Assembly: GCA_963791725.1 (NCBI GenBank)
Contig: CAWBTQ010000003.1
Coordinates: 10,516 to 74,515, forward strand
Origin: an uncultured Chloroflexia bacterium
Lineage (GTDB): Bacteria > Chloroflexota > Limnocylindria > Limnocylindrales > CSP1-4
Direction: 5' to 3'
Length of the DNA: 64,000 bases
Every line of letters starts with the position of its first letter. The first letter of the stretch is position 1. The translations under genes and the position numbers were made by a program. Below are positions 1 through 64,000 of the stretch, piece by piece. Under the pieces are notes generated by a model. The model searched no databases. It worked only from the letters and a program-made list of their open reading frames with translations, and was not told where the DNA came from.

Positions 1-2
1 CA

Positions 3-2993
3 GTGGCCCGGCCGACGAGGGATTCGCCAGCCGGGCCATTGGGATCGAGCCCGGGACATCGGGGATGTACTCGGTTAGCCTCAGCCCCGGTGGACAGAGC
101 ATCGTCGGCCGTGCCAGAGCCCGCGCTTCGGACGTACGCACCAGCTGCGCCCCAGGTGCCGCTCGGCCGCGATGCCGAACTGGAAGCGATCGACGCTTTC
201 TTGTCGGCCGTCGAAGAAGCCTCAGCACCGGCCGCACTGATCCTGCTCGGTGACGCGGGAATCGGTAAGACGATCCTGTTGCGGACGGCTTCGACCCGGG
301 CTGCGGAGCGTGGCTGGCAGATCCTCCGTGCGGCCCCTGCCCAGGCTGAGGGCGAGCTGGCGTACGCGGCGCTGGCAGACCTCCTCCGCGAGGTCGACCA
401 GGCGGTTGACGCTGAACTCCCGGAGCCCCAGCGTCAGGCGCTCGTGGTCGCCCGTTCGGGAGCGGCGCCGACCCAAGGATCGATCGCACCGGGCACAGTG
501 GCCGCAGCTCTGCTCGGGATCGTCCGGCGCCTTGCGGACGCTGGCGCCTTGCTCGTAGTCGTCGACGACGTCCAGTGGCTGGATACGGCCACGCGATCGG
601 CCCTCGCCTACACCTTGCGGCGATGCGAAGGGCTCCCGGTCGGCATCCTGGCGAGCCTCCGCGGCGACGCCGACGAGCCGACGCCGCTCGGCCTTGAGCG
701 CGCACTCGATCCGAGCAGACTCGAACGTATCCGGGTCGGCCCGGTCAGCGTGGGCGCTCTCTTCCAGCTGTTGCGGACGCGCCTGGGGCATGCCTTCGCG
801 CGGCCGGCGCTGATGCGGATCGCCGAATGGTCCGGCGGCAATCCACTCTTCGCTCTGGAGATCGGACGGGCGATCCTCGAGTCGGGGAGGTCGCTGCAGC
901 CGGGTGAACCACCCCCGGTCAATCGGGGTCTGTCGAGAGCGCTCGGTGACCGGATACGGGGCCTGCCGAGCGACGTACGACGCACGCTGCTGCTCGCCGC
1001 CCTGGCAACACGACCGACGCTGGCGCTCCTGGAGGCGACGGGCAATTCCCTCGGCTGGGCCGTGCTGCTGCCTGATGACCCGTCCCTGATCTGCGAGCGA
1101 GTGCCAACGATCACCTTCGCCCACCCGCTTCTTCGGGCCGAGGCAGCAGGGATCGCCCCGGCGGACGATCGACGCGCGGCCCATCGGGCGCTCGCGGACC
1201 TGGCCGTCGATCCCGAGGAACGGGCGCGACACCTTGCCCTGGCGGCGACCGGACCAGACGCGGGGGTTGCCGAAGTACTCGAGAGGGCTGCCCGCGACGC
1301 TCGAGGTCGTGGAGCGCCGGAGGCCGCGGCCGAGCTGCTCGAACTGGCCTGCCGGTCGACCCCACCGGGCGCGGCGGAGGCGCTGACCTCCCGGCGTGTC
1401 GAACTCGCCGGGCTGGTGGCGCGGGCCGGGGATGGCACGCGTGCACGGTCGCTCTTGCGAGTGGCGGCCGCCGAGGCGGCACCCGGTCCGAGCCGGGCGT
1501 GTGCGCTCGCGGATCTGGCGCGGCTCGTCGTCCAGACAGACGGACCCGCGGCGGCCGTCGCCACATGCCGGACCGCCGCGGAAGAGGCCGACGGCGATGT
1601 TCGGGTACGGGCGGCTGTCGAGCTTGCCTGGTCGGCGGTCGCGCCCGACGCGGTCGAGCAACTCGAACACGCCCGCGCGGCGCTGACGCTGCTCGAAGAC
1701 GGCCCACCCGCACTACGCTCCGGCGCACTCGCGAGCGTGGCGCTCGCGGAGGCGAGCCTGGGCCGCGCCGTCCCCTGGACTCTGCTCGACGAGGCGATCG
1801 CGCTCGAGGCGTCCGATCCGCCCGAGAGGGTCACCGACTGGGCCGAAGCCAGCCGCGCCTGGCTGCGTTACATGGGCGACGACTTCGAACCTGCGCACCG
1901 GGCGTATGAGCGCCTGCGTCGAGTGGCGCTGGCGATGGGCGACGAGAGCTCACTGGCCAAGTTCTCGATCGAGCTCGCCCAGATTGACCTGCGCGTCGGG
2001 CGCTGGGATGAGCTGGCCGAACACGCTGCCGAGGCCATGACGATCGCCGAGCGCAACGACCGAGAGCGGGACCGGATCATGGCCGTCATCCAACTCGGCG
2101 CCGTAGCCGCGGCCAGGGGCGATGCACGCGAGGCAACCCAGCACCTCGACGAGGCGGGGCGGTTCGCGATGCGCACCGGTGAACCGTTCGTGGCCGGCAT
2201 CGTGGCGGGGAATCGTGGCGCTCTGGCGCTCGCCCTCGGCAACGCCGCAGAAGCGGAGGGTCATTTCCGGGAGTTGGATGGCACGTTCGGCCGGGCGCAT
2301 CTGGGCGATCCCGCACTGTCCCGGTACCAGGGCGACCAGCTCGAGGCACTCATCGAGCTGCGACAGATGGACCGGGCTCGCGCCCTTGCAGACGAGATCG
2401 AGGCGCGGGCCAGGCCGGCCGGCCGGCGACGGGCGATGGCGTTTGTCGCCCGGGGCCGCGGGCTGATGGCCGCGGCAGCGGGCGACCTCGAATCGGCCCT
2501 CGAGGCCACCGCTCGCTCTTATGACGAGCTGAGCGCCCTTGGGCTCCGATTCCAGGCGGCCCGAAGCCTCCTTGTGCGGGGCATGATCCACCGCCGGCGA
2601 CGAGAGAAACGCCTCGCCCACGACGACCTGGGCGCGGCCCTCGCGACCTTCGAAGAGCTTCGAGCCGTGGCCTGGAGCGCCCGCGCACGGAAGGAGCTCG
2701 GTCGCATCGGCCTTCGCCCCCGCGCATCCGACGTGTTGACCGAGACGGAGCGAACCGTGGCGCGGCTGGCCGCAGAAGGACGAACGAGTCGCGAGATCGC
2801 CTCCCTTGCCTTCATGAGTCCGCGCACAGTTGAAGGCGTGCTCGGCCGTGTCTACCTCAAGCTCGGCGTCGCCTCTCGCGCCGAGCTGGGACGTGCGATG
2901 GCCGTCGCTATGGCCGGCGATGCGGTCCGCCAGTACCGCGGGCAGTCGACTCCGTCACTGCTCGACCCGGCCGACCACCACCACCTCGCATAG
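3..2993 (+). CDS. LuxR-family transcriptional regulator with N-terminal P-loop NTPase domain (LAL/MalT-like); 5' end may lie outside the window
   Basis: 996-aa ORF. Walker A GDAGIGKT and Walker B-like LLVVVDDVQWLD near the N-terminus. Long helical/TPR-like middle. C-terminal LuxR HTH (TETERTVARLAAEGRTSREIASLAFMSPRTVEGVLGRVYLKLGV). The ORF opens at nt 3 with no upstream stop. Confidence 0.85.
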   Translation: MARPTRDSPAGPLGSSPGHRGCTRLASAPVDRASSAVPEPALRTYAPAAPQVPLGRDAELEAIDAFLSAVEEASAPAALILLGDAGIGKTILLRTASTRAAERGWQILRAAPAQAEGELAYAALADLLREVDQAVDAELPEPQRQALVVARSGAAPTQGSIAPGTVAAALLGIVRRLADAGALLVVVDDVQWLDTATRSALAYTLRRCEGLPVGILASLRGDADEPTPLGLERALDPSRLERIRVGPVSVGALFQLLRTRLGHAFARPALMRIAEWSGGNPLFALEIGRAILESGRSLQPGEPPPVNRGLSRALGDRIRGLPSDVRRTLLLAALATRPTLALLEATGNSLGWAVLLPDDPSLICERVPTITFAHPLLRAEAAGIAPADDRRAAHRALADLAVDPEERARHLALAATGPDAGVAEVLERAARDARGRGAPEAAAELLELACRSTPPGAAEALTSRRVELAGLVARAGDGTRARSLLRVAAAEAAPGPSRACALADLARLVVQTDGPAAAVATCRTAAEEADGDVRVRAAVELAWSAVAPDAVEQLEHARAALTLLEDGPPALRSGALASVALAEASLGRAVPWTLLDEAIALEASDPPERVTDWAEASRAWLRYMGDDFEPAHRAYERLRRVALAMGDESSLAKFSIELAQIDLRVGRWDELAEHAAEAMTIAERNDRERDRIMAVIQLGAVAAARGDAREATQHLDEAGRFAMRTGEPFVAGIVAGNRGALALALGNAAEAEGHFRELDGTFGRAHLGDPALSRYQGDQLEALIELRQMDRARALADEIEARARPAGRRRAMAFVARGRGLMAAAAGDLESALEATARSYDELSALGLRFQAARSLLVRGMIHRRRREKRLAHDDLGAALATFEELRAVAWSARARKELGRIGLRPRASDVLTETERTVARLAAEGRTSREIASLAFMSPRTVEGVLGRVYLKLGVASRAELGRAMAVAMAGDAVRQYRGQSTPSLLDPADHHHLA

Positions 2994-3072
2994 CGGGTAT
3001 CGCCACCCGCTGCGTCTCAGATCGCGTAATCCCCCGCTTACGTAGGACAGCTGCGCCGTCCACTCTCGGGCC

Positions 3073-3477
3073 ATGTCGCGAGCGTCCCACCGACTCGACC
3101 CCGATCCAGCCGCCCGGTATGTCGCCGAGCGGTACTGGCCCGGCCTCAACCTGGAACGTCTCGAGGGCGGCGAGGTCCTGCTCCGTCGGGCAGCTGCGGC
3201 GATGGCCCGGGAGGGCCGAGCCGTCCGCTACCTCGGAACCACCTTCATCGCGGCCGAGGAGGCCGCGTTCGCGGTGTTCGAGGCCTCCGACCCCGCTTGG
3301 GTCGAGGAGGTGAACCAGCGGGCTGGTCAACCGTTCGATCGGATCGTGCCAGTCATAGACCTGCGGGAATCGGAGCGGCTGAAGCTGCTGCCGCTTTCCA
3401 GGTCTGGCCAGCTGGCTCGAAGGAAACAGATAGGGACCCGTTCGTCGGGCCCGAGAGAACCAAGGAGGTCACCATGA
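3073..3477 (+). CDS. hypothetical protein (small, cytoplasmic)
   Basis: 134-aa ORF. The first ~100 aa look protein-like (ERYWPGLNLERLEGG...AAEEAAFAVFEASDPAWVEEVNQRAG). The C-terminal tail is low-complexity. The last codons overlap the SD and start of the next gene. Confidence 0.4.
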   Translation: MSRASHRLDPDPAARYVAERYWPGLNLERLEGGEVLLRRAAAAMAREGRAVRYLGTTFIAAEEAAFAVFEASDPAWVEEVNQRAGQPFDRIVPVIDLRESERLKLLPLSRSGQLARRKQIGTRSSGPREPRRSP

Positions 3478-4028
3478 TCAGGTCACCGTTGCGCTTGTCC
3501 GCGCTGGTTGCCGCGGTCTCCCTGCTGTTCGTGTCCGCGCCGGTCGCGATGGCCAAGCAGAGCGGCGAGACCGTCTGGGCGAACGGGCAGGAGTGGACGA
3601 TGATCGCGCCCCACGCGATCACGGATCCCAACCCGAACATTCTCGCGAAAGCCCCGCCCCTATACGTCCTGGCCTTCCCCTCGAACGGCCATGGAGGCTG
3701 GATCCTGCCCACCAATTACAGCCCGCAGTGCGACCCGTGCCTGGGCGTTCCTGTGCCCCCGTATCACGATCACCTGCTGACCGGCGCCCCGGGCTTCGGC
3801 ACCAACGGCACGGCCGGCGATTATGAGAGCCCGTGGCGAGTGGTGCTCATGATGTACAACCCCGCCTACGTTCTCGGCGGCGACTTCGTCCCGGTGACGC
3901 GTGACGAAGACCTGGCAGGGGCGATCGCCCATGGCGAGTTCCTCCCCTTCGGGCCGAACGGCGCCTACGAAGTGCCTCTCCCGGTGGTCCTCATCTGTCC
4001 TCTCGTATCACTGAACGCGGCCGGCTAG
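3474..4028 (+). CDS. secreted hypothetical protein
   Basis: ATG at 3474 follows AAGGAGG at 3462-3468. Signal peptide MIRSPLRLSALVAAVSLLFVSAPVAMA. The ORF-track entry 3297..4028 is a 5' over-extension. Confidence 0.6.
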   Translation: MIRSPLRLSALVAAVSLLFVSAPVAMAKQSGETVWANGQEWTMIAPHAITDPNPNILAKAPPLYVLAFPSNGHGGWILPTNYSPQCDPCLGVPVPPYHDHLLTGAPGFGTNGTAGDYESPWRVVLMMYNPAYVLGGDFVPVTRDEDLAGAIAHGEFLPFGPNGAYEVPLPVVLICPLVSLNAAG

Positions 4029-4075
4029 GGCCGCCGATACCGATCCGACAATTCGCCCAACGACTGGAGGAAACG

Positions 4076-4642
4076 ATGTCGCCACGATCCAAACGCCGAC
4101 GCGCGAGCCTCGCCGCCCTGGCCGTGGCGGCCCTCGCCGTCGCTGCCTGCTCGAACGGTGGTGGCTCGAGCGCCGCCACCGTTTCGGCCGGGCTCGAGAC
4201 AAGCTCGACCGCAACGGGCGCCTTCACCGGCGAGGTGTCTGCCGGCGCCGCGATCGAGGTCTGCGCCCTCCTGCCGGTCGACCAGGTTGCCACGATCACG
4301 AAGACATCGGTCTCCGCCAGCACGTCGAGGACGAAGGGCCTCGCCAACGACTCTGGCTGCACATACAGCACGAGCGCCGGCGTGGTGGTGATCGATGTCG
4401 TCACCCCGGGCGGCGCCGCGGACTACGCAGCGCAGCTGGCCCACGCCGGAACCAACTCCGTGAGTTTCCCTAACTTAGGGGACAAGGCGTTCCAGGACGC
4501 CACAGACGGAACCGGCCTTGTCGCGCTATTCGGCGACACCGAATTCGACGTCTATGCGCAGGACCGGACCAACACGCTCACTCAGGACCAGGAGAATGCC
4601 TTAGAGGCGTCCCTGATCACCGCCCTGAAGGCCAAGCTTTGA
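4076..4642 (+). CDS. hypothetical lipoprotein
   Basis: Signal peptide with lipobox (LAVAAC-S). 188 aa. Stop overlaps the next start (ATGA-type coupling at 4639-4642). Confidence 0.6.
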   Translation: MSPRSKRRRASLAALAVAALAVAACSNGGGSSAATVSAGLETSSTATGAFTGEVSAGAAIEVCALLPVDQVATITKTSVSASTSRTKGLANDSGCTYSTSAGVVVIDVVTPGGAADYAAQLAHAGTNSVSFPNLGDKAFQDATDGTGLVALFGDTEFDVYAQDRTNTLTQDQENALEASLITALKAKL

Positions 4643-6765
4643 GCCCCCGCGGTCAATCGCGCATCTTGACCGTCACGGGCCTGACGCGCGCCGCTGTTGC
4701 GTCGCTGGTCGGAGCGCTGCTGCTTGCTGGCTGCGCCGGGCCCTCGAACTCGCCGTCTGCCAACGGATCGGCGCCCAGCCAGCTCGTGTCGCCGGCGATA
4801 GTCGACCACTCGCCGCCCATCGGCGCCACAGCCGCCGTAGACGACGCCGCCTGGTCGTTGGCGGATCGTCTGACACAGCCCACATACACGAGGGACGCGA
4901 CGGCCGCGCTGGTGGCGGGGCTGGCCCGTTCTGGCATCCCCACGTATGTAGACCCGAGCGCGGCCGTCCCAGAAGTGCCCGTGGTCGGCCCCGTTAGTCC
5001 GTTGCAGGTGCTCGACATGCAGGCCCACGCGCTCGCCGTGGGGGCCTGGGCTGGCAGCACCTTCAGCGGCTCCGAGCTCGACGCCGTCGTGCCGCTACCC
5101 GACGCCCTGACCGGGATGGCACCCACGTCCGCCCTTCTCGCCGGCTACGTGGCCGCCGCCGACTCTCCGGGCGGTGCTTTGTCGCGCGCTCTGATGGCCG
5201 GCCAGGACCTTCTCCACCCCGCGACGCTGCGGTTTCCCGCGCTCGTGCTCGTCCTGTTCGCCTCGGATCTGACGACCGATGGCGGGCGACTCGGCGCGCC
5301 GAGCCCGCGCCCGAGCGGCACAAACGCCGCCCTCGCTCCAGCGCGTCTGCTTGCCTTCACGCGTGGCGGGCCAGCCGTTGCTGGCGAACCGGCAATCGCC
5401 ATCGATACCCTCTGCTCGGACGGCGCGAACTGGGTCCAAAGCATGCTTGGGCGATTCTTCAATGCGCTCAAGCTGGCCACGCCGAACAACCTGCCCGGGG
5501 CCATCGTCACCTCCATCTGGAACTGGGTGGTTGACAGGCTCCAAGGGGTGGTTCAGGGCCTCGTAAGCAGCGTCACCGACGCGGTCCTGGGCACCGTCCG
5601 CAGCATCGCCGGGACCATCGCCGCCGTGGCAGAGCAGATCTCCTCATTGTTGCCGTACGCGGTCAAGGTCTCGGCCAGCCATACCAGCGGGCCCGGTGGG
5701 GCGACGTTCGTCCTGCAGACGACGAGCGCGCAGTCTGGCGCGTTCACGGCAGCGGTCAGCGCCGGTGACCTGCCGACCTGGCCGCCCATGCTTCAGAACT
5801 GTGCGAGCACTCTGCAGGTGTCCTTGCCCAACTTCCAGGCCCACGGCGTGCCCCTGACCTGGGGGCCGCTTGTGGCGCCTACAGCCCCTTTGCTTTCGCC
5901 CCTCGACAGCGACCGTACGAACGACCTGACCGACGCACAGGGCCAGGCCAGCTGGCTTTTCCTCGCCGCCCGCGATCCCGGCGATCCGACGGGCGAACGG
6001 CGCAGCCAGCTCGACATTATGCCGGTGGCCGTTCATCGTCCGGAGCTAGACGAGGCCCGCTCACGGCTGACCACAGCCCTCCTGGGCTTCATCCCGAGCC
6101 TGTTGCGACCTTTCGTCGCGTCTCTCTTCGCGCCGTACATCGATGGCCTGCAGTCTCGCCTCAACACGCTACTCGATGCTCGTGGTACCGGCGTCGCGGC
6201 GCTCGTCTATCACGCCAAGGCCGCACCCACGCCGTCATCGTCGACAAGTCCCGGACCGTCGGGAGCCTGCAGCCCAAACCCCGTTTCGCCGGGCTCATAC
6301 AGCGGCACTTTCACGCTCGCGTCGACGACAATCGTGTCGGCGCCTGACGGAACCCGGACATCGGTTACCACCGACAATGGCACCGGCCCCTTTAGCGTGA
6401 CCGCGTCGTCCGGGGGCTTGCTCGCGGGGACGTTCCAATACGAAACGCACAGCGATGAGGTAATAGACGCGGGCCCGGCCGTCGATGAGCAGGTCTCGAC
6501 GATGACGATGAGCGGCTCCACGGTGGGCGGCACGGCCTGCAACATGGTCCTGGCTTTCGGCACTTCGGTGACCACGAGCTGCCACGACCAGGTCTTTGGG
6601 GACTGCTCCGGCGGCTCGATTTCGCTGGCTGGGGACAGACTCTCGATCGGGCCGCCGACCTCGGTGGCAGGCGGCCACATCACCTGGGTTTTCCATAACG
6701 AAACGAAGGTCGCCGGGAGCGTCGACGTCACGACAACGATCACAGTGAGCGTGAGCGGGCCGTAG
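4639..6765 (+). CDS. large exported lipoprotein of unknown function
   Basis: 708 aa. Lipobox LLLAGC-A. Ser/Thr/Gly-rich C-terminal beta-rich region. No recognisable catalytic motif. Confidence 0.6.
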   Translation: MSPRGQSRILTVTGLTRAAVASLVGALLLAGCAGPSNSPSANGSAPSQLVSPAIVDHSPPIGATAAVDDAAWSLADRLTQPTYTRDATAALVAGLARSGIPTYVDPSAAVPEVPVVGPVSPLQVLDMQAHALAVGAWAGSTFSGSELDAVVPLPDALTGMAPTSALLAGYVAAADSPGGALSRALMAGQDLLHPATLRFPALVLVLFASDLTTDGGRLGAPSPRPSGTNAALAPARLLAFTRGGPAVAGEPAIAIDTLCSDGANWVQSMLGRFFNALKLATPNNLPGAIVTSIWNWVVDRLQGVVQGLVSSVTDAVLGTVRSIAGTIAAVAEQISSLLPYAVKVSASHTSGPGGATFVLQTTSAQSGAFTAAVSAGDLPTWPPMLQNCASTLQVSLPNFQAHGVPLTWGPLVAPTAPLLSPLDSDRTNDLTDAQGQASWLFLAARDPGDPTGERRSQLDIMPVAVHRPELDEARSRLTTALLGFIPSLLRPFVASLFAPYIDGLQSRLNTLLDARGTGVAALVYHAKAAPTPSSSTSPGPSGACSPNPVSPGSYSGTFTLASTTIVSAPDGTRTSVTTDNGTGPFSVTASSGGLLAGTFQYETHSDEVIDAGPAVDEQVSTMTMSGSTVGGTACNMVLAFGTSVTTSCHDQVFGDCSGGSISLAGDRLSIGPPTSVAGGHITWVFHNETKVAGSVDVTTTITVSVSGP

Positions 6766-6788
6766 AGCCCTCCGTAGCCCCCTGTGAG

Positions 6789-7595
6789 CTACGCCCCCGA
6801 GATGTCGCGTCGGGCGATCGCGAACACCCCGATCCCCGCAAGGATGACCGAAGGGACCGCCAGGGCGGCGTAGCGCCACGGGTCCGTTGCCTGTTCGAGA
6901 GGGTTCCCGCCGAACGCCCAATCCCAGGGCGATATCTGCTGCCACGGCGCAAGCACATTGCTCAGCGGGAACAAAGAGTTGACGATCAACCCGGCAAAAG
7001 CCACACCGAGGCCGATTGCCAGCACCAGCGAAGGGCGCCCTCGCAAGCCGGCAATCGCAACCGCCAGGCTCCCGTGGAACGCGGCGAGGAGGCCGGACAG
7101 CACGATCGTGGACAAAACAAACCCTGTGCCGATCTTCAGGTCGAAGGCTGCGTCGCTGCCCAGCTGGGCCAGGATCACCACGACCAGGATCACGGCCAGG
7201 GCGATCAGGGCGGCGACCGCTCGACCGACCAGGACCGCTCGTCGAGAGACGGGCTGGGCAAGGTACAGCTCGAGGCGGCCGCTCGCTTCTTCGCCGGCAG
7301 TCTGCCCGTTCACGAACAGGACCGCCGCAACCGCGAGCAGCAGTGGCACGAAGAAGTCATAGAGATTGCCTCGCAAGAACCCGGCCGGAGTGCCGAAGTC
7401 TTGCAGCCCGAATGCCTGGACGACCCCAGAGGGCAGCTGATCCATCGCCGAAGAGATGGCCGACGATCCCTTGAACGCGGGCCAGACCGCGATCGTGCCC
7501 GCGATCAAAGCCGCGAGCCCGAGCGACCACCAGAGCGTCGCCCGTCGCATGGCGCGCAGCGGGCCGCCGACGAGTTCGAGGATCCGTGCGCTCAT
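6789..7595 (-). CDS. ABC-2 family transporter permease
   Basis: 268 aa. About 6 predicted TM helices. The start overlaps the upstream ATPase stop by 4 nt (7592-7595). Confidence 0.8.
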   Translation of the reverse strand: MSARILELVGGPLRAMRRATLWWSLGLAALIAGTIAVWPAFKGSSAISSAMDQLPSGVVQAFGLQDFGTPAGFLRGNLYDFFVPLLLAVAAVLFVNGQTAGEEASGRLELYLAQPVSRRAVLVGRAVAALIALAVILVVVILAQLGSDAAFDLKIGTGFVLSTIVLSGLLAAFHGSLAVAIAGLRGRPSLVLAIGLGVAFAGLIVNSLFPLSNVLAPWQQISPWDWAFGGNPLEQATDPWRYAALAVPSVILAGIGVFAIARRDISGA

Positions 7596-8494
7596 ACCCG
7601 CTCTCCATCGTACAGGTCGAGAAATGCCTCCTCCAGATCGGGCTCCTCTACCAGCATCGAACCGACTTGATGGCGCGCGAGCAGGCCGAGGAGCGGCTGG
7701 ATAGATCCCGAGAGGGTCGCGGTGAAGCGATGGTCCTCGACGACCGGATCGACCAGGTCGGGCAGGGCCTTGAGTTCAAGCTCGGGCGGATCGTCCTCGA
7801 ACCAGACCTCGACGCGCTGGCGAGCACGCCCGCGGAGCTCCGCGACGGTGCCCTGCGCCACGAGCTTGCCCGCGCGCAGGATGGCCACGCGATCCGCGGC
7901 TCGCTGGACCTCGCTCATGACATGCGAGGAGAGGAAGATCGTGGCGCCGGCCGCTCGTGCCTCGCGAACCAGCGCCAGGAACTCGCGCTGCATCAGCGGA
8001 TCGAGGCCGTTCGTCGGCTCATCGAGCACGATCAGCTCGGCATCGAAGAGGAACGCGAGCAGGAGCGCCATCTTGCGCCGGTTGCCGCTCGAGAGGTCGC
8101 GCAAATGGCGATGTAGATCGAGGCGGAGTCGCTCGGCGAGCCGGTCTCGACGAGCTGGATCGAAGCCACCCCGCAGGTGGCCGATGCTCGCCACGAGATC
8201 CAGGCCCGATAGCCGCTCGGGCAGCCTCAGCTCGCCGGGCACGTACGTGAGTCGGCGCCGCAGCGCCACTCCGTCGCGGGTCGCATCGAGGCCGAAGGCG
8301 CCGATTCTGCCGGCGGTGGGTCGCAACAGCCCGAGCAGGCAGCGGATCGTAGTGCTCTTGCCGGCGCCGTTGGGACCGAGAAAACCGAAGACCTCGCCTC
8401 GCGCGATCTTCAGGTCTATCCCGCGGACGGCCTCGACTTTGCCGTAATGCTTCACCAGGCCGTCGATCTCGAGGACCACGTCGGCCTTGACCAT
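7592..8494 (-). CDS. ABC transporter ATP-binding protein
   Basis: Walker A GPNGAGKST, ABC signature LSSGNRRK, Walker B LIVLDEPTNGLD. Likely start at MVKADVVLEIDG (8494). The ORF-track extension to 8605 looks like over-extension. Confidence 0.85.
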   Translation of the reverse strand: MVKADVVLEIDGLVKHYGKVEAVRGIDLKIARGEVFGFLGPNGAGKSTTIRCLLGLLRPTAGRIGAFGLDATRDGVALRRRLTYVPGELRLPERLSGLDLVASIGHLRGGFDPARRDRLAERLRLDLHRHLRDLSSGNRRKMALLLAFLFDAELIVLDEPTNGLDPLMQREFLALVREARAAGATIFLSSHVMSEVQRAADRVAILRAGKLVAQGTVAELRGRARQRVEVWFEDDPPELELKALPDLVDPVVEDHRFTATLSGSIQPLLGLLARHQVGSMLVEEPDLEEAFLDLYDGERV

Positions 8495-8601
8495 CAGGCC
8501 TCCGCCCGGTGGCGGCAACCTGGCTGGCCAGCAGTGCTGTCGAGCTGCTTCACGAGCCGCCGTAGCCGTGAAGACCGTGAGCCGATCACCGACCTCGAGG
8601 A

Positions 8602-10538
8602 TCACGTGGCCTCTTGGGACGATGACCTGTTCGCCGCGCGCGATCGAGACGAGGACGCTGTCACGCGGCCAGGCGGCCTGCGAGACGGGCTTGCCCGCGA
8701 GAACGGACGCCGGGGCCGATCTCGGCTTCTAGCAAGCGTGCCGGTCGAACCGACCATCTTGACCTGGCGCACGTTGGACGCCAGGGCTCGGCGATAGGCG
8801 GCCACCACGTCGCGCGCCGACAGCACGCCCGCCAGCCTGTCGTCGGCCACGACGGGCGCCCATGAACGATGCCCGTCCGCGAGCATGCCAAGCGCTCCGT
8901 CCAGCGTGTCGTTGGCAGCGATGATGGCCTCGTCCAAGGGGAGGTCTCCGACCTTGGCCGTCGGCTCGGCCGCCATCAGGGTTGCGAGGTCCACGCTTCC
9001 CCGGACGGTGCCGTTGCCATCGACCACCGGTGCGCCCGGCACTCCGGCGGCCTCGAGTCGGTCTATGGCGGCCGCCGCCGTGAGATCTCCGGAGAGAACG
9101 GCTCGGGCCGCCCGAGCGGCGTCGCCCGCTGGTATGGCCGACATGAGCGGCAGCGCGAACCGGAAGCGGTGTGCCGGCGACTCGGAACGATTCCGCAGTT
9201 GCGAGCCGTAGATGGAGCGATCGCCAACGATGAGCGTGGCCAGGCCGATCGCCAGCATCGCTGGGGCCAGCATGGCGAGACTGTCGGTCATCTCGGCGAC
9301 CATGAGCATCACTGCGAGCGGAGCCCGAGCGGTGCTGCCGAAGAGGGCCATCATCGCCACGATGACGAAGGCCGACGGATCGGCCGGAACCCCCGGCGCA
9401 ATCGGTTCCAGGAGCCGCCAGATGCCGGCTCCCAGCAGCGCCCCGATGAACATTCCGGGGCCGAAGATGCCGCCCGACCCGCCGGAGCCGATCGAGAGCG
9501 AGGTTGCGAGGATCTTCGCAAACGGCAAAGCCAGGATCACCCACAGAGGCAGGCTCAGAAGGGTGTTGCGATCGAAGCCAGCCTGAACCCAGCCGTAGCC
9601 GGTGCCGAGGACCCCTGGCAGCGCCAGGGCGAGACAGCCCACGGCGAAGCCGGCCACGGCCGGCCTCAGTTCGCGTGGCAGCGGCCAGGTCTTGAACCAG
9701 CGGGTCATGCCGTAGAAGCCGGCGATGTAGAGCCGGCCGACGATGCCGCAAGCCAGGCCGATAAGGGTGTAGTAGATCAGCTGGCGCGGGTCGGTGAAGC
9801 CGGCGCCGCCGGCGCGCCCGAAGATCGGGTTGAAGCCGATGATCGCCCCAAAGACCGAGAAGGCGACGATCGAGCCGACGAACGCCGGCACCAGGGCGTC
9901 CGACTCCACGTCGTCGCGATACGGAATCTCGACCGCCAGAACCGCGCCCCCGAGGGGCGCCCGGAAGATCGCCCCGATCCCCGCGCCCATCCCGGTGCTC
10001 ACGGCGATCCGGGCGTCCCGCGCGTCGAGGTCGAGGGTCCGGGCCAGGAACGACCCAAAGCCGGCGCCGATCTGAGCCGTTGGCCCTTCGCGGCCGCCGG
10101 AGCCGCCGGAGCCGATCGTTATGGCCGAAGCGACGAGCTTGACGAGGGGGATCCGCGCACGGATGCGCTCGCGGACCGTGGTGGAACGCCGCGATCGCCG
10201 CGTCTGTGCCGTGCCCTTCAGCCTCGGGAGCGAGCCGGAAGACGATGATGCCCGCGATCAGGCCGCCGAGTCCGACGACGATCGGCAGCATCCACGGGTC
10301 GAGCGGCGTCGGTGATGGGCTTGGCGCCTTCGCCGAGCGGTGACGCCGGGACGTAGCCGGCGAGCCCGAGGAAGAGCTGGGAGGCGACGTCCAGCGCCAT
10401 GAAGAACAGCGCTGCGCCCAGGCCGCTGATGACGCCGATTACCGCGCCGAGGACGATCCACTTGCGCAGGTATGCGGTCGAGCGGATGCGAAGTCTGATC
10501 ATCCGCAGCAGGAGATCGCGACGCTTCCGAAGGTTCAT
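8602..10538 (-). pseudogene. ClC-type chloride/proton antiporter with C-terminal CBS pair, interrupted by two 1-nt frameshifts (or sequencing errors)
   Basis: Three pieces in three frames. 10538-10314 carries TM1 (...FFMALDVASQLFLGLAGYVPASPLGEGAKPI). 10312-10169 carries PEAEGHGTDAAIAAFHHGPR. 10167-8602 carries IRARIPLVKLVASAITIGSGGSGGREGP...GIFGPGMFIGALLGAG plus a CBS pair. The frame changes lie near 10313 and 10168. Confidence 0.7.
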
Positions 10539-10961
10539 GCGAAAGGCTCGAACGAACGGGCGAGCTTGGCGATCGCCTCGGCCTCAACCGGCGTGATTGA
10601 AGCGGTCGAGATAGCCCCGGCGATGTCTCGCCGTCGCAGGTCCAGGACGCGCTCTCGCAGGTCGCGGCCGGCCTGCGTAAGTCGTACGCAGACCACGCGC
10701 CTGTCGAGCATCGCCTTTGTCCGTGGACACCAGGCCGCGGCGCTTCAGACGAGAGACGACTCGACTTGCCGGCGAGGCATGCGCGCCGATCCGAGCGGCT
10801 ATCTCGCCAACCGCCTGGCCCTCCTCGCGCTCACCGACCACAAGCAGCACTCGCCACTGCATGAAGGTGAGTTCTGCGTCAGCAGCGGCGGTGGCACGGG
10901 CGGTGATGGCGACCGAGCCGACCACCAGACGTTCGAGCACGCCGACGAGATCTTCGTTCAT
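10535..10961 (-). pseudogene. MarR-family transcriptional regulator with a 1-nt frameshift near 10708; stop overlaps the clc start (ATGA)
   Basis: The N-terminal frame gives LTFMQWRVLLVVGE...GEIAARIGAHASPASRVVSRLKRRGLVSTDKGD. The C-terminal frame gives LDRRVVCVRLTQAGRDLRERVLDLRRRDIAGAISTASITPVEAEAIAKLARSFEPFA*. Joined, they form a canonical MarR. Confidence 0.65.
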
Positions 10962-10975
10962 ATGCCTGCAGTGTA

Positions 10976-11005
10976 GCAGGTATATTCCGTATGGAATATA
11001 CCTGC
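10976..11005. promoter_or_regulatory. perfect 30-bp palindrome (13-bp arms, 4-bp spacer) in an AT-rich patch 15 nt upstream of the marR start; candidate MarR operator
   Basis: Sequence GCAGGTATATTCC-GTAT-GGAATATACCTGC. Flanked by a second small dyad CCTGCAgtgtaGCAGG (10965-10980). Local GC is far below the window average. Confidence 0.5.
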
Positions 11006-11117
11006 ACTCTCACCGCGTGCGGCTTGACTGCGAGCGCCTCACCCGCGTCTCGACCATCGGGGGATCCCGCCTCGTCGAGCAGAGACCTGGTGAGCCGCCT
11101 GACCCGAACCTTCGGCG

Positions 11118-12005
11118 TCAGTCATCCAGACCGCCGATGGCTAGCCCGCGAAGGCGTGCCGGATCGGCCAGGACGTCGATCTCGACGATCCTGCCCTGGC
11201 GAACGGCGAACCCCATGACCGAGTAGGCCCGTCCGGACTCTCCGGCAACGATGCCCGCCGCCCCGTTCACGAGCGCCGGGCGAGCGAGGGTGCCGTAACG
11301 CCGCGCGAAGGCAAGCGCCTGTTCCGCCACGGCCGGGGCACCGCGGAAGACCCTCGGGCCGCCGCCGACGGGAAGTGCGCCGGTGTCGGCGCGCAGGACT
11401 ACGTCGGGATCGAGCACCGCCAGGAGCGCCCCGAAGTTGCCGTCGCGAGCCGCGGCCACGAATGCCGCGACGACTTCGCGCTGGCGATCCCGGTCGGGGT
11501 CAGGCTCGGGAACGCCCCTCACCCGCCGCCGAGCGCGGCTGGCTAACTGACGCGCTGCGGTCGGAGAGCGCCCCACGATGGGCGCGATCTCGTCGAAGGC
11601 CACGCCGAACACGTCGTGCAGCACGAATGCGACCCGCTCGGGTGGAGCGAGGGTGTCGAGGACAACGAGCATCGCGAGCCCGACAGAATCCGCAATGAGG
11701 GCCTCTCGCTCAGGATCGCTCTCGTCCGGCAGGCTCACGATCGGGTCGGGCAGGTGGCCGGCCAGGGGTTCCTCGCGCCGCGACCTGCGCGACTCCAGCA
11801 TGTTCAGGCAGATTCGCCCTACGACCGTGGTCAGCCAGGCATTCAGGTTCTCGATCGTGCTCGAGTCGGAGCGATTCATCCGAAGCCAGGCTTCCTGGAC
11901 TGCGTCGTCCGCCTCGCTGAGCGAGCCCAGCATCCGGTAGGCCACCGCTCGCAGGCGACCGCGATTGGCCTCGAAGCGTTCCGCCAGCCATTCGTGTTCG
12001 TCCAT
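11118..12005 (-). CDS. ECF-family RNA polymerase sigma factor with C-terminal SnoaL-like extension (ECF41/SigJ-like)
   Basis: Sigma-70 region 2 (DDAVQEAWLRMNRSD) and region 4 (PPERVAFVLHDVFGVAFDEIAPIVGRSPTAARQLASRARRRV), followed by a ~100-aa SnoaL-like tail. Start MDEHEWL at 12005. Confidence 0.85.
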   Translation of the reverse strand: MDEHEWLAERFEANRGRLRAVAYRMLGSLSEADDAVQEAWLRMNRSDSSTIENLNAWLTTVVGRICLNMLESRRSRREEPLAGHLPDPIVSLPDESDPEREALIADSVGLAMLVVLDTLAPPERVAFVLHDVFGVAFDEIAPIVGRSPTAARQLASRARRRVRGVPEPDPDRDRQREVVAAFVAAARDGNFGALLAVLDPDVVLRADTGALPVGGGPRVFRGAPAVAEQALAFARRYGTLARPALVNGAAGIVAGESGRAYSVMGFAVRQGRIVEIDVLADPARLRGLAIGGLDD

Positions 12006-12025
12006 CGGCCACGTTCCTTTGCGTG

Positions 12026-12640
12026 CTACCTGACAGCGGGAATTCTCGGCCTGGCCGTCGCTGGCACCGCGCACACCATGCCCTCACTGAAACCGGCGGC
12101 CCCAATGCCGAATGCGAGGTTGAAGCGCCCGCGCAGGTTCTCCAGGGCGATCACGTGCGTGAGCTCAACCAGCTGGGCGTCGTCGAATTGCGTTCGTAGT
12201 TTGGCGAAGAGCTCGTCGCTGACCTCCACGGGCGTTCGACTGATAGCCACGGAGTAATCGAGCACGAGCTTCTCGAGATCTGTAAAGAGAGGGCTCGCCT
12301 GGTAGGAAGCCAGCGCCAGCAGCTGAGCGTCGCTCAGGCCTGAACGCCGGGCGATCTGCGAGCCCATGTCGATGCAGTACGCACAGTTGACCACCGTTAC
12401 CGCCTTGAGCTCAGCCAGATTCCTGAGGCGCCCGTCGACGCCGTGGAGTTTGGCCGTGGCCTGTTCGAACCCGGCGTAGCCGCCAAGGAGGCCGGGCAAG
12501 TGCGCGTAGATCTCCAGCGGCTCGATCATGCGCTCGGGCGCGCGGCCGGTCAGATGCGCGAGGCTCCGGCGCGTGAAGAAGTAGGCGAGCCTCGTTCGCA
12601 GGCCAGCGTGGCGGGCGCGTACGCCTTCAATCCGTGCCAT
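12026..12640 (-). CDS. carboxymuconolactone decarboxylase (CMD/AhpD-like) family protein
   Basis: 204 aa. CMD-type motif VNCAYCIDMGS. This is the classic conserved neighbour of ECF41 sigma factors. Confidence 0.75.
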   Translation of the reverse strand: MARIEGVRARHAGLRTRLAYFFTRRSLAHLTGRAPERMIEPLEIYAHLPGLLGGYAGFEQATAKLHGVDGRLRNLAELKAVTVVNCAYCIDMGSQIARRSGLSDAQLLALASYQASPLFTDLEKLVLDYSVAISRTPVEVSDELFAKLRTQFDDAQLVELTHVIALENLRGRFNLAFGIGAAGFSEGMVCAVPATARPRIPAVR

Positions 12641-12947
12641 CTGCCATCTCCTTCTGCCAGAACGAGCCCGACGACCATCTGGTGCGCCAACCCGAGCGGG
12701 TGCTTGCCCTTGTCACATCGGCCCGGTTTCGGCGGTCACTGCGATGACAGGGCAGACCGAAGGAATGTGACCGACGGCCCGCCCTGGAAGGCGCGGTGGT
12801 TGTCGCCGCCGAGACGCGCTAAGCGTTGCGGAGGCGTCATCGGCGCCAGGCCTCGATCCATCGCGAAGCCGACGATCGCGTCAGGAGTGCTCGGTTCCCA
12901 GGCGGCGCCAGCCGTCGGATCAGCACGCAAAAGGAGCAGGAGGCTAG

Positions 12948-13373
12948 ATGACGAAGGCTGCCCGAACCATCTACAGGTACATGACTGTGGCGTTCCTCGC
13001 TCTCGTGGTGGTCGAGTTCTTCTTCGCCGGGATCGGCGTGTTCACCCTGCAGTCCGCCGCGACCGGGCCCGGGTCGACTGTATCGGCGACTGACTTCGAT
13101 CACGACTTTGCGGCTCATCTTCTGCTGGGAGACGGGATCGCAATCCTCAGCTTCATCCTCGTCGGCGCCGCCGTCGCCGCCAGGCTCGAGCGACGGCGGC
13201 TACGCGTCCCGGCCGCGATCCTGACCCTTGTGCTGGCGCAGGCGACGTTGGCGTTCGTCGGTCCCCCGGCGGTTCAGGCTTTGCACCCCGTCGCCGGGTT
13301 GCTCATTCTCGGCGCGGCCGTCTACGCCGTTCGCGACTCCGGCCCGTGGCAAGCGCCCCGCCAGCCTCAGTGA
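12948..13373 (+). CDS. hypothetical integral membrane protein
   Basis: SD AGGAGG 7 nt upstream. Four predicted TM helices. 141 aa. Confidence 0.6.
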   Translation: MTKAARTIYRYMTVAFLALVVVEFFFAGIGVFTLQSAATGPGSTVSATDFDHDFAAHLLLGDGIAILSFILVGAAVAARLERRRLRVPAAILTLVLAQATLAFVGPPAVQALHPVAGLLILGAAVYAVRDSGPWQAPRQPQ

Positions 13374-13505
13374 CGCTTCGACCGGCCACTGCCGTTCGGG
13401 CGGCACTCGCGCGAAATCGATCCCTTGCTCGTATGCCTTCGCTGCTCGAGCAGACCGCCCAAGATGGCGCGGCCTGACCCGACTCGCCCGCGCGCCGGGG
13501 GCCTG

Positions 13506-13886
13506 TTAACTGGCTGGTCCGAGCTGTCGCAGCCGCGACAGGTTGTCTTCGAGGCCCCAGTACTCGACGAAACGTCCGCCCTGGACACGCAGGAAGAAGA
13601 CCTCGTCGACCTCCTGCCGCCGCTCGTTGGGCTTCAGTCCCAGGAACTCGGTGTCGCCGCGGAACGTGCCGGAGCACCGAAATCGCACCGCAATCCTGTC
13701 GTTCTCGCTGACGGCATCGACGATCGTCTCGTGCCAGTCGGGAAAAGAGGCCCGGAACACGGCGAGAGCCTGCCGGACGCCATCGGCCAGATCCGGCGCG
13801 AAGAGTTCCGACACCTTGTCGAGTTCGTTCCTATTGATGACTTCATCGACCAGCCGGTTGACCAATGCTCGCTGCTCCACGCTCAT
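13506..13886 (-). CDS. SnoaL-like / ester cyclase (NTF2-like) family protein
   Basis: 126 aa. N-terminal ALVNRLVDEVINRNELDKVSELFAPD and C-terminal FFLRVQGGRFVEYWGLED are typical of the ester-cyclase family. Confidence 0.75.
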   Translation of the reverse strand: MSVEQRALVNRLVDEVINRNELDKVSELFAPDLADGVRQALAVFRASFPDWHETIVDAVSENDRIAVRFRCSGTFRGDTEFLGLKPNERRQEVDEVFFLRVQGGRFVEYWGLEDNLSRLRQLGPAS

Positions 13887-14287
13887 CGCCGTTCCTCACT
13901 GACCACCGGCACGCTGACTACCTCCGAATCGGTGGTGGGCCCAGAGGCGGCGGAGTGCCTCGAGTACCCGCGGCCAGGGGATCGGATCGAGGCCATGCAG
14001 ATGGGGAGCGCTTCTGGTCCACGATGGTGCTCCTTCGCACGGACCGTATCCGTCTTGACGCGTCGTGGCTGTCTACGGCTCGCCCCGTCCCACGCTTTGC
14101 GGGGCGCACGTGCCGGGCCAGAGATGGGGCGCTGTGAGATTCGCGACTTCGGGACGACGCGGCGGGGTTTCAGGGTCCGTCGTCCGCTCCGCCCTCGCCG
14201 CAGATGAGAGATCGCGGTGCCGCGGGACCGCGGCGGCTGTAACCTCTGCGTTGCAGGATGGCGCGACCGACGGAGGAGCATTCGAGA

Positions 14288-15568
14288 ATGGGCGACTCGC
14301 TCAAGATCGGCAAGTCGGCGGGGCCGGCAGGCAAAGCCACTGGAATCGCGGCGCCAGCTCAGGACGCTCCGGCAGCACAAACCGCGTCTCTCGTCCTGGT
14401 CCCACCCGCGGCCGTCGCGGTAGTCGAAGAGCGCGAGGCCGCCGGCTCGATCAAGCTCGACGCCGCCACCCTGGCCAAGCTCGACGGCATGGTCGCCGAC
14501 TACGTCGCAGCCATCTCTCAGCTCGACGTAAGTGATCCGAAGTTCGAGTCGCGGATCGCCGACATCCGAACGCTGGGCAACGAAGACGTCAAGGCCGCCT
14601 CGCAGGTCTCCTCGCGCCTCCTCGATCGACCGGTCGGATCGATGCAGAAGGGCGGGCTCGCCACCTCCGCCACCGTGTCCACGAGCCTGCTGCAACTGCG
14701 CCGCCAGATAGACGCCCTCGATCCGAGCCACCAGGGCGATCTGTTCAGCCCGCGCAAGCTCCTCGGCGTCATCCCATTCGGCGACCGGCTGCGCAGCTAC
14801 TTCGCCCGCTACCAGTCGAGCCAGGGCCACATCAACGCCATCGTCGGCGGCCTCGAACGAGGCCAGGCGGAACTGGCCAAGGACAACGCCGACCTCGAGC
14901 GCGAGAAGGAAAACCTGTGGCAGACGATGGAACGTCTGCGCCAGTACATCTATCTCGCCCAGAAGCTCGACGCGAGCCTGACTGAGCGCATCGCCAGGGT
15001 CGAGGCGACGGATCCGGAGCGGGCCCGAGTCCTCAAGGAGGACATGCTCTTCTACGTGCGCCAGAAGGTGCAGGACCTGACCGCACAGCTGGCCGTGAGC
15101 GTCCAGGGCTACCTCTCGATCGACGTGATCCGGCGCAACAACCTCGAGCTGATGCGGGGCGTGGACCGGGCCACGACGACAACGGTCTCGGCACTGCGGA
15201 CGGCCGTGATAGTCGCCCAGGCGCTCGGCGACCAGAAGCTCGTCCTCGACCAGATCACCGCCCTCAACACGACCACTTCCAACCTGATCGAAAGCACCTC
15301 GGCGATGCTTCGCCAGCAGTCGGCGACGATCAACGAACAGGCGTCGTCGTCAACGATCGAGCTGGAGAAGCTGCAGGCGGCATTCGACAACATCTACGCG
15401 ACGATGGACGAGATCGACGCTTTCAAGCTCAAGGCGCTCGACTCGATGACCAAGACGGTCGACGCGCTCACGACCCAGATCAACAAGGCGCAGTCGTACC
15501 TGGATCGCGCCAAGACTGGCGAACCGGCGGCGACCCGGATCGAGGGCGGGACGGCCAAGCCGCACTGA
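14288..15568 (+). CDS. telA: toxic anion resistance protein, TelA/KlaB family
   Basis: Long coiled-coil protein with TelA-like middle and C-terminal regions. I prefer the ATG at 14288 (GGAGG 11 nt upstream) over the ATG at 14258. Confidence 0.8.
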   Translation: MGDSLKIGKSAGPAGKATGIAAPAQDAPAAQTASLVLVPPAAVAVVEEREAAGSIKLDAATLAKLDGMVADYVAAISQLDVSDPKFESRIADIRTLGNEDVKAASQVSSRLLDRPVGSMQKGGLATSATVSTSLLQLRRQIDALDPSHQGDLFSPRKLLGVIPFGDRLRSYFARYQSSQGHINAIVGGLERGQAELAKDNADLEREKENLWQTMERLRQYIYLAQKLDASLTERIARVEATDPERARVLKEDMLFYVRQKVQDLTAQLAVSVQGYLSIDVIRRNNLELMRGVDRATTTTVSALRTAVIVAQALGDQKLVLDQITALNTTTSNLIESTSAMLRQQSATINEQASSSTIELEKLQAAFDNIYATMDEIDAFKLKALDSMTKTVDALTTQINKAQSYLDRAKTGEPAATRIEGGTAKPH

Positions 15569-15790
15569 TCGTCGGCATCGGCGCCGGTCGGCGCCGCCGG
15601 AGCAAGGCGACTCTGACGCGAAGCTAAGCGTCGCCGAGCGCAGGCCGCGGCGAGCGGCAACCGGATCGTCAGGCGCCCGATCGTCGAGCATCGGCGCCGG
15701 TCGGCGCCGCCGGGGCAAGGCGACTCTGACGCGAAGCTAAGCGTCGCCGAGCGCAGGCCGCCGCGAGCGGCAACCGATCGTCAGGCGGGC
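15568..15790. repeat. 112-bp intergenic tandem duplication (2 copies) between convergent telA and merR-arsC; each copy carries GC-rich stem-loops
   Basis: Copy 1 is 15568-15679 and copy 2 is 15680-15790. They differ by 3 substitutions and 2 single-base indels. Each contains GGCGACtctgACGCgaagctaaGCGTCGCC and GGCGCCggtcGGCGCC. The unit is bounded by ATCGTC direct repeats. Confidence 0.8.
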
Positions 15791-16611
15791 GCGCCCTCCG
15801 GCGCTCGGCGGGCGCGTCGGGCCAACTCGACGAACGGACGAAGCCGCGTCGCCACCTCGGTCCGCGTCCGTCGGAAGGCTTCGAGCTTCTGCTCGTCCGT
15901 GCCCTCGACCTCGGCCGGGTCGTCGAGGCCCCAGTGGAGTGAGTTGTGTTCGCCCGGGAAGACCGGACACGTCTGGCGGGCTCGATCGCAGACCGTGATG
16001 ACATAGTCGAACCGCTGGCCGAGGAACTCGGTCACCGACTTGCTCTTCGCGCCGGACCAGTCGATGCCGATCTCGCCGAGGGCCCGAACCGTGTAGGGGT
16101 TGACGCCCTTTGGCTCGGTTCCCGCGGACAGTGCCTCGAACTCGGCGCCGCCGAAGTCGCGCAGCAACGCCTCCGCGATCTGGCTGCGCGCGGAGTTGCC
16201 GGTGCAGACGAAGAGAACTCGGATCGGTGCGGCCATGGTTTCCTCCCGGGTGCGCCGGGCTCGGCCGGCGGCGGCGATTGTCAACTCCAGATCGATCAAC
16301 TCCGCGTCAAGGCGGTCGAGGTCGGAACGCTGGTGAGAAATGGCGGCGCGCTGGCGGGCGATCAGCGGCTCGAGATCGATATCGATTTCGCCGCGGTCGA
16401 CGCACAGCGATGCGAGCCGGCCGGCTTCGACGGGTGGGAGTCCCAGGCGGCGCAGCGCCACGACCAGGCTCAGGCGGCTCAGCGCATCATCGCCGTAGTC
16501 CCGGTAGCCATTCTCGCCACGAGCCGCCGGCGGGAGAACTCCGGTCTCCTCGTAGAAGCGTATGGCAGAGGGGGCGACGCCGGCGCGTCGGGCGAGCTCG
16601 GAGACCTTCAT
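15781..16611 (-). CDS. arsC: MerR-family HTH regulator fused to low-molecular-weight-phosphatase-type arsenate reductase (ArsC)
   Basis: N-terminus: MerR HTH MKVSELARRAGVAPSAIRFYEETGVL plus a coiled-coil dimerisation helix. C-terminus: LMW-PTP fold with CTGNSARS (CX5R P-loop) and downstream Cys/Asp typical of thioredoxin-coupled ArsC. Confidence 0.85.
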   Translation of the reverse strand: MKVSELARRAGVAPSAIRFYEETGVLPPAARGENGYRDYGDDALSRLSLVVALRRLGLPPVEAGRLASLCVDRGEIDIDLEPLIARQRAAISHQRSDLDRLDAELIDLELTIAAAGRARRTREETMAAPIRVLFVCTGNSARSQIAEALLRDFGGAEFEALSAGTEPKGVNPYTVRALGEIGIDWSGAKSKSVTEFLGQRFDYVITVCDRARQTCPVFPGEHNSLHWGLDDPAEVEGTDEQKLEAFRRTRTEVATRLRPFVELARRARRAPEGAPA

Positions 16612-16660
16612 GACGCAACCCTACACCTTCAAGCCACTTGAAGGTCAAGGGGCGCGCCGG
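16612..16660 (-). promoter_or_regulatory. MerR-type promoter: -35 TTGACC, 19-bp spacer containing the dyad CCTTCAAGccaCTTGAAGG, -10 TAGGGT 6 nt before the ATG (leaderless)
   Basis: On the minus strand: cccTTGACCttcaagtggcttgaaggtgTAGGGTtgcgtcATG. The 19-bp spacer plus internal palindrome is the hallmark of MerR-regulated promoters. Confidence 0.55.
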
Positions 16661-16713
16661 GGGTTGCGGGCCTGCGCCGACTGTGCCGCGGCAGACGCGG
16701 GCGGGTCAGCGGG

Positions 16714-17058
16714 CTATGTCGGCCGCGTCAGCGCCAGGACCGTCGGCTTTCCGGAAAGCGCGGCGGCCGTGCGCGGGAGCCCCGGCACCAACTCCCCTGC
16801 CAGCTCGCGGAAGCGGGCTACGGCCTCAGGCCGGAGCGAGTAGTAGATCCACGTCCCCTTGCGCTCGGTCGTGACCCAGCCGGCGGTCCTCAGAACGCGC
16901 AGGTGGTGCGACACGGTGGGCTGGCCAACCGTGCAGCAGTCGGCAAAGTCGCAGGCGCAGACGGCGCCGTCGGCGCTCAGCTCGCGGAGTATCGAGAGTC
17001 TTGCGGGGTCGGCGGCCGCCCGAAGGAGCAGGACGTCCGGATCGGTCGAGCGTTTCAT
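16714..17058 (-). CDS. arsR: ArsR/SmtB-family metalloregulator
   Basis: Start MKRSTDPD at 17058. wHTH with metal-site CACDF (CVC-type As(III) site). A 5' ORF extension to 17283 would overlap the arsM promoter and is unlikely. Confidence 0.85.
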   Translation of the reverse strand: MKRSTDPDVLLLRAAADPARLSILRELSADGAVCACDFADCCTVGQPTVSHHLRVLRTAGWVTTERKGTWIYYSLRPEAVARFRELAGELVPGLPRTAAALSGKPTVLALTRPT

Positions 17059-17139
17059 GTTCTCAAGGATATCGACTAATTTCGATATTGACAACCGTCG
17101 ATATAGCCGATATGGTAGGCTCCGAAAGGAGATCGAAGA
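17059..17139. promoter_or_regulatory. arsR/arsM divergent control region: -35 TTGACA (17088-93), 17-bp spacer, -10 TATGGT (17111-16), SD AAAGGAG; overlapping CGATAT dyad/direct repeats (candidate ArsR operator)
   Basis: Dyads ATATCGA-ctaatt-TCGATAT (17069-17088) and ATATCGAC...GTCGATAT flank the -35. A further CGATAT lies at 17108. AT-rich island in GC-rich DNA. Confidence 0.45.
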
Positions 17140-17307
17140 ATGTCGATCCATTACAGCCCCGAGCTCGTCAAGACGCTCATGAACGAGAACCTGCGCGAGG
17201 CGCGCCGAGCCATGGAGGTCCACTGCTGCGAGGAGCCGCGGGTCGAGCCCAGGCGCTCCTTCCGCAGCCTCTTCCGGCGCCAATCCTCCGCCGCGTGCGG
17301 ATGCTAG
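17140..17307 (+). CDS. small Cys-rich ORF (55 aa) between arsR and arsM, not in the ORF track (<60 aa)
   Basis: MSIHYSPELVKTLMNENLREARRAMEVHCCEEPRVEPRRSFRSLFRRQSSAACGC*. SD AAAGGAG 8 nt upstream. Strongly G/C-biased third positions. Vicinal CC and C-terminal CGC resemble the Cys-rich tail of the adjacent ArsM (…SCGCGSCCG*). Confidence 0.4.
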   Translation: MSIHYSPELVKTLMNENLREARRAMEVHCCEEPRVEPRRSFRSLFRRQSSAACGC

Positions 17308-17317
17308 GGAGCCCCTA

Positions 17318-18142
17318 ATGACCGCCGAGATCCACGAAGAGGTCCGCCTCCACTACGCGGAAGCCGCCCGGGGCGTCGCCTCCGGCGAGTCGTGCTGCAG
17401 CGACAGCGGCAACTACGGCAGCGAGCTCTACTCCGCTCTCGAGCGCAACGAGCTTCCCGACGCGGCCGTGATGGCATCGCTCGGCTGCGGCAACCCCATC
17501 GCCGTCGCCGATCTGCGCGAAGGAGAGCGGGTTCTGGACCTGGGTTCCGGGGGCGGCATCGACGTGCTGCTGTCGGCCAAGCGGGTCGGGCCGAGCGGCC
17601 GGGCCTTCGGTCTCGACATGACCGATGAGATGCTGGCTCTCGCTCAGAGCAACGCCGCCGCTGCCGGCGCCACGAACGTCGAATGGCTCAGGGGCCAGAT
17701 CGAATCGATCCCGCTGCCCGCAGCCTCGATCGACGTCGTCATAAGCAACTGCGTCGTGAACCTGGCCGCCGACAAGCCGTCCGTCTTCCGAGAGATCGCG
17801 CGTGTCCTGCGGCCGGGCGGACGAATCGGCATCACCGATATCGTCGCCGACGACTCGCTCACGCTCGAAGATCGGCGCGAGCGCGGATCGTACGCCGGCT
17901 GCATCGCCGGCGCCCTGTCGTTCTCTGAGTTCCGCTCAGGGCTGGAGGAAGTCGGACTCGAGGACGTGTCCCTGACCGTCACCCACGAGGTCGCCGATCG
18001 GCTGTTCAGCGTCATAGTCAAGGCCCGCAAGGGGCCTGGTTCGGGCGATGAGAAGGCGGCGTACCCCGCCCACGCAGAAAGCGCGAAAACCGAGGCCGCT
18101 GCCGTCGCCCAGTCGTGCGGCTGCGGGAGTTGCTGCGGATGA
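17318..18142 (+). CDS. arsM: arsenite S-adenosylmethionine methyltransferase ArsM
   Basis: SAM-MTase motif I VLDLGSGGGID. Conserved As(III)-binding cysteines (ESCCSD, LGCGNP, AGCIAG). Cys-rich C-terminal tail. Confidence 0.9.
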   Translation: MTAEIHEEVRLHYAEAARGVASGESCCSDSGNYGSELYSALERNELPDAAVMASLGCGNPIAVADLREGERVLDLGSGGGIDVLLSAKRVGPSGRAFGLDMTDEMLALAQSNAAAAGATNVEWLRGQIESIPLPAASIDVVISNCVVNLAADKPSVFREIARVLRPGGRIGITDIVADDSLTLEDRRERGSYAGCIAGALSFSEFRSGLEEVGLEDVSLTVTHEVADRLFSVIVKARKGPGSGDEKAAYPAHAESAKTEAAAVAQSCGCGSCCG

Positions 18143-19464
18143 TGGCGGTCGAACGCGCGCTCGACTCGGATCGACCTGCGATCGAGGGCTTGCTGAACGC
18201 AAACGAACTGCCGCTGGACGGGCTCGAGACCGCACTGCAGACAGCTGTCGTCGCCCGCGCCGCCGGGGGCGTCGTTGGTTGCGCGGCCATCGAGCCGTAC
18301 GGTCCGGTCGGGCTCCTACGGTCCGTCTGCGTCGCGGCCGAATTGCGCGGTTCGGGCGTAGGCAGCCGGCTTGTTGCCGCCGCCGAGGCCCTGGCGGCCG
18401 AGCGCGGCATCAAGGATCTCTACCTGCTGACCGAAACGGCCGAGTCGTGGTTTCCGCGCCTCGGCTATGTGGCGGCGGCGCGAAGCGCGGTCCCGGCGGA
18501 GCTGACGGCGTCACCGGAATTTGCAGGCGCATGCCCGGACAGCGCAGCGGTCCTGCACAAGCGCCTGCAGTCGTCTGCGGCGAGACTCGAGGAGCCGAAG
18601 CCGGGTGCCCGAACGAGCCAGGCAGCCACGACAGCCTCGGTGGCACCGGCGGCGACGTCCGGGCCTCAGCCCGCCGCCCTCGAGCCAGCCCCGGACCGGC
18701 TCCCGGCCGTCTACCTCGGCCACGGCGCGCCGAACCTGATCGACGACCAGCTCTGGCCGGTCGAGCTGGCCGCATGGGCAAAGGAGATGCCGCGCCCCAG
18801 GTCGATCCTGGTAGTGAGCGCACACTGGCAATCCGCGCCGCTCACCGTCGGGGCGGTCAACCGTGCGCCGCTCGTGTACGACTTCTACGGCTTCCCCGAG
18901 CGTTACTACCAGATCCGCTACGACTCCCCCGCCGCCCCGGATCTCGCGGCACGAATCAAGGCACTGATGCCGCCGAGCGAACCGGTGGCGCAACGCGAGC
19001 GCGGCCTGGACCACGGCGCATACGTGCCGCTGCTGGTCATGTATCCGGAGGCCGACATCCCTGTCTTGCAGATGTCGATGCCGGACCTGGCGCCACAGCG
19101 CCTCTTCGAAATCGGCCGGCGGCTGGCGCCCCTGCGCGACGAGGGCGTCCTGATCATGGGCAGCGGCTTCATGACCCACGGGCTGCCGTTCGTTCACGAC
19201 TACTGGGACGGCCGGCCGGGCGCGCCCGAATGGTCGGCCGAGTTCGACCTCTGGGCAGCCGAGATGCTCGAGAAGGGCGACGTCGACTCGCTGTTCGACT
19301 TCCGCAACAAGGCCCCCGGCATGCCTTTCGCCCATCCAACGGTCGAGCACTTCGCGCCGCTGTTTGTCGCGCTGGGCGCCGCGACCGACCCGACGGCGGC
19401 TCCGAAATTCACGATCGAGGGCTACTGGCTGGGCCTGGCCAAACGTTCGTTCGAGGTCCGCTGA
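18139..19464 (+). CDS. fusion protein: ArsN-like GNAT N-acetyltransferase (N-term, ~150 aa) + class III (LigB/DODA-type) extradiol ring-cleavage dioxygenase (C-term, ~270 aa)
   Basis: The start ATG at 18139 overlaps the arsM TGA (ATGA). GNAT core AIEPYGPVGLLRSVCVAAELRGSGVGSRLV. A Pro/Ala/Thr linker follows. The dioxygenase module matches the YgiD/DODA fold (LGHGAPN, SAHWQSAPL, MGSGFMTHGL, PTVEHFAPLFVALGA). One continuous frame. Confidence 0.8.
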   Translation: MMAVERALDSDRPAIEGLLNANELPLDGLETALQTAVVARAAGGVVGCAAIEPYGPVGLLRSVCVAAELRGSGVGSRLVAAAEALAAERGIKDLYLLTETAESWFPRLGYVAAARSAVPAELTASPEFAGACPDSAAVLHKRLQSSAARLEEPKPGARTSQAATTASVAPAATSGPQPAALEPAPDRLPAVYLGHGAPNLIDDQLWPVELAAWAKEMPRPRSILVVSAHWQSAPLTVGAVNRAPLVYDFYGFPERYYQIRYDSPAAPDLAARIKALMPPSEPVAQRERGLDHGAYVPLLVMYPEADIPVLQMSMPDLAPQRLFEIGRRLAPLRDEGVLIMGSGFMTHGLPFVHDYWDGRPGAPEWSAEFDLWAAEMLEKGDVDSLFDFRNKAPGMPFAHPTVEHFAPLFVALGAATDPTAAPKFTIEGYWLGLAKRSFEVR

Positions 19465-19642
19465 CGGGCTGAGGATTCGCCCGGGCCGGCGAAGCCGGCC
19501 GCCGATCGGCACGCGGCGTCAACGTTCTTGACCCGCGGCGCTGCCCTCCGGTACCATGCGCAGCGCTAATTCCGAGTAACTAAGTAAGAATTGCGCGCCG
19601 TGGCCGCCCGCCGCCGCGCCCCGTCCCTGCCGAGAGGAACAG

Positions 19643-20428
19643 ATGAGCTTTGCCCAGACGGTGATTCTTGCCGCGTTCGCCGGTGGGACGATATTCCTCG
19701 GTCTCCCGGTAGGCAGGATCCGCGGGCTGTCGCGCAGGTGGCAGGCGACGCTTACGACCACTTCTGGCGGCGTGATCCTGTTCCTCATCTACGACGTGCT
19801 CTCCCAGGCAGTACAGCCGGTGAGTCACGCGCTCGATGACGCGCGGAGCGGCGGCTCCCCCGCCACCTTCCTGGGCTATGCGGCCGTGCTCGGCACCAGC
19901 GTCGCGTGTGGACTGCTGTCGGTCACCTACGTGACCTCGAAGATGCCCGGCCGGCAGGGCGGCGCCGCCTCCATATCGCCGCGCCAGATTGCGATCGGCA
20001 CCGCGATCGGTCTGGGGTTGCACAACTTCTCAGAGGGCCTCGCCATCGGTCAGTCCGCCGCGACGGGTGCCACGTCGTTCGCGCTCTTGCTGGTCATGGG
20101 CTTCGCCCTCCACAACACGACCGAGGGATTCGCCATCGCCGCCCCACTGGGCCAGGGCGAGAAGCCGAGCTGGACCTTTCTCGGGGCCGCCGGGATCGTC
20201 GGCGGAGGGCCCACCTTCATGGGCGGCATCCTCGGCTATTCGATCGTATCGCCGACCCTCTCGATCCTATTTCTCGGGCTCGCCGCCGGTGCGCTCATCT
20301 TCGTCTTCAACGAGACCATGGCCGTGGCCCGCCGTTTCTCGCTGCCGATGGTGACCGGTGTTGCCCTGACCATCGGGCTCCTCGCCGCCTTCGGAACGGA
20401 CTTCCTCCTCTCGGCCGCGGGGGCCTGA
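19643..20428 (+). CDS. ZIP-family (ZupT-like) divalent metal transporter
   Basis: Signatures GLHNFSEGLAIG and HNTTEGFAIA. 8 TM. SD GAGAGGAA upstream. Confidence 0.85.
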   Translation: MSFAQTVILAAFAGGTIFLGLPVGRIRGLSRRWQATLTTTSGGVILFLIYDVLSQAVQPVSHALDDARSGGSPATFLGYAAVLGTSVACGLLSVTYVTSKMPGRQGGAASISPRQIAIGTAIGLGLHNFSEGLAIGQSAATGATSFALLLVMGFALHNTTEGFAIAAPLGQGEKPSWTFLGAAGIVGGGPTFMGGILGYSIVSPTLSILFLGLAAGALIFVFNETMAVARRFSLPMVTGVALTIGLLAAFGTDFLLSAAGA

Positions 20429-20450
20429 GGCGTCGGTCCTCTCCCGCGGC

Positions 20451-21587
20451 TCAGCCGGCGATCACCGGGTCGATCGGGTAGTCGAAGAGGATCTCGGCGG
20501 CGGCGGCGCCAACGCGATAGATGTCCTCGAACCGGACGCCCCCAAAGCCCGGGATCGCCAGGATCGTGTGGCCGATCGTAACCGTCATGCCCTCGACCAG
20601 CGGCAGGTTCCGGTGGGGAGGGATGATCGTCGACGCCGGCGGCTCCTCGAACCGCAGACCGATGCCGTGGCCGATGCCATAGACCTGGAGGTCACCGAAG
20701 CCGTGGGCGAGGCAAACCTCATGGGCGGCGCCGTCGAGCTGGGCGGTCGTGACGCCCGGTCGCATCTTCGCCCTGACGGCGGCGACTATCTCTCGGTATG
20801 CGGCGATGAGTTCCGCCTGCCGCGGGTCGGGCTCGCCGAGCACGAAGGTTCGAGCGAGGTTGGCGCAGTAGCCCTCGACCTGGGGCGTGAGGTCGACCAG
20901 GATGAGCTGGCCGCGTTCGAGCGAAGCCGGGCTGAGGCGGCCGTGGAGCATGCATGTCTCGAGCCCGAAGTTCACGTAGATCGGGGTGCTCGTATCCTCG
21001 GCCCCTGCCCGCATCATGGCGTAGGTCGCCTCGGTGGCCACTTCCTGCGCAGTGACGCCCGGCCGCAGCAGCTCACGGGCGCGATCCATGCCGAGGCCGG
21101 CGATCCGCTGAGCCTCGCTCAGGAGCGCCAGCTCGCCGTCCTCTTTGACGCTGCGGAGTGGGTCCATTACCGGGTCCGACGAGACGACCTCGACTCCCGG
21201 GTTTACCTGCTTGAACATATCGACGAGAAAGGCCGGCGTGTCGAACCACATCTGGAGACCGACCTTGAACCGGCCGTCTGTGGCCCACGAGGCCGGCGCG
21301 GCCACGGAGAGCTCCCGTATCCGGCCCACGACGTCGTGTATCTGCCCGCCGACGCTGCCGAAGACTCGGACCTCGCCGTCCACCAGCGCGGCGCGCAACT
21401 CCGGCTCCTCGCCGGTGAAGGCGATCAACTCGGGCGGTCCTTCGAAGGGTATTAGCGCTCTCGGCTGGGCTCGATCGGTCCCGAAGAGGTAGCGGTAGTC
21501 GTCGTGGTTGAGGATCACGATGGCGATCCAACCGCGCTCGCGCATCGACTCCTGGATCCGCCTTATCCGATCGAATCGAACCTTCAA
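20451..21587 (-). CDS. M24-family Xaa-Pro aminopeptidase/dipeptidase (creatinase-N + pita-bread domain), intact copy
   Basis: 378 aa. Metal ligands in HGIGHGIGLRFEEPP and GMTVTIGHTI. Apparent TTG start at 21587. Confidence 0.85.
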   Translation of the reverse strand: MKVRFDRIRRIQESMRERGWIAIVILNHDDYRYLFGTDRAQPRALIPFEGPPELIAFTGEEPELRAALVDGEVRVFGSVGGQIHDVVGRIRELSVAAPASWATDGRFKVGLQMWFDTPAFLVDMFKQVNPGVEVVSSDPVMDPLRSVKEDGELALLSEAQRIAGLGMDRARELLRPGVTAQEVATEATYAMMRAGAEDTSTPIYVNFGLETCMLHGRLSPASLERGQLILVDLTPQVEGYCANLARTFVLGEPDPRQAELIAAYREIVAAVRAKMRPGVTTAQLDGAAHEVCLAHGFGDLQVYGIGHGIGLRFEEPPASTIIPPHRNLPLVEGMTVTIGHTILAIPGFGGVRFEDIYRVGAAAAEILFDYPIDPVIAG

Positions 21588-21800
21588 TCTCGTGCTCCCA
21601 TGAAGCTGCCGGCAGACGGGCCGGAGACTCGACCGAGACTCCGTCCGCGCCCACGCCGGGCGAGCGACCGACTACACCGAGGCCAGCATAGACCAGCGGC
21701 GCCGGAGGTCAGAATTCCAGCGGAGCGATACGAGATTGCGTGGTGGATGCGCTCAATCTTCGGCGGGGCGCCCGGTGCGGCCGGCCCGACCCGCGGCCGG

Positions 21801-22199
21801 TCAGAGCCCGAGCAGCTTGCGCTTGGCGGCCGTGAACTCCTCATCGGTCAGTTCGCCGCGGCCGTGCATCTCCGAGAGCTGACGCAGCCCATCGAGCCCC
21901 TCGCCGGTTGGACTCTGCGGAGGCGTCGGGGGCATCGAGGCAGGCCGGGAAGACCCCGCGAAGAGCCAGCTGAACAGGACGAACGCGAGGAAACCGAACA
22001 GGAGCAGCGGGATCAGGCCCCACAGCCCGTAGCCCCAACCGCCCCAGCCCATCCTTCCGTAGCCCCTCATGGGCCCGAAGAACGTCACCGGCCCGCCGGT
22101 GCCGCTGGCCCCGTAGTTGTAGGCGACCACGCCGATCACCCCTACCACGACGATGACGACGACCAGGCCTAGGAGAAGACGAGCAACCTTGCGGTTCAT
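21801..22199 (-). CDS. SHOCT-domain membrane protein
   Basis: Two TM helices around a Trp/Gly-rich loop. C-terminal SHOCT motif LSEMHGRGELTDEEFTAAKRKLLGL. Confidence 0.7.
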   Translation of the reverse strand: MNRKVARLLLGLVVVIVVVGVIGVVAYNYGASGTGGPVTFFGPMRGYGRMGWGGWGYGLWGLIPLLLFGFLAFVLFSWLFAGSSRPASMPPTPPQSPTGEGLDGLRQLSEMHGRGELTDEEFTAAKRKLLGL

Positions 22200-22369
22200 C
22201 CGGGCTACCTTTCGAATTCGTGTGTCCGTTCAGTATTCTGCATCGCGGGGGCTGAACCAGGTCTGAATGCCCGACGGGTTGCGGGCGGCGCGTTCCGGGC
22301 GGCGCATCGAGCCGCTGATACCATCCCCTCAGGTGCAGTGCCGGACGCACTGCCGTCGCACGGGCACCG

Positions 22370-23020
22370 ATGACGGAGCACGAGCCGATGGGTCTGGGTC
22401 CCGAGTATCCGGGCGGCGCTTCGCCGGAGCCCGAGGTCGGGCCCGACGTCAACCGGATCGGCCCCAATCAGCCCTCGGGCTGGATTGCGCCGGCCCCGGG
22501 CATGGGCCGGCCGGCTCAGTACGCCGCGCCCGCGTGGGGCTACCAGCCGGCCTATGCAGCCGCGGCGTATGCCCCGCCGGGGCCGGCACCAGGTCTGCAG
22601 TGGGCCGGGATCGCGGTCAGGCTGGGTGCGCTGCTGATCGATGCGGTGATCGTTGCGGGTTCGGAGATCGTGCTGAGTGCGGCATTGGCCGGCGGAAGTG
22701 CCTCGTCAGAGTGGGCCGGCTCCGGGTCGGCGACGTTCCTATCGCTCGTGTGGTGGCTCTTCGCACTGTCCTACTTCCCGGCGTGCTGGTACATCTTTGG
22801 CGCCAGCCTCGGTCAGAAGGTCCTCGGCTTGAGAGTCGTCCGGGCAGCCGACGGACTGCCACTCGAGATCGGTGCCGTCCTCGTCCGTTACCTGATCTTC
22901 TTCACGGCCACGATCGTGTTCCCGATCGGGATCGTCTCGGGCATCGTGGCGCGGGCCGAGCCGCACAAACGTGCCTGGCACGACGACGTCGCCGGGACAG
23001 TCGTGGTCCGGCGCTACTGA
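22370..23020 (+). CDS. RDD-family membrane protein with Pro/Ala/Tyr-rich N-terminal region
   Basis: RDD-like core (IAVRLGALLIDAVIV ... three TM). 216 aa. Confidence 0.7.
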   Translation: MTEHEPMGLGPEYPGGASPEPEVGPDVNRIGPNQPSGWIAPAPGMGRPAQYAAPAWGYQPAYAAAAYAPPGPAPGLQWAGIAVRLGALLIDAVIVAGSEIVLSAALAGGSASSEWAGSGSATFLSLVWWLFALSYFPACWYIFGASLGQKVLGLRVVRAADGLPLEIGAVLVRYLIFFTATIVFPIGIVSGIVARAEPHKRAWHDDVAGTVVVRRY

Positions 23021-23080
23021 CCGCCGAACAACGCAAGGATCGTCGAACTTGGGGGAAGCCTCCACGAAAGGGGAGCTCGC

Positions 23081-23440
23081 TTGAACGTCGGGGCCTACCT
23101 CGGCGACATGGGCGCTTCAGCCTTGTTGTTCTATTTCCTGGCTCTCGCATCGACCGACCTGGCAATGGATTTGCTCCGCGTGACGTCAGCCGCGCTGCCA
23201 AGCTGGGCGAGGGGTATAACAGCCCTCATGCTCCGCAGGTACGCCATGGAGTTCGAGGCGTGGCAGCGATGGGTCCGGCGGGTATTTGATTGCCTCTTGC
23301 TATCGGTCTGCTTGGCGCTCCCGGCATACCTTTTCATCAAGAACCCTGACGCCACCCGGATCGTGTGGGTGCTCGCCGAATGCGCCTTCATTGGATGGTT
23401 CGCGTACCTGATCAGGCTGCCCCGAGAACACCCCATCTGA
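23081..23440 (+). CDS. hypothetical small membrane protein (TTG start), lower-GC gene
   Basis: 119 aa. 3 TM. GGGGAG SD-like upstream. Local GC is clearly below the window mean, and the 23440-23680 spacer is also GC-poor. Confidence 0.4.
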   Translation: MNVGAYLGDMGASALLFYFLALASTDLAMDLLRVTSAALPSWARGITALMLRRYAMEFEAWQRWVRRVFDCLLLSVCLALPAYLFIKNPDATRIVWVLAECAFIGWFAYLIRLPREHPI

Positions 23441-23678
23441 GTGCTCGTTCTGATGACATTTCTGCACGCTAGCCAACGACGGCATCGCCCCACCGGTGCT
23501 CGCGGTCGCGGCCTCCGACGACTTATGAGCCGTTCGGCACTTGCGTAGCTGGCATCAGACCGAATGCTGGCGCGCGGACGGGGAGCTATGACGTGCGGCC
23601 TTAACAGCTGCCGCCGGGACTGCGCCGAGCCACTGGCAAGACCTACCGGCACGCCGCCGAACGGAGAGGGGCCGGGTA

Positions 23679-24191
23679 ATGGACACCAATCCTGGACGCG
23701 TTCACCTGCTTGTTGGTCTTATTGCCGCTTTGGCCCTAGCCGCGTGTAGTGGAGGGGCCGCCCCAACGACATCCCCAACGGCGAACGTACAGCCTTCGCC
23801 CACGGCCGCGGACAGCACCGTCGCTGTGCACGGCGTGGAGGATTGCCAGATCATCGACGCGGTCTACGAGGGCACGACTGACCGCGAACGGTTCCACTGC
23901 CAGGAAACCACCTCGGACGCCAGACTCAATGGCGAATGGGAGACCTGGTACGTCACGGAGGAGACCGGGGGCGGCCTCGGCACATGGACCGGCGAGCTCG
24001 TCATGACGAACTCGGGCGGCACCTGGCGTGGCAAGGCCTCGGGCACCACAACCGGCATACCTGGCAATCCCGTGAACCTCGGCCTCGTCGTGTGGGTCGG
24101 CGAGGGCGGCTATTCCGGACTGACCTACCACGAGTTCGTCTATGGCTCGAACGATCGGCTGGACACCGCCGGCTGGGTGGAACCCTCGTAG
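23679..24191 (+). CDS. hypothetical lipoprotein
   Basis: Lipobox LALAAC-S. 170 aa. Gly/Thr-rich beta-type sequence. Confidence 0.6.
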   Translation: MDTNPGRVHLLVGLIAALALAACSGGAAPTTSPTANVQPSPTAADSTVAVHGVEDCQIIDAVYEGTTDRERFHCQETTSDARLNGEWETWYVTEETGGGLGTWTGELVMTNSGGTWRGKASGTTTGIPGNPVNLGLVVWVGEGGYSGLTYHEFVYGSNDRLDTAGWVEPS

Positions 24192-24334
24192 GACCAGGGC
24201 CGGCGTCGAGCCAGCTCTGGTGACATTGACGCACCCTTGCCAACGGCGGCGTCCCCGCACAGCCGCGCGCCACCGGCAGAGTGGAGCGGGCGCGGGCGAT
24301 CCATCCGAAGCACCCGCGCCCACCCGAGAGGGAA

Positions 24335-25069
24335 TTACTTGCCGGTGATCGTCACGTCGGTGGCGGTGCGCGAGATCGCGCCCGGACTCGCGCTTGCGGA
24401 GGCTGTGCCGGGACTCGCCGCAGCGCCGGACGTCTGGACGACGACGGTGGCGCCGGTTGTCACGTCCGTACCCGTGGCCGAGGTTTGGCTGTGGTAGGAG
24501 GTCGACGATCCGGTCGCGATGGTGACGGTCTGGCCGTCCGCCTCCTTGATCGTTATCGAGTCCGCGGTGACGCTTACGACCGTGCCCGAAACGATGGCCG
24601 TACCGGTTCCCGGTCCACCCAGGCCGTCCCCGCGCAGACCCGGGGCGCCGCTGGCACCGGGGTCGAAGGCCGAGACGCCGGTTTGGGGGTCGCTCGCCGT
24701 CTGGCTCGCGGCGGAGGAGGTCATGCGACCGACGGCGAAGCTGACGCCGCCCAGGGCGACCAGGACGGAGACCGCGAGCAGAACCGTCGTGGAGGTCGGC
24801 CGGCGCCCGGGCGGCCGCACGCGCACGGGGTGCGCAACGCCCACGCCCGAGACGATGGCCGCGAGATTGGGCGAGCCCTCCAGTTGATCCGGCCCGTCGG
24901 CTGCCGTGAGCTCCGGCGCGGCCTCGCCCGAACTGGAGCCCGAAGTCGCCGGCGGGTGTTCCTCCTCGATCGCCTGCGGTTCTTCCTCCCCGGGCGTCGG
25001 CGGCTGCCAGACAAGTGCCTCGGCCCCGGCTGGCATGCCGGCAGCACGATCCCCAACCGGGGTAGTCAT
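24335..25069 (-). CDS. exported Ser/Thr/Gly-rich protein, DUF5666-like C-terminal beta domain
   Basis: Likely start MTTPVGDR (25069). Single TM/signal anchor. C-terminal repeats ...TVVSVTADSITIKEADGQTVTIATG... ending TATDVTITGK*. Confidence 0.5.
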   Translation of the reverse strand: MTTPVGDRAAGMPAGAEALVWQPPTPGEEEPQAIEEEHPPATSGSSSGEAAPELTAADGPDQLEGSPNLAAIVSGVGVAHPVRVRPPGRRPTSTTVLLAVSVLVALGGVSFAVGRMTSSAASQTASDPQTGVSAFDPGASGAPGLRGDGLGGPGTGTAIVSGTVVSVTADSITIKEADGQTVTIATGSSTSYHSQTSATGTDVTTGATVVVQTSGAAASPGTASASASPGAISRTATDVTITGK

Positions 25070-25452
25070 GTCATCGCCTCCTTGAGTCGCCGGCCCTGGT
25101 CCCGTCCGGCGCGGCCCGACACCGCGAGTCAGCCGCCGGCCCGACTGGCAGCGGCTCCGGCGTTCATGCCCGTAGCTTGCTTCGACATTGCTGTCGAACG
25201 GGTTACGGAGGCATGTGCTCGGCAACTGATTCGAGCGAGTCTTCCAGCCGGAGGAGGTCTATTTGCTCGTGATGGTCACGCTCGTGGCGATGCGCGTGAC
25301 GGCGCCGCGATTGGAGTCTCCAAAGCCCTCCGAACCGCGCTCGCGACCGCCCGAACCGATGGCCCGGGTTTCCTGAAACCAGCTTGCAAAGAAGTTCGTC
25401 TCGCCGGGCGCGACTCGGAGGGACGAGACCAACCACGGAAGGGCCGTGCGGG

Positions 25453-26760
25453 TTAGTCCGCCGAGTGCGAATCCCGATGCCCGCTCATTGATCGGGGCCA
25501 GCTGACGCTGACGCTCGCGCCGCCCGCGGGAGAAGTGCCGATGTGCCACCTGCCACCTGTGGCCCGAACGATGGCATCGGCGATGGCCAGACCAAGCCCG
25601 GAGCCGCCGGGTTGGTCCGTGGCGCGGTGAAACCTGTCGAAGACGCGGCCGCGTTCCGCCTCCGCGATGCCGGGCCCGGAGTCGTCCACGCTCAGTCGGA
25701 CCCGCCGGCCCTCGGCGACCACACCCACGGCGACGGAGCCGCCTTCGGGCGAGTACCTGCAGGCGTTGTCGAGCAGTATCCCAACCAGTCGATCCAGCCA
25801 TTCGGGCGGCGCGGTAACGATCGCGTCGACGCCTGCCGCATCCGGCTGAAGCGCGAGGCTCTGGCCGCGAGTCTCCGCGACCGCGCTGAACCGGTCGGCC
25901 GTCTGGGCCGCCAGGATGCGGAGGTCTACCGGCTCCGACTGGGGCTGGGCTCCGGTGGAGTCGAAGCGAGCCAGCCACAGCATGTCGTCGACCAGCCGCC
26001 GCGTCCGCTTGAGCTCGGAGTCGATGCGTCCGAACGCCGTGGAATCCCAGGCCGCGTCGCGGTTGCGTGCCAGGGCCAGCGATGCCTGGGCCTCGATGAC
26101 CGAGAGCGGCGTCCGGAGCTCATGCGAGGCGTCGGCCGTGAACTCCAGCTGGCGCTGCCGCGCCCGCTCGATCGGCATGGCCACCCGCCGGCCGACCGCC
26201 ACGGAGCCGAGGAACACGAAGATCAGCAGTGCGCAGCCGATGCCGATCTCGGCCACGATCAGAGTCGACTCGGCCTGGGACGCGCTGTCCAGCGACTGAC
26301 CGACCACCAGCCGCGAGTCGCCGACGACCTGGCCGGCTATCCGGTAGCTGACGCCGTCGATCGATACGGTAGTCGGGGTCGTGACCGAGGAGTCCGCGGC
26401 GGGCAGCTCGAGGCTGTTGAGGCCCTGGCCGGTGGCCGTGCCATCCGCATCGACTCGCCACAGGAGTACGGGCAGGGCGTGCGGGTCCTGGCGCGTCGGA
26501 TCGAAACCGGGACCACCGAGACCGCCGCCTGCCCCTCCGCCCGGCTGGTCGATGCTGGCCATGCCGTTCAGCGCCTGGGTGAGATGCTGGTCGACCGAGG
26601 CGGTCAGGTCGTTCATGACGATAACCGCAACGACCACCGCGATCAGCACGTAAGTGACGGCTACCACGGCGCCGGCCGCCATGGCCACGCGAATCGTGAG
26701 CATCGCGACCGACGGTCCGGCCGGTCCTCCCTCGGAATGGCCCCGGCCAAACGCCTTCAC
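25453..26760 (-). CDS. sensor histidine kinase (HAMP-HisKA-HATPase_c)
   Basis: H-box SHELRTPLSVIEAQ. N/G1/G2 boxes (LLDNACRYSPEGG, DDSGPGI, GGSGLGLAIA). GTG start at 26760 with GGAGG SD; it overlaps the response-regulator stop (GTGA). Confidence 0.85.
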   Translation of the reverse strand: MKAFGRGHSEGGPAGPSVAMLTIRVAMAAGAVVAVTYVLIAVVVAVIVMNDLTASVDQHLTQALNGMASIDQPGGGAGGGLGGPGFDPTRQDPHALPVLLWRVDADGTATGQGLNSLELPAADSSVTTPTTVSIDGVSYRIAGQVVGDSRLVVGQSLDSASQAESTLIVAEIGIGCALLIFVFLGSVAVGRRVAMPIERARQRQLEFTADASHELRTPLSVIEAQASLALARNRDAAWDSTAFGRIDSELKRTRRLVDDMLWLARFDSTGAQPQSEPVDLRILAAQTADRFSAVAETRGQSLALQPDAAGVDAIVTAPPEWLDRLVGILLDNACRYSPEGGSVAVGVVAEGRRVRLSVDDSGPGIAEAERGRVFDRFHRATDQPGGSGLGLAIADAIVRATGGRWHIGTSPAGGASVSVSWPRSMSGHRDSHSAD

Positions 26761-27425
26761 GCTTCCTCCAGCCGGTAGCCGGCACCGCGAACCGTGACGA
26801 TGCGTATCCCGGCGTTCGGCAGCTTGGCCCGCAGCCGGCTCAGCTGGACGTCGATGGCGTTCGAGCCCAGGGGATCGGTTTCGTCGTCCCAACCGTGTTC
26901 GGCGATCGCCTTGCGATCCACCACTGCCGGCGAGCGCCGCATCAGGAGCTCGAGGATCTTGTATTCCGTCGCCGTCAGGGCGAGGGGAGCCTCACCGACG
27001 GTAACCGTGCGCCGGATCGGGTCCAGGGAGAGAGAGCCGCGCGCAATCACGGGCGCATCGACTCCCCTTGGTCGGCGTTGCAGCGCCCGGATGCGGGCCA
27101 GCAGCTCGCCGAAGTCGAAGGGCTTTACCAGATAGTCGTCGGCGCCCGCGTCGAGGCCGCGGATCCGATCCGGTGGCGCGTCCCGGGCGGTCAGCATCAG
27201 CATGGCGGTCGGCTTGTTCTGCTTGCGGGCCCAGGCGACGACGTCGATCCCCTCTACGCCCGGCATCCGCCAGTCCACGACGGCAACGTCGTAGTCGTAG
27301 AACTTGAGCAGATCTATGGCGTCGTCACCGCGCTCCGCGGCATCGACCTGATAGCCGTAGTCCCTGAGACCGAGGACGAGGACCTGACGGAGACCTGGAT
27401 CGTCCTCGGCGACTAAGACGCGCAT
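26757..27425 (-). CDS. OmpR-family response regulator
   Basis: REC domain (MRVLVAEDDP...D at DVAVVDWRMPG). Winged-helix trans_reg_C (...AIDVQLSRLRAKL...VRGAGYRL). Confidence 0.9.
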   Translation of the reverse strand: MRVLVAEDDPGLRQVLVLGLRDYGYQVDAAERGDDAIDLLKFYDYDVAVVDWRMPGVEGIDVVAWARKQNKPTAMLMLTARDAPPDRIRGLDAGADDYLVKPFDFGELLARIRALQRRPRGVDAPVIARGSLSLDPIRRTVTVGEAPLALTATEYKILELLMRRSPAVVDRKAIAEHGWDDETDPLGSNAIDVQLSRLRAKLPNAGIRIVTVRGAGYRLEEA

Positions 27426-27661
27426 CGTTGTCCCCCGTTTGCCGCGGCCGACCTGCCGACGGCAGGCTCGGAGTGGCGGCTCTCAGGCGCCGCAATCGTA
27501 CCGCCGGGTCTGGCAGGGTCTAACCCGAGGCCGGGACCTTCGAGGCTGATGTGGTGCCTGACCGATGTTGCTCCCATAAACGAAAGACTTGCGGAGGCCG
27601 CCTTTCGGAACGGTTACGGGTGCGAACCGAGGCCTCAGACCTGTGTGTTACGCAGCAGAAC

Positions 27662-27698
27662 GGAAAGCGGCCGGAGAGGAGGAGACCGGCCGCTTCCC
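27662..27698 (-). terminator. GC-rich hairpin (13-bp stem, 11-nt loop) 20 nt downstream of the GT39 stop; putative intrinsic terminator
   Basis: GGAAAGCGGCCGG-agaggaggaga-CCGGCCGCTTCCC. On the transcribed (minus) strand it is followed by TTTCCGTTCTGCTG. Confidence 0.45.
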
Positions 27699-27716
27699 AG
27701 GCTCCGGAGAGGGCAG

Positions 27717-29702
27717 TCAGGCCGCTCCGGCACAGTCGTAGAGCTGGCTGTTGACGGAGCTCACTACCTTGCAGCTGGCCGCCAGCCAGGCCGTGCGCTC
27801 GCTGGCTGTGGAATCACTGGCGGCGCCGCCGAAGCCACCACCGCCCATGCCTCCGCCCGCAAGGATGAACCTCAGCTTGCCCGAGGCCACGTAGCTCTTG
27901 AGCTGGTCGAGGGTCGGCGTCGGATCGGATCCGGTGAAGCCGCCCATGGCCATCACCGGTAGACCGGTGGTCAGCTCGATGGTGCCCGCATCCTGGGCCG
28001 AGTTGATGGCCACGATCCAGGTGGCCGTGCCGCGGTTGGCGACGAGATAGTCGAGCAGCGCCGAGTCGACTCCGTTCCCGGCCGGTCCCCCCGCAGAGAG
28101 GCCCGATGCCGCTCCGCCGGGGTTGCCGCCGGCAAGGCCAGGACCGCCGGCGAGTCCGCCGAACCCGCCCGGGGTGCCGCCGATGCCGCTCGCGGTACCG
28201 GGTCCCGGATGCGGGTCGCCGCCGCCATAGGCGTTGCCCGTCGTGGCCACGGCATACGCGGCGGGCGCAAGCAGAGTGGCGACGATGCCGAACCCGGCCG
28301 CCGCAAGCGCGATTCGCCTGGCCACGGGCCTTTCGGCTAGACGCGGCAGCGAAGTGGCCGCCAGCACGACGAGCGCCAGCGCGGCCAGAGCGATCGCCAC
28401 GGGACCCAGGCCGTGGGCGAAGCCGGGCGTCCGATCCAGCAGCGTCGCGCCAAACCAGGCCGAGCCCAGGCAGGCGATGCCGACGCCGATCCCACCGAGC
28501 CAGATCCGGGCACGGCTCTTCCAGATGTCCACCAGCCCGGCTCCGACGAGCGCACCGATGGCCGGCGCGAGGGCAACTGCGTAGTAGGAGTGGATGATCC
28601 CCGACATGTAGCTGAAGACGATCGCCGTGACGACGAACCAGCTGCCCCACAGCAGGTAGCCCGCGAGGGCAATGTCGGTCCGATGAGCCCAGCGGCGTCG
28701 GAAGAGGCCGACCAGGAGACACACGATCGCGAGCGGGATGAGCCAGGCGATCTGGCCGAACATCTCGTCGTTGAAGAGCCGCAGCAGCCCGACGTCGCCG
28801 CTGAAGCCCCCGCCGCCAGCAACGCCGCCACCGGATCCGCCGGATCCAAAGATCCGGCCGAGCCCGTCGTAGCCGAAGATCAGGTCGAGCGCGGAGCCAG
28901 AAGTGCTGCCGCCGATGAACGGCTTGCCCGCGACCGGCAACAGCTCGACGATGGCCACCCACCAGCCGCTCGCTATGAGCACGGTCGCAAGGGCCAGGCC
29001 GAGCCCGACGATCCTGCGGCGCAGGGTCGTGTTTGCCGAGAAGCCGAAGACGAGCGCGTAGCCAGGCAGGACGAGATACGCCTGCAGGTACTTCGTCAGG
29101 AAGGCCAGGCCGACGCAGCCTGCGGCGAACGCCATCCAGCGGTAGCTGCCGTTCTCGAGGGAGCGGAGAAGCGCCCAGGCCGAGACGACGAGCAGCAGGG
29201 TAAGCAGCGCGTCCGGGTTGTTGAAGCGGAACATCAGGACTGCGGCCGGCGTCAGAGCCGTCACGATCGCGGCGATCGTGGCCGCGACCGGCCCGAAGGA
29301 CCGCTTCACCGCCATGAACAGGACGCCGACCGTGGCCACTCCGGCCAGGGCTTCCGGCAGGAGGATGCTCCACGAGCTCAAGCCGAACAGGCGTACCGAC
29401 AGACCCATCAGCATGGTGCTGAGGGGCGGCTTGTCGACCGTGATGAAGTTCGCGGCGTCGAAGCTGCCGAAGAACCAGGCCGACCAGCTCTTCGCGGCCG
29501 AAAGCGCCGCGGCCGAGTAGTAAGTGTTGGCGTAGCCGCTCACCGTGAGGTTCCAGATGTAGAGCACCGCGGCCAAGGCCAGCACCCCGGCGAAGGCCGG
29601 TCTGACCCATGTGGCTTCCTCCTCGCTGCCTCGGACCAGGCTCCGCAGCCTTCCTACGGGCCGAAATCTCGGCACGAAGGCGGGTCTGGTTACGGCAGTC
29701 AT
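27717..29702 (-). CDS. GT-C glycosyltransferase, family 39 / PMT_2 (ArnT-like) integral membrane protein
   Basis: 661 aa. About 12 TM. N-terminal DxD-like loop (FITVDKPPLSTMLMGLSVRLFG) typical of PMT/ArnT transferases. Gly-rich periplasmic C-terminus. Confidence 0.85.
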   Translation of the reverse strand: MTAVTRPAFVPRFRPVGRLRSLVRGSEEEATWVRPAFAGVLALAAVLYIWNLTVSGYANTYYSAAALSAAKSWSAWFFGSFDAANFITVDKPPLSTMLMGLSVRLFGLSSWSILLPEALAGVATVGVLFMAVKRSFGPVAATIAAIVTALTPAAVLMFRFNNPDALLTLLLVVSAWALLRSLENGSYRWMAFAAGCVGLAFLTKYLQAYLVLPGYALVFGFSANTTLRRRIVGLGLALATVLIASGWWVAIVELLPVAGKPFIGGSTSGSALDLIFGYDGLGRIFGSGGSGGGVAGGGGFSGDVGLLRLFNDEMFGQIAWLIPLAIVCLLVGLFRRRWAHRTDIALAGYLLWGSWFVVTAIVFSYMSGIIHSYYAVALAPAIGALVGAGLVDIWKSRARIWLGGIGVGIACLGSAWFGATLLDRTPGFAHGLGPVAIALAALALVVLAATSLPRLAERPVARRIALAAAGFGIVATLLAPAAYAVATTGNAYGGGDPHPGPGTASGIGGTPGGFGGLAGGPGLAGGNPGGAASGLSAGGPAGNGVDSALLDYLVANRGTATWIVAINSAQDAGTIELTTGLPVMAMGGFTGSDPTPTLDQLKSYVASGKLRFILAGGGMGGGGFGGAASDSTASERTAWLAASCKVVSSVNSQLYDCAGAA

Positions 29703-30172
29703 GGTCGGGTCCTTTCCACCGTTGAGAGCGTGGTCAACGGGAGCTGGTACGGGGCCGGCGCGCGACCGTCTCGCGGCCGATCTATGGCCATTCGCAGGAG
29801 CAGGAACCGGACGACGGTCGCGGCGGCGTTGGCGATGACGAGTACGCCGATCTCGGCCAGTCGGCCATGGTTGGGCGCGACGGCTCCGACGATGGCGAGG
29901 GAGACGGAGGTGAAGGCCAGCGCGGCGCCCAGGGCGACGACGCCGGCGGCGTGGTCGCGGGCCATGCTCCGGCGGCCACGGACGGCGAAGGTCATCCGGC
30001 GGTTGGCTGCCGTGTTGGCGACGGCCGTCACCAGGAGGGCGGCCGCGTTGGCCAACGCCGCGGGCGCCAGCTCGCGCAGCCCCGCATAGAGCACGACATA
30101 GGCCGCGGTGCTGGCGAGCCCGATCGCTCCGAAGGTGGCGAGCTGCCTGAGGATTCTGCAGTTCGATGCCAT
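29699..30172 (-). CDS. GtrA-family small membrane protein (polyprenol-phosphate-sugar flippase-associated)
   Basis: 4 TM, GtrA-like pattern. The stop overlaps the GT39 start (ATGA at 29699-29702). Start MASNCRIL (30172) or 30193. Confidence 0.75.
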   Translation of the reverse strand: MASNCRILRQLATFGAIGLASTAAYVVLYAGLRELAPAALANAAALLVTAVANTAANRRMTFAVRGRRSMARDHAAGVVALGAALAFTSVSLAIVGAVAPNHGRLAEIGVLVIANAAATVVRFLLLRMAIDRPRDGRAPAPYQLPLTTLSTVERTRP

Positions 30173-30454
30173 ACCCGAAGTCTCGGCGGGCATTCTTGCG
30201 ATCTGGTTACGTGCGTCTCGCGCCGGGCTAGCGCTGCGGTGGCGCGGGAACCCCCGGCTCGCGCGCAGAAATCAGTAGCGGCGCGACTGCGGATGCGGAC
30301 CCAACTCAATGTTGGCTGAGGCGCCACCGCCCACCGCCCGTCTAGCGAACGGATCCCCCTCGCGGGGCTCTGTAGACTGCGGGCGAGATCGACCGGCCAG
30401 GAGAAAGACGCTAACGAGCCTCCTGGCCTGGCGGCAGCAGCAGGCCAGGCTCGC

Positions 30455-32380
30455 CTAGGCTGGGTTCGGAGTGTGTCGTCGAACCGGAGCCCTCGCCAGG
30501 GCGGATCCGCCCAACGAACGCCGACCCGGTGCGTTCTGCAGCAGGAGCAGCAGGCTGGGCACGACGACCGGAACGAGCAGGAAGAGGATCGGCAGATACG
30601 GATCCGGCGAACTCGGCGGGAGCGGTACGACGTCCGCAGGACTCGCAGTCGTGATCACCAGCTGCGGCGGGTTTGCTCCCTCGCGCGAGGATAGTGAGAC
30701 GGCCGTGCTGTTCGTCGTCGAGATGCCGAAGCTGACCAGCCCGTTGCCTGTCACCGCGGAAGTCACGTCAGCGCTGGTCCACGATCCGGTCGTTATGGGG
30801 CCCGAGCTGCCGAGCTGAGCGCCGAAAGGCGGAGCATTGGCGTCGGTGATCGTGGTTTCGCCCCAGGTCGTGTCGGCGACCGAGTAGGCGTTGTAGCCGG
30901 TCGATTGGGCGCTGTTGGCCCAGATGCGCAACGTGGCGTTGGTCACGGTGCCGCCGATGCCCGACACGTTGAAGCGCAAGAACGAGCGGACTGTCGGCGA
31001 GCCATCTATTCGGATCTGGGTGGAGGTGCCGAAGTTGGCCCCTGGGTTGGAGGCGTCGACGTAGCTGTCGGCGACGGGCGTGAAAGTCGATGCGGCCACG
31101 ATCGGAGTCGGCGTGGGCGTCGCGACCGGCGTCGGCGTGGGAGCCGGCGTCGGAGTCGGAGTCGGTGCGGGGGTCGGCGTGGCCAAGGGCGTGGGCGTCG
31201 GAGTCGGAGTCGGTGCGGGGGTCGGTGTGGCCAAGGGCGTGGGCGTCGGAGTCGGAGTCGGTGCGGGGGTCGGCGTGGCCAAGGGCGTGGGCGTTGGAGT
31301 CGGCGTTGGAGTCGGCATGGGACCGGCGCTATGGCAGGTCGCGGAGCCGCTGTCTGTAAACGAACCCACGGCCGGCTTGAAGCTCCAGTCGTAGCTGCCC
31401 TGATGCAGAGTCAACGCCAGGATTCCGAAGGTGTTCGTGTTACGAACGATGCTGTTGGGGGCGATCGAGGAGATTGAAGTGTGGTCAGCGCCACCGGTGC
31501 CGACCGTGATTTCGACGATGCCGTTCGTCGGATCGAGTGCGCCCGTCGGCGACTGCGGCGCGAAGCGCTCGTAGATGTGGTCGTGGCCGTCGAGGATCAC
31601 GTCGGCGTGGGCCGCGTATAGCTGCTGCCAGAACGACTTTGAGTTGTTGTTCGCCCGGCCCCCCGAGCTGAACAACGGGATGTGCCAGTACGCCAGAGTG
31701 CACTGGTTGGGGTGAGCGGCGAGGTCCGCGGCTAACCACTTGCCCTGAGGAGAACTGGCCGAGCAGCCGCCGGCGCTGGCGCAGTTGGTGTTGAGCGCGA
31801 TCAAGTGCCAGGACCCCACATCGAAGCTGTAGTAGCCCTGGCCCTGAACGCCCGCGGCGGACCCGAAGTAGGTGAAATAGCCCGCCGCATTGGTGTTGGA
31901 GCTGTCGCAGCCCGTCGATGGCTTCGAGCCTCCAGAGGTCAGATACTCGTGGTTGCCGACCACGGGATGGGTGATGGCTTTCACCTGGCCCCAGCTCGGG
32001 TCGTACGACTGCTGGAACGCGGCCAGACTGCCGCAGTAGTACTGGTTATCGCCAAGCGCCAGCACGGCCGCAAAGCCACCGCTCGCGAGTTGAGCCGCGG
32101 TCGCCCTCTGTTGGCAGACGCTGCTGGTGGCCCCATTGAAGTGGGCGTCGGCAGGATCGCAAGCGATGTCGCCCGCCGCGGCGACGGTGGGATCTCCGGC
32201 CGCAGCCACGGGACGTGCCACGAACGGCCCGGCGGCAATCCAGGCCACCACCAACAGCCCAGCCACGGCGAGCCGCATCCACCCGACCCACCAACCCGTC
32301 AGGCCGGCTCGCCGGCCTTTTGCCTTCCCGGCCAGCGAAGCAAGTTCGGGCAGGCGTGGCACGACGGCGATTGGGCTCAT
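30455..32380 (-). CDS. exported calcineurin-like metallophosphoesterase, with Pro/Thr linker, DNRLRE-like carbohydrate-binding-type domain and C-terminal TM anchor
   Basis: 641 aa. MPE motifs [26 protein letters not shown] ~75-aa [14 protein letters not shown] linker. Beta domain ...[20 protein letters not shown].... Hydrophobic tail [19 protein letters not shown] then GRR. Confidence 0.8.
31100..31330. repeat. ~48-bp tandem DNA repeat (about 4 copies) encoding the PT linker of the metallophosphoesterase
   Basis: Repeated GGCGTGGGCGTCGGAGTCGGAGTCGGTGCGGGGGTCGG(C/T)GTGGCCAAGG units on the plus strand. Antisense reading gives the GVGVGAGVG ORFs in the track. Confidence 0.7.
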
Positions 32381-32908
32381 GGTCCCTCTTCTGCTCGAGG
32401 CAGCCGGTGGGTCGCCCTACCCGCAGGCGCCGGAGCCCAAGCGGTTTCGGATATTAGAGTTGAGACGTAACAATTAGAAGCGGCCCGATCGCATTCGGAC
32501 CGCCCGTCCTACCAGGTGGTCTGGCCGATCCACGGTCCGGGCGCGCCTGCCCAAACTCGGTTCCGGTGGGACCCGGTGTACGGGTCTAACGGAGGGAGCG
32601 GCGGATTGCCGCGCGTTCGCAAACGTCATCGCCCGCGCAGGTGAGATCGTCCCTGAGCAAGCGCAATACGGCTGTCGGGTAGGGTCCGCAAGGGAACCTC
32701 TGCCAATGGGTGGTTGACGCCCCGGAGCTCCGCCCGGAACGCTTGATAGCCCGAGCGGCCCGACAGCCGGGACGATCGGCCGGAGGTTGGCGTCGCACAG
32801 AGTCCAGATCGAGACTCTGACGGCCCAGCACGGCACGCAGTCCACCACGACAGAAGCGTGCGCCGCAGGCCCGACGCTCCGAACAATGGCCGCTCGCGGG
32901 AGGTCCAA

Positions 32909-34012
32909 ATGACGCCTGGCGCCCATCCCAATCGCCGTCTTGCCTCTGTCGTCGGAATCGCTGCCACATTGATGGCCATCCTGTGGGCATGCTCGAATGC
33001 GCTTCCGTCTCCCCACCAAAGCCCGACGAACGCAATCAGCCCATCGGGCGACTCATCGGTTCTCGGCGCTACGAACGCTCCAACGGCCCCTCCAACCGCA
33101 GGACAATCTGGGCTGATTTCGCCTTCGCAAGCCGCCATAACGCAGCCCGCCTCGCCCGGTCCAACGTATACCGGAGGCGGAACGACCAGTCCGCGGCAGG
33201 GTGCCACCGTGACGGTTGTCGCCGCCGGGGATATCGCCTGCGATCCCGCCCACAACGTCGGCGCCCCGACTGACTGCGACCAGGCGGCCACAGCGAATCT
33301 GATCGGACAGCTGCACCCGACGGGCGTCCTCACCCTTGGAGACAACCAATACGAAGACGGGACCCTCGCGGCATTCAAGTCCGTCTTTGACCCGACCTGG
33401 GGCAGATACCGCTCGATCATGTACCCGGCAATCGGCAACCACGAGTACCTGACATCCGGAGCGGCCGGCTACTTCGGGTACTTCGGAGTGCCCGCCTACT
33501 ACAGCTTCAACCTTGGCGCCTGGCATCTGATCGCCCTCGACTCGGAGTGTTCGCATGTGGGCGGATGCCAGGTCGGCTCGGCGCAGGAGCGTTGGCTCCT
33601 GGCCGATCTCTCGGCCCATCCCTCGCTGTGCACGCTCGTCTACTGGCACGAGCCGAGATGGTCGTCGGGTGAGCACCAGGACGCGACTCAGATGTCCGCC
33701 ATCTGGGCCGACCTGGTGGCCGCACACGTCGACGTGGTCCTGTCAGGCCACAACCACGATTACGAGCGGTTTGCGCCTCTGGACGCCAACGGCCAACGCG
33801 ACCCAGCCGGCGTGACCGAGTTCGTCGTGGGCACGGGCGGCAAGAACCACTACGGCTTCGTCGCCTCGCCCCTCACAGGAGAGCTCGTCCGCAACGACGC
33901 CTCATTCGGAGTGATCGAGATGACCCTCCGACCCACGGGCTATAGCTGGAGCTTTGTCGCGGCTCCAGGCTTCACTTTCCGTGATTCGGGATCCGCGAAC
34001 TGCATCCCATGA
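32909..34012 (+). CDS. exported calcineurin-like metallophosphoesterase (paralog of 30455..32380, catalytic domain only)
   Basis: Start MTPGAHPNRRLASVVGIAATLMAILWAC (GGGAGG 6 nt upstream). Same motif set GDIACD/GDNQY/GNHEY/GHNHDYERF. Divergently oriented to its paralog. Confidence 0.8.
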   Translation: MTPGAHPNRRLASVVGIAATLMAILWACSNALPSPHQSPTNAISPSGDSSVLGATNAPTAPPTAGQSGLISPSQAAITQPASPGPTYTGGGTTSPRQGATVTVVAAGDIACDPAHNVGAPTDCDQAATANLIGQLHPTGVLTLGDNQYEDGTLAAFKSVFDPTWGRYRSIMYPAIGNHEYLTSGAAGYFGYFGVPAYYSFNLGAWHLIALDSECSHVGGCQVGSAQERWLLADLSAHPSLCTLVYWHEPRWSSGEHQDATQMSAIWADLVAAHVDVVLSGHNHDYERFAPLDANGQRDPAGVTEFVVGTGGKNHYGFVASPLTGELVRNDASFGVIEMTLRPTGYSWSFVAAPGFTFRDSGSANCIP

Positions 34013-34227
34013 TCGGGCCCGAGCCGGCAATCAGCGAGACGCCCTGCCTTTAGTGGTGGGGCTAGACATCCCTGATTTGGGTGGCTCAGGGTAGGGATCC
34101 TTCCACCTGTCGGGACGGGTACCCACCCCAGGGTCTCAAAGCGGGAACAGCGGTCGTAAGGGGGTCGCCTTAGGGAGTAGATTGCCGCCTTCTGAAGCCC
34201 ATCCCGGTCCATTGGAGGATGCTCCGC

Positions 34228-34986
34228 GTGGCGACTTCAAAAGCTCACCTCTGGTTCGTGTTGCCCACGTACAACGAGAAGGACAACGTCCGCCCGATGA
34301 CGGAAGCCATCCTGGCCAGCGTGCCAGGAGCATCCGTGCTGATCGTCGACGACAACTCGCCCGACGGGACGGGCGCCATCGCGGATGAGTTGGCGGCGCG
34401 GCGAGCGGACGTCGCCGTCCTCCATCGCGAGGCCAAACAAGGCCTGGGCCGGGCCTACGTGGACGGGTTCTGCAACGTCGCCGCGCGCGGCGCGGCGATC
34501 GTCGTCCAGATGGACGCCGACTTCAGCCATCCGGTGCGGTTCCTGGCGCCGCTGCTGGAACCAATCCTCTCGGACAGGGCCGATGTGAGCCTGGGCAGCC
34601 GCTACGTGCCTGGCGGCGTCATTCCGCGCTGGAGTCCGATACGCAGGTTCATCAGTAGAGGCGGCGGCCTGTTCGCCCGCACGGTCCTGCGATTGCCGTA
34701 TCGCGACCTGACGGGCGGCTTCAAGGCGTGGCGGATGTCGGTCCTTCAGGCCATCGATCTGGACGACGTCCACGCCGGCGGTTACGCCTTCCAAATCGAG
34801 ATGACGTACCGCGCACACCGCCTCGGGGCTCGGATCGTCGAGGTCCCGATCACCTTCGAGGAACGCCGCGAGGGCGCTTCGAAGATGAGCAAGGGCATCT
34901 TCTTCGAGGCGTTCAAGGTCGTCGTCGGTCTGCGGCTGGCAGCCGCGAGAGGTCAGGTGCCGGCCACGAAGCTCGGTCACCTCTGA
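34228..34986 (+). CDS. polyprenol-monophosphomannose synthase / dolichyl-phosphate beta-glycosyltransferase (GT2, Ppm1/DPM1-like)
   Basis: GT2 motifs VLPTYNEKDN, IVDDNSPDGT, QMDADFSH. GTG start at 34228 is 9 nt after GGAGG. The ATG at 34219 abuts the SD. Confidence 0.85.
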   Translation: MATSKAHLWFVLPTYNEKDNVRPMTEAILASVPGASVLIVDDNSPDGTGAIADELAARRADVAVLHREAKQGLGRAYVDGFCNVAARGAAIVVQMDADFSHPVRFLAPLLEPILSDRADVSLGSRYVPGGVIPRWSPIRRFISRGGGLFARTVLRLPYRDLTGGFKAWRMSVLQAIDLDDVHAGGYAFQIEMTYRAHRLGARIVEVPITFEERREGASKMSKGIFFEAFKVVVGLRLAAARGQVPATKLGHL

Positions 34987-35140
34987 TCATTCCGCACCAG
35001 CTCAACGGACTGTGTGAATAGATCAACGGAAACCGTGAGCCGCGCCGCTGGCGGAATGGAGGACCCGGCGGCCAAAAGTCAAGTTTCGAATTCATTGCGT
35101 CCCAAATCGCCGCCAGCTGCACTCATTCGGGGGTCACATC

Positions 35141-38100
35141 ATGAAGGTCCAAACACTCAGCAGGGCCGGGCTTCCTACCTGGCCCCGACTGGCCATCCTG
35201 GCCAGGTTCCTCATCGTCGGACTCACCGGCATCGCCGTAAACGAGCTGGTGTACGTCCTCATGGTTCACGATCTGGCAATCTGGTTCGTCGTCGCGGCGA
35301 TCGCCTCGACGGAGGCCTCCACGACGTGGAACTTCCTGGGCAACGAGCTGTGGGCGTTTTCCGGTCGGCGCCTCGTGGGTCCCGCCTGGGCTCGATACCT
35401 GGCGTACGCCGGCATGAACAACGCCATGCTCCTGCTACGCGTACCGATGCTCTGGCTGCTGTCCGACTTCGGCCGCCTCGGGCCGGCCTCGGCCAACCTG
35501 ATAGCCCTCGGGGCGCTGTTCGCCATGCGCTTCGCGCTCTCGGACGGATTGGTCTGGCGCCAAAAGGGCGCGAGCGCCTACGACGCGGTGGACTCGACCG
35601 GGGAGCCTGCGCAAGCCTACCGCTATGACATTGGTGGCCTGTTGAGGCTCGATTCCGACTCCGAGTTGCCGGAGCTCGCGTACTTCCGCACGGCCGCGGT
35701 TACCCCGCCCGACATAAGGATCAGAACTCGCCGTGTGGCATCCATCCCCACGACGCGCGTCCGACTTCGACGGGATGGCGACCGGGTCACGTACCGCGAG
35801 CACCTGGGCATCCTGGGCGCGGACTTCAACGTGACCATGGGAAAGACGATCGACGTCGAGGCTTCGCAGCTTCTTTCCCTGTCGCGGCATGTCCTCTACA
35901 CCAACGTGGTCGAGGCGCTGCTCCGATTCGTGCTCGTGTCGAAGGGCTACGTTCTGCTCCACTCCGCGGGTCTCGACGTGGAAGGGCGGGCGACACTGCT
36001 CTCCGCGCAGACCGATACCGGCAAGACGAGCACGGTCATCAACCTGGTCCGCGAACGCCACTGGCGCTTCATCTCCGACGACATGGCGATCATCGACCCG
36101 GCGGGCTTCGTTAGGACCTTCCCCAAGCCGATGACGCTGTCCTACCACACCATGACTCGGGCAGTGGACGCCAGCAGCCTGACTCCCAGCAAGCGGATAC
36201 AGCTGCAGGTCCAGAGCCGTGTCCACTCCAAGAGCGGTCGCTCGGTCGGCAAGGGACTCGGCACCCTAAATGTGCCGATCATGTCGATCAACAGCGTCCT
36301 TCAGATCATGGTTCCGCCGCCTAAGTACCACATCACCTCCTTGCTTCCGGCGCACATCGCGACGGAGTCGCCCATCGCCAACGTCTTCCTGATGGAGCGA
36401 GGTGAGCCCCTACAGGAGCGCGTTCCTCTCGAGGCGGCAATCGACCAGCTCATCGAGAACACCGACGACGCGTACGGCTTCCCGCCATTCGCCGCCCTGG
36501 CGCCTCATTTCGTGATCGACGGCGCGGACTACCCGGCGTTGCGCGCGCGCGAGCGCGAACTCCTGACGACGGCGATGAAGAACGCCTCGATCTGGCGGCT
36601 GCGAGTTCGCGGCCACGAGTGGGGCGAACTGCTGCCGAAGCTGATCCTCGGCGAGCAGCGCGAACTGGTCGGCATTCCTATCGAGATTGACGAGCGCGAG
36701 CCGGTCGGCATTCCCATCGAGACCGGCGAGCGCGATCTGGTCGGCATTCCTGTTCCGGCCGGAGGAATGACTGCTGAATCAGCCGGAGGGCCTTCGCGCC
36801 CTTTTTCCTCTCGCCGCCAGCCCCCGGAGACGCGTGCCAGTCACGGACTGGCGTACCCCGACGCGGGGCCGGGCGGGATTAGCAACTTCAAGGCGAGCGT
36901 GCCCGGCCCGACGAATCGGGCGCGTCGTCGCACATTCGAGTCCGGCCCGCCTCGCGGAACGGCTTCACGAAACGTGGGCGCTCAATCTGCGGCCGCCGCG
37001 GCAGTCGCTGTCGGTCCAGTCCCGGGCTGGGGGCTGCGCGGCGGTCTCCCTCTGGTACCGAACCTGATTGCCCTCCGGGAACGAGTCGAGCAGCGCCTTC
37101 GCATCGATACTCGTTTGTGGGTCACGCTGGGCGTAATCATCCTCGCGGGAGCCGCCGTCCGGCTCTGGGCGATCGGTTCGGTAGGCTTCAACAACGACGA
37201 AGCGGTCTATACGGGGCAGGGCGCCTCGTTGGCCGCAGACCCAACATACAGCGCTCTGTTCGCCATCTTCCGCGCTCATCCGCTGCTTGTGCAGTTCCTG
37301 TATTCCATCTCGTTTCGCCTCTTCGGAGTGAACGATGTCACCCCTCGGCTGATCTCGATCGCGTTTGGCCTGGGCGGCATCGGCCTCGTCTACGCGGCCG
37401 GCTCCGTCCTGTACAGCCGCAGGGTCGGGCTGATAGCCGCCGCCATCCTGGCGCTCATGCCTTACCACGTGATCGTCACCCGTCAAGCCTTGTTGGACGG
37501 GCCCGAAACCACACTCTTCCTGCTGAGCATGTACATGCTCGCTCGCTTCGCTCGCGGAGGAGACTCTCGCTGGCTGTACAGCGCGGCATTTACGACAGGC
37601 CTCACGGTGCTCGCCAAGGAGACGGCTGTACTGATCGTTCCGGTGGCCGTCACCTTCCTGCTTCTGGCGCCGGAGATCCGTATGCTCCTGCGCCAACAAC
37701 TCCTCGCAATCGGGCTCTTCTTCCTGGCAGTCGTGCCGTATCCGGCCGCGATCCTCATCGGTAAGGGGGGCGGTGCCGCTCAGTCTTTCTTCCTGTGGGA
37801 GGTCCTCCGCCAGCCGAACCACACATGGACTTTCTACGCCGACGTGCTGCCGGGTGCCGTAGGTCCGCTCGTCTTCCTGGCGGGCGTAGCGGGGCTCCTG
37901 TTCGCGGTCCGCCGAGGGCGCTGGGAGGACCGGCTGATCATCAGCTGGGTCGCCGTGCCGGTGGCATTCTTCGAAATCTGGCCGGTCAAAGGCTTTCAGT
38001 ATCTTCTGCCAATCGCCCCGGCCCTCGCGATTCTCGCCGGCGTGAGCTTCGACCGGTTGATTCAGACAGCCGAGCGTGTCCCCCAGAGGCCGAGCAACGA

Positions 38101-38698
38101 GGCAGCGGTCGAGTCCTCCGCGATCGCGGGGTACCCGGTCGAGGAACCGCGGCCGTGGCGCATACGCCTCCCCAGGGTGCCGCGCGCGGTTGCCGTCGGG
38201 GCGAGTGCCCTCCTTCTCGCCGTGACTATGGCGAGCATCGCGGTGCCGACGGTCCTGGCTGTGAACACGACTTCCATGAGCGGCTCACTGGCCGGTACGG
38301 GAGGACTGCCCGGTGGCCGCGACGCCGGTTTGTGGATCCGAGAGCACGTTCCCCAGGGCGGCGTCTTCCTGACCACCGGCCCGACGCTGGCCAACATCAT
38401 CGAGTTTTACGGACAGAGACAGGCATACGGCCTGTCCGTCAGCCCCAACCCGCTGCGGCGCAATCCGGCCTACGACCCCGTCGTGAATCCGGACCGTTCG
38501 CTCCAGCTCAACAAGATCCAGTACATCGCGACCGACATCTGGTCCACCCAGCGCTCGCCCTTCTTCGACAAGCTGCTGAGAACCTACATCGCCAGGTTCC
38601 ACGGGGTGCTGGTCTACCGGCAGCCGGCCGAGGTCCGCGATGCATCGGGCAACATCTCGAACCAGTTCGTCATCCAAATCTACGAGGTCAGGCCATGA
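35141..38698 (+). CDS. tri-domain fusion: GtrA-like (aa 1-~140) + HprK/P-like P-loop kinase domain (aa ~200-430) + GT39/PMT_2 GT-C glycosyltransferase (aa ~610-1185)
   Basis: Single 1185-aa frame. GtrA 4-TM N-terminus. Middle [47 protein letters not shown] aligns with the HPr-kinase C-terminal P-loop (LHGvlvdvyGvGvLitGdSGvGKSE...rGHrLvaDD). Three 12-aa VGIPIE repeats follow. Then the ~12-TM ArnT/PMT-like domain with periplasmic tail. Confidence 0.75.
36662..36762. repeat. 3 x 36-bp in-frame tandem repeat (encodes E/D-x-VGIPIE-x-x-ERE linker between kinase-like and GT-C domains)
   Basis: gaactggtcggcattcctatcgagattgacgagcgc / gagccggtcggcattcccatcgagaccggcgagcgc / gatctggtcggcattcctgttccggcc. 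Confidence 0.6.
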
Positions 38699-40191
38699 AG
38701 GGGCCCGCCCCCTTCTGGCGCTCGCTCGGGCGTCGCCCGCTCATCGTGCGTGCCGGCGCGGTGGGGATCGCAGTCGCCCTCTCGGCGGCCCCTCTCATCT
38801 TTGTCGCGCCTGTGGCGGCAGCAACCAAACCGATACAGCATTTGATCTTCTTGATGCAGGAGAACCACACCTTCGACAACTACTTCTCGGCCTTCCCGGG
38901 CGTCGACGCGCCTCCGAGTTCGACGTGCGAACCGAACTGGATACCGAGCCCGAGCCCCGCGCCGACGCTCCCGCCGACGCCAGCCCCGAGCTCTTCGGCA
39001 GGCCCCACGCCGACGCCCAAGCCGACATCGAAGTCCAGGGCGACGCCCAGCGCGCCGCCAAGTCCCACACCCGCTCCCACGGTGCAGTCGGCGACTGCGT
39101 GCTTCACGAGATTCCATCTTTCCAGCCACCGGACTGTGGACCTCAACCACGGCGCCGATGCGGCGCGCAAGGCTCTTGACGACGGTGCGATGGACGGCTT
39201 CTCGGCCGCACAGGGCCAATACGGCTTACCGACCGACCTGCCGATGGGCTATTACGACGGCTCGGATCTCCCGCTCTACTACAACCTGGCCAGCGATTAC
39301 GTACTCGCGCAACGTTTCTTCAGTTCCGCCATGGGCTCGAGCGACATCAATCACATGTACTCGGTCGCGGCCCGTGGAGGCGGACCTCTGCCCGCTACCG
39401 GCTACGAGTTCGATACCATCTTCGACCGCCTTGAGGCCGCCGGGGTTTCGTGGAAGTTTTACGTCCAGGGATACGACCCCTCGATCAACTTCCGCAATCA
39501 CAGCCCGACCGATCCGAAGGCCGCTCAGCTTATCTGGACGCCGCTGCTCGACTTCTCCCGCTTCATCGACGACCCGGCGCTGGCGTCGCATATCGTCGAC
39601 CTTCAGCAGTACTACACGGATCTGCAAACCGGCCATCTGCCGGCGGTGGCCTACCTTGTCCCGAGCGGCCTGTCGGAGCATCCGCCCGGAGACATCACTT
39701 CCGGCCAGACGTTCGCAGTGTCGACGGCGACTTCGTTGATGCGCAGCACGGCGTGGGACAGCAGTTTCTTTGTGGTCACGTGGGATGACTGGGGCGGCTG
39801 GTACGACCACGTTACCCCGCCGCAGGTGGACAACGATGGCTACGGCTTCAGGGTCCCGGCCATCTTCGTTTCGCCGTACGCGCGTTCCGGAACAATCGAC
39901 AACACGACCTACGACTTCACCTCGATCCTCAAGTTCATCGAGGACAACTGGTCGCTGCAACCGCTCACGGCCCGCGACGCGACCGCCAACAGCATTGCCG
40001 ATGCGCTCGATCTGAGCCGGGCCCCGGCTGCGCCGGTCTTCCCGGCTCAGACGTACCCCGTCAAACCCTCGTTCGATACGCAAAACAGGCCCGTGCTGCT
40101 TGCGATGTACGGCGCCTTCGTCGCCTTTGCGGTCATCTGCGGCGCGTTCCTGCTGCGGCCCCGGCGGCGCCAGGCTCTCAAGGGAACGTGA
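38695..40191 (+). CDS. phosphoesterase-family protein (PF04185: non-haemolytic phospholipase C / acid phosphatase AcpA-like), exported with C-terminal TM anchor
   Basis: Hallmark [15 protein letters not shown]. Start ATG overlaps the fusion-gene stop (ATGA at 38695-38698). Pro/Thr/Ser-rich insertion. C-terminal [22 protein letters not shown] then RPRRR. The track ORF 37795..40191 is a 5' over-extension. Confidence 0.8.
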
Positions 40192-40200
40192 GGTCCATCG

Positions 40201-41664
40201 ATGGCTGAACGCCGTTCCACGTCGCGCGCGAAACGCCGGCTCGCGCATCTGGCCGTCACGTCGGCTCTCGCCCTGGCGGTCGCAATCCCCCTCGCTCCGG
40301 CGGCTGCGGCCGAGTCGGCAGACGCTACCCTAACGGCGGTCGCAGCCGGCGCGCTTGCTCCCGTGTCCGTTGTTCATCACACGAAGTCCGTCGCGACGAT
40401 CGCGACGATTGGCACGTCCCTTTCGGTTCAGGTTCCCTCTGGGAGCGTGATCGGCAAGGACGTCGACATCTCTACGGTCCTGCGCAACCGGTCTGGCCAG
40501 CCCCTGGCCGGCGAGCACGTGTCGCTCCTTCTGGACGGGGCCCCGATCCGCAGCGACAAGACGGACCCTCACGGCGCCATCACCTTCACCATACCCGGCA
40601 AGAGTCTGGCTGAGGCGCGCGCCTATGCGCTCGTGGTCGAATTCGGCGGGGCCCGCGGCCTGGCGCCGTCGATCGCGAAGGCCACTCTCACCATCCTTGC
40701 GGCTGCGATCCAGATTCAGACTGTCCCGCCGCTGGCCAACATCAGATTCACCCTGGGCCCCGAGGCCGCCACGACCGGCCCGGACGGCGTGGCTGCTCTG
40801 CCCATCCCCAAGACGGGGAGTTACGCCCTTACGGCCGACCTGAATCCCGACAACTCACCTGCGGCTACGGTCAGGGCCAGCTTCGTGCGCTGGCTCGACA
40901 ACGTCTACACCGCCAACCGCAATATCGACGTCTCCGGGCCGGCCACCTACGTGATAGGCCTCCGCGTGGCATACCGAGCCTCGATCCGGTATGTCGACCT
41001 CGACAACAATCCGGTCGATCCGGCCCTCATCGATCAGGCCTCGTTCAGCGCCGGCATCGGCACCGACGACGTAATCCTCAGCTCGCAGACGAAAGCCAAC
41101 GACGTCTGGTGGACGGCCGCTACGACGGTCCGCATCAGCACGTCGCTGACTGCGTCACCGGTCACCTATCGGGCCCTGTCGGTCAAGATCCACGGCGCCG
41201 ACGTGGTCAACCGAGGCCAGCAAGCTTGGACGCCGACCGAAAACGGGGAATGGACGGTCCAGTTGCTCTTGTACACCATGACAGTGCGGGCCACGGACGC
41301 GATATTCGGCACGCCCGTCTCCGGACAGCTGCGGCTGACTTATCCCGACGGGGCATCTGTCGAGCAGCACGTCGCTTCGGATGGACGCATCGCGTTCGCG
41401 AATCTCCCACGCGGCCAGTACCAGCTTGGGATCAGCCCATCGGTGTTCTCACCGCCAACTCCGGTCGCGTTGTCGCGACCCCAGGAGGCGATCATCAGAG
41501 TGATCACCTACCTGGACGCCATCCTGGTGACGCTAGCCCTCCTCCTGGTCACGCTGCTGCTGGTCGTCATCGGTCGCTGGCCCGTGGTCCAACCGGTTCT
41601 TCGGCGTCTGTCGCGGCGTATGTCGGACAGACTCAACAGGCTCGCCAGAGAGTTCACTTCATAG
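40201..41664 (+). CDS. exported hypothetical protein with C-terminal TM anchor (Ig/transthyretin-like beta repeats)
   Basis: Signal peptide ...ALALAVAIPLAPAAAAES. Repeated beta-sandwich-like segments. TM LVTLALLLVTLLLVVIG near the C-terminus. Confidence 0.55.
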   Translation: MAERRSTSRAKRRLAHLAVTSALALAVAIPLAPAAAAESADATLTAVAAGALAPVSVVHHTKSVATIATIGTSLSVQVPSGSVIGKDVDISTVLRNRSGQPLAGEHVSLLLDGAPIRSDKTDPHGAITFTIPGKSLAEARAYALVVEFGGARGLAPSIAKATLTILAAAIQIQTVPPLANIRFTLGPEAATTGPDGVAALPIPKTGSYALTADLNPDNSPAATVRASFVRWLDNVYTANRNIDVSGPATYVIGLRVAYRASIRYVDLDNNPVDPALIDQASFSAGIGTDDVILSSQTKANDVWWTAATTVRISTSLTASPVTYRALSVKIHGADVVNRGQQAWTPTENGEWTVQLLLYTMTVRATDAIFGTPVSGQLRLTYPDGASVEQHVASDGRIAFANLPRGQYQLGISPSVFSPPTPVALSRPQEAIIRVITYLDAILVTLALLLVTLLLVVIGRWPVVQPVLRRLSRRMSDRLNRLAREFTS

Positions 41665-41679
41665 CCTCGGAAAAGTGCG

Positions 41680-42927
41680 ATGCAGCTTCCGCGATCGAAG
41701 AACGCCGGCCTGGCAGGGGCGATACCAATCATCTTCGTGCTCGCGGGCGCGCTGAGCACGCTCGGTCTGGCCGGGTCCCCGCACCCGTCCCCAAGTCCGA
41801 CGGCAGCCGCAGGGCCGACCCCCGTGCTGGCCTATTACTACATGTGGTTTGGCACCGCCAGCTGGACCCATGCCAAGACCGACCTGCCGGCTCTCGGGGC
41901 CTACACGAGCACGGATCCGGCCATCATCCGGCAGCAAGTGACGTGGGCCCGTGAATCGGGGGTGGACGCCTTCATCGCTTCGTGGAAGAGCACGCCCTCC
42001 CTGAACACGGCCCTCTCCGAGCTGGTAGCCGAATGCCATCGCCAGGGTCTCAAGCTGGTCCTCATATACGAGGGCCTGGACGTCAACCGCAATCCGATCC
42101 CAGCCTCCACTGTGAAGGCCGACCTGCTCGCGTTCGAGGACCAATACGGTTCGGATCCGGTCTTTCAGCTCTTCGGCAAGCCGGTCGTCATCTGGTCGGG
42201 CAGCTGGGCATTCAGCGATGCGGACATCTCAGCCATCCGAAGCAGCCTGGGAGCGCCGGACAAGCTCCTGCTGCTCGGTTCCGAAAAGAGCGGGGCGGCC
42301 TACACCGCCCGGGCCGGCTTGTTCGACGGCGACGCCTACTACTGGTCATCGGGAGATCCTCTCGCGACCCCCGGCTACCAGACGCGACTGACCCAGCTTT
42401 CAGCCTCGGTTCACGCCGCCCACGGCCTGTGGCTCGCTCCCGCCTCGGCCGGGTACGACGGCCGTCTGAATGGCGGAACGACGGTTGTCGACAGGCGCGA
42501 CGGCGCGACGTTGAGGTCGGCCTGGTCCGATGCGTTGGCCACGAAGCCGGACGGAGTTGCGCTGATCAGCTGGAACGAGTACACGGAGAACTCCTACGTC
42601 GAGCCGAGCCGGGACTTCGGCATGCGCTACCTTCAAGTCCTGTCCGGCATCACGGGAGCACCGGGACCGCCGACCGGAATCGCGCCAGCGGCGGGCACTC
42701 TGCCGCCGACCACGGCCCCTCTACTGACGGCGCAGTCCCCCGGCGCAACGTCGCGGCCAAATGCCTACGACGCGACCGCCTTGCTCGTGGCCGGGCTGAT
42801 CCTCGGGCTTCTGGCCCTGCTCGGTTTCAGCCTTAGACGCAATGACGCCCGCTCCGGATCGCGCGCAGATGGAACTCAGAGCGAGTTGGGCCGCCAGTCC
42901 GATTCGCCCGGTGGACGTTTCCGATGA
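41680..42927 (+). CDS. glycoside hydrolase family 99-like protein (putative endo-alpha-mannosidase), signal anchor + C-terminal TM
   Basis: GH99-type start VLAYYYMWFGTASW. Core ...DAFIASWKS..., ...LISWNEYTENSYVEP.... C-terminal TM LLVAGLILGLLALLGF. Confidence 0.6.
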   Translation: MQLPRSKNAGLAGAIPIIFVLAGALSTLGLAGSPHPSPSPTAAAGPTPVLAYYYMWFGTASWTHAKTDLPALGAYTSTDPAIIRQQVTWARESGVDAFIASWKSTPSLNTALSELVAECHRQGLKLVLIYEGLDVNRNPIPASTVKADLLAFEDQYGSDPVFQLFGKPVVIWSGSWAFSDADISAIRSSLGAPDKLLLLGSEKSGAAYTARAGLFDGDAYYWSSGDPLATPGYQTRLTQLSASVHAAHGLWLAPASAGYDGRLNGGTTVVDRRDGATLRSAWSDALATKPDGVALISWNEYTENSYVEPSRDFGMRYLQVLSGITGAPGPPTGIAPAAGTLPPTTAPLLTAQSPGATSRPNAYDATALLVAGLILGLLALLGFSLRRNDARSGSRADGTQSELGRQSDSPGGRFR

Positions 42928-43532
42928 TCCGGCGGCACCGTCGGGGGATATTCGGCGCCGGGGTCGTGGTCGTGCTTGCCGCCTTCATCTCAGTCTGGGC
43001 CCTGCCCAACGTCGCGGGAGCCGCATTCGTCAGCGTCCGCGCCATCGTCTCGCCGACGCTCGCATCGGGCGGACCGACCGTGGTGGTAGGCGGCGAGCGG
43101 GCGGTCCAGGCGAGCGCGGTGAACATAGCGGTCGAGATCGACAATGGCTACCCGCTGTCGGTTGTCCTGGGGACGGGGCCAACTCCATATCAGGCAGCGG
43201 TGTACCGCCGCGACAACGCCGGCCACCTGACCCGTGTCTGGCAGGTGGGCTCGGGCGACCCGACCGTGGAGGAAGGCTCCGATTCGCCGGTCGGCGGCGG
43301 CCCCTCGGGCGGGGCGGTGGTCGTGCCTCCGGGGTCATCCCGGCATTCCATCACCGATGCCTCGACAACTTTCGCCCTCTCATCCGCGGGCGATCGCAGC
43401 CCTGGCCCCGGCGTCTACTACGTTCGCGTTTGGGCTTACGGGATCGGCAGCTCGCTCGTGCCGATGGCACTGGACGGCGGGGTCGACCCGCTGGGGACGC
43501 CCAGCGAACTACCGGTCGCGCCTGCGGTCTGA
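42924..43532 (+). CDS. exported hypothetical protein
   Basis: The start overlaps the previous stop (ATGA). N-terminal TM/signal GAGVVVVLAAFISVWALP. 202 aa. Confidence 0.5.
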   Translation: MIRRHRRGIFGAGVVVVLAAFISVWALPNVAGAAFVSVRAIVSPTLASGGPTVVVGGERAVQASAVNIAVEIDNGYPLSVVLGTGPTPYQAAVYRRDNAGHLTRVWQVGSGDPTVEEGSDSPVGGGPSGGAVVVPPGSSRHSITDASTTFALSSAGDRSPGPGVYYVRVWAYGIGSSLVPMALDGGVDPLGTPSELPVAPAV

Positions 43533-43560
43533 CCGCTTCCGCCCCGGCCGGGTCCGGCCG

Positions 43561-44766
43561 TCACTGGCCTGGCGAGACCCTCGTCACCCAGTAGGCCGTC
43601 CGATCCAGGTATGCGTCGGGAGCCTCCGAAGCCGCCCGGCCGTAGGCGCCACCGTATCCGGTATAGGTTCGCGCCCCGGCCGCGAAGTCGACCGCCGGCT
43701 CGATCTGAGTGCCCTCGTGCCATTCGTTGAACGAGGTCACGCTAACCCACTCGGCGCCGGCCGCGACGACCCCTTGCCACATGGCGTCGTAGCGGGCGCC
43801 GTTGTCTCTTGCCACGAACTGCTGACCCGTGGCCACGGCCTGGCTATTGTCGAACCCGGGACTGACGCTCGGGCTGCAGATGAGTCTGGCGGCCCGGCAG
43901 TCCGCCACGAGACCCGCGAGCGCGGCAGGCGACGCCATCGGGTCGTACGTGTAGACGCCGTCCGCCCCCACCCTGGCGGCGGTGGAAGCCTTCGGCGAGT
44001 GAACCAGGACGATGGCGTCGTCCTGAGTCCGGCGAAGCCCGGCGATCGCCACTTTGAGGGCCGCCACCGGCAGCCTGCTGCTACCGAATAGATAGAAGAC
44101 CGCGCGAGGAGAGGTGGTTTCGCTCGCGGCAGTCGGCCGTGACACGCGCAAGAGGGCCGGCGACGAACCGAACCGGCCGAGAAGATAACGGATGTCAGAC
44201 GCCACCGAACCCGCGGTCTGGCCCTGGTAGGGCTCGATATGGAAGGCGATCTTGATGCCATTGGCCGCGGCGGCGCTGAAGACCGCATCGAGCGATCTGT
44301 CTTCCCATGACCCAACCCCCCACCAGCTGACCGCAATCGCACCGACCCTTGCCTGGCGCAACTCGGCCATCTGCGACTGCAGCACGAGGGGGTCGCGCGA
44401 AGAGTACGGCCCACGCTCCGGATAGAAGGACGACGCGATGTTGTCGGGCGGCACGTGCTCGAGCTGGTTCCAGTGTCGCCACGCCCCGTCGCCGGCAGGG
44501 GTCCCGTACCACACGTAGAAGAAGGCGGTCACGGCCGTCGATGGGGCCGGAACTGTCGTCGGGCTGGCAACGGGGGTGGCGCTCGCTTGGGTGCTCACCG
44601 GCGCGATCAGGAGCGTGGGCGTGATCGAGCTCGACGAAGTCGGCGGGTTGCTCGGCGGTTGCGTGCCGCAGGAAGCCGCCACCAGCGCGGCAAGCAGAGC
44701 CAGGGCGAAGCGGGCGAGACGTGCCCGACCTCGTCCGGGTCCGCTGTTTGGGAGCATCAATAACAC
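43561..44766 (-). CDS. glycoside hydrolase family 99-like lipoprotein (putative endo-alpha-1,2-mannosidase/mannanase)
   Basis: Lipobox LAALVAASCG. Motifs FFYVWYGTPAGDGAWRHW, FYPERGPYSSRD, VSWWGVGSWED, HIEPYQG, TSFNEWHEGTQIEP. Confidence 0.7.
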   Translation of the reverse strand: MLLMLPNSGPGRGRARLARFALALLAALVAASCGTQPPSNPPTSSSSITPTLLIAPVSTQASATPVASPTTVPAPSTAVTAFFYVWYGTPAGDGAWRHWNQLEHVPPDNIASSFYPERGPYSSRDPLVLQSQMAELRQARVGAIAVSWWGVGSWEDRSLDAVFSAAAANGIKIAFHIEPYQGQTAGSVASDIRYLLGRFGSSPALLRVSRPTAASETTSPRAVFYLFGSSRLPVAALKVAIAGLRRTQDDAIVLVHSPKASTAARVGADGVYTYDPMASPAALAGLVADCRAARLICSPSVSPGFDNSQAVATGQQFVARDNGARYDAMWQGVVAAGAEWVSVTSFNEWHEGTQIEPAVDFAAGARTYTGYGGAYGRAASEAPDAYLDRTAYWVTRVSPGQ

Positions 44767-44835
44767 CGCGTTAAGCCTGCGTTGATGTCGCGGACCTACG
44801 TTGACCTCGTGCTAATTGAGCCAAGGAGGCCCACA

Positions 44836-45327
44836 ATGGCCATCGTGATGACGTCCGCGTGTCGATCGTACTCGGCGCTGACTTTCGACGGATGTCCGGG
44901 CTGCGTCGATGCGGCCCTCGATGCCGTGACCCAAGCAGGTAGCTACGTGCTCGGGCAGGTCGCTCCCAGCCTTGCCACCGAACAGACGGACGGACGGCTC
45001 GAGATGGCATATCGCCTGGTCGTGCGTCTGTTCAACCAGAAGGACGACGAGATCGCGCGAGACGAGCTCACAATCGAGCAGACGATCTCGCCCGTTGAAG
45101 CCGAGAGCGAACGGGACGAGGAGGTCGGAGAGCCAGTGGAGGAGCGCGAAGCCAGCGTCGAGCAGGCCGAGGGACCCATGAGACTCGCCGACTTCCAGAC
45201 CATCCTGGACGTCGTGCGGCTCGGCCCGGCCGGTTCGAGCGGCGCCCACGGGGAAATCCACGGCCGCCTCTTCGGCTTCGAAAGGCCAATCGGCCGCTTC
45301 GAGATAGAAGTCCACCGGGGCCGCTGA
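44836..45327 (+). CDS. hypothetical acidic protein with CPGC motif
   Basis: ATG at 44836 preceded by AAGGAGG. 163 aa. DGCPGC near the N-terminus. Glu-rich middle. Confidence 0.5.
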   Translation: MAIVMTSACRSYSALTFDGCPGCVDAALDAVTQAGSYVLGQVAPSLATEQTDGRLEMAYRLVVRLFNQKDDEIARDELTIEQTISPVEAESERDEEVGEPVEEREASVEQAEGPMRLADFQTILDVVRLGPAGSSGAHGEIHGRLFGFERPIGRFEIEVHRGR

Positions 45328-45515
45328 GGCTCTTCGATCCCGCAAGGACGGTGACGGCCGACCGGCCTGCCGCTCGGCTTCTGTGCTGGCGAGGGGCCCG
45401 CCGCGGCAGGCATTAGGCCTACACGCTGCTGCCGTGGGCCGGTTCGCCATGAACACTCCGGCCGTCGGCCGGGGCTCAGATGCGCCCCTGGCACGGAATC
45501 TCGTAAACGGGCATA

Positions 45516-46055
45516 ATGCTCAATGTGATGTTGAATATCTCTGACACGTTGAACGACGGCTCCGAACCGGCCGCCGGCCAGCCGACACTCGATCGCGCGT
45601 GGCTCGAGCGCGAGCTCCTCGATGAGATGACGGCCTGGTCTCCAAGCGACCGCCGAGGGGCGCTCAAGACATGGCACCAGCACGCCCTGAGCCTGGTCCA
45701 CCTCAACGTCCTGACCGGGCTGGAGGTGGAGGGACCGCTTTCGATGCGGCGCCTGGCCGAGCTGATGGACGTGTCCGACGCAAGCGCGACGGGAATCGTG
45801 GATCGGATGGAGAAGCGCGGGCTCGTCGAGCGCCGCCATGACGCTGTGGACCGGCGCGTGGTCCTGGTGCATCCCACCGAGGCCGGAGCGAGGGTCTTCA
45901 GCGAAATGGCAGACCGTCGTCGAGAGATGCTGTCCAGGGTTGTCGCAATACTGTCCGGCGACGAACTGGCGGCGCTCCTGGTCGGAATGAGAGCCATCCA
46001 CTCCGCTCGCCGGCGCTTGACGGAGGACGGAGACGTGCCGCCGGCCTCGGGCTGA
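45516..46055 (+). CDS. MarR-family transcriptional regulator
   Basis: wHTH LSMRRLAELMDVSDASATGIVDRMEKRGLVERRHDAVDRRVVLVHPTEAGAR. Directly upstream of the ABC exporter pair. Confidence 0.8.
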   Translation: MLNVMLNISDTLNDGSEPAAGQPTLDRAWLERELLDEMTAWSPSDRRGALKTWHQHALSLVHLNVLTGLEVEGPLSMRRLAELMDVSDASATGIVDRMEKRGLVERRHDAVDRRVVLVHPTEAGARVFSEMADRRREMLSRVVAILSGDELAALLVGMRAIHSARRRLTEDGDVPPASG

Positions 46056-46186
46056 GCCGCTGAGACCGACTCTCACGACTCCTCCCGGCCCAATTCACCA
46101 GTCCTACATATTCCGCTGCGACGCTTGCTCCAATACCGACAACGCCCCCCAGCAAGGACCCACATGAACCCGCAGGACGAAAGCCG

Positions 46187-47917
46187 ATGATCAAGCTCCT
46201 TGGCAAGTTCGGCTGGCCGTATCGCAAGCTGGTCGTGATCGTCATCGCCCTGGTGACCGTCCAGGCACTGACCAATCTGTATCTGCCCAACCTCAACGCC
46301 GACATCATCAACAACGGCGTGCTGAAGGGCGACACCAACTACATCCTCCGCATCGGCGGGCTGATGCTCCTCATTACGCTCTTGCTGGGCGTCTGCTCGA
46401 TCATCGCCGTCTATTTCGGCTCGTTGACCTCGATGTCGATCGGCCGTGACCTGCGAAGCGCGATCTTCCGCAAGGTCATGGGCTTCGCTCAGCAGGAGAC
46501 CAACACGTTCGGGGCTCCCACCCTCATCACCCGCAACACAAACGATGTGCAGCAGGTGCAGATGGTCCTGGTGATGGTCCTGAACATCATGGTCCTGGCG
46601 CCGATCATGTCGGTCGGGGGCCTGATCATGGCCCTGCGCGAGGACGTGCCGCTGTCGGGCACCCTCCTTGTGATCGTCCCACTGGTCCTGATGGTCATCG
46701 GCACGATCGCCTTCATCGCCGTGCCTCTCTTCCGGTCGATGCAGAAGAAGACGGACCGGATCCAGCAGGTCATGCGCGAGATCCTGAGCGGCATGCGCGT
46801 GATCCGGGCCTTCGTCCGAACCGACCACGAGGAGAAGCGCTACGACGACGCCAACAGCGATCTGACCGACACGTCACTCAAGGTTGCCCGGCTCTTCGCC
46901 CTCATGATCCCGTTCCTGTTCGGGATCATGAACCTGTCGATGGTGGCCATCGTGTGGTTCGGCGGCCAGCGGATCGACTCCGGCGCGATGCCGATCGGCA
47001 ACCTCGCGGCGTTCCTCCAGTACGTGATGCTGATCCTGTTCTCGGTCATGATGGCCGCCCTCATCTTCGTCATGGTTCCTCGAGCGGCCGCCTCGGCCGA
47101 GCGCATCAACGCCGTCCTCGAGACCGATTCCACTGTCTGCGACCCGGATGTGCCGATCGTGGTGACCGACCCCCGCGGCCTGGTCGAGTTCCGAGACGTC
47201 GAATTCCGGTACCCCGGCGCCGAAGACGCGGTTCTGCGCGGGATCTCATTCACCGCTCAGCCGGGCCAGACCACGGCCATCATCGGTGGTACGGGCTCGG
47301 GCAAGACCACTCTCATCAACCTGATCCCGCGCTTCTACGACGTGAGCGCCGGCAGCGTTCTCATCGACGGCGTGGACGTTCGCCAGATGCGCCAGGAGGA
47401 TCTCTGGCGGCTGGTCGGCATCGTGCCGCAGAAGGCCTTCCTGTTCAGTGGAACCGTCGCCAGCAACCTGCGATACGGAGACGACAACGCCGACGACGAA
47501 GCCCTGTGGCAAGCGCTGGCCGTGGCCCAGGGCAAGGATTTCGTTTCGGAGATGGCGGGCGGGCTCGACGCCGAGATCGACCAGGGTGGGACGAACGTCT
47601 CGGGAGGCCAGCGCCAGCGGCTGGCGATCGCTCGAACCATCGTCAGGAAGCCCAAGGTGTTCGTCTTCGACGACAGCTTCTCGGCCCTCGACTTCAAGAC
47701 CGACCAGAAGCTTCGCGGCGCGCTCCACGACCAGACGCGCGACGCGACGGTCATCATCGTCGCCCAGCGCGTCGGGACCATCCTCCACGCCGACCAGATC
47801 GTCGTTCTCGACTCGGGTGACATCGTCGGCCTCGGCACCCACAAGGAATTGATGGAAACCTGCGAAACGTATCGCGAGATCGTCTACTCGCAGCTCACCC
47901 AGGAGGAAGTGGCATGA
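46187..47917 (+). CDS. ABC exporter, fused permease + ATPase (MsbA/MdlB-type half transporter)
   Basis: 6-TM domain then Walker A GGTGSGKTT, signature VSGGQRQRLAIAR, Walker B VFVFDDSFSALD. Confidence 0.9.
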   Translation: MIKLLGKFGWPYRKLVVIVIALVTVQALTNLYLPNLNADIINNGVLKGDTNYILRIGGLMLLITLLLGVCSIIAVYFGSLTSMSIGRDLRSAIFRKVMGFAQQETNTFGAPTLITRNTNDVQQVQMVLVMVLNIMVLAPIMSVGGLIMALREDVPLSGTLLVIVPLVLMVIGTIAFIAVPLFRSMQKKTDRIQQVMREILSGMRVIRAFVRTDHEEKRYDDANSDLTDTSLKVARLFALMIPFLFGIMNLSMVAIVWFGGQRIDSGAMPIGNLAAFLQYVMLILFSVMMAALIFVMVPRAAASAERINAVLETDSTVCDPDVPIVVTDPRGLVEFRDVEFRYPGAEDAVLRGISFTAQPGQTTAIIGGTGSGKTTLINLIPRFYDVSAGSVLIDGVDVRQMRQEDLWRLVGIVPQKAFLFSGTVASNLRYGDDNADDEALWQALAVAQGKDFVSEMAGGLDAEIDQGGTNVSGGQRQRLAIARTIVRKPKVFVFDDSFSALDFKTDQKLRGALHDQTRDATVIIVAQRVGTILHADQIVVLDSGDIVGLGTHKELMETCETYREIVYSQLTQEEVA

Positions 47918-50028
47918 GCGGCCCTTCGAATGGCGCCAACGGGCACGGCCCCGCGGCGGCGGATGGGCGGCCGGCCGGCATCCCGGGCGGGCTGGGCGGT
48001 CCAGGTTCCGGCAACGGTCGCCCGCCGGGCGCCGTCCCGGCCGGCGGGCCGGGCGGTCTGGGCGGCCCGGGCGGTCGCCGGCGCCCGGGTGGCGGCTTCG
48101 GCCCCATGGGCGGCCATGGCCTGGCGATGCCGGCCGAGAAGGCGCGCAACTTCCGCGGGACCTTCCGCCGGCTCCTGGGCGAGCTCCGCCCGGAACGCAA
48201 ATGGATCGTCGTGGTCGGCATCGTTGCCTTCTTCAGCACCGCCGGCCAGATCTTCGGGCCCAAGATCCTCGGCAACGCGATCAACAAGCTTCTCGACGGC
48301 GTGGTCGGCAGGTCGATGGCCCAGATGGGCGTCCCGACCAACCTCAACCATGACCAGGTCGTGGCCCTGCTGCGTCAGTCGCACAACCCCCTGGCGGACC
48401 TGGTGGCCGGCACCAACGCAGCGCCCGGCGTCGGCGTCGATTTCGGGGCGCTGGGCACGATTCTCCTTGGCCTGATCGGCCTGTACCTGGTCGCCACCTT
48501 CTTCAGCTGGGTGTCCTGGTACGTGATGGGCGGCGTCTCGCAGCGGACCGTGTACCGGCTTCGCCGCGACGTCGATCTCAAGCTCGCCCGACTCCCGCTC
48601 AAGTACTTCGACACGCACCAGCGCGGTGAGACCCTCAGCCGCGTTACCAACGATATCGACAATATCGCCGGCACTCTGCAGCAGAGCATGACCCAGATCA
48701 TCACTTCGGTCGCGACGATCATCGGGATCCTGGCGATGATGTTCTGGATCAGCCCGGTGCTGGCGCTGGTCTCGTTGCTCGTCATCCCGCTCGCCGCGGG
48801 TTCGACGATGCTCATCGCCAGACAATCGCAGAAACAATTCGCCGCCCAATGGGCAAGGACCGGCGTACTGAACGCCCACGTCGAGGAATCCCACACGGGA
48901 CATGCCATCGTCAAGGTCTTCGGCCATGAAGAGGACGCGATCCGTCAATTCGACGAGGAGAACGAGCGCGTCTTCCGGGCGAGTTTCCGGGCGCAGTTCA
49001 TCTCGGGCATCATCCAGCCGGTGATGGGGTTCATCAGCAACCTCAACTACGTCGCCATCGGCGTCCTCGGCGGGATGCAAGTGGCCAACGGAACCATGTC
49101 GCTCGGCGACGTCCAGGCTTTCATCCAGTACTCGCGCTCGTTCACGCAGCCGATCATGCAGACGGCGAGCATCGCCAACCTTCTGCAGTCGACCATGGCC
49201 TGCGCCGAGCGCGTCTTCGAGTTGCTCGACGAGCCGGAGGAAGAGCCGGACGCCGAACAGCCGGCCGTTCTCACGAATCCCACCGGCCACGTAACCCTGG
49301 AAGGCGTCTCGTTCCGCTATGAACCGGACAAGCCGCTCATCGACGACCTCAATGTCGACGTTCGGCCGGGCGAGGTGCTCGCCATCGTCGGACCCACTGG
49401 AGCCGGCAAGACCACAGTCGTCAACCTGCTGATGCGCTTCTACGAGATCGACGCCGGCGCGATCTGCGTCGACGGCATCAACATCCGCGACCTGACCCGC
49501 GACAACCTGCGCCGAACCTTCGGCATGGTCCTCCAGGACACGTGGCTCTTCGGCGGCACGATCCGGGAGAACATCGCCTACGGGCGGGAGAACGCGACCG
49601 AAGAGGAAATCGTGGAGGCTGCCAAGGCCGCGCACGTGGACCATTTCGTCCGCACCCTGCCGCTCGGATACGACACCGTGATCGACGACGAAGCCTCCAA
49701 CCTGTCGGCGGGTGAGAAACAGCTTCTGACCATCGCGCGGGCCTTCCTGGCCGACCCGGAGATCCTGATCCTCGACGAGGCCACGAGTTCGGTAGACACG
49801 CGCACCGAGATCCTCGTCCAGAAGGCCATGGCACGGCTCATGAAGGGCCGCACGGCGTTCGTCATCGCCCACCGTCTCTCCACGATCCGCAACGCAGACG
49901 AGATCCTGGTGATGAACCACGGCAAGATCGTCGAGCAAGGCAGCCACGACGAGCTACTCGCCCGCCACGGCTTCTACTACGACCTGTACAACTCGCAGTT
50001 CGAAGAGGCGATCGCGGAAGCGGTCTAG
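47914..50028 (+). CDS. ABC exporter, fused permease + ATPase, with ~60-aa Gly/Pro-rich N-terminal extension
   Basis: The start overlaps the partner stop (ATGA). Walker A GPTGAGKTT, signature LSAGEKQLLTIAR, Walker B ILILDEATSSVD. Confidence 0.9.
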   Translation: MSGPSNGANGHGPAAADGRPAGIPGGLGGPGSGNGRPPGAVPAGGPGGLGGPGGRRRPGGGFGPMGGHGLAMPAEKARNFRGTFRRLLGELRPERKWIVVVGIVAFFSTAGQIFGPKILGNAINKLLDGVVGRSMAQMGVPTNLNHDQVVALLRQSHNPLADLVAGTNAAPGVGVDFGALGTILLGLIGLYLVATFFSWVSWYVMGGVSQRTVYRLRRDVDLKLARLPLKYFDTHQRGETLSRVTNDIDNIAGTLQQSMTQIITSVATIIGILAMMFWISPVLALVSLLVIPLAAGSTMLIARQSQKQFAAQWARTGVLNAHVEESHTGHAIVKVFGHEEDAIRQFDEENERVFRASFRAQFISGIIQPVMGFISNLNYVAIGVLGGMQVANGTMSLGDVQAFIQYSRSFTQPIMQTASIANLLQSTMACAERVFELLDEPEEEPDAEQPAVLTNPTGHVTLEGVSFRYEPDKPLIDDLNVDVRPGEVLAIVGPTGAGKTTVVNLLMRFYEIDAGAICVDGINIRDLTRDNLRRTFGMVLQDTWLFGGTIRENIAYGRENATEEEIVEAAKAAHVDHFVRTLPLGYDTVIDDEASNLSAGEKQLLTIARAFLADPEILILDEATSSVDTRTEILVQKAMARLMKGRTAFVIAHRLSTIRNADEILVMNHGKIVEQGSHDELLARHGFYYDLYNSQFEEAIAEAV

Positions 50029-50054
50029 CCGAGTCGGCGAGTCGATGGCCGTAA

Positions 50055-50081
50055 CGAGGGCCGGGCAATGCCCGGCCCTCG
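50055..50081 (+). terminator. perfect 11-bp-stem hairpin 27 nt after the ABC stop; putative intrinsic terminator
   Basis: CGAGGGCCGGG-caatg-CCCGGCCCTCG followed by tcgattcgtg. Confidence 0.55.
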
Positions 50082-50154
50082 TCGATTCGTGTCCCGGGGT
50101 GGGCCGGCACCGGGGCCGGTCCAACGGCCCAGCCACGACCCAAGCCCAGGTCCT

Positions 50155-50308
50155 GGGGCGGAGCCACGGCCGGTACCACGGGGCGGAGCCACGGCCGGTA
50201 CCCCGGGGCGGAGCCACGGCCGGTACCACGGGGCGGAGCCACGGCCGGTACCACGGGGCGGAGCCACGGCCGGTACCCCGGGGCGGAGCCACGGCCGGTA
50301 CCCCGGGG
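50155..50308. repeat. 25-bp tandem repeat, 6 copies, intergenic
   Basis: Unit GGGGCGGAGCCACGGCCGGTACC(A/C)C repeated head-to-tail. The period is not a multiple of 3, so every frame and strand reads a spurious ORF through it. Confidence 0.8.
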
Positions 50309-50566
50309 CGGCCGATGTCCAGGGCGGAATTTCCCTGTACGCATGGGCAGAGTACTTGGGACGTGCGCTGGCGCGGTTTCGTGCGCGGGCGCCTCGCGAA
50401 GACGGATTCTGGCCCCGAATCGACCAGTCAGCGCCCGAAGATCGAAATTCAGGGCCCGAATCGGCCCGTCCGACGGCCTCTAGACGTGATCCGGGGCTCC
50501 ACCGGTGGAAGTTTCGGGCCCGACAGCGGAGAGCATTCCATAACACTCCACGGATGCGTACAAGGA

Positions 50567-50631
50567 AGAAGCGGCGCTCGCCGTCGCTTCTGGTTTTGCG
50601 AAGCGGCCGCTCGCCGTCGCTTCTGGTTCGG
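50567..50631 (+). repeat. duplicated stem-loop (2 x ~32 bp) 100 bp upstream of the LLM gene; copy 1 ends in a T-tract (terminator/attenuator-like)
   Basis: AGAAGCGgcgctcgccgtCGCTTCTggtttt then GAAGCGgccgctcgccgtCGCTTCTggttcgg. Confidence 0.45.
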
Positions 50632-50723
50632 ACTCGGCGCGTCGGCCCTACCGGGGACGCCGTGCTGGTCTCGGCCGTCGGCTCCCCGGCGCCGGACCAT
50701 GTGGGTCGGAGTAATCTCCGCGA

Positions 50724-51647
50724 ATGCATCCGTTTCGGTTCGGCGTCCAGCAGGCATCGGCCCGGAGCGGCGATGCCTGGGCAGCCCTCGCGCGCCGGGT
50801 GGAGGCACTCGGTTACGACATCCTGGTGATGCCCGACCACCTGGGCCACCAGCTCTCGCCCTTCGCGGCGCTGGCCGCTGCCGCGGCGGCAACGAGTAGG
50901 CTGCGCATCGGCGTCTTCGTGTTCGCGAACGACTACCGCCACCCGCTCCTGCTCGCGCGTGAGGCCGCCACCCTGGAACTCCTCTCCGGCGGGCGGTTCG
51001 AGATGGGGCTCGGAGCGGGTTGGATGACCGGGGACTACCGCGCGCTCGGCATGGCCTACGACCCCAGTCCGCGTAGGGTGGACCGGCTCGAGGAGGCGAT
51101 CCCGCTGATCAAGCGACTGCTCGCCGGGGAGACTGTCAGCCACCAAGGAAGGCACTACCAGCTCGACCGGGCATCCGTCGGCGTGGAGCCGGTGCAGAAG
51201 CCGCGACCGCCGCTGGCCATCGGCGGGGGCGGGCCAAGGATGCTCAAGCTCGCGGCTCGCGAAGCCGAGATCGTCGGCCTCGTGCCCGGCTTCGACGCCA
51301 ACGGCCGTATCCGCGTTCGCCAGGCCACGGAAACGGCCACGGTCGAGAAGATCGCACATATTCGGACGGCCGCCGGCGACCGACTCGAGCGCCTCGAGAT
51401 CAACCTCTGGCTCGGTGACGCCGGCCTCGTCGGCAGCGGCAACTCTCTTCCCGGGTCGGTCTGGGCCGGCGCGCGTTGGGCATCCACCTCTCTGTACGGC
51501 AGCCCATACGTCCTGTACGGAACCCTCGCCTCGGTGCGCGAGAAGCTTCTGAGGCGCCGCGATCGGCTCGGCATCAGCTACTACACGGTCCCGGCCCACG
51601 CCATGGAATCGATGGCGCCGCTGGTCGAGGCGCTGGCGGGTCGGTAA
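50724..51647 (+). CDS. LLM-class (luciferase-like monooxygenase) F420-dependent oxidoreductase
   Basis: 307 aa. TIM-barrel LLM pattern (LGYDILVMPDHLG, RLRIGVFVFANDYRHP, ELLSGGRFEMGLGAGW). Confidence 0.85.
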   Translation: MHPFRFGVQQASARSGDAWAALARRVEALGYDILVMPDHLGHQLSPFAALAAAAAATSRLRIGVFVFANDYRHPLLLAREAATLELLSGGRFEMGLGAGWMTGDYRALGMAYDPSPRRVDRLEEAIPLIKRLLAGETVSHQGRHYQLDRASVGVEPVQKPRPPLAIGGGGPRMLKLAAREAEIVGLVPGFDANGRIRVRQATETATVEKIAHIRTAAGDRLERLEINLWLGDAGLVGSGNSLPGSVWAGARWASTSLYGSPYVLYGTLASVREKLLRRRDRLGISYYTVPAHAMESMAPLVEALAGR

Positions 51648-51659
51648 GGCCGGCCCGCG

Positions 51660-51795
51660 AGGCCACTCGCAGGGCCACCTGCGGGGCCACGGGGGCCGCA
51701 GGGCGACGGCGCATGCGGCTCGGCGGACCCCCACGGGGCCACCTGCGGGGCCACGGGGGCCACCTGCGGTGCCACGGGGCGAGGCCACGGGCGGC
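51660..51795. repeat. degenerate GC-rich tandem repeats (GGCCACCTGCGGGGCCACGGGGG, 3-4 copies), sharing a CCACGGGG core with the 50155 repeat
   Basis: Seen at 51678-51701 and twice within 51730-51775. Confidence 0.5.
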
Positions 51796-51849
51796 CAGGC
51801 GGCGCGTTCCGGCGCAGCGCGACACCCCGCCCGGCATTACTCTGCCGCC

Positions 51850-53024
51850 ATGAGTGACTCCGACCGGCATGTCCCCCTACGTAGATACACCGAACGTCTG
51901 GCGGCCTGCCGCGAGGCCATCGCCGCGCACGGGTTCGAGGCGCTTCTGATTGGAGTTGGGCCCGACCTGCGGTACCTGACCGGGTTCGTGGGTGAGCCGA
52001 TGGAGCGCCTCACGTTGCTGATTGTCCCGAGCGACGGGCCGGTCTCGTTCGTCGTGCCCCACCTCGAGGCATCGAAGGCCCAGTCGACGCCGCTCGTCCG
52101 CGACGGCGCTGCGGAGGTAGTCGCTTTCGAGGAGACCGACGACGCCGCCGCGCGCGTCGCGGAACTGCTCCGCCATTCCATTCGTGGCCCGGCAAGGCCT
52201 CGCCGGGCAACCGATGGGGCTTTCGGACCGGCTCTGGGCGATGCATGTGCTCCGGCTCCAGAGTGCGTTGCCGGACCGGCGCTTCGAGCCCGCGAGCACC
52301 GTCCTCCGCGAGCTGCGAGAGGTGAAGGATGCGGACGAGACCCGGCTCCTCCGACTCGCGGCGCGAAGCGGCCGATCGGACGGTCGACGCGATCGCCGGG
52401 GGCCGGCTCGTGGGTCGAACGGAAGCCGAGATAAGCCGGGAGATCCGCGGGCGGCTCATCGATGAAGGGCACGATCTGGCCGATTTCGCGATCGTAGGTT
52501 CCGGGCCGAACGGCGCCTCGCCCCATCACGACGCAGGGGACCGCGAGGTCGCGGCCGGCGAGCCGGTCGTCCTGGACCTGGGTGGCAGTCTAGCCGGTTA
52601 CGAAAGCGACACGACCCGCACGATTTGGGTGGCCGGTGAGGCGGGTGTGCAACCCGAACCGGAGTTCACGTTGGTCTACGACCTGGTGCGCGACGCACAG
52701 GCGGCGGCCACAGCCGCCGTCGAACCCGACGTCGCAGCGGAGCAGATCGACGCGGCCGCTCGCCGTGTCATCGAGGCCGGTGGCTACGGCGGATACTTCA
52801 CCCACCGCGTCGGACATGGAATAGGTCTCGAAACCCATGAAGACCCCTACATGGTGGCGGGAAATCTCACCAGGCTCCGACCCGGGATGGCCTTCAGCGT
52901 GGAGCCAGGGATTTACCTGCCGGGCCGGTGGGGCGTCCGCCTGGAGAACATCGTCGTCTGCACCCCGACCGGCGCGGACGTCCTCAATCGTTCGAGCCTC
53001 AACCTTCGGGTAGTCCGGGGCTGA
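51850..53024 (+). pseudogene. second M24-family Xaa-Pro dipeptidase, split into three frames by two 1-nt frameshifts (near 52190 and 52365)
   Basis: Frame 1: creatinase-N part MSDSDRHVPLRRYTERLAACREAIAAHGFEALLIG.... Frame 2: ...ASTVLRELREVKDADETRLLRLAA. Frame 0: EAADRTVDAIAGGRLVGRTEAEISREI...HRVGHGIGLETHEDPY...SVEPGIYLPGRWGVRLENIVV. Confidence 0.7.
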
Positions 53025-53148
53025 TCTAACGGGGGCTTCCCGTAGCCCAAATGGCGTCTGGTAGGCGCGAGAGACCGGCGCTAGCATCTTCTGTGATCGA
53101 TCTGCCGCAAGTGCAGACTCGGGTGGGGACGGCGGCCGGGGAGGTTCC

Positions 53149-54367
53149 GATGGCTTCGTGGCGCAGGGCTTACGGGCGGCTGGGGGCCTTGGCCCTGGCA
53201 CTCGTCTTCGTGGCCGGCTGCAGCAGCTCCGGCGCAACCTTCCCCCACACGCTTCGCTCGGGCGAGGCCTCGGCATCGGCTGGTCCGCTCGCCTCCGGCG
53301 TTCACGTCGTCGTGCCCGGAACGTCGGGCGGCGGTGCATCCCAGGCCCCGGCATCGGGCGCTCCCAGGGCCACGGCCGGCGCCGTAACCGTCGACCAGAT
53401 CACGGCCGACTACACGTACAAGGATGAGCTGATCACCCCCATCGCCCACCTCTATGGAACGTTCCTGGACGACTTCGTCATCGTCACGATCGCCAACAAG
53501 AACTCGTCGGCCGTGAAGGTCGTGGTCACCAGCCAGATCAGCGGCTACACCGACATGGCCACCGACACGGTCACCGTCAGTGCCAACGGATCTGAAGAGA
53601 TACGCCAGAACCCACGGCTTACCACCGCCGCTATCGACGGCCTCAACAGCGAACATCGGGCAGACCTGCAGGTGACCGTCGCTTACCTCGACAACGGCCA
53701 GCCGCGGACGATTCTCGACCAGACCAACCAGACCCTCATCACGTCCCGGCGCGACTTTCCCTGGAGCATCAAGGGGTTCACCCAGCAGGAGAACTACGAC
53801 CTCATCACGGCCATGGTCACGCCGACCGACCCGTCGGTGGAGAACCTGATCCGCGCCGCTGCCAACTACGATCCGACAGGCGCGATGACCAGCGGCTATG
53901 ACGCCCAGAATGACGACAACGGCACCGTCTGGCAGCGGATGGACGACGTCTGGCAGGCCGAGGCGGCCGACTTCAAGCTGACCTACATCAGCACGCCGAT
54001 AACCTTCGCGTCCGGCTCGTCGCAGCGGATCCGACTGCCGGGCGAGGTCCTCGACACGAGCAGCGGCAACTGCATCGAGCTGACGCTGCTGTATGCGTCG
54101 GTGGTGGAAGCGCTGGGCATGCAGCCCGCGCTCGTCATAGTCCCCGGCCACGCCTACGTGGCTGTCCGGCTCGACGACACCAACGACTCCTACTACTTCA
54201 TCGAGACGACCATGATCGGTCAGGCAACCTTCAAGCAGTCCGTGACCGAGGGCATCACGGAGTGGAGCGATGCCCAACCTCACGTCAACGCGGCCGAGGC
54301 GGATTACGGCTGGGTCGACATCGCCACGCAGCGCCAGAACGGCATAGATCCGATCCCCTGGCGCTGA
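53149..54367 (+). CDS. lipoprotein with C-terminal transglutaminase-like (Cys-His) core
   Basis: Start MASWRRAYGRLGALALALVFVAGC (GGGGAGG 5 nt upstream). C-terminus SGNCIELTLLYASVVEALGMQPALVIVPGHAYVAV resembles the transglutaminase/cysteine-peptidase core. Confidence 0.55.
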
Positions 54368-54432
54368 CTCGAGATCGGCGCCTATCCGATCGGGACGCGT
54401 CCCGGCCGATCCGGTTGTGGCGCATGGCTCGA

Positions 54433-55416
54433 TCAGCCGATGACCCCGTCCGGCATTGTCGACTGGCTGGGCTCGCCCGTGCCCGGCGGGCAACGTCGGG
54501 CCAGGTCTTCGAGGATCGCCCGGCGGTCGTCTGCGTCGAGGTCGGCGCCCCAGAGGGAGGCGTCCCTGCCCCAGATCGCCCGGGCTGCCGCCAGCCCGTC
54601 GGGGCCCAGCGCCTCGAACTCGTACGACTCGATCCAGGAGCGGCCGGCTTTGCGCTCCTTGAGCCAGCTGTCGGCTGAGGTCTTGAGGATCGCTATGAAA
54701 TCGGCCGTATCGCTTCGCCGAAACTGGGTCAACGAGCCCTTCAGCTTCTTGAACTCGGCCATCGAGTCGCGTGACCGATCTCCGGCTCCATGCTCCATCA
54801 TGCGGCCGAAGGTCCGGTAGAGCAGCCACCGGAACGTCGCCTCATCCGGATCGAAGTCGGGCGCCGGCATCGCGTCGGGCCATGCCCTCCTGCCGATCTC
54901 ATCGAGTCGGATAGAGCGGCGACCGGCCTCGTTCCAGGACTCTTCCCCGGCGATCAGGTCGTTCAGCTCAGCCATCATCAGGTCGCATAGCTCGGCGTTC
55001 TGCGGCGCCCTCAGAGCTGCGATGCGCTCGATCTCGGCCCGCAGCCGAAGCGGATGGACGGAGGTCGGGTCTTCCCGAACGAGGTTCGACAGCCTGGCTG
55101 TCTCGATCTTCGCCCGCCGCAGCTCCCAGGTTCGCTCGAGCCCACCCAGCCGGATGATCCATCGAACCGGGACCAGCATCATGGCCACGATCAACGCGAC
55201 CAGCCCGAGGATGGTTGCCGCCCGCTCCCCTCCGGGCTGTGCTAAGGCGACAGGGATCAGGACCCAGGCCAGGGCGATGACGATGCCCCAGCGGGCCGAA
55301 TTGAGGATCTGGGTGCGCGGCCTGGCGTGGGCCTCGGTCAGGCCGATCTCCTCGAATCGGAACATCAAGATCGAGACCAGGGTCAGGCCCGCGGCCGCCA
55401 ACACTGCCGCGTTCAT
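54433..55416 (-). CDS. hypothetical membrane protein (3 N-terminal TM + cytoplasmic helical domain)
   Basis: 327 aa. No recognisable motif. Confidence 0.5.
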   Translation of the reverse strand: MNAAVLAAAGLTLVSILMFRFEEIGLTEAHARPRTQILNSARWGIVIALAWVLIPVALAQPGGERAATILGLVALIVAMMLVPVRWIIRLGGLERTWELRRAKIETARLSNLVREDPTSVHPLRLRAEIERIAALRAPQNAELCDLMMAELNDLIAGEESWNEAGRRSIRLDEIGRRAWPDAMPAPDFDPDEATFRWLLYRTFGRMMEHGAGDRSRDSMAEFKKLKGSLTQFRRSDTADFIAILKTSADSWLKERKAGRSWIESYEFEALGPDGLAAARAIWGRDASLWGADLDADDRRAILEDLARRCPPGTGEPSQSTMPDGVIG

Positions 55417-55505
55417 CGCTCGCGACCTCCCGCGCCCCGTCGCATTTGACGATACCTCCGGCTGTCCGAGCGAAGGTTAGCGATCGGGCCGGCCGGCGCC
55501 AACGG

Positions 55506-56042
55506 TCATGCGACCGGGCGTGAACGGCGGGCCGCGGCGAGAGCTCGCTCCGCCTGGGCGCGGTGGATCCGACCGTGTCCGGCCTGGACGCGGAAGATCA
55601 GTTCGTAGGATTCGGGTCCGCGCTCCGCATGCAGCCCGATGCGGCCTCGATCGGCGACAGGGGTGCGATGCCACAGGGCAAGGTTGGCGCGCCGCAGCGC
55701 GCCGAAGAAGTCGAGCAGCGCATCCGGGTCGTCGGCTGAATGATCCAGGCGGGCAGCCCACGCTTCCTGGTCGAACCCGACGAGCGGCGGCTCGTGCTCG
55801 GAAAGGATCCAGCGGTAGCGTGCGGAGGTGACCAGCTCCGAGTCGGTCAGATGCCCCAGGCACTCAAGAACAGACCATTCCCCTTCCTCGGGGCGCGTCC
55901 GCATGTGTGGTCCAGCCTGATCGATCAGGCGGCGCCACAACTCCGGCTCCATCTCCTGGACTGCGACCGGATCGTCATCGCCGACAGCGTCCAGCATGGT
56001 CTGCCGATAGGCATTGGCCTCCTCGGGCGACATCACGGTCAT
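55506..56042 (-). CDS. DinB_2/DUF664-like (mycothiol-dependent isomerase N-terminal-like) four-helix-bundle protein
   Basis: Start MTVMSPEE. Motif WSVLECLGHLTDSE typical of the DinB/YfiT-like family. Confidence 0.6.
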   Translation of the reverse strand: MTVMSPEEANAYRQTMLDAVGDDDPVAVQEMEPELWRRLIDQAGPHMRTRPEEGEWSVLECLGHLTDSELVTSARYRWILSEHEPPLVGFDQEAWAARLDHSADDPDALLDFFGALRRANLALWHRTPVADRGRIGLHAERGPESYELIFRVQAGHGRIHRAQAERALAAARRSRPVA

Positions 56043-56149
56043 CTCGCAACTCCTCGGGCGACGCCGCGGCGGCATGGCGGCGAATCAGCGGTGGGTACAG
56101 CGTAGCGCCGCCTGGCGCCACGGGCGGACGATGGCTCATTCCGTGCGGG

Positions 56150-57379
56150 CTAGGGCTCGTAGATCTCGACGCTGCGGGCATCGGCGCCCGAACCCCCGCC
56201 GGCCATCAGGACGCTTCCGTCCTGCAGGAGCGTGGCGGTGGTAAGGCCTGCCCGGACTGCGTTCATCTGGCCGGTCGGGGCGAACGTGCCGGCCGTCGGG
56301 TCGTAAAGCTCGGCCGACATGTCGTAGCCCCCGGCGACCAGGACGTGCCCGTCGCGCAGGAGCGTGGCCGTCATGCCGTCTCGAGCGGCGATCATGGATC
56401 CGGTGGCGGTGAAGGCCAGCGTGGCCGGATCGAAGATCTCGGCCGAGGCCATGGGCTTCTCGTATACGGGACTGCTGTTGCCACCCACGATCAGCGCCCG
56501 GCCGTCTCGGAGGGTGACCACCGCGGGAAGCAGCCGACCCGCCTGCATCGAACCGGCGGTCTCGAAGGCACCGGCCGTCGGGTCGTAGACCTCGGCTGAA
56601 CCGAACAGGCTCGGGCCGGCGCAACAGCCACCGACGACGAGGACTCGGCCGTCGGCGAGTTTGGTCGCACCGAAGCTGTCGCGAGCCTGGAGCATCGATC
56701 CCGTTGCCGTGAACCTGCCGGAGGTTGGGTCGTACAACTCGGCCGCGGCAAGGGTGGTGCCTTCGGCGTCATGACCGCCCAACACTAGAACGTCGCCGTT
56801 TCCCAGAAGGAAAGACCTCCCCCCGGCCCGTGCGGTCAGCATCGATCCGGTGGCCGTGAAGTCGTTCGTGTCCGGATCGAATAGCTCTGCCGATGCCTGC
56901 GCGACCGAGCCGGTGTCCGCACCGCCCGCGACCAGGGCGCGGCCATCCTGGAGCAACGCAACGCTGGGATCGAGCCGCGGCGCCGTCATCGGCCCCGTAT
57001 CCGTGTAAACGCCGGTCCGGGGATCGAACGTCTCGGCCGTGGCCAGGGCCGCGCTCGAATCGTCTCGGCCGCCCACCAGCAGCACGCGGCCGTCCTTGAG
57101 CAGAACGGCATTCAGACGAGCGGCCTGCATCGAACCGGCGGGCGTGAAGATGCCGGGACCGGCCGGTGTCGGAGAGGCGGAGGGAGCTGCCGCCGGGCTC
57201 GCCGTCGCCGACGGCGTGGCGGCGACCGGCGTCCGCGTCGCGTATGCGGTGGGCGTAGGAAGTCCGCTACCACAGCCGGCGAGAACCAGAAGCAGGAGCA
57301 GCGTCGCACCAGACGGCGGCGCCGCGCCCCGCCGCGCCCCGGCTTTGAGCCCGACCCGGCCCCCGCGAGATCCCCGCAT
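56150..57379 (-). CDS. Kelch-repeat beta-propeller lipoprotein
   Basis: Lipobox LVLAGCG. Six or more repeats of the form DGRVLVVGG...AELYDP... (Kelch motif). Confidence 0.75.
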   Translation of the reverse strand: MRGSRGGRVGLKAGARRGAAPPSGATLLLLLVLAGCGSGLPTPTAYATRTPVAATPSATASPAAAPSASPTPAGPGIFTPAGSMQAARLNAVLLKDGRVLLVGGRDDSSAALATAETFDPRTGVYTDTGPMTAPRLDPSVALLQDGRALVAGGADTGSVAQASAELFDPDTNDFTATGSMLTARAGGRSFLLGNGDVLVLGGHDAEGTTLAAAELYDPTSGRFTATGSMLQARDSFGATKLADGRVLVVGGCCAGPSLFGSAEVYDPTAGAFETAGSMQAGRLLPAVVTLRDGRALIVGGNSSPVYEKPMASAEIFDPATLAFTATGSMIAARDGMTATLLRDGHVLVAGGYDMSAELYDPTAGTFAPTGQMNAVRAGLTTATLLQDGSVLMAGGGSGADARSVEIYEP

Positions 57380-57527
57380 CCGAGCCTCCGAGAACGCCGC
57401 CGGCCAGGACCTATCGGTTCCACGTCCGGTAGATAGCGCGCAGCCCCTCCGCCGATTAGTCTAGGCAGGCCGACGCCCACAGGCGAGGCCCAGACCGAGG
57501 CTCGGTCCGCTCAGGTCAGCCTGTCCG

Positions 57528-58649
57528 ATGACGGCCAACGAACCGCCCGAAAGAGATCCGGCGGGCGCCCCCTCACCCGCGCCGGTGCGCTCGGTCGCCT
57601 CGGGCGATGTGGCGATCGGGCGACGCGCGCTCGTGGTCGGGGCCGGGGCGGTGGGTTCGTACCTCGGAGCCCTCCTCGGCTCCGTCGGCCACGACGTCAC
57701 GCTGGTCCGGATCTTCGAGGCCGACTCCGAGCGGCCGCTGGTACTCGTCCGTCCCGACGGATCGCGCACGACCGTCCCGGTCCACCGCCGCGCCCGAACC
57801 GAGGATGCGGCCGCCCCCGACCTGATCGTCGTCGCAGTGAAGATGCCCGCCCTCCGAGAGGCCCTGGCTCCGACGCTGCTCTGGCCGTCGGTTCCAACCC
57901 TGACCGTGGAGAACGGCATCGGCGCGGAGGGAATTGCGGCCGAGGCACGGCCCGAGGCGCCGATGCTCGCCGCCTCGCTGACGGCCTCGATACAGCTCGC
58001 CTCGGAAGACGAGGTTCGATGGCTCGGCAGAGGCGGGCTGGCACTGGCGGCCGTCGACGGCCGCGCCGGACCCGTGGTCCGGCACCTGCTCGTTGACCTG
58101 GGCCGCGCCGGCCTGCGCGTCGCCGAGCGCCCGGCCGCGGCGCCGATGAAGTGGTCGAAGTTGCTGGCCAACCTGATGGCGAACGCGACGGGCGCCATCC
58201 TGGACATGGATGCGGACGACATCTATCGCGATCCACGGCTCTTCGACCTCGAGCGACGTCAAGAGCTCGAGGCCCTGGCCGTGATGCGGCATGGGAATCT
58301 GGCGCCCGTGGCGCTGCCTGGCGCGCCGATCCCGTGGCTCGTCCGCTGCTTCCGGCTGCCCCCGGCGCTCGGCAGGCCGATCCTGGCCCGCGTCGTCGGC
58401 GGAGCCCGGTCGGGAAAGGCGCCGTCGCTCCGGATGCAGGTGAGCGCCGCCCCGCCGGACGCCCCGTGCGTCGAGCCAACCGAGGTGGCCTGGATGAACG
58501 GGGCAGTGGCCCGCCTCGGAGCCCGGGTCGGGGTGGCGACGCCGGTCAACGCGCGCCTGGCGGCGCTGGTCGATGAGGTCGCCACGAACCCGAGCCGGCG
58601 GGCATGGTTGCGCGGCCATCCGGAGCGGTTCCTGGCGGAGATGGCGTAA
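57528..58649 (+). CDS. panE: 2-dehydropantoate 2-reductase (ketopantoate reductase, ApbA/PanE family)
   Basis: Rossmann VVGAGAVGSYLGALL. Family motif KWSKLLANLMANATGAI. C-terminal ApbA_C domain. Confidence 0.75.
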   Translation: MTANEPPERDPAGAPSPAPVRSVASGDVAIGRRALVVGAGAVGSYLGALLGSVGHDVTLVRIFEADSERPLVLVRPDGSRTTVPVHRRARTEDAAAPDLIVVAVKMPALREALAPTLLWPSVPTLTVENGIGAEGIAAEARPEAPMLAASLTASIQLASEDEVRWLGRGGLALAAVDGRAGPVVRHLLVDLGRAGLRVAERPAAAPMKWSKLLANLMANATGAILDMDADDIYRDPRLFDLERRQELEALAVMRHGNLAPVALPGAPIPWLVRCFRLPPALGRPILARVVGGARSGKAPSLRMQVSAAPPDAPCVEPTEVAWMNGAVARLGARVGVATPVNARLAALVDEVATNPSRRAWLRGHPERFLAEMA

Positions 58650-58839
58650 GCGCGGGCAGAAGGCTCCTCCCCGGCGGCCGATGACCCGGCGGTGCGTCAG
58701 TGAGGCGGCGCGGCGGGGCGGGTTGGGGCGTCGGGCCCGGCGCGTCAACGGGGCGGCGGCGCGGCGGAACAAGGCGACCCGCGTCGCCATGATCGAGGGC
58801 CCCTCTGCGTCCTGATTCGCCGCCCTATACTTCCCCGCG

Positions 58840-59505
58840 ATGCAAGACGTTGACCTCGTCCGGGTCGTCGTGGCCGCCGTCGCCGGCTACCTCCTGGGCG
58901 GCATTCCCTTCGGGATCATCATCACCAGGCTCATCGGCGGACCCGACCCACGAACCCTCGGCAGCGGCCGTACGGGCGGGGCCAATGTGTCGCGCGCCGT
59001 CGGTTTCCGCTGGGCGGCGGTGTCGGGCCTGCTCGACGTCGCCAAGGGCTCAGCCGCCGTTCTGCTGATCGTGGCCATCGGCGGCGGTCCCGTTCCACAG
59101 GTCGTCGCCGCCCTGGCGGCTATCGTCGGGCACAGCCGCTCACCGTTCATCGGGTTTCACGGAGGCCGCGGCGTTGCCCCCGCCACAGGCGGGGCGATCA
59201 TCCTCGCTCCGGTGATCCTCCTGGCCATCTTCCCGGTCTTCGCCATCACGATACTGATTACCCGCATCTCGTCCCTCGGATCGCTCGGCGCCAGCCTGAT
59301 CGGCGGGATTGCGATGGCCGTCGTCACGGCGGTTACGCCGCTCGCGCCGATCTACTACGTCTACGCGATCGGCGTGCCAGGCTTGATCTGGCTCTTCCAC
59401 GCCGACAACATCGGTCGCCTGCTCCGCGGGGAGGAGCGGCGGGTGGGCCCCCGGCAGCGCGCCTCGGAAACCGGCGAACCACCGGATGAGGCGCGGCCGC
59501 GCTAG
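58840..59505 (+). CDS. plsY: glycerol-3-phosphate acyltransferase PlsY
   Basis: LGGIPFGIII, GSGRTGGANVSRA (GSGNxGATN-type motif), HSRSPFIGFHGGRGVA. 5 TM. Confidence 0.85.
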   Translation: MQDVDLVRVVVAAVAGYLLGGIPFGIIITRLIGGPDPRTLGSGRTGGANVSRAVGFRWAAVSGLLDVAKGSAAVLLIVAIGGGPVPQVVAALAAIVGHSRSPFIGFHGGRGVAPATGGAIILAPVILLAIFPVFAITILITRISSLGSLGASLIGGIAMAVVTAVTPLAPIYYVYAIGVPGLIWLFHADNIGRLLRGEERRVGPRQRASETGEPPDEARPR

Positions 59506-59697
59506 GTGTTACCGGGCTCCACGGGCGGGCTCGAATGAGACCGGCGTTGAGATTCCAGACGGCCCTTGCCCGGGCGCGTGTCCCTCCGTATCGTTGCATC
59601 CGGCGGTCAATTCACAGCGCCCATATCGCTTCCGGCGTATCGTCATCAGGACTGAACTACCGAGATCTCCCGTAGGAGATCCCACAGGTACCCAGGA

Positions 59698-60216
59698 TTG
59701 GACTGGGAAGCCATGGGAACGGAAATCGAATTCGTCGGATTCGCCGACGACTGCCGGGTCGAGGGGAAGGTCGACCTGGAGGATGCCAGGCTGGCCGACC
59801 TGCTCAATTCGAGCCCCAGCATCGTCGTGCGCGACGTGACTGTGGTCAGCACGCAGGACGGACACACGCAGGAGCTCGACCGGCTGGAGATCCAACGCGA
59901 CGAGCTGGATATCGTCGTCGCCAGCGGCCCCCGCGGAGACCCCAAGCGGCGCCTCGCCACTAAACCCAACGGCGTGACCATGAGGCTCGGCCCCTACTCC
60001 GCCGAGGGATTCATGCATGCACCGCCGACGGCGAACCCCGTGAGCGGGTTCGGCCGCGGTCCGGCGATGGTCGCCATCACCGACGCCGTGCTCGAGTACG
60101 TGTACTGCGAGGAGCCCCATAGCGAGTGGTTCCGGACGCTGCTCGTCAATCGCGAGCTGGCGGATTCGCTCAGCATGGTGGCGAGGCCGGGCAGCATGCA
60201 GCCAGGCACCGCCTGA
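59698..60216 (+). CDS. hypothetical protein
   Basis: 172 aa. A 7-bp dyad GATCTCCcgtaGGAGATC lies 25 nt upstream (59657-59675). Confidence 0.5.
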   Translation: MDWEAMGTEIEFVGFADDCRVEGKVDLEDARLADLLNSSPSIVVRDVTVVSTQDGHTQELDRLEIQRDELDIVVASGPRGDPKRRLATKPNGVTMRLGPYSAEGFMHAPPTANPVSGFGRGPAMVAITDAVLEYVYCEEPHSEWFRTLLVNRELADSLSMVARPGSMQPGTA

Positions 60217-60393
60217 TCACCGTCTCGGACTGAGGCATTCCCGGGGCGTGACTGGCTGGCCCCCTCCTCCGTGGGTTCACTCCGATGCCCCCCATCGCCT
60301 ATCGTATCTGGGCCAAAACGAGATCGGGCCGCCGACCGCCGAACCTGGCATGATTGGCGCCACAGGGGCTCACAGGGAGATTTCGCTCTGTCC

Positions 60394-62412
60394 ATGGATC
60401 GCGCGACAGCCGGTAGCCCGGCTCGAGCAATAGCCGGCCTGGCCGCGCTGCAGGATCTGAGCGTCTTGCTCGAAGGAATCGAAGATCCACGATCCCAGCG
60501 CCCTGTCTGCCGCCAGGTCCTGGAGGCCCGTCGCAAACTCCTCGGACCGGATCACCCGACCACGATCGAGGTCGAGGCCCGCCTCGCGGCCATCGCCCTC
60601 GAGCTGGAGGAATTCCTGGTCGCCCGCGACGCCTACACCGTCCTTTTGGAGCGGAGCGAACGAGTCTTCGGGCCGCGCAACCTCGACACGCTCTCCGCGG
60701 CCCACGGGCTGGCCGTCGCCCTCTCATACATGGAAGAGCCGCAGACGGCGCGGCCCTTATACGAGCGCGTGTACAACGGGCGCCGGAGTGTCCTCGGGGC
60801 CGACGATCCGGCCACCCTCAGCGTCATGCACAACCTTGGCCTGACCCACCGCGCCCTCGGCGACAACGCCGCCGCGCGAGCCACGCTCGAGCAGCTGCTC
60901 GACATTCAGCGCCGCGTATACGGTCCCGAGAACATCCTGACGCTGCGTACGATGACCAACCTCGGGGGCGTATTGATCGCCATGGAGGAGTACCCGCGCG
61001 CCTGTGAGGTCCTGGCCGAGCGCGTCGACCGCAGCCGCCGGATCCTCGGGCCAACCCACGCGGAAACCCTGGACGCGATGCTCTCCCTTGCCCGGGCCCT
61101 GTGCGGGACGGGCGACAACGCGTCGGGGCGCTCCCTGTCCGAACAGGCGCTGGCGGCGACGATTGCGACGTTCGGCCCGGATGCCCCCGAGACGATTGCC
61201 GCGATGACCCAGCACAGCCGGCTGGTGCTCAAGCTGGGCGACGCCAAGGCCGCGGCCACCGCCTACCGGACCCTCTTCGACAAGCTGACCAGGCTAAATG
61301 GGCCAGAGGACGTGGCCACTCTGGACGCCATGGCCGGGCTGGCCGATGCCGTGGGCAGGGGCGGCGACCACAAGCGCGCCCATGACCTGGACATCCAGTT
61401 GCTCGACCGCCGCGAGAAGATCCTCGGACCCGACCATCCGGCGACGTTGTGGTCGATCGGCGACCTCGCCTGGAACCTAGAGCAGCTGGGAGACCTGAGT
61501 GGGGCCGCCGCCAGGTTCGGCGAGCTCCTCGAGGCGCGGACCAGGACGATCGGCCCCGATGAGCCGGACACGGTCTGGACTATCCAGGGCCTGGTCAGGG
61601 TGCTCTCCAAGCTCGAGGCCCACACCGACGCCCGCCGCGCCTATGCCCGACTCTACGAGACGCAGGATCGGCGCCTCGGGGCGGAATCCGATGAAACTCT
61701 GGCCGCGCTGCGTGGTCTGGCCTGGGAGCTCGCCAAGGTCGGCGAGTTCGACGCGGCACGGCGCGCCTGGGCGCAGCTCGTGGAGACCCACGAACAACTC
61801 CACGGCCCAAAGGACGAGCGCACGCTCGATTGCCTGGTCTGGCTGGCCGAGGCGCTCGAGGAACACGGGGACCTGGAGGGGGCGCGCATCATCTCGGAGC
61901 GGCTGGCCGGGCCGCTCGGACGGCAATACGCCGCCAGCGCCGACGCAGCCGGGCCGGACGATCCGCTCACCCTCACCCTGGGCCACGGTCTGGGCCTCAC
62001 TCTCGAACGGCTCGGCCAGCTGGAGGCCGCCCGCGTCGCCTACCAGGCGACCCTGGAGGGATATCTCCGTGTCCAGGGCAAGCGCGGCCGGGCGGTGGCC
62101 GAGCTCCGCGGCCGGCTCGCCGACGTGGCCCTGATGCTCGGGGACGCCGCGGCCGCACACGCCACGTACGGCGAGGCCCTCGCGATCATGCGCAAACACC
62201 CCGGCCCCGAGGATCCCGACACACTCGACCTGGTCAGCCGCGACGCCGCGGCCCTGATGAAGCTGGGCAAGAAGATCGCGGCCCGCAACCAGGCCCGGAC
62301 CGTAGTCGACGGATACCGGCGCACCCTGGGCGAGGAGAACCTGCTCACCCTGCGCGCCCAGGCCCGCCTCGAGGCGATGTTGCCCGGCCGGCGACGGCGG
62401 CCGACGTTCTGA
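60394..62412 (+). CDS. tetratricopeptide-repeat (TPR_10/TPR_12) protein
   Basis: About 14 consecutive 42-aa repeats of the form LGPDHPTTIEVEARLA...A. I prefer the start MDRATAGS (60394) over the upstream GTG at 60271. Confidence 0.7.
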   Translation: MDRATAGSPARAIAGLAALQDLSVLLEGIEDPRSQRPVCRQVLEARRKLLGPDHPTTIEVEARLAAIALELEEFLVARDAYTVLLERSERVFGPRNLDTLSAAHGLAVALSYMEEPQTARPLYERVYNGRRSVLGADDPATLSVMHNLGLTHRALGDNAAARATLEQLLDIQRRVYGPENILTLRTMTNLGGVLIAMEEYPRACEVLAERVDRSRRILGPTHAETLDAMLSLARALCGTGDNASGRSLSEQALAATIATFGPDAPETIAAMTQHSRLVLKLGDAKAAATAYRTLFDKLTRLNGPEDVATLDAMAGLADAVGRGGDHKRAHDLDIQLLDRREKILGPDHPATLWSIGDLAWNLEQLGDLSGAAARFGELLEARTRTIGPDEPDTVWTIQGLVRVLSKLEAHTDARRAYARLYETQDRRLGAESDETLAALRGLAWELAKVGEFDAARRAWAQLVETHEQLHGPKDERTLDCLVWLAEALEEHGDLEGARIISERLAGPLGRQYAASADAAGPDDPLTLTLGHGLGLTLERLGQLEAARVAYQATLEGYLRVQGKRGRAVAELRGRLADVALMLGDAAAAHATYGEALAIMRKHPGPEDPDTLDLVSRDAAALMKLGKKIAARNQARTVVDGYRRTLGEENLLTLRAQARLEAMLPGRRRRPTF

Positions 62413-62622
62413 TCGGCTCCGCGGCCGCCGATGGCCCGCCGCGACATTGAGCCCTCGGCCGGTATTGCGGGACGTGCCGCCCGGCGGACCGGAGGAGGCT
62501 CCACGCACCGGCGCACTTGCGCAATGGAGGGGAGGGCCCTTACACTTCGCGGCCAATGAAGACCCACGCCTTCAGCCGCCAGGAGAACTCGCGCACGGCC
62601 ACAAGCCTGCGCTGTTCGATGA

Positions 62623-64000
<1,378 letters not shown>

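Follow-up and report, generated by a model that had tools for sequence, protein, structure and literature searches.

A conserved locus for cell-surface sugar attachment in a soil Chloroflexota genome

Known extracytoplasmic glycosylation systems are made of three parts, a GT2, a GtrA protein and a GT-C (PMC11127046). Bacterial GH99 enzymes have also been characterised; they degrade fungal alpha-mannan, and GH99 catalysis goes through the 2-hydroxyl of the -1 sugar (PMC6001782). A 17-kb stretch of a soil Chloroflexota genome, lying in the window (the whole 64,000-nucleotide stretch analysed, to which all positions refer), is a real locus for cell-surface sugar attachment. In the literature we found no studied member of its core operon and no expression or biochemical data on any member. 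Open reading frame calls, codon-position GC and Pfam/NCBIfam searches recovered the eleven genes of the original prediction with the coordinates and domains claimed for them. They are listed here with the two-component system upstream.

25453..26892, -, sensor histidine kinase (accessory), HisKA + HATPase_c, just outside the interval of the original prediction
26757..27425, -, OmpR-family response regulator (accessory), Response_reg + Trans_reg_C
27717..29702, -, GT-C of PMT_2/YkcB type (accessory pair), PMT_2 101 bits, YkcB_C 95 bits
29699..30193, -, stand-alone GtrA-family 4-TM protein, PF04138 37 bits, four hydrophobic segments
30455..32380, -, exported metallophosphoesterase, 641 aa, Metallophos 23.8 bits, CBM96 114.5 bits, DNRLRE 72.9 bits
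32858..34012, +, second metallophosphoesterase, lipoprotein-like N-terminus (LWAC), Metallophos 24.3 bits
34219..34986, +, soluble GT2, catalytic domain of a DPM1/Ppm1-type polyprenyl-phosphate-hexose synthase, PF00535 92.7 bits
35141..38698, +, fusion protein, 1185 aa: GtrA, middle domain, PMT_2
35204..35557, +, fusion domain 1, GtrA/DPMS-type 4-TM, PF04138 64.6 bits, residues 22-139
35573..36700, +, fusion domain 2, predicted cytoplasmic PEPCK/HprK-fold P-loop domain, labelled PF27840 'ScmC' in the precomputed annotation
37061..38698, +, fusion domain 3, GT-C (PMT_2/ArnT-like), PMT_2 70.5 bits, PMT (PF02366) 34.5 bits
38695..40191, +, PF04185 (PLC/AcpA-family) phosphoesterase anchored at both ends, 226 bits
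40201..41664, +, type-I membrane 'stalk' protein, 487 aa: chain of Ig-like beta-sandwich domains, C-terminal TM, cytoplasmic helix
41680..42927, +, divergent GH99/GH71-like TIM-barrel enzyme (core), GH99 42 bits (gathering 33), GH71 33 bits, WbsX 29.8 bits
42924..43532, +, 202-aa N-terminally anchored protein
43561..44766, -, canonical GH99 endo-alpha-mannosidase homologue, lipoprotein-like (VAASC) (accessory), GH99 199 bits

Arrangement and conservation of the locus

The locus has two layers, a core operon (34219-43532, + strand) and lineage-specific additions. The core runs from the DPM1-type GT2 through the fusion, the PF04185 phosphoesterase and the Ig-like stalk protein to the divergent GH99-like enzyme; the additions are the two-component system, the second GtrA/GT-C pair, the canonical GH99 and the 202-aa protein, which had no match in Pfam or NCBIfam. 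ATGA start/stop overlaps, read directly, occur at three junctions: between the stand-alone GtrA gene and the accessory GT-C, between the fusion and the PF04185 gene, where translational coupling had been predicted, and between the divergent GH99-like gene and that of the 202-aa protein. Hydropathy profiles gave an N-terminal signal or anchor and a C-terminal TM segment for the 641-aa phosphoesterase, the PF04185 enzyme, the stalk protein and the divergent GH99-like enzyme. The flanks are unrelated, with the OmpR-type two-component system upstream, MarR and ABC exporters downstream and miscellaneous genes elsewhere.

Loci of the core cassette are spread over Chloroflexota, Actinomycetota and Dormibacterota, and 47 related loci had enough flank for synteny counts. 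The deeply conserved core as counted comprised the GT2, the fusion, PF04185, the stalk protein, the divergent GH99 and a metallophosphoesterase. PF04185 lay directly downstream of the GT-C in all 47 loci, the divergent GH99-like gene was present in 46, the stalk protein in 45 and a metallophosphoesterase within 10 kb in 35. The pattern was the same where the P-loop domain was less than 50% identical (n=22), with PF04185 and the divergent GH99 in 22/22 and the stalk protein in 21/22. The second GtrA/GT-C pair was found in 8/47 loci, the canonical GH99 in 15/47 (all with a middle-domain identity of at least 50%) and the 202-aa protein in 16/47, in closer relatives only. The core operon is kept with hardly a change in three bacterial phyla. 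Dozens of distant genomes share this gene order, which puts the clustering far beyond chance; synteny holds across the three phyla down to about 36% identity, in support of the proposal that the genes form a functional unit. The reading of all 17 kb as one uniform pathway needs revision, since a deeply conserved core is combined with lineage-specific additions.

Among the additions is the response regulator, which at 88-91% identity in five relatives is better conserved than any other gene nearby and was not assignable to PhoP or PhoB with NCBIfam; the sensor histidine kinase reached no NCBIfam equivalog and adjoins a YkcB-type GT-C in four close relatives (L005, L008, L017 and L020). The accessory GT-C has about 11 hydrophobic segments; among solved structures, ArnT comes closest to it (5EZM, E 5.9e-7).

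Proposed mechanism and the identity of the sugar

We propose, with a probability of roughly 0.55, that the locus encodes a membrane-embedded machine for placing mannose, or a hexose of mannose configuration, on an acceptor at the cell surface, along with enzymes acting on the resulting product. The analysis shows which domains are present, that catalytic motifs are conserved, the pattern of membrane topology, where translation is coupled and that synteny extends across phyla; we infer which sugar is transferred, to what acceptor and in which order of steps, and what the P-loop domain and the phosphoesterases act on. The GT2 would make polyprenyl-phosphate-mannose at the cytoplasmic face while docked on the fusion's N-terminal GtrA/DPMS-type 4-TM domain; the lipid-linked sugar would reach the outer face, and the ArnT/PMT_2-type GT-C domain of the fusion would move it onto an extracytoplasmic acceptor. 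The P-loop domain, in the cytoplasm between the two membrane modules, may use ATP or PPi for a phosphoryl step whose substrate would be the carrier lipid or the lipid-linked sugar. At the membrane surface PF04185, the stalk protein, the anchored divergent GH99-like enzyme and CBM96-bearing metallophosphoesterases would cleave or free the product, which is probably an alpha-mannoside glycoconjugate with phosphate ester bonds. Limnocylindria-specific additions to this core are the two-component system, a second GtrA/GT-C pair and the canonical GH99 lipoprotein. The 'complete build-and-trim pathway' proposed earlier is plausible as a hypothesis.

No enzyme of the locus reached an NCBIfam equivalog threshold, and therefore no substrate is assigned. 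Four lines support mannose without proving it: what the GT2 most resembles among solved structures, the catalytic residues of GH99, and two domain fusions seen in relatives. Among solved structures the GT2 has one strong match, which is also its best, P. furiosus DPMS (5MLZ, E 3.1e-30); this agrees with its predicted DPM1/Ppm1-like nature, and GtrB was not among its matches. The GtrA domain, taken as a family profile, aligns with the TM part of 5MLZ (residues 251-373, E 2.6e-16). Both GH99-like open reading frames passed the GH99 profile search. The canonical protein matches BtGH99 (4ACY, E 1.8e-45) across the whole catalytic domain with SFNEWHEGTQIEP intact, and the divergent enzyme matches BtGH99 with E 3.5e-9. 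In both, the Glu-x-x-Glu catalytic pair and the conserved Tyr are retained, and these residues do not vary among 16 canonical and 52 divergent homologues; in the latter E329, E332, Y248, W124 and R301 (4ACY numbering) are invariant in 52/52. Two GH99 copies had been called unusual, but at 90% identity at least 1003 clusters fall in the divergent clade, which is part of nearly every cassette. P0350, a natural fusion of the stalk protein to a GH99-like domain, speaks for functional linkage. In the relatives P0099 and P0105 a mannose-6-phosphate-isomerase cupin domain (106 bits) stands at the N-terminus, which is only suggestive of mannose.

A different sugar is possible, if rather unlikely: a Gtr/Arn-like system could add glucose, an amino sugar or another residue to an envelope lipid or polymer, with the GH99/GH71-like enzyme acting on another glycan, e.g. 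alpha-glucan. The specificity of the GT2 is unreadable from its sequence, its NCBIfam matches being far below cutoffs and to several sugars, and ArnT is the nearest solved GT-C. The GH71 score of the divergent enzyme is near its GH99 score, and several loops and residues present throughout canonical GH99 are missing from its clade, with other canonical residues changed; because of these differences and the GH71 and WbsX scores, its substrate may not be an alpha-mannoside. Against another sugar stand the match of the GT2 to DPMS and not to GtrB, the strictly conserved GH99 dyad and Tyr, the cupin fusions and the recruitment of a canonical GH99 to the locus in Limnocylindria. The mannose reading has difficulties of its own. 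An endo-acting GH99 needs an oligosaccharide with three or more residues, which one GT-C adding one sugar cannot build alone, and no further conserved glycosyltransferases were found in the core; the ligand of the founding CBM96 is alginate, not mannan (PMC9971899).

The acceptor and the phosphate chemistry

The profile of the fusion GT-C matched ArnT best (5EZM, E 7.9e-11), ahead of PMT1 (E 1.6e-4), and a D686-E687-A-V-Y690 motif after the first TM segment is invariant. ArnT is described as glycosylating a lipid phosphate. The earlier 'GT39' label was imprecise, as both GT-C domains are nearest ArnT (GT83) among solved structures. It is nonetheless the NCBI name of the fusion's relatives ('glycosyltransferase family 39'), which with PMT_2 and the weak PMT match would fit protein O-mannosylation, in which the GT-Cs, like PMT enzymes, modify Ser/Thr residues of exported proteins and the resulting oligomannosides are trimmed by the GH99 enzymes. 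Because of their long Pro/Thr/Ser linkers, proteins of the locus could themselves be among the substrates: PT- or S/T-rich stretches occur in the 641-aa phosphoesterase, the PF04185 enzyme and both GH99-like proteins, and the stalk protein could serve as a dedicated acceptor. The model of the stalk protein (pLDDT 86.6) matched the B. anthracis TIE protein (Foldseek E 9e-15), then pilins and adhesins. We consider O-mannosylation unlikely: ArnT is closer than PMT1, PMT2 or PMT4 to both GT-Cs, the Pfam search gave no PMT_4TMC or MIR domain, and the obligatory PF04185 and metallophosphoesterase partners and the P-loop domain would be left without explanation.

The middle domain of the fusion, which the original prediction had missed, is predicted from its AlphaFold model (pLDDT 89, pTM 0.88) to be a PEPCK/HprK-fold P-loop domain with invariant catalytic motifs. 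Foldseek matched the model to ATP-dependent PEPCK (E 2.5e-7, TM 0.46-0.50) and HprK/P (E 2.6e-4); among 26 to 38 homologues H274, the Walker A motif A289-x-T-D-T-G-K-T296 and D313-D314 are invariant. Its TIGR04352 score (30.9 bits) is far below the cutoff of 200. With a kinase fold on one side of the membrane and an AcpA-like phosphatase on the other, beside carrier-handling domains, and with PF04185 next to the GT-C in every counted locus, the proteins might instead run a self-contained carrier-lipid cycle: PF04185 would dephosphorylate polyprenyl phosphate at the outer face, the polyprenol would return inward, the P-loop kinase would re-phosphorylate it and the GT2 would re-charge it. Carrier recycling was also the original prediction's own hypothesis for the phosphoesterases. 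Such a cycle seems improbable, as 17 loci with the P-loop domain not fused to a GT-C had PF04185 in 0/17 within the available flank, its price would be one ATP per sugar, and the GH99-like enzyme, the stalk protein and the CBM96 phosphoesterases would go unexplained. To our knowledge, no PEPCK/HprK-fold enzyme acts on polyprenols.

The PF04185 protein is related to AcpA (2D1G, E 2.1e-28) and has the AcpA motif and the Ser175 equivalent. The catalytic domains of the two metallophosphoesterases are 49% identical (E 2e-84) and the genes are therefore paralogues; the second is weakly similar to purple acid phosphatases, and the 641-aa protein has a PT-repeat linker between its Metallophos domain and the CBM96/DNRLRE domain, followed by a C-terminal TM anchor; its gene contains a tandem repeat (48 nt x 3.3, 31146-31303). 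PF04185 enzymes and metallophosphoesterases are typical secreted phosphate scavengers. A scavenging cluster, with the exported phosphoesterases (one bearing a CBM) and the GH99 enzymes degrading foreign polymers such as teichoic acids or fungal phosphomannan beside unrelated glycosylation genes, would fit the breakdown of fungal alpha-mannan by characterised bacterial GH99 enzymes but is very improbable, because PF04185 is coupled to the GT-C fusion and stays next to it across phyla, the hydrolases are membrane-anchored and not released, and no sugar or phosphate uptake transporter was seen in the core. In the cultured relative Thermalbibacter longus the cassette is flanked by PHP-domain phosphoesterases; together with the Walker A, DD and His residues of the P-loop domain, the AcpA motifs of PF04185 and ArnT as the nearest solved GT-C, this phosphate theme counts for the proposed mannose-transfer mechanism.

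In distant relatives the GT2 domain forms the N-terminal part of the next gene's product, giving a single polypeptide of 1300-1500 aa with GT2, GtrA, P-loop and GT-C domains. We propose that the GT2 and the GtrA domain of the locus described here have the same architecture as archaeal DPMS, split into two polypeptides.

Gene content and layout of the locus

Genes in the window were chosen from third-position GC and an ORF listing, and domains were assigned from Pfam and NCBIfam; start codons are uncertain in this high-GC genome (window G+C ~68%). The original prediction had set out an envelope glycan locus at 27.7-44.8 kb, and every gene that it named was recovered by Pfam and NCBIfam. The locus comprises:

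27717-29702, minus strand: PMT_2/YkcB_C GT-C protein (the YkcB-type GT-C; Pfam/NCBIfam)
29699-30193, minus strand: GtrA protein (Pfam/NCBIfam)
30455-32380, minus strand: metallophosphoesterase with PT linker, CBM96/DNRLRE domain and transmembrane (TM) segment (Pfam/NCBIfam)
32858-34012, plus strand: second metallophosphoesterase (Pfam/NCBIfam)
34219-34986, plus strand: GT2 (Pfam/NCBIfam)
35141-38698, plus strand: 1185-aa fusion of GtrA domain, P-loop middle domain and GT-C domain (Pfam/NCBIfam)
38695-40191, plus strand: PF04185 phosphoesterase (Pfam/NCBIfam)
40201-41664, plus strand: 487-aa protein without a named family
41680-42927, plus strand: GH99-like protein, 42 bits (the divergent GH99; Pfam)
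42924-43532, plus strand: 202-aa protein without a named family
43561-44766, minus strand: GH99-like protein, 199 bits (the canonical GH99; Pfam)

GtrA and GT-C overlap at an ATGA, as do the fusion and the PF04185 gene, and the divergent GH99 and the 202-aa gene; gaps of 9 and 15 nt lie between the intervening genes (PF04185 to the 487-aa protein to the divergent GH99). Four exported proteins have in common an N-terminal signal or anchor and a C-terminal TM segment. The two metallophosphoesterases (30455-32380 and 32858-34012) are 49% identical (E 2e-84) and are paralogues by sequence; the two GH99-like proteins share 27% identity, and the two GT-C domains 29% over 205 residues. Tandem repeats encode two linkers: 31146-31303 (48 nt x 3.3, 97% identity) that of the 641-aa phosphoesterase, and 36657-36751 (36 nt x 2.6) a repeated (R)E(L/P)VGIPIE motif in the fusion, between the P-loop and GT-C domains.

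The locus is flanked by an OmpR-type two-component system on one side and by MarR and ABC exporters on the other, and the remaining genes of the window are unrelated to it. Considered as a pair of Pho regulators, the two-component system reached no equivalog level, PhoB being one among many similar matches. Its response regulator (26757-27425, minus strand), beside the YkcB-type GT-C gene, shows 88-91% identity in five relatives, against 50-80% for the other locus proteins of those relatives. As listed, the kinase ORF shares 136 nt with the response regulator, so the start of the kinase probably lies further downstream. About 4 kb upstream of the locus, a c-di-GMP-II-GAG riboswitch aptamer (23572-23656, plus strand; Rfam 45 bits, gathering 40, E 1.5e-5) sits at the start of an ORF region, 23592-24191, without a Pfam or NCBIfam match. 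Two unusual domain combinations lie outside the locus: in one (15781-16620, minus strand) a MerR HTH is joined to a low-molecular-weight phosphotyrosine-phosphatase/ArsC-like domain, in the other (18052-19464, plus strand) a GNAT acetyltransferase is joined to a LigB-type extradiol dioxygenase domain.

Conservation of the core operon

Homologues of the fusion at 60-78% identity were found in MAGs of Candidatus Limnocylindrales and Chloroflexota, and in one relative of 940 kb (L001) the order is unchanged from GtrA/GT-C to MarR/ABC. More distant relatives, at 36-38% identity, have otherwise unrelated flanks and keep the order fusion, PF04185, unknown protein, GH99-like; a metallophosphoesterase is close by. 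A scan of one genome per species gave at least 587 confirmed stretches. Among the matches listed were Chloroflexota (Limnocylindria, Thermomicrobia including the cultured Thermalbibacter longus, Anaerolineae, Dehalococcoidia and Roseiflexaceae), Actinomycetota (Thermoleophilia, Acidimicrobiia and Streptosporangiaceae) and Dormibacterota. The original prediction had proposed a synteny comparison across related genomes, and gene order indeed holds in relatives across these three phyla.

We counted each gene by tblastn of all window proteins against the fetched loci (E 1e-6, 10-kb flanks), the relatives being mostly MAGs. The counts take in the 47 loci whose GT-C is fused and that extend 6.5 kb or more downstream; in 22 of these the P-loop domain is <50% identical to that of the window.

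Table. Genes of the locus in relatives (all 47 loci; the 22 loci with a P-loop domain <50% identical)
PF04185 phosphoesterase, directly next: 47/47; 22/22
487-aa protein: 45/47; 21/22
Divergent GH99-like: 46/47; 22/22
Metallophosphoesterase: 35/47; 15/22
CBM96: 28/47; 9/22
Separate GT2 (fused in many of the remaining loci): 34/47; 16/22
Canonical GH99: 15/47; 0/22
YkcB-type GT-C: 8/47; 0/22
202-aa protein: 16/47; 0/22

These per-gene counts show a deeply conserved core operon (34219-43532), which we call the cassette where it occurs in relatives, together with lineage-specific add-ons.

Several relatives carry variants. In four loci (L048, L049, L052 and L055) GtrA and the P-loop domain form a gene of their own, and after it come a metallophosphoesterase, CBM96, a separate GT-C, the stalk protein (487 aa in the window) and a GH99-like gene; PF04185 is absent from the flank in these four. 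A 71%-identical relative encodes a 516-aa CBM96-GH99 fusion (L001 5799-7349, minus strand) where the window has its phosphoesterase-CBM96 protein, so that CBM96 is swapped between a phosphoesterase and a GH99; 914-aa and 332-aa proteins without called domains lie at the same position. The cultured Streptomyces diastatochromogenes (GCA_026913215.1; L083 9001-17699) carries a cassette with a 1129-aa protein running from GtrA to GT-C, PF04185, a GH99/GH71-like protein and a purple-acid-phosphatase-like metallophosphoesterase. Its GH99-like ORF stops ahead of the catalytic motif, and its PF04185 ORF lacks the N-terminus, beginning at profile position 78 behind a 53-aa ORF; these incomplete ORFs suggest decay or sequencing errors, and on their account we dropped this species as a model carrier in favor of T. 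longus. Directly downstream of the cassette in T. longus CFH 74404 is a 1363-aa protein (L058 18739-22830, plus strand) with an N-terminal PHP phosphoesterase match, Ig/fn3 domains and a polysaccharide-lyase-like C-terminal domain, and a second PHP protein lies upstream. The PHP proteins are a third phosphoesterase superfamily associated with the cassette.

The fusion protein and its partner enzymes

Many distant relatives of the fusion have four domains (GT2, GtrA, middle domain and GT-C; 1300-1500 aa), and many actinobacterial relatives join GT2, GtrA and the middle domain in ~800 aa. Because distant relatives join all four, the separate GT2 of the window is a split-off first domain. Two relatives of ~920 aa (P0099 and P0105) begin with a mannose-6-phosphate-isomerase cupin domain (106 bits) ahead of GT2, GtrA and P-loop domains. 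Matches to NTP_transf_3 in relatives were set aside as cross-matches, since they overlap the GT2 domain and score at or below gathering.

The sole strong solved relative of the GT2 is P. furiosus DPMS (5MLZ, E 3.1e-30), and its best NCBIfam equivalog, AglJ, scored 58.5 bits against a cutoff of 325. In a family profile of the fusion, the GtrA domain matched the DPMS membrane domain (E 2.6e-16), and for the GT-C domain this one profile had its best match in ArnT (5EZM, E 7.9e-11), ahead of PMT1 and STT3. As a single sequence the GT-C domain had no match in the PDB, ArnT being reached by the family profile only. The 'GT39' label of the original prediction is not supported, as ArnT is the closest solved relative of both GT-Cs and Pfam reported no PMT_4TMC. 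Nor is assignment to the GT39 protein O-mannosyltransferases, ArnT rather than PMT1/2/4 being the nearest solved structure; PF02366 matched the fusion only (34.5 bits) and was absent from the YkcB-type protein.

The middle domain is the most conserved part of the fusion, with H274, A289-x-T-D-T-G-K-T296, D313-D314 and many further positions invariant. Foldseek with its predicted model (pLDDT 89, pTM 0.88) retrieved ATP-dependent PEP carboxykinases (E 2.5e-7, TM 0.46-0.50, probability 1.0) and HPr kinase/phosphorylase (probability 1.0). By this predicted fold and its His, Walker A and DD motifs, the domain belongs to the PEPCK/HprK P-loop kinase superfamily, and by topology it is cytoplasmic. 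The superfamily's catalytic constellation is kept, so real phosphotransfer activity is probable. Assignment to HprK-related kinase A (TIGR04352, 30.9 bits, cutoff 200) or to HPr kinase/phosphorylase (TIGR00679, 15.2 bits, cutoff 240) was rejected. The family comprises 1034 clusters at 50% identity and occurs stand-alone, with GtrA, with GT2 and GtrA, or with GT-C as well. A literature search on its name 'ScmC', alone or with HprK or ScmA/B, found nothing relevant; we take the name to be linked to the 'SynChlorMet cassette'.

The original prediction had named failure in GH99 profile searches as a refutation, and both GH99-like ORFs scored above the PF16317 gathering threshold of 33. The canonical GH99 reached 199.1 bits (profile positions 6-339 of 341) and aligned with BtGH99 4ACY over the whole catalytic domain (E 1.8e-45), with SFNEWHEGTQIEP intact. 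The divergent GH99 reached 42 bits, scored 33 bits on GH71, whose gathering threshold is 34, and 29.8 bits on WbsX, and matched BtGH99 at E 3.5e-9. We aligned 4ACY with homologues of both clades, 16 canonical and 52 divergent. E329, E332 and Y248 (4ACY numbering) are present in 16/16 canonical sequences and 52/52 divergent orthologues, the latter with the motif SWNE(F/Y)(S/T)E, and both clades also keep W124 and R301 throughout. E329, E332 and Y248 correspond to E333/E336 and the active-site Tyr Y252 of BxGH99, and the mechanism proposed for GH99 has the catalytic residues work by way of the 2-hydroxyl on the -1 sugar (PMC6001782). On the remaining residues and loops invariant in canonical GH99, the substrate-binding surroundings by alignment, the divergent clade departs: loops 56-61 and 70-85 are missing, W125 is replaced by K in 50/52, H152 by I/L/V, Y246 by A and H331 by S/T, and C-terminal positions 364-367 are absent or not conserved. 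This clade comprises at least 1003 clusters at 90% identity, nearly all annotated hypothetical. Literature searches that paired GH99 with Chloroflexi or Actinobacteria turned up no account of the cassette.

The PF04185 protein has the profile, N-terminal metal-binding motif and nucleophile position of the PLC/AcpA family: it scored 226 bits, its nearest relative is AcpA (E 2e-28), its motif QENxxFD aligned with QENNSFDRYF of AcpA, and the position of AcpA Ser175 is Ser. The predicted model of the 487-aa protein shows Ig-like beta-sandwiches strung in a row, together with a TM anchor, and a 730-aa relative (P0350) is a natural fusion of this Ig-like stalk to a divergent-GH99 domain (PF16317 46.9 bits). 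We considered CBM96 as a pointer to the glycan, and its founding member binds alginate (PMC9971899), which was of no help on the mannose question.

Proposed pathway and comparison with known systems

Our best reading, to which we give a probability of about 0.55, is fused Gtr/DPMS-type mannose transfer with a P-loop phosphoryl step and surface processing, its structural part coming from predicted models. Polyprenyl-phosphate-mannose would be made by the fused Gtr/DPMS-type system, the sugar would be transferred outside the membrane via the ArnT-like GT-C, the P-loop domain would contribute a phosphoryl step, and PF04185, the stalk and GH99-like enzyme, and the CBM96-bearing metallophosphoesterases would process the membrane-proximal product. 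Because three phosphoesterase superfamilies and a kinase-fold domain recur, phosphate esters probably belong to the substrate or product.

Protein O-mannosylation of PT-rich linkers is an alternative that keeps the sugar; the PT linker in the 641-aa metallophosphoesterase speaks for it, and the closeness of the cassette GT-C to ArnT against it. Another alternative would assign the phosphoesterases and the kinase-fold domain to a dephosphorylation/rephosphorylation cycle of the carrier lipid. The transferred sugar may also be other than mannose: the locus enzymes reached no NCBIfam equivalog cutoff, and the divergent GH99 clade resembles GH71 as well. Mannose is nevertheless supported by sequence, short of proof, since the GT2 and GtrA domain both resemble DPMS, mannose-6-phosphate-isomerase cupin domains head P0099 and P0105, the GH99 catalytic residues are strictly conserved, and a canonical GH99 was recruited to the locus. 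A scavenging cluster is disfavored because PF04185 is translationally coupled to the fusion and adjacent to it in 47/47 loci.

Beyond the mannose-transfer reading, we tentatively raise a broader proposal, which we consider rather unlikely as a whole: the core operon may be an undescribed, widespread envelope pathway of monoderm-type soil phyla, in which one polypeptide would join lipid-linked mannose synthesis, a new PEPCK/HprK-fold lipid or lipid-sugar kinase and GT-C transfer, and a new GH99 sister clade and a PLC/AcpA-type phosphoesterase would release or remodel a phosphate-linked mannoglycan. If true, the core operon would be a functional analogue, evolutionarily independent, of mycobacterial lipomannan synthesis and release. 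Soil is rich in Chloroflexota, Thermoleophilia, Acidimicrobiia and Dormibacterota, whose envelopes are poorly understood; a cassette conserved from Limnocylindria as far as Thermomicrobia and Actinomycetota points to a surface glycoconjugate that they share and that is so far undescribed. The four-domain fusion indicates a way in which charging of the carrier lipid, translocation and transfer might be tied together physically, and its invariant kinase-fold domain hints at a phosphoryl step that such systems are not known to have. In the divergent clade the residues behind the unusual GH99 mechanism are kept in a setting of biosynthesis, not catabolism, which would widen the known biology of the family.

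The closest known kind is the three-component extracytoplasmic glycosylation system, such as GtrB/GtrA/Gtr* of Shigella and Salmonella (related systems are reviewed in Kelly et al. 2024, PMC11127046). Both have a GT2 polyprenyl-phosphate-sugar synthase, a small GtrA-family membrane protein and a GT-C that are genetically linked, and all three are present, adjacent or fused, in the window and its relatives. The components here are partly or fully fused in one protein. The differences lie in the PEPCK/HprK-fold P-loop domain that separates GtrA from GT-C, in the obligatory partners downstream (PF04185, the Ig-like stalk and the GH99-like enzyme) and in the hosts, namely Chloroflexota, Actinomycetota and Dormibacterota; O-antigen is not involved, and the cassette GT2 is nearer to DPMS than to GtrB. 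With DPMS (P. furiosus 5MLZ; actinobacterial Ppm1) the cassette shares the GT2 (E 3e-30) and a GtrA-type 4-TM domain (E 2.6e-16), and distant cassette relatives carry the catalytic and membrane parts on one chain, as PfDPMS does. In the window, by contrast, these parts are separate genes, and the membrane part runs on into two further domains.

ArnT has a role on lipid phosphate. Like ArnT (GT83; 5EZM) and PMT-family (GT39) GT-Cs, the cassette GT-C has a PMT_2-type fold, an expected lipid-phosphate-sugar donor and an acidic DE-x-x-Y motif conserved after the first TM helix, although similarity is low (profile E 7.9e-11, single sequence without match) and Pfam reported neither PMT_4TMC nor MIR domains for cassette GT-Cs. 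Compared with GH99 (BtGH99 4ACY, BxGH99 4AD1, human MANEA 6ZDC), the canonical protein aligns over the whole catalytic domain with the NEWHEG motif intact, and the divergent one keeps both catalytic Glu, the Tyr, W124 and R301; unlike these enzymes, the divergent clade has a C-terminal TM anchor and is always encoded beside a GT-C, not in a polysaccharide-utilisation locus. The PEPCK/HprK superfamily (including TIGR04352, 'ScmC') shares the fold and the invariant His ... (A/G)xxxxGK(T/S) ... DD, whereas the cassette domain sits inside a glycosylation enzyme, with a membrane domain on either side of it, and the cassette shows no HPr or peptide-maturation context.

Literature searches on GtrA, GT-C or polyprenol-phosphate-mannose in Chloroflexi found no account of the cassette. 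The mycobacterial lipomannan/LAM pathway uses Ppm1, GT-C mannosyltransferases and the LamH hydrolase, which releases capsular arabinomannan. No phosphatidylinositol mannoside genes were seen in the locus, and the hydrolase is GH76 there and GH99-like here. The likeness would be one of concept: a polyprenyl-phosphate-mannose donor, GT-C polymerisers, and an endo-mannanase that frees or remodels a lipid-anchored mannan.

Follow-up and report, generated by a model that had tools for sequence, protein, structure and literature searches.

Fusion of a GtrA/DPMS-type membrane module, a PEPCK/HprK-superfamily domain and a GT-C glycosyltransferase in a conserved envelope-glycosylation cassette

In the textbook three-part scheme of lipid-linked glycosylation, a GT2 synthase, a GtrA-type protein and a GT-C transferase act together, with no ATP-dependent step after donor synthesis. 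What, then, is a kinase-like domain doing in a reading frame that also encodes a GtrA-type module and a GT-C transferase, as in the window analyzed here (a 64,000-nucleotide stretch of DNA from an uncultured Chloroflexia bacterium)? The first-pass annotation had proposed a single GtrA-kinase-GT polypeptide, to be given up if independent reads revealed a stop or frameshift between the modules or if the middle domain (referred to below as "mid") proved to have an unrelated fold. The features concerned are as follows.

34219..34986, +: GT2 protein, 255 aa, predicted catalytic half of a split DPMS-type polyprenyl-phosphate hexose synthase (Pfam, 5mlz match)
35141..38698, +: whole 1185-aa ORF, comprising GtrA/DPMS-TM, mid (PEPCK/HprK-like), disordered linker and GT-C (Pfam, orthologs, GC3)
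35177..35557, +: GtrA/DPMS transmembrane module, residues 13-139, four long helices (PF04138, 5mlz, AF2)
35603..36649, +: mid, residues 155-503, predicted cytoplasmic PEPCK/HprK-superfamily P-loop phosphotransferase-like domain of an uncharacterized family
35951..36091, +: catalytic core of mid, residues 271-317, with His274, the P-loop S288-A-Q-T-D-T-G-K295-T296, and S312-D313-D314
36653..37057, +: predicted disordered low-complexity linker, residues 505-639, site of fusion or splitting in relatives (AF2, GC3, relatives)
36657..36751, +: 36-nt tandem repeat (x2.6) in the linker, encoding 12-aa repeats of the RE(L/P)VGIPIE type
37064..38695, +: GT-C glycosyltransferase, residues 642-1185, with a PMT_2/ArnT-like membrane core and a C-terminal alpha/beta domain (1055-1185)
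37196..37201, +: D686-E687, acidic motif of the first extracytoplasmic loop of the GT-C

The ORF of 1185 codons runs uninterrupted from ATG to stop in the translated window, and GtrA_DPMS_TM, mid and PMT_2 all lie in this one chain (Pfam and AF2 model), in agreement with the continuous frame and three-part anatomy first described. Its in-frame GC3 is 0.75-0.88 throughout, except in the low-complexity linker, where it drops to 0.63-0.68 while the frame stays open. A missed stop or frameshift in this linker might have joined two genes artificially, given that residues 541-660 lack the coding GC3 signature, that GtrA-mid and GT-C are encoded by two distinct ORFs in the near relatives L003, L013, L015, and L017, and that some related MAG assemblies (L019) contain obvious frameshift errors. 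Such an artefact is nevertheless hardly credible. The 135 linker codons are open in frame, whereas the alternative frames across them are interrupted by 2 and 3 stops, and because of this and the in-frame GC3 the ORF is neither a chance ORF nor a missed stop. An identical protein is already recorded (P0001, from a 366-kb contig), and about 40 independent metagenomic or MAG orthologs from different samples and assemblers (61-77% identity, 99-100% length coverage) keep the architecture in one ORF of 1169-1250 aa despite a variable linker sequence; more distant GT2-GtrA-mid-GT-C fusions of 1300-1500 aa are also known. The gene fusion is genuine and specific to its lineage, and is central to a conserved envelope-glycosylation cassette.

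The GT2 gene, located immediately upstream as had been noted, and the N-terminal module of the ORF correspond to the two parts of the Pyrococcus furiosus DPMS (5mlz). The GT2 protein scores 92.7 bits against Glycos_transf_2 (Pfam), matches 5mlz residues 27-243 (E 3.1e-30), and has weak NCBIfam matches to AglJ, PpgS, and a Dol-P-hexose transferase. The N-terminal module scores 64.6 bits against GtrA_DPMS_TM (PF04138, residues 22-139; cut-off 26.1 bits), forms four transmembrane helices in the AF2 model (13-44, 49-72, 82-109, and 115-138), and matches 5mlz residues 251-373 with an E-value of 1.7e-14 for the family profile and 2.8e-4 in a single-sequence search. A DPMS-homologous GT2 domain and a 4-TM domain are thus found on adjacent genes, and together they are predicted to form a Pyrococcus-type polyprenyl-phosphate-hexose synthase split into catalytic and membrane halves; the "GtrA-type module" of the first-pass annotation, correct as to family and helix number, is best regarded as this enzyme's membrane half. 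PfDPMS has both parts in one chain, as do most relatives here, whereas in this locus the chain is divided between its catalytic and TM domains, and the latter shares a polypeptide with mid and GT-C. PfDPMS also lacks mid, which all family members here carry. The hexose is probably mannose. Hints in this direction are a MannoseP_isomer/cupin N-terminal fusion in the related protein P0099, the GH99 neighbors, and DPMS being the best match. A precedent exists in mycobacteria, in which a mannose synthase is fused to or separated from its membrane partner depending on lineage: Ppm1 is a two-domain fusion in M. tuberculosis and is split into Ppm1 and Ppm2 in M. smegmatis. The membrane domain of Ppm1 is, however, Lnt-like instead of GtrA-like, and no kinase-like domain or GT-C is fused to it. 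Ppm1 of M. tuberculosis is a polyprenyl-P-mannose synthase (PMC3485146).

The C-terminal part is a predicted PMT_2-family GT-C transferase, nearer to ArnT than to Pmt1/2/4. It scores 70.5 bits against PMT_2 (PF13231, residues 713-865; cut-off also 26.1 bits), with an overlapping weaker match to PMT (PF02366, 34.5 bits vs. a cut-off of 22.7), and it has the GT-C fold and the first-loop acidic motif D686-E687, which is at least 95% conserved in 78 homologs and invariant in A2. Its family profile matches ArnT (5ezm) at E 1.2e-11 and Pmt1/2/4 at E 2e-3 to 8e-3, while Foldseek retrieves STT3, ArnT, AglB, and ALG9/12 at E 1e-11 to 1e-6, with Pmt4 (E 1e-4) behind ArnT and STT3. The proposed PMT/ArnT-like GT-C identity therefore holds, while an assignment to GT39 is not secured by these matches, as the profile favors ArnT over Pmt1/2/4. 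The "glycosyltransferase family 39" label that NCBI places on relatives is automatic. Between mid and the GT-C is a predicted disordered tether of 135 residues (pLDDT <50 and no secondary structure in the AF2 model), and it is in this linker that the stop or frame change of relatives is located. The full-length AF2 model carries no confidence in inter-domain geometry (pTM 0.49).

The middle domain is a two-lobed domain of about 350 residues in the PEP-carboxykinase/HPr-kinase (PEPCK/HprK) P-loop superfamily, and is a member of an uncharacterized family. The 47-residue peptide that the first-pass annotation aligned with the P-loop of HPr kinase is residues 271-317 of the ORF. This core matches positions 94-160 of the HprK_rel_A profile, and is colinear in alignment with H232, K254/T255, and D268/D269 of E. 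coli PckA. His274, D292, G294, K295, T296, D313, and D314 are at least 95% conserved in 191 family members of all architectures, and because of this conservation mid has the pattern of an active enzyme and is predicted to be catalytically intact. Many polar residues outside the P-loop are likewise invariant in the 191 members. Against the Walker A pattern GxSGxGKS, His274, K295, T296, and D313-D314 are in place, but invariant Ala289 and Asp292 stand in the place of two glycines, so that the P-loop reads S-A-x-T-D-T-G-K-T, with an invariant Asp, compared to the canonical GxxGxGK[ST]; with this departure, the use of a nucleotide is assumed.

The nearest sequence families of mid are exclusively HprK-type kinases. 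Among 21 members, matches were found to HprK_rel_A in 21, HprK_rel_B in 17, hpr-ser in 14, ScmC in 12, and Pfam Hpr_kinase_C in 15. However, mid falls below every curated cut-off for HprK or HprK-related families (PF07475, TIGR00679, TIGR04352, TIGR04355, and TIGR04249/PF27840): Hpr_kinase_C (PF07475) gives 13-15 bits vs. 33.3 (E 0.078 for the 1185-aa ORF), TIGR00679 15-17 bits vs. 240, HprK_rel_A (TIGR04352) at best 33 bits vs. 200 (E 1.4e-7, residues 268-334), and ScmC (TIGR04249) 16 bits vs. 125, while precomputed PF27840 matches are only "weak" or "faint". Similarity to the HprK families is limited to about 65 residues, with a 2.1 Å superposition of the P-loop core on HprK/P; the other ~280 conserved residues, among them the N-terminal beta lobe, are PEPCK-like and not HprK-like, and the alignment to PEPCK is the more complete. 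At the sequence level, PEPCK was absent from Pfam and NCBIfam scans of mid, no PDB PEPCK was matched by the mid family profile, hhalign against PckA aligned the kinase motifs alone (E 0.005, probability 7%), and the oxaloacetate/PEP-binding residues were not identified in mid. The fold is not an unrelated one: both the HprK catalytic-domain fold (a PEPCK-like P-loop domain) and the two-lobed PEPCK fold are recognized, with the catalytic His, Lys/Thr, and Asp-Asp of the suggested HPr kinase core retained. What did not survive is the closer identification with HprK, since its thresholds failed and PEPCK aligns more fully; among the three profile searches that had been suggested, GtrA and PMT_2 exceed their cut-offs and Hpr_kinase_C does not.

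Mid also differs from HPr kinase/phosphorylase and the HprK-like RiPP kinases (HprK_rel_A/B, ScmC, lasso-peptide kinases, LppK) in being twice their size, in its other N-terminal lobe and helical insert, and in its context, which is membrane glycosylation as opposed to PTS or RiPP clusters; no ptsH or PTS gene is present in the cassette. Compared to the ATP-, GTP-, and PPi-dependent PEP carboxykinases (510-600+ aa), it is shorter, shares 10-13% identity, and is membrane-tethered. Because mid comes after four transmembrane helices, the linker has positive charges on both sides, and the catalytic loop of the GT-C is outside, mid is predicted to be cytoplasmic, on the same membrane face as the GT2.

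All of the phosphoesterases and GH99-like partners encoded around the fusion carry export signals.

30455..32380, -: exported Metallophos + CBM96/DNRLRE protein, 641 aa, recurring in related loci
32858..34012, +: Metallophos phosphoesterase lipoprotein, 384 aa, with lipobox, recurring in related loci
38695..40191, +: exported PF04185 phosphoesterase (PLC/AcpA family), 498 aa (PF04185 E 4.3e-66)
40201..41664, +: conserved exported protein, 487 aa, signal peptide, conserved cassette position
41680..42927, +: exported GH99/GH71-like protein, 415 aa, signal peptide, conserved cassette position (Glyco_hydro_99 E 8.7e-11)
43561..44766, -: GH99 lipoprotein, 401 aa, with lipobox (Glyco_hydro_99 E 1.4e-58)

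The phosphoesterase gene reported downstream of the fusion starts at 38695, its ATG overlapping the stop codon of the big ORF (ATGA); the protein has a signal peptide and NCBIfam matches to acid_phos_Burk and PC_PLC, and is colinear in three phyla. The 487-aa protein matched no family above threshold in Pfam or NCBIfam. A survey of genomes, as had been proposed, found the cassette, including the adjacent GT2 and phosphoesterase genes, to be colinear in Chloroflexota, Dormibacterota, and Actinomycetota, and the mid-domain set to be present in at least 553 species of soil bacteria of these phyla. Carriers available in culture include Micromonospora yasonensis DSM 45980, Oryzobacter terrae NBRC 109598, and Streptomyces diastatochromogenes. 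Mid occurs as GT2-GtrA-mid, GtrA-mid, GtrA-mid-GT-C, GT2-GtrA-mid-GT-C, mid-GtrA, and GT2-mid-GtrA, and in 46 of 73 complete reference loci, its commonest state, it is fused immediately behind the 4-TM GtrA module. Some PMT_2-PF04185 operons have neither GT2 nor GtrA and begin with a gene for a soluble stand-alone mid protein; one of these proteins, in L088, has no TM partner gene nearby, and another follows an LPG_synthase_TM (flippase-like) gene. Conversely, four PF04185 relatives (~50% identity) are all encoded directly after a PMT_2 gene, with mid adjacent in two of the three informative loci. Orphan GtrA-mid genes also exist. The single polypeptide is therefore real but not unique: the cassette is widespread, its parts are elsewhere separate, differently fused or permuted, and the fusion in this window is the form taken in one lineage; the fusions in every order (a Rosetta stone pattern) suggest that mid is functionally coupled to the synthase and/or the GT-C.

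GT2, a GtrA-family protein and a GT-C all lie within 34219-38698, similar to the three-component systems GtrA/GtrB/Gtr(type), ArnC/ArnEF/ArnT, PpgS/Rv3632/Rv3779, and CsbB/GtcA/YfhO, with which the cassette also shares the topological logic of synthesis inside and transfer outside. It differs in having a fourth component, the conserved ~350-aa PEPCK/HprK-fold domain fused in various orders, and in its genetic tie to exported PF04185 and Metallophos phosphoesterases and GH99-like proteins. To our knowledge, none of the described three-component systems has a kinase-like part, and the view that such a domain has no counterpart in described Gtr, PMT or Emb systems agrees with the literature, where we found none.

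We tentatively favor the reading that, in this genuine fusion, mid transfers a phosphoryl group to a lipid-linked intermediate of the pathway at the expense of ATP (or PPi). Because a cytoplasmic enzyme is genetically tied to extracytoplasmic ones, an intermediate that crosses the membrane as a lipid is the simplest link. The GT-C would use the lipid-linked sugar of the synthase outside the membrane. Mid would phosphorylate one of two acceptors: the carrier polyprenol in its free form, which would restore polyprenyl phosphate to the synthase, or the head-group hexose of polyprenyl-P-hexose. On the outer side, the exported phosphoesterases found in all cases with the GT-C (PF04185 PLC/AcpA type, Metallophos) may create or remove the matching phosphate or free lipid alcohol, so that together with mid they would close a carrier or phosphate cycle. 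An analogy, with no sequence or fold relation, is the diacylglycerol released by LtaS, OpgB or EptA and rephosphorylated by DgkA/DgkB, and also the undecaprenol kinase DgkA: there, a phospho-transfer or phosphatase reaction outside is matched by a kinase at the cytoplasmic face that works on the same membrane lipid. Here the lipid would be polyprenol instead of diacylglycerol, and the pairing is suggested by gene linkage. A more specific and rather unlikely version is that mid founds a new PEPCK/HprK-fold family of carrier-lipid (polyprenol) kinases, forming a self-contained carrier cycle with the exported PLC/AcpA phosphoesterase, which is translationally coupled to the GT-C. The phosphoesterase would free polyprenol in one of two ways, through removal of the phosphate of polyprenyl-P, or through cleavage or transfer of hexose-1-phosphate from polyprenyl-P-hexose, which would yield a phosphoglycan; the neutral polyprenol would return across the membrane without a flippase and be rephosphorylated by mid beside the DPMS-type synthase. 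Several observations sit uneasily with the favored reading. GT-C transferases normally release polyprenyl phosphate and need no kinase, class II GtrA-mid paralogs mostly lie away from any phosphoesterase, GT2 or GT-C gene, and the GT-C/PF04185 module of locus L087 has no mid within 6 kb. A polar head group or a protein interface would account for the numerous invariant polar residues beyond the P-loop better than a bare polyprenol would. HprK/P phosphorylates protein serines (Ser46 of HPr), the substrate of PEPCK is a small acid, and we know of no member of this fold that acts on a lipid.

An alternative casts mid as a Ser/Thr kinase (or kinase/phosphorylase) of the HprK type with a protein or peptide substrate. 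It would regulate the synthase or GT-C through phosphorylation of a cytoplasmic segment, or mark an acceptor protein before export, and so couple envelope glycosylation to the energy or phosphate state of the cell. This role would fit the exclusively HprK-type closest families, the superposition of the P-loop core, the polar surface, and the reported modulation of eukaryotic DPMS activity by phosphorylation. Characterized HprK-like enzymes, moreover, phosphorylate protein or peptide serines (PMC13381572). We regard it as unlikely, though deserving real weight: the HprK similarity is short and far below curated cut-offs in an otherwise PEPCK-like domain, a regulator of a fused GT2 would have no place where mid stands alone without GT2 or GtrA, the cassette encodes no candidate substrate protein, and the close tie to exported phosphoesterases is left unexplained. 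The strongest genetic partners of mid, which are the membrane module and the GT-C/PF04185 pair and not cytosolic sugar-nucleotide enzymes, speak against a PEPCK-type small-molecule kinase that would supply or relieve the adjacent GT2 (with a soluble sugar, a sugar phosphate or a nucleotide as its substrate, e.g., in mannose salvage or GDP recycling), which is improbable given the lack of PEPCK sequence membership and the occurrence of stand-alone mid without a nearby GT2.

A non-catalytic role, either as a nucleotide/phosphate sensor, the alternative raised in the first-pass annotation, or as a structural adaptor holding GT2, TM module and GT-C, could account for the Gly-to-Ala and Gly-to-Asp changes in the P-loop and for the long flexible tether, which hints at assembly. 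Yet the His, Lys, Thr and both Asp are conserved across divergent members of five architectures, and soluble stand-alone forms are not explained by an adaptor, making this role quite improbable. Very improbable, finally, is an ATP-using motor that drives polyprenyl-P-sugar translocation through the GtrA- (or LPG_synthase_TM-) type module. The frequent fusion of mid right after the 4-TM module and the single case behind a flippase-like gene would agree with it, but mid also occurs in permuted orders and as the soluble L088 protein, we know of no mechanical ATPase with a PEPCK/HprK fold, and the TM module of the solved DPMS serves to anchor the enzyme and to bind lipid.

A domain with a predicted active kinase fold is thus the fourth conserved part of an envelope-glycosylation cassette, and its association with secreted phosphatases suggests an undescribed phosphate-handling step in cell-envelope glycosylation. 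If the carrier lipid or a lipid-linked sugar is what mid phosphorylates, it would represent a new enzyme family and a new route of lipid-carrier recycling or modification, with bearing on the return of dolichol and undecaprenol. Protein-kinase activity would instead make it the first regulator of HprK type acting directly in envelope glycosylation. In either case, it would add a third functional branch to the PEPCK/HprK superfamily.

The reading frame of 1185 codons at 35141-38698 of the window (+ strand), in DNA of 65-72% G+C, runs from ATG to stop, and the three-part fusion described in the first-pass annotation is a real one with no missed stop, because the linker frame is open, an identical protein has been deposited from a contig of 366 kb, and about 40 orthologues from independent samples (61-77% identity, 99-100% coverage) are each encoded by a single ORF of 1169-1250 aa. 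The GC3 of this frame is 0.75-0.88 except across residues ~541-660, where no frame carries a coding signature and only that of the large ORF is free of stops. No stop or frameshift was seen between the modules, and we regard an assembly artefact as a negligible explanation of the fusion. The full-length AF2 model (pLDDT 72.3, pTM 0.49), which gave no confident inter-domain geometry, divides the protein as follows.

Parts of the 1185-aa protein in the full-length model
Residues 13-138: four long helices
Residues 160-503: folded middle domain
Residues 505-639: disordered linker
Residues 642-1042: helical membrane core
Residues 1055-1185: α/β domain

In the linker DNA, a 36-nt unit is repeated 2.6 times in tandem, with 84% matches (window 36657-36751, + strand), and codes for RE(L/P)VGIPIE-type repeats.

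The four-helix module, previously read as GtrA, does match Pfam GtrA_DPMS_TM (residues 22-139, 64.6 bits vs a cut-off of 26.1), but is better regarded as the transmembrane half of a split dolichol-phosphate mannose synthase (DPMS). The upstream GT2 gene (window 34219-34986) encodes a protein similar to residues 27-243 of the Pyrococcus furiosus DPMS chain (5mlz; E 3.1e-30), and the N-terminal module is similar to residues 251-373 of the same chain (E 1.7e-14 with the family profile, E 2.8e-4 with the single sequence). Between them, GT2 and this module correspond to a polyprenyl-phosphate hexose synthase of the DPMS type that is divided at the boundary between its catalytic and transmembrane parts. 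Matches to NTP_transf_3 in some relatives were discounted because they overlap the GT2 domain.

At the other end of the protein, PMT_2 was matched at residues 713-865 (70.5 bits vs a cut-off of 26.1). The earlier assignment to an ArnT/PMT-like GT-C enzyme holds as far as GT-C and the likeness to ArnT are concerned, while its GT39 label is unproven, because both profile and structure searches favour ArnT and STT3 over Pmt: the GT-C family profile matches ArnT 5ezm with E 1.2e-11 over ~300 residues and STT3 with E 1e-4, but Pmt1/2/4 with E 2e-3 to 8e-3, and Foldseek with the full-length model retrieved STT3, ArnT (TMt 0.60-0.62), AglB, ALG12/9, and PglB, with Pmt4 far behind. PMT_2/ArnT-like GT-C is therefore the supported label. 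Conservation among 78 homologues is ≥95% for D686-E687 in the first GT-C loop, and equally for many further polar positions. Four transmembrane helices lie between the basic N-terminus and the middle domain, and there are basic residues on either side of the linker, ahead of the first GT-C helix; because of these features, and because the acidic GT-C loop must be outside, we infer that the middle domain is cytoplasmic.

The middle domain (residues ~160-502) is the best-conserved stretch of the protein, with 44-50% identity even to proteins of other architectures among the first BLAST hits. In an alignment of 21 diverse copies, the motifs LLHSA, SAxTDTGKT, FLSDDM, PKPLTIS, QSRxHSKxGR, PPPK, and NTxDAYGFPP are invariant. 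The peptide cited in the first-pass annotation as aligning residue-for-residue with the HPr kinase P-loop corresponds to residues 271-317. Its P-loop is non-canonical, with Ala and Asp in place of two glycines, and Hpr_kinase_C scores 13 bits (E 0.078, residues 273-318), below its cut-off. HprK_rel_A reaches E 1.4e-7 (residues 268-334), and hpr-ser and ScmC match more weakly, all three far under their curated cut-offs. The 21 copies match HprK_rel_A (21/21), HprK_rel_B (17/21), Hpr_kinase_C (15/21), hpr-ser (14/21), and ScmC (12/21), and essentially no other families, each match covering the ~65-residue P-loop core alone and lying far below cut-off; ScmC (PF27840) is also precomputed on many relatives as weak or faint matches.

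Since a search of the domain profile against PDB chain sequences gave nothing relevant (the sole match being L7Ae, E 0.6), the fold had to come from a model. The AlphaFold model is confident (pLDDT 91.7, pTM 0.91) and supports the predicted P-loop fold, resembling both PEPCK and HprK/P.

Structural matches of the middle-domain model (score; extent; deviation)
PEPCK, 1ii2_B: 17.5; 269; 3.7 Å
HprK/P catalytic domain, 1jb1_A: 14.3; 126; 2.1 Å
GTP-dependent PEPCK, 9e32_A: 13.6; 266; 3.8 Å
PPi-dependent PEPCK, 8e1u_A: 8.7; 267; 3.5 Å
Generic P-loop kinases: ~6 or lower

The profile match to the E. coli PckA sequence is statistically weak (E 0.005), yet all three catalytic motifs are colinear.

Equivalent catalytic motifs (middle domain; E. 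coli PckA)
H274; H232
TDTGK295T296; SGTGK254T255
SD313D314; GD268D269

Across 191 proteins covering at least 300 profile positions and representing five architectures, residues conserved at ≥95% are H274, A289, D292, T293, G294, K295, T296, D313, D314, K329, S334, H336, T337, S359, H362, S363, G366, R367, P393-K395, N440, and D443. From sequence and model, the domain is thus an apparently catalytically intact member of the PEPCK/HprK P-loop superfamily. It shares fold and catalytic motifs with HprK/P, the HprK-related kinases, and PEPCK, but reaches the profile thresholds of none of them, and constitutes its own uncharacterised family, with HprK-type kinases as its nearest sequence relatives.

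In an exhaustive profile search, 3483 representative proteins matched with E≤1e-3, of which 663 reached E≤1e-10 and 247 reached E≤1e-30, and relatives are encoded in at least 553 species genomes. The best 80 of these genomes belong to Chloroflexota (Limnocylindria), Dormibacterota, and Actinomycetota; among them are Micromonospora yasonensis DSM 45980 and Oryzobacter terrae NBRC 109598, both cultured strains. When the 191 well-covered members were sorted by flank lengths, with the forms confirmed by Pfam scans, the fusion was found to recur, while other relatives are split, differently fused, or permuted.

Architectures among the 191 members
GT2-GtrA-middle domain: 49
GtrA-middle domain-GT-C: 47
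Stand-alone middle domain: 34
GT2-GtrA-middle domain-GT-C: 32
GtrA-middle domain: 29

Pfam scans further revealed the permuted orders middle domain-GtrA (P0178) and GT2-middle domain-GtrA (P0191), and a MannoseP_isomer/cupin-GT2-GtrA-middle domain fusion (P0099). A GtrA-middle domain-GT-C protein of Streptomyces diastatochromogenes is labelled "glycosyltransferase family 39 protein" by NCBI. Within the reference genomes, the triple fusion of the window occurs in its close relatives alone, at 5 complete loci and 3 truncated ones, and in slightly more distant relatives a stop or frame change interrupts the linker. Split and fused states read from error-prone MAG assemblies call for caution, because at one related MAG locus (L019:9500-13400) at least 7 frame changes are needed for reading GtrA, middle domain, and GT-C, which are evidently assembly indel errors.

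Limnocylindria also carry second-class GtrA-middle domain paralogues (~550 aa, middle domain 50-55% identical) that lack the cassette, at loci L039-L058, L064, L066, L068, and L074 (e.g., L047:9524-11161). A divergent PMT_2 GT-C gene lies just upstream of ~8/23 of them (e.g., L047:7108-9396), and an adjacent GT-C for every such gene was therefore rejected; the remainder have housekeeping surroundings, with hflX and the gene of a PALP enzyme as examples. The 808-aa ORF upstream at L047 was rejected as out of frame, since 27% of its residues are Arg; the true gene there encodes a 762-aa PMT_2 protein.

Directly 3' of the large ORF is a PF04185 (PLC/AcpA-type) phosphoesterase gene, which begins at 38695 with an ATG overlapping that ORF's stop codon and is followed by genes for a conserved 487-aa protein (window 40201-41664, + strand) and a GH99/GH71-like protein. 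Nearby are a GH99 lipoprotein gene on the opposite strand and, upstream of GT2, genes for two Metallophos proteins, one with a CBM96/DNRLRE domain. Every one of these proteins has a signal peptide or lipobox. Family scans of the 487-aa protein gave no match above threshold and a sub-threshold one to CarboxypepD_reg. In a tblastn comparison of the cassette proteins with 82 related loci, the order GT2, GtrA, middle domain, GT-C, PF04185, 487-aa protein, GH99-like was preserved in all three phyla. Conversely, the genes of 4/4 PF04185 relatives (~50% identity) directly follow a PMT_2 gene and precede genes for the unknown and GH99-like proteins; the middle domain is adjacent at two of these loci, a third is truncated where its contig stops, and at the fourth no middle domain occurs within 6 kb. 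At L088, the gene of a soluble stand-alone middle domain (L088:7001-8140) comes first in an operon that also encodes PMT_2, PF04185, the unknown protein, and a GH99-like protein, and neither GT2 nor GtrA is visible around it. Between middle domain and GT-C at this locus lies a gene (L088:8137-8985) for a TPR-repeat protein of 282 aa that carries a signal peptide. At another locus (L089:595-1585), an LPG_synthase_TM (flippase-like) gene is immediately 5' of a stand-alone middle domain. ORF 42842-43594 ("orf250") was rejected as a gene, being an Arg-rich wrong frame without homologues. Other features of the window are the following.

23572-23656 (+): c-di-GMP-II-GAG riboswitch aptamer (Rfam RF03169, E 1.5e-5; 45 bits, with the gathering score at 40), just 5' of ORF 23679-24191
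25453-26892 (-) and 26757-27425 (-): histidine kinase/response regulator pair
27717-29702 (-): second GT-C (PMT_2 + YkcB_C, 661 aa), adjoining this pair and weakly similar to the GT-C of the large ORF
46187-47917 and 47914-50028 (+): overlapping genes for fused ABC exporter half-transporters (ABC_membrane + ABC_tran), starting just downstream of the cassette

The middle domain is genetically coupled to the synthase, the GT-C enzyme, and the exported phosphoesterases. For a cytoplasmic phosphotransferase tied in this way to enzymes outside the membrane, a lipid intermediate that crosses the membrane would be the simplest link, and our best reading, a tentative one, is that the domain transfers a phosphoryl group to a lipid-linked intermediate. 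The candidate acceptors are free polyprenol, whose phosphorylation would supply the synthase with polyprenyl-P again, or else the hexose carried by polyprenyl-P-hexose. Outside the membrane, the free alcohol would be made, or phosphate stripped, by the exported enzymes of the PF04185 and Metallophos types. LtaS, OpgB, and EptA free diacylglycerol, which DgkA/B rephosphorylate, and the proposed cycle may be analogous. Several points count against this reading. Polyprenyl-P is the normal product released by GT-C enzymes, for which a kinase is not required; the P-loop is atypical; and many invariant polar residues lie outside it. Further, the HprK-like enzymes characterised so far are all protein or peptide serine kinases (PMC13381572).

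That precedent bears on an HprK-style regulatory protein kinase, which we consider unlikely, though the foremost of the alternatives. A PEPCK-like small-molecule kinase is improbable, the sequence match to PckA being weak. A non-catalytic sensor or adaptor is a little less probable again, since the catalytic motifs are conserved, even though the P-loop is non-canonical, and a flipping motor is the least probable of these.

We found no description in the literature of the GtrA/HprK-like/GT-C combination or of the middle domain, in agreement with the first-pass view that a kinase-like domain is absent from described systems, and public annotation of the family goes no further than "GT39", "GtrA", or "dolichol-phosphate mannosyltransferase". 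The cassette contains the gene set defining three-component polyprenyl-P-sugar glycosylation systems, but adds a conserved kinase-fold fourth part and a constant complement of exported phosphoesterases. The system containing the middle domain is widespread and present in cultured strains, and the predicted function of this domain may be an enzyme activity new to lipid-carrier biology.
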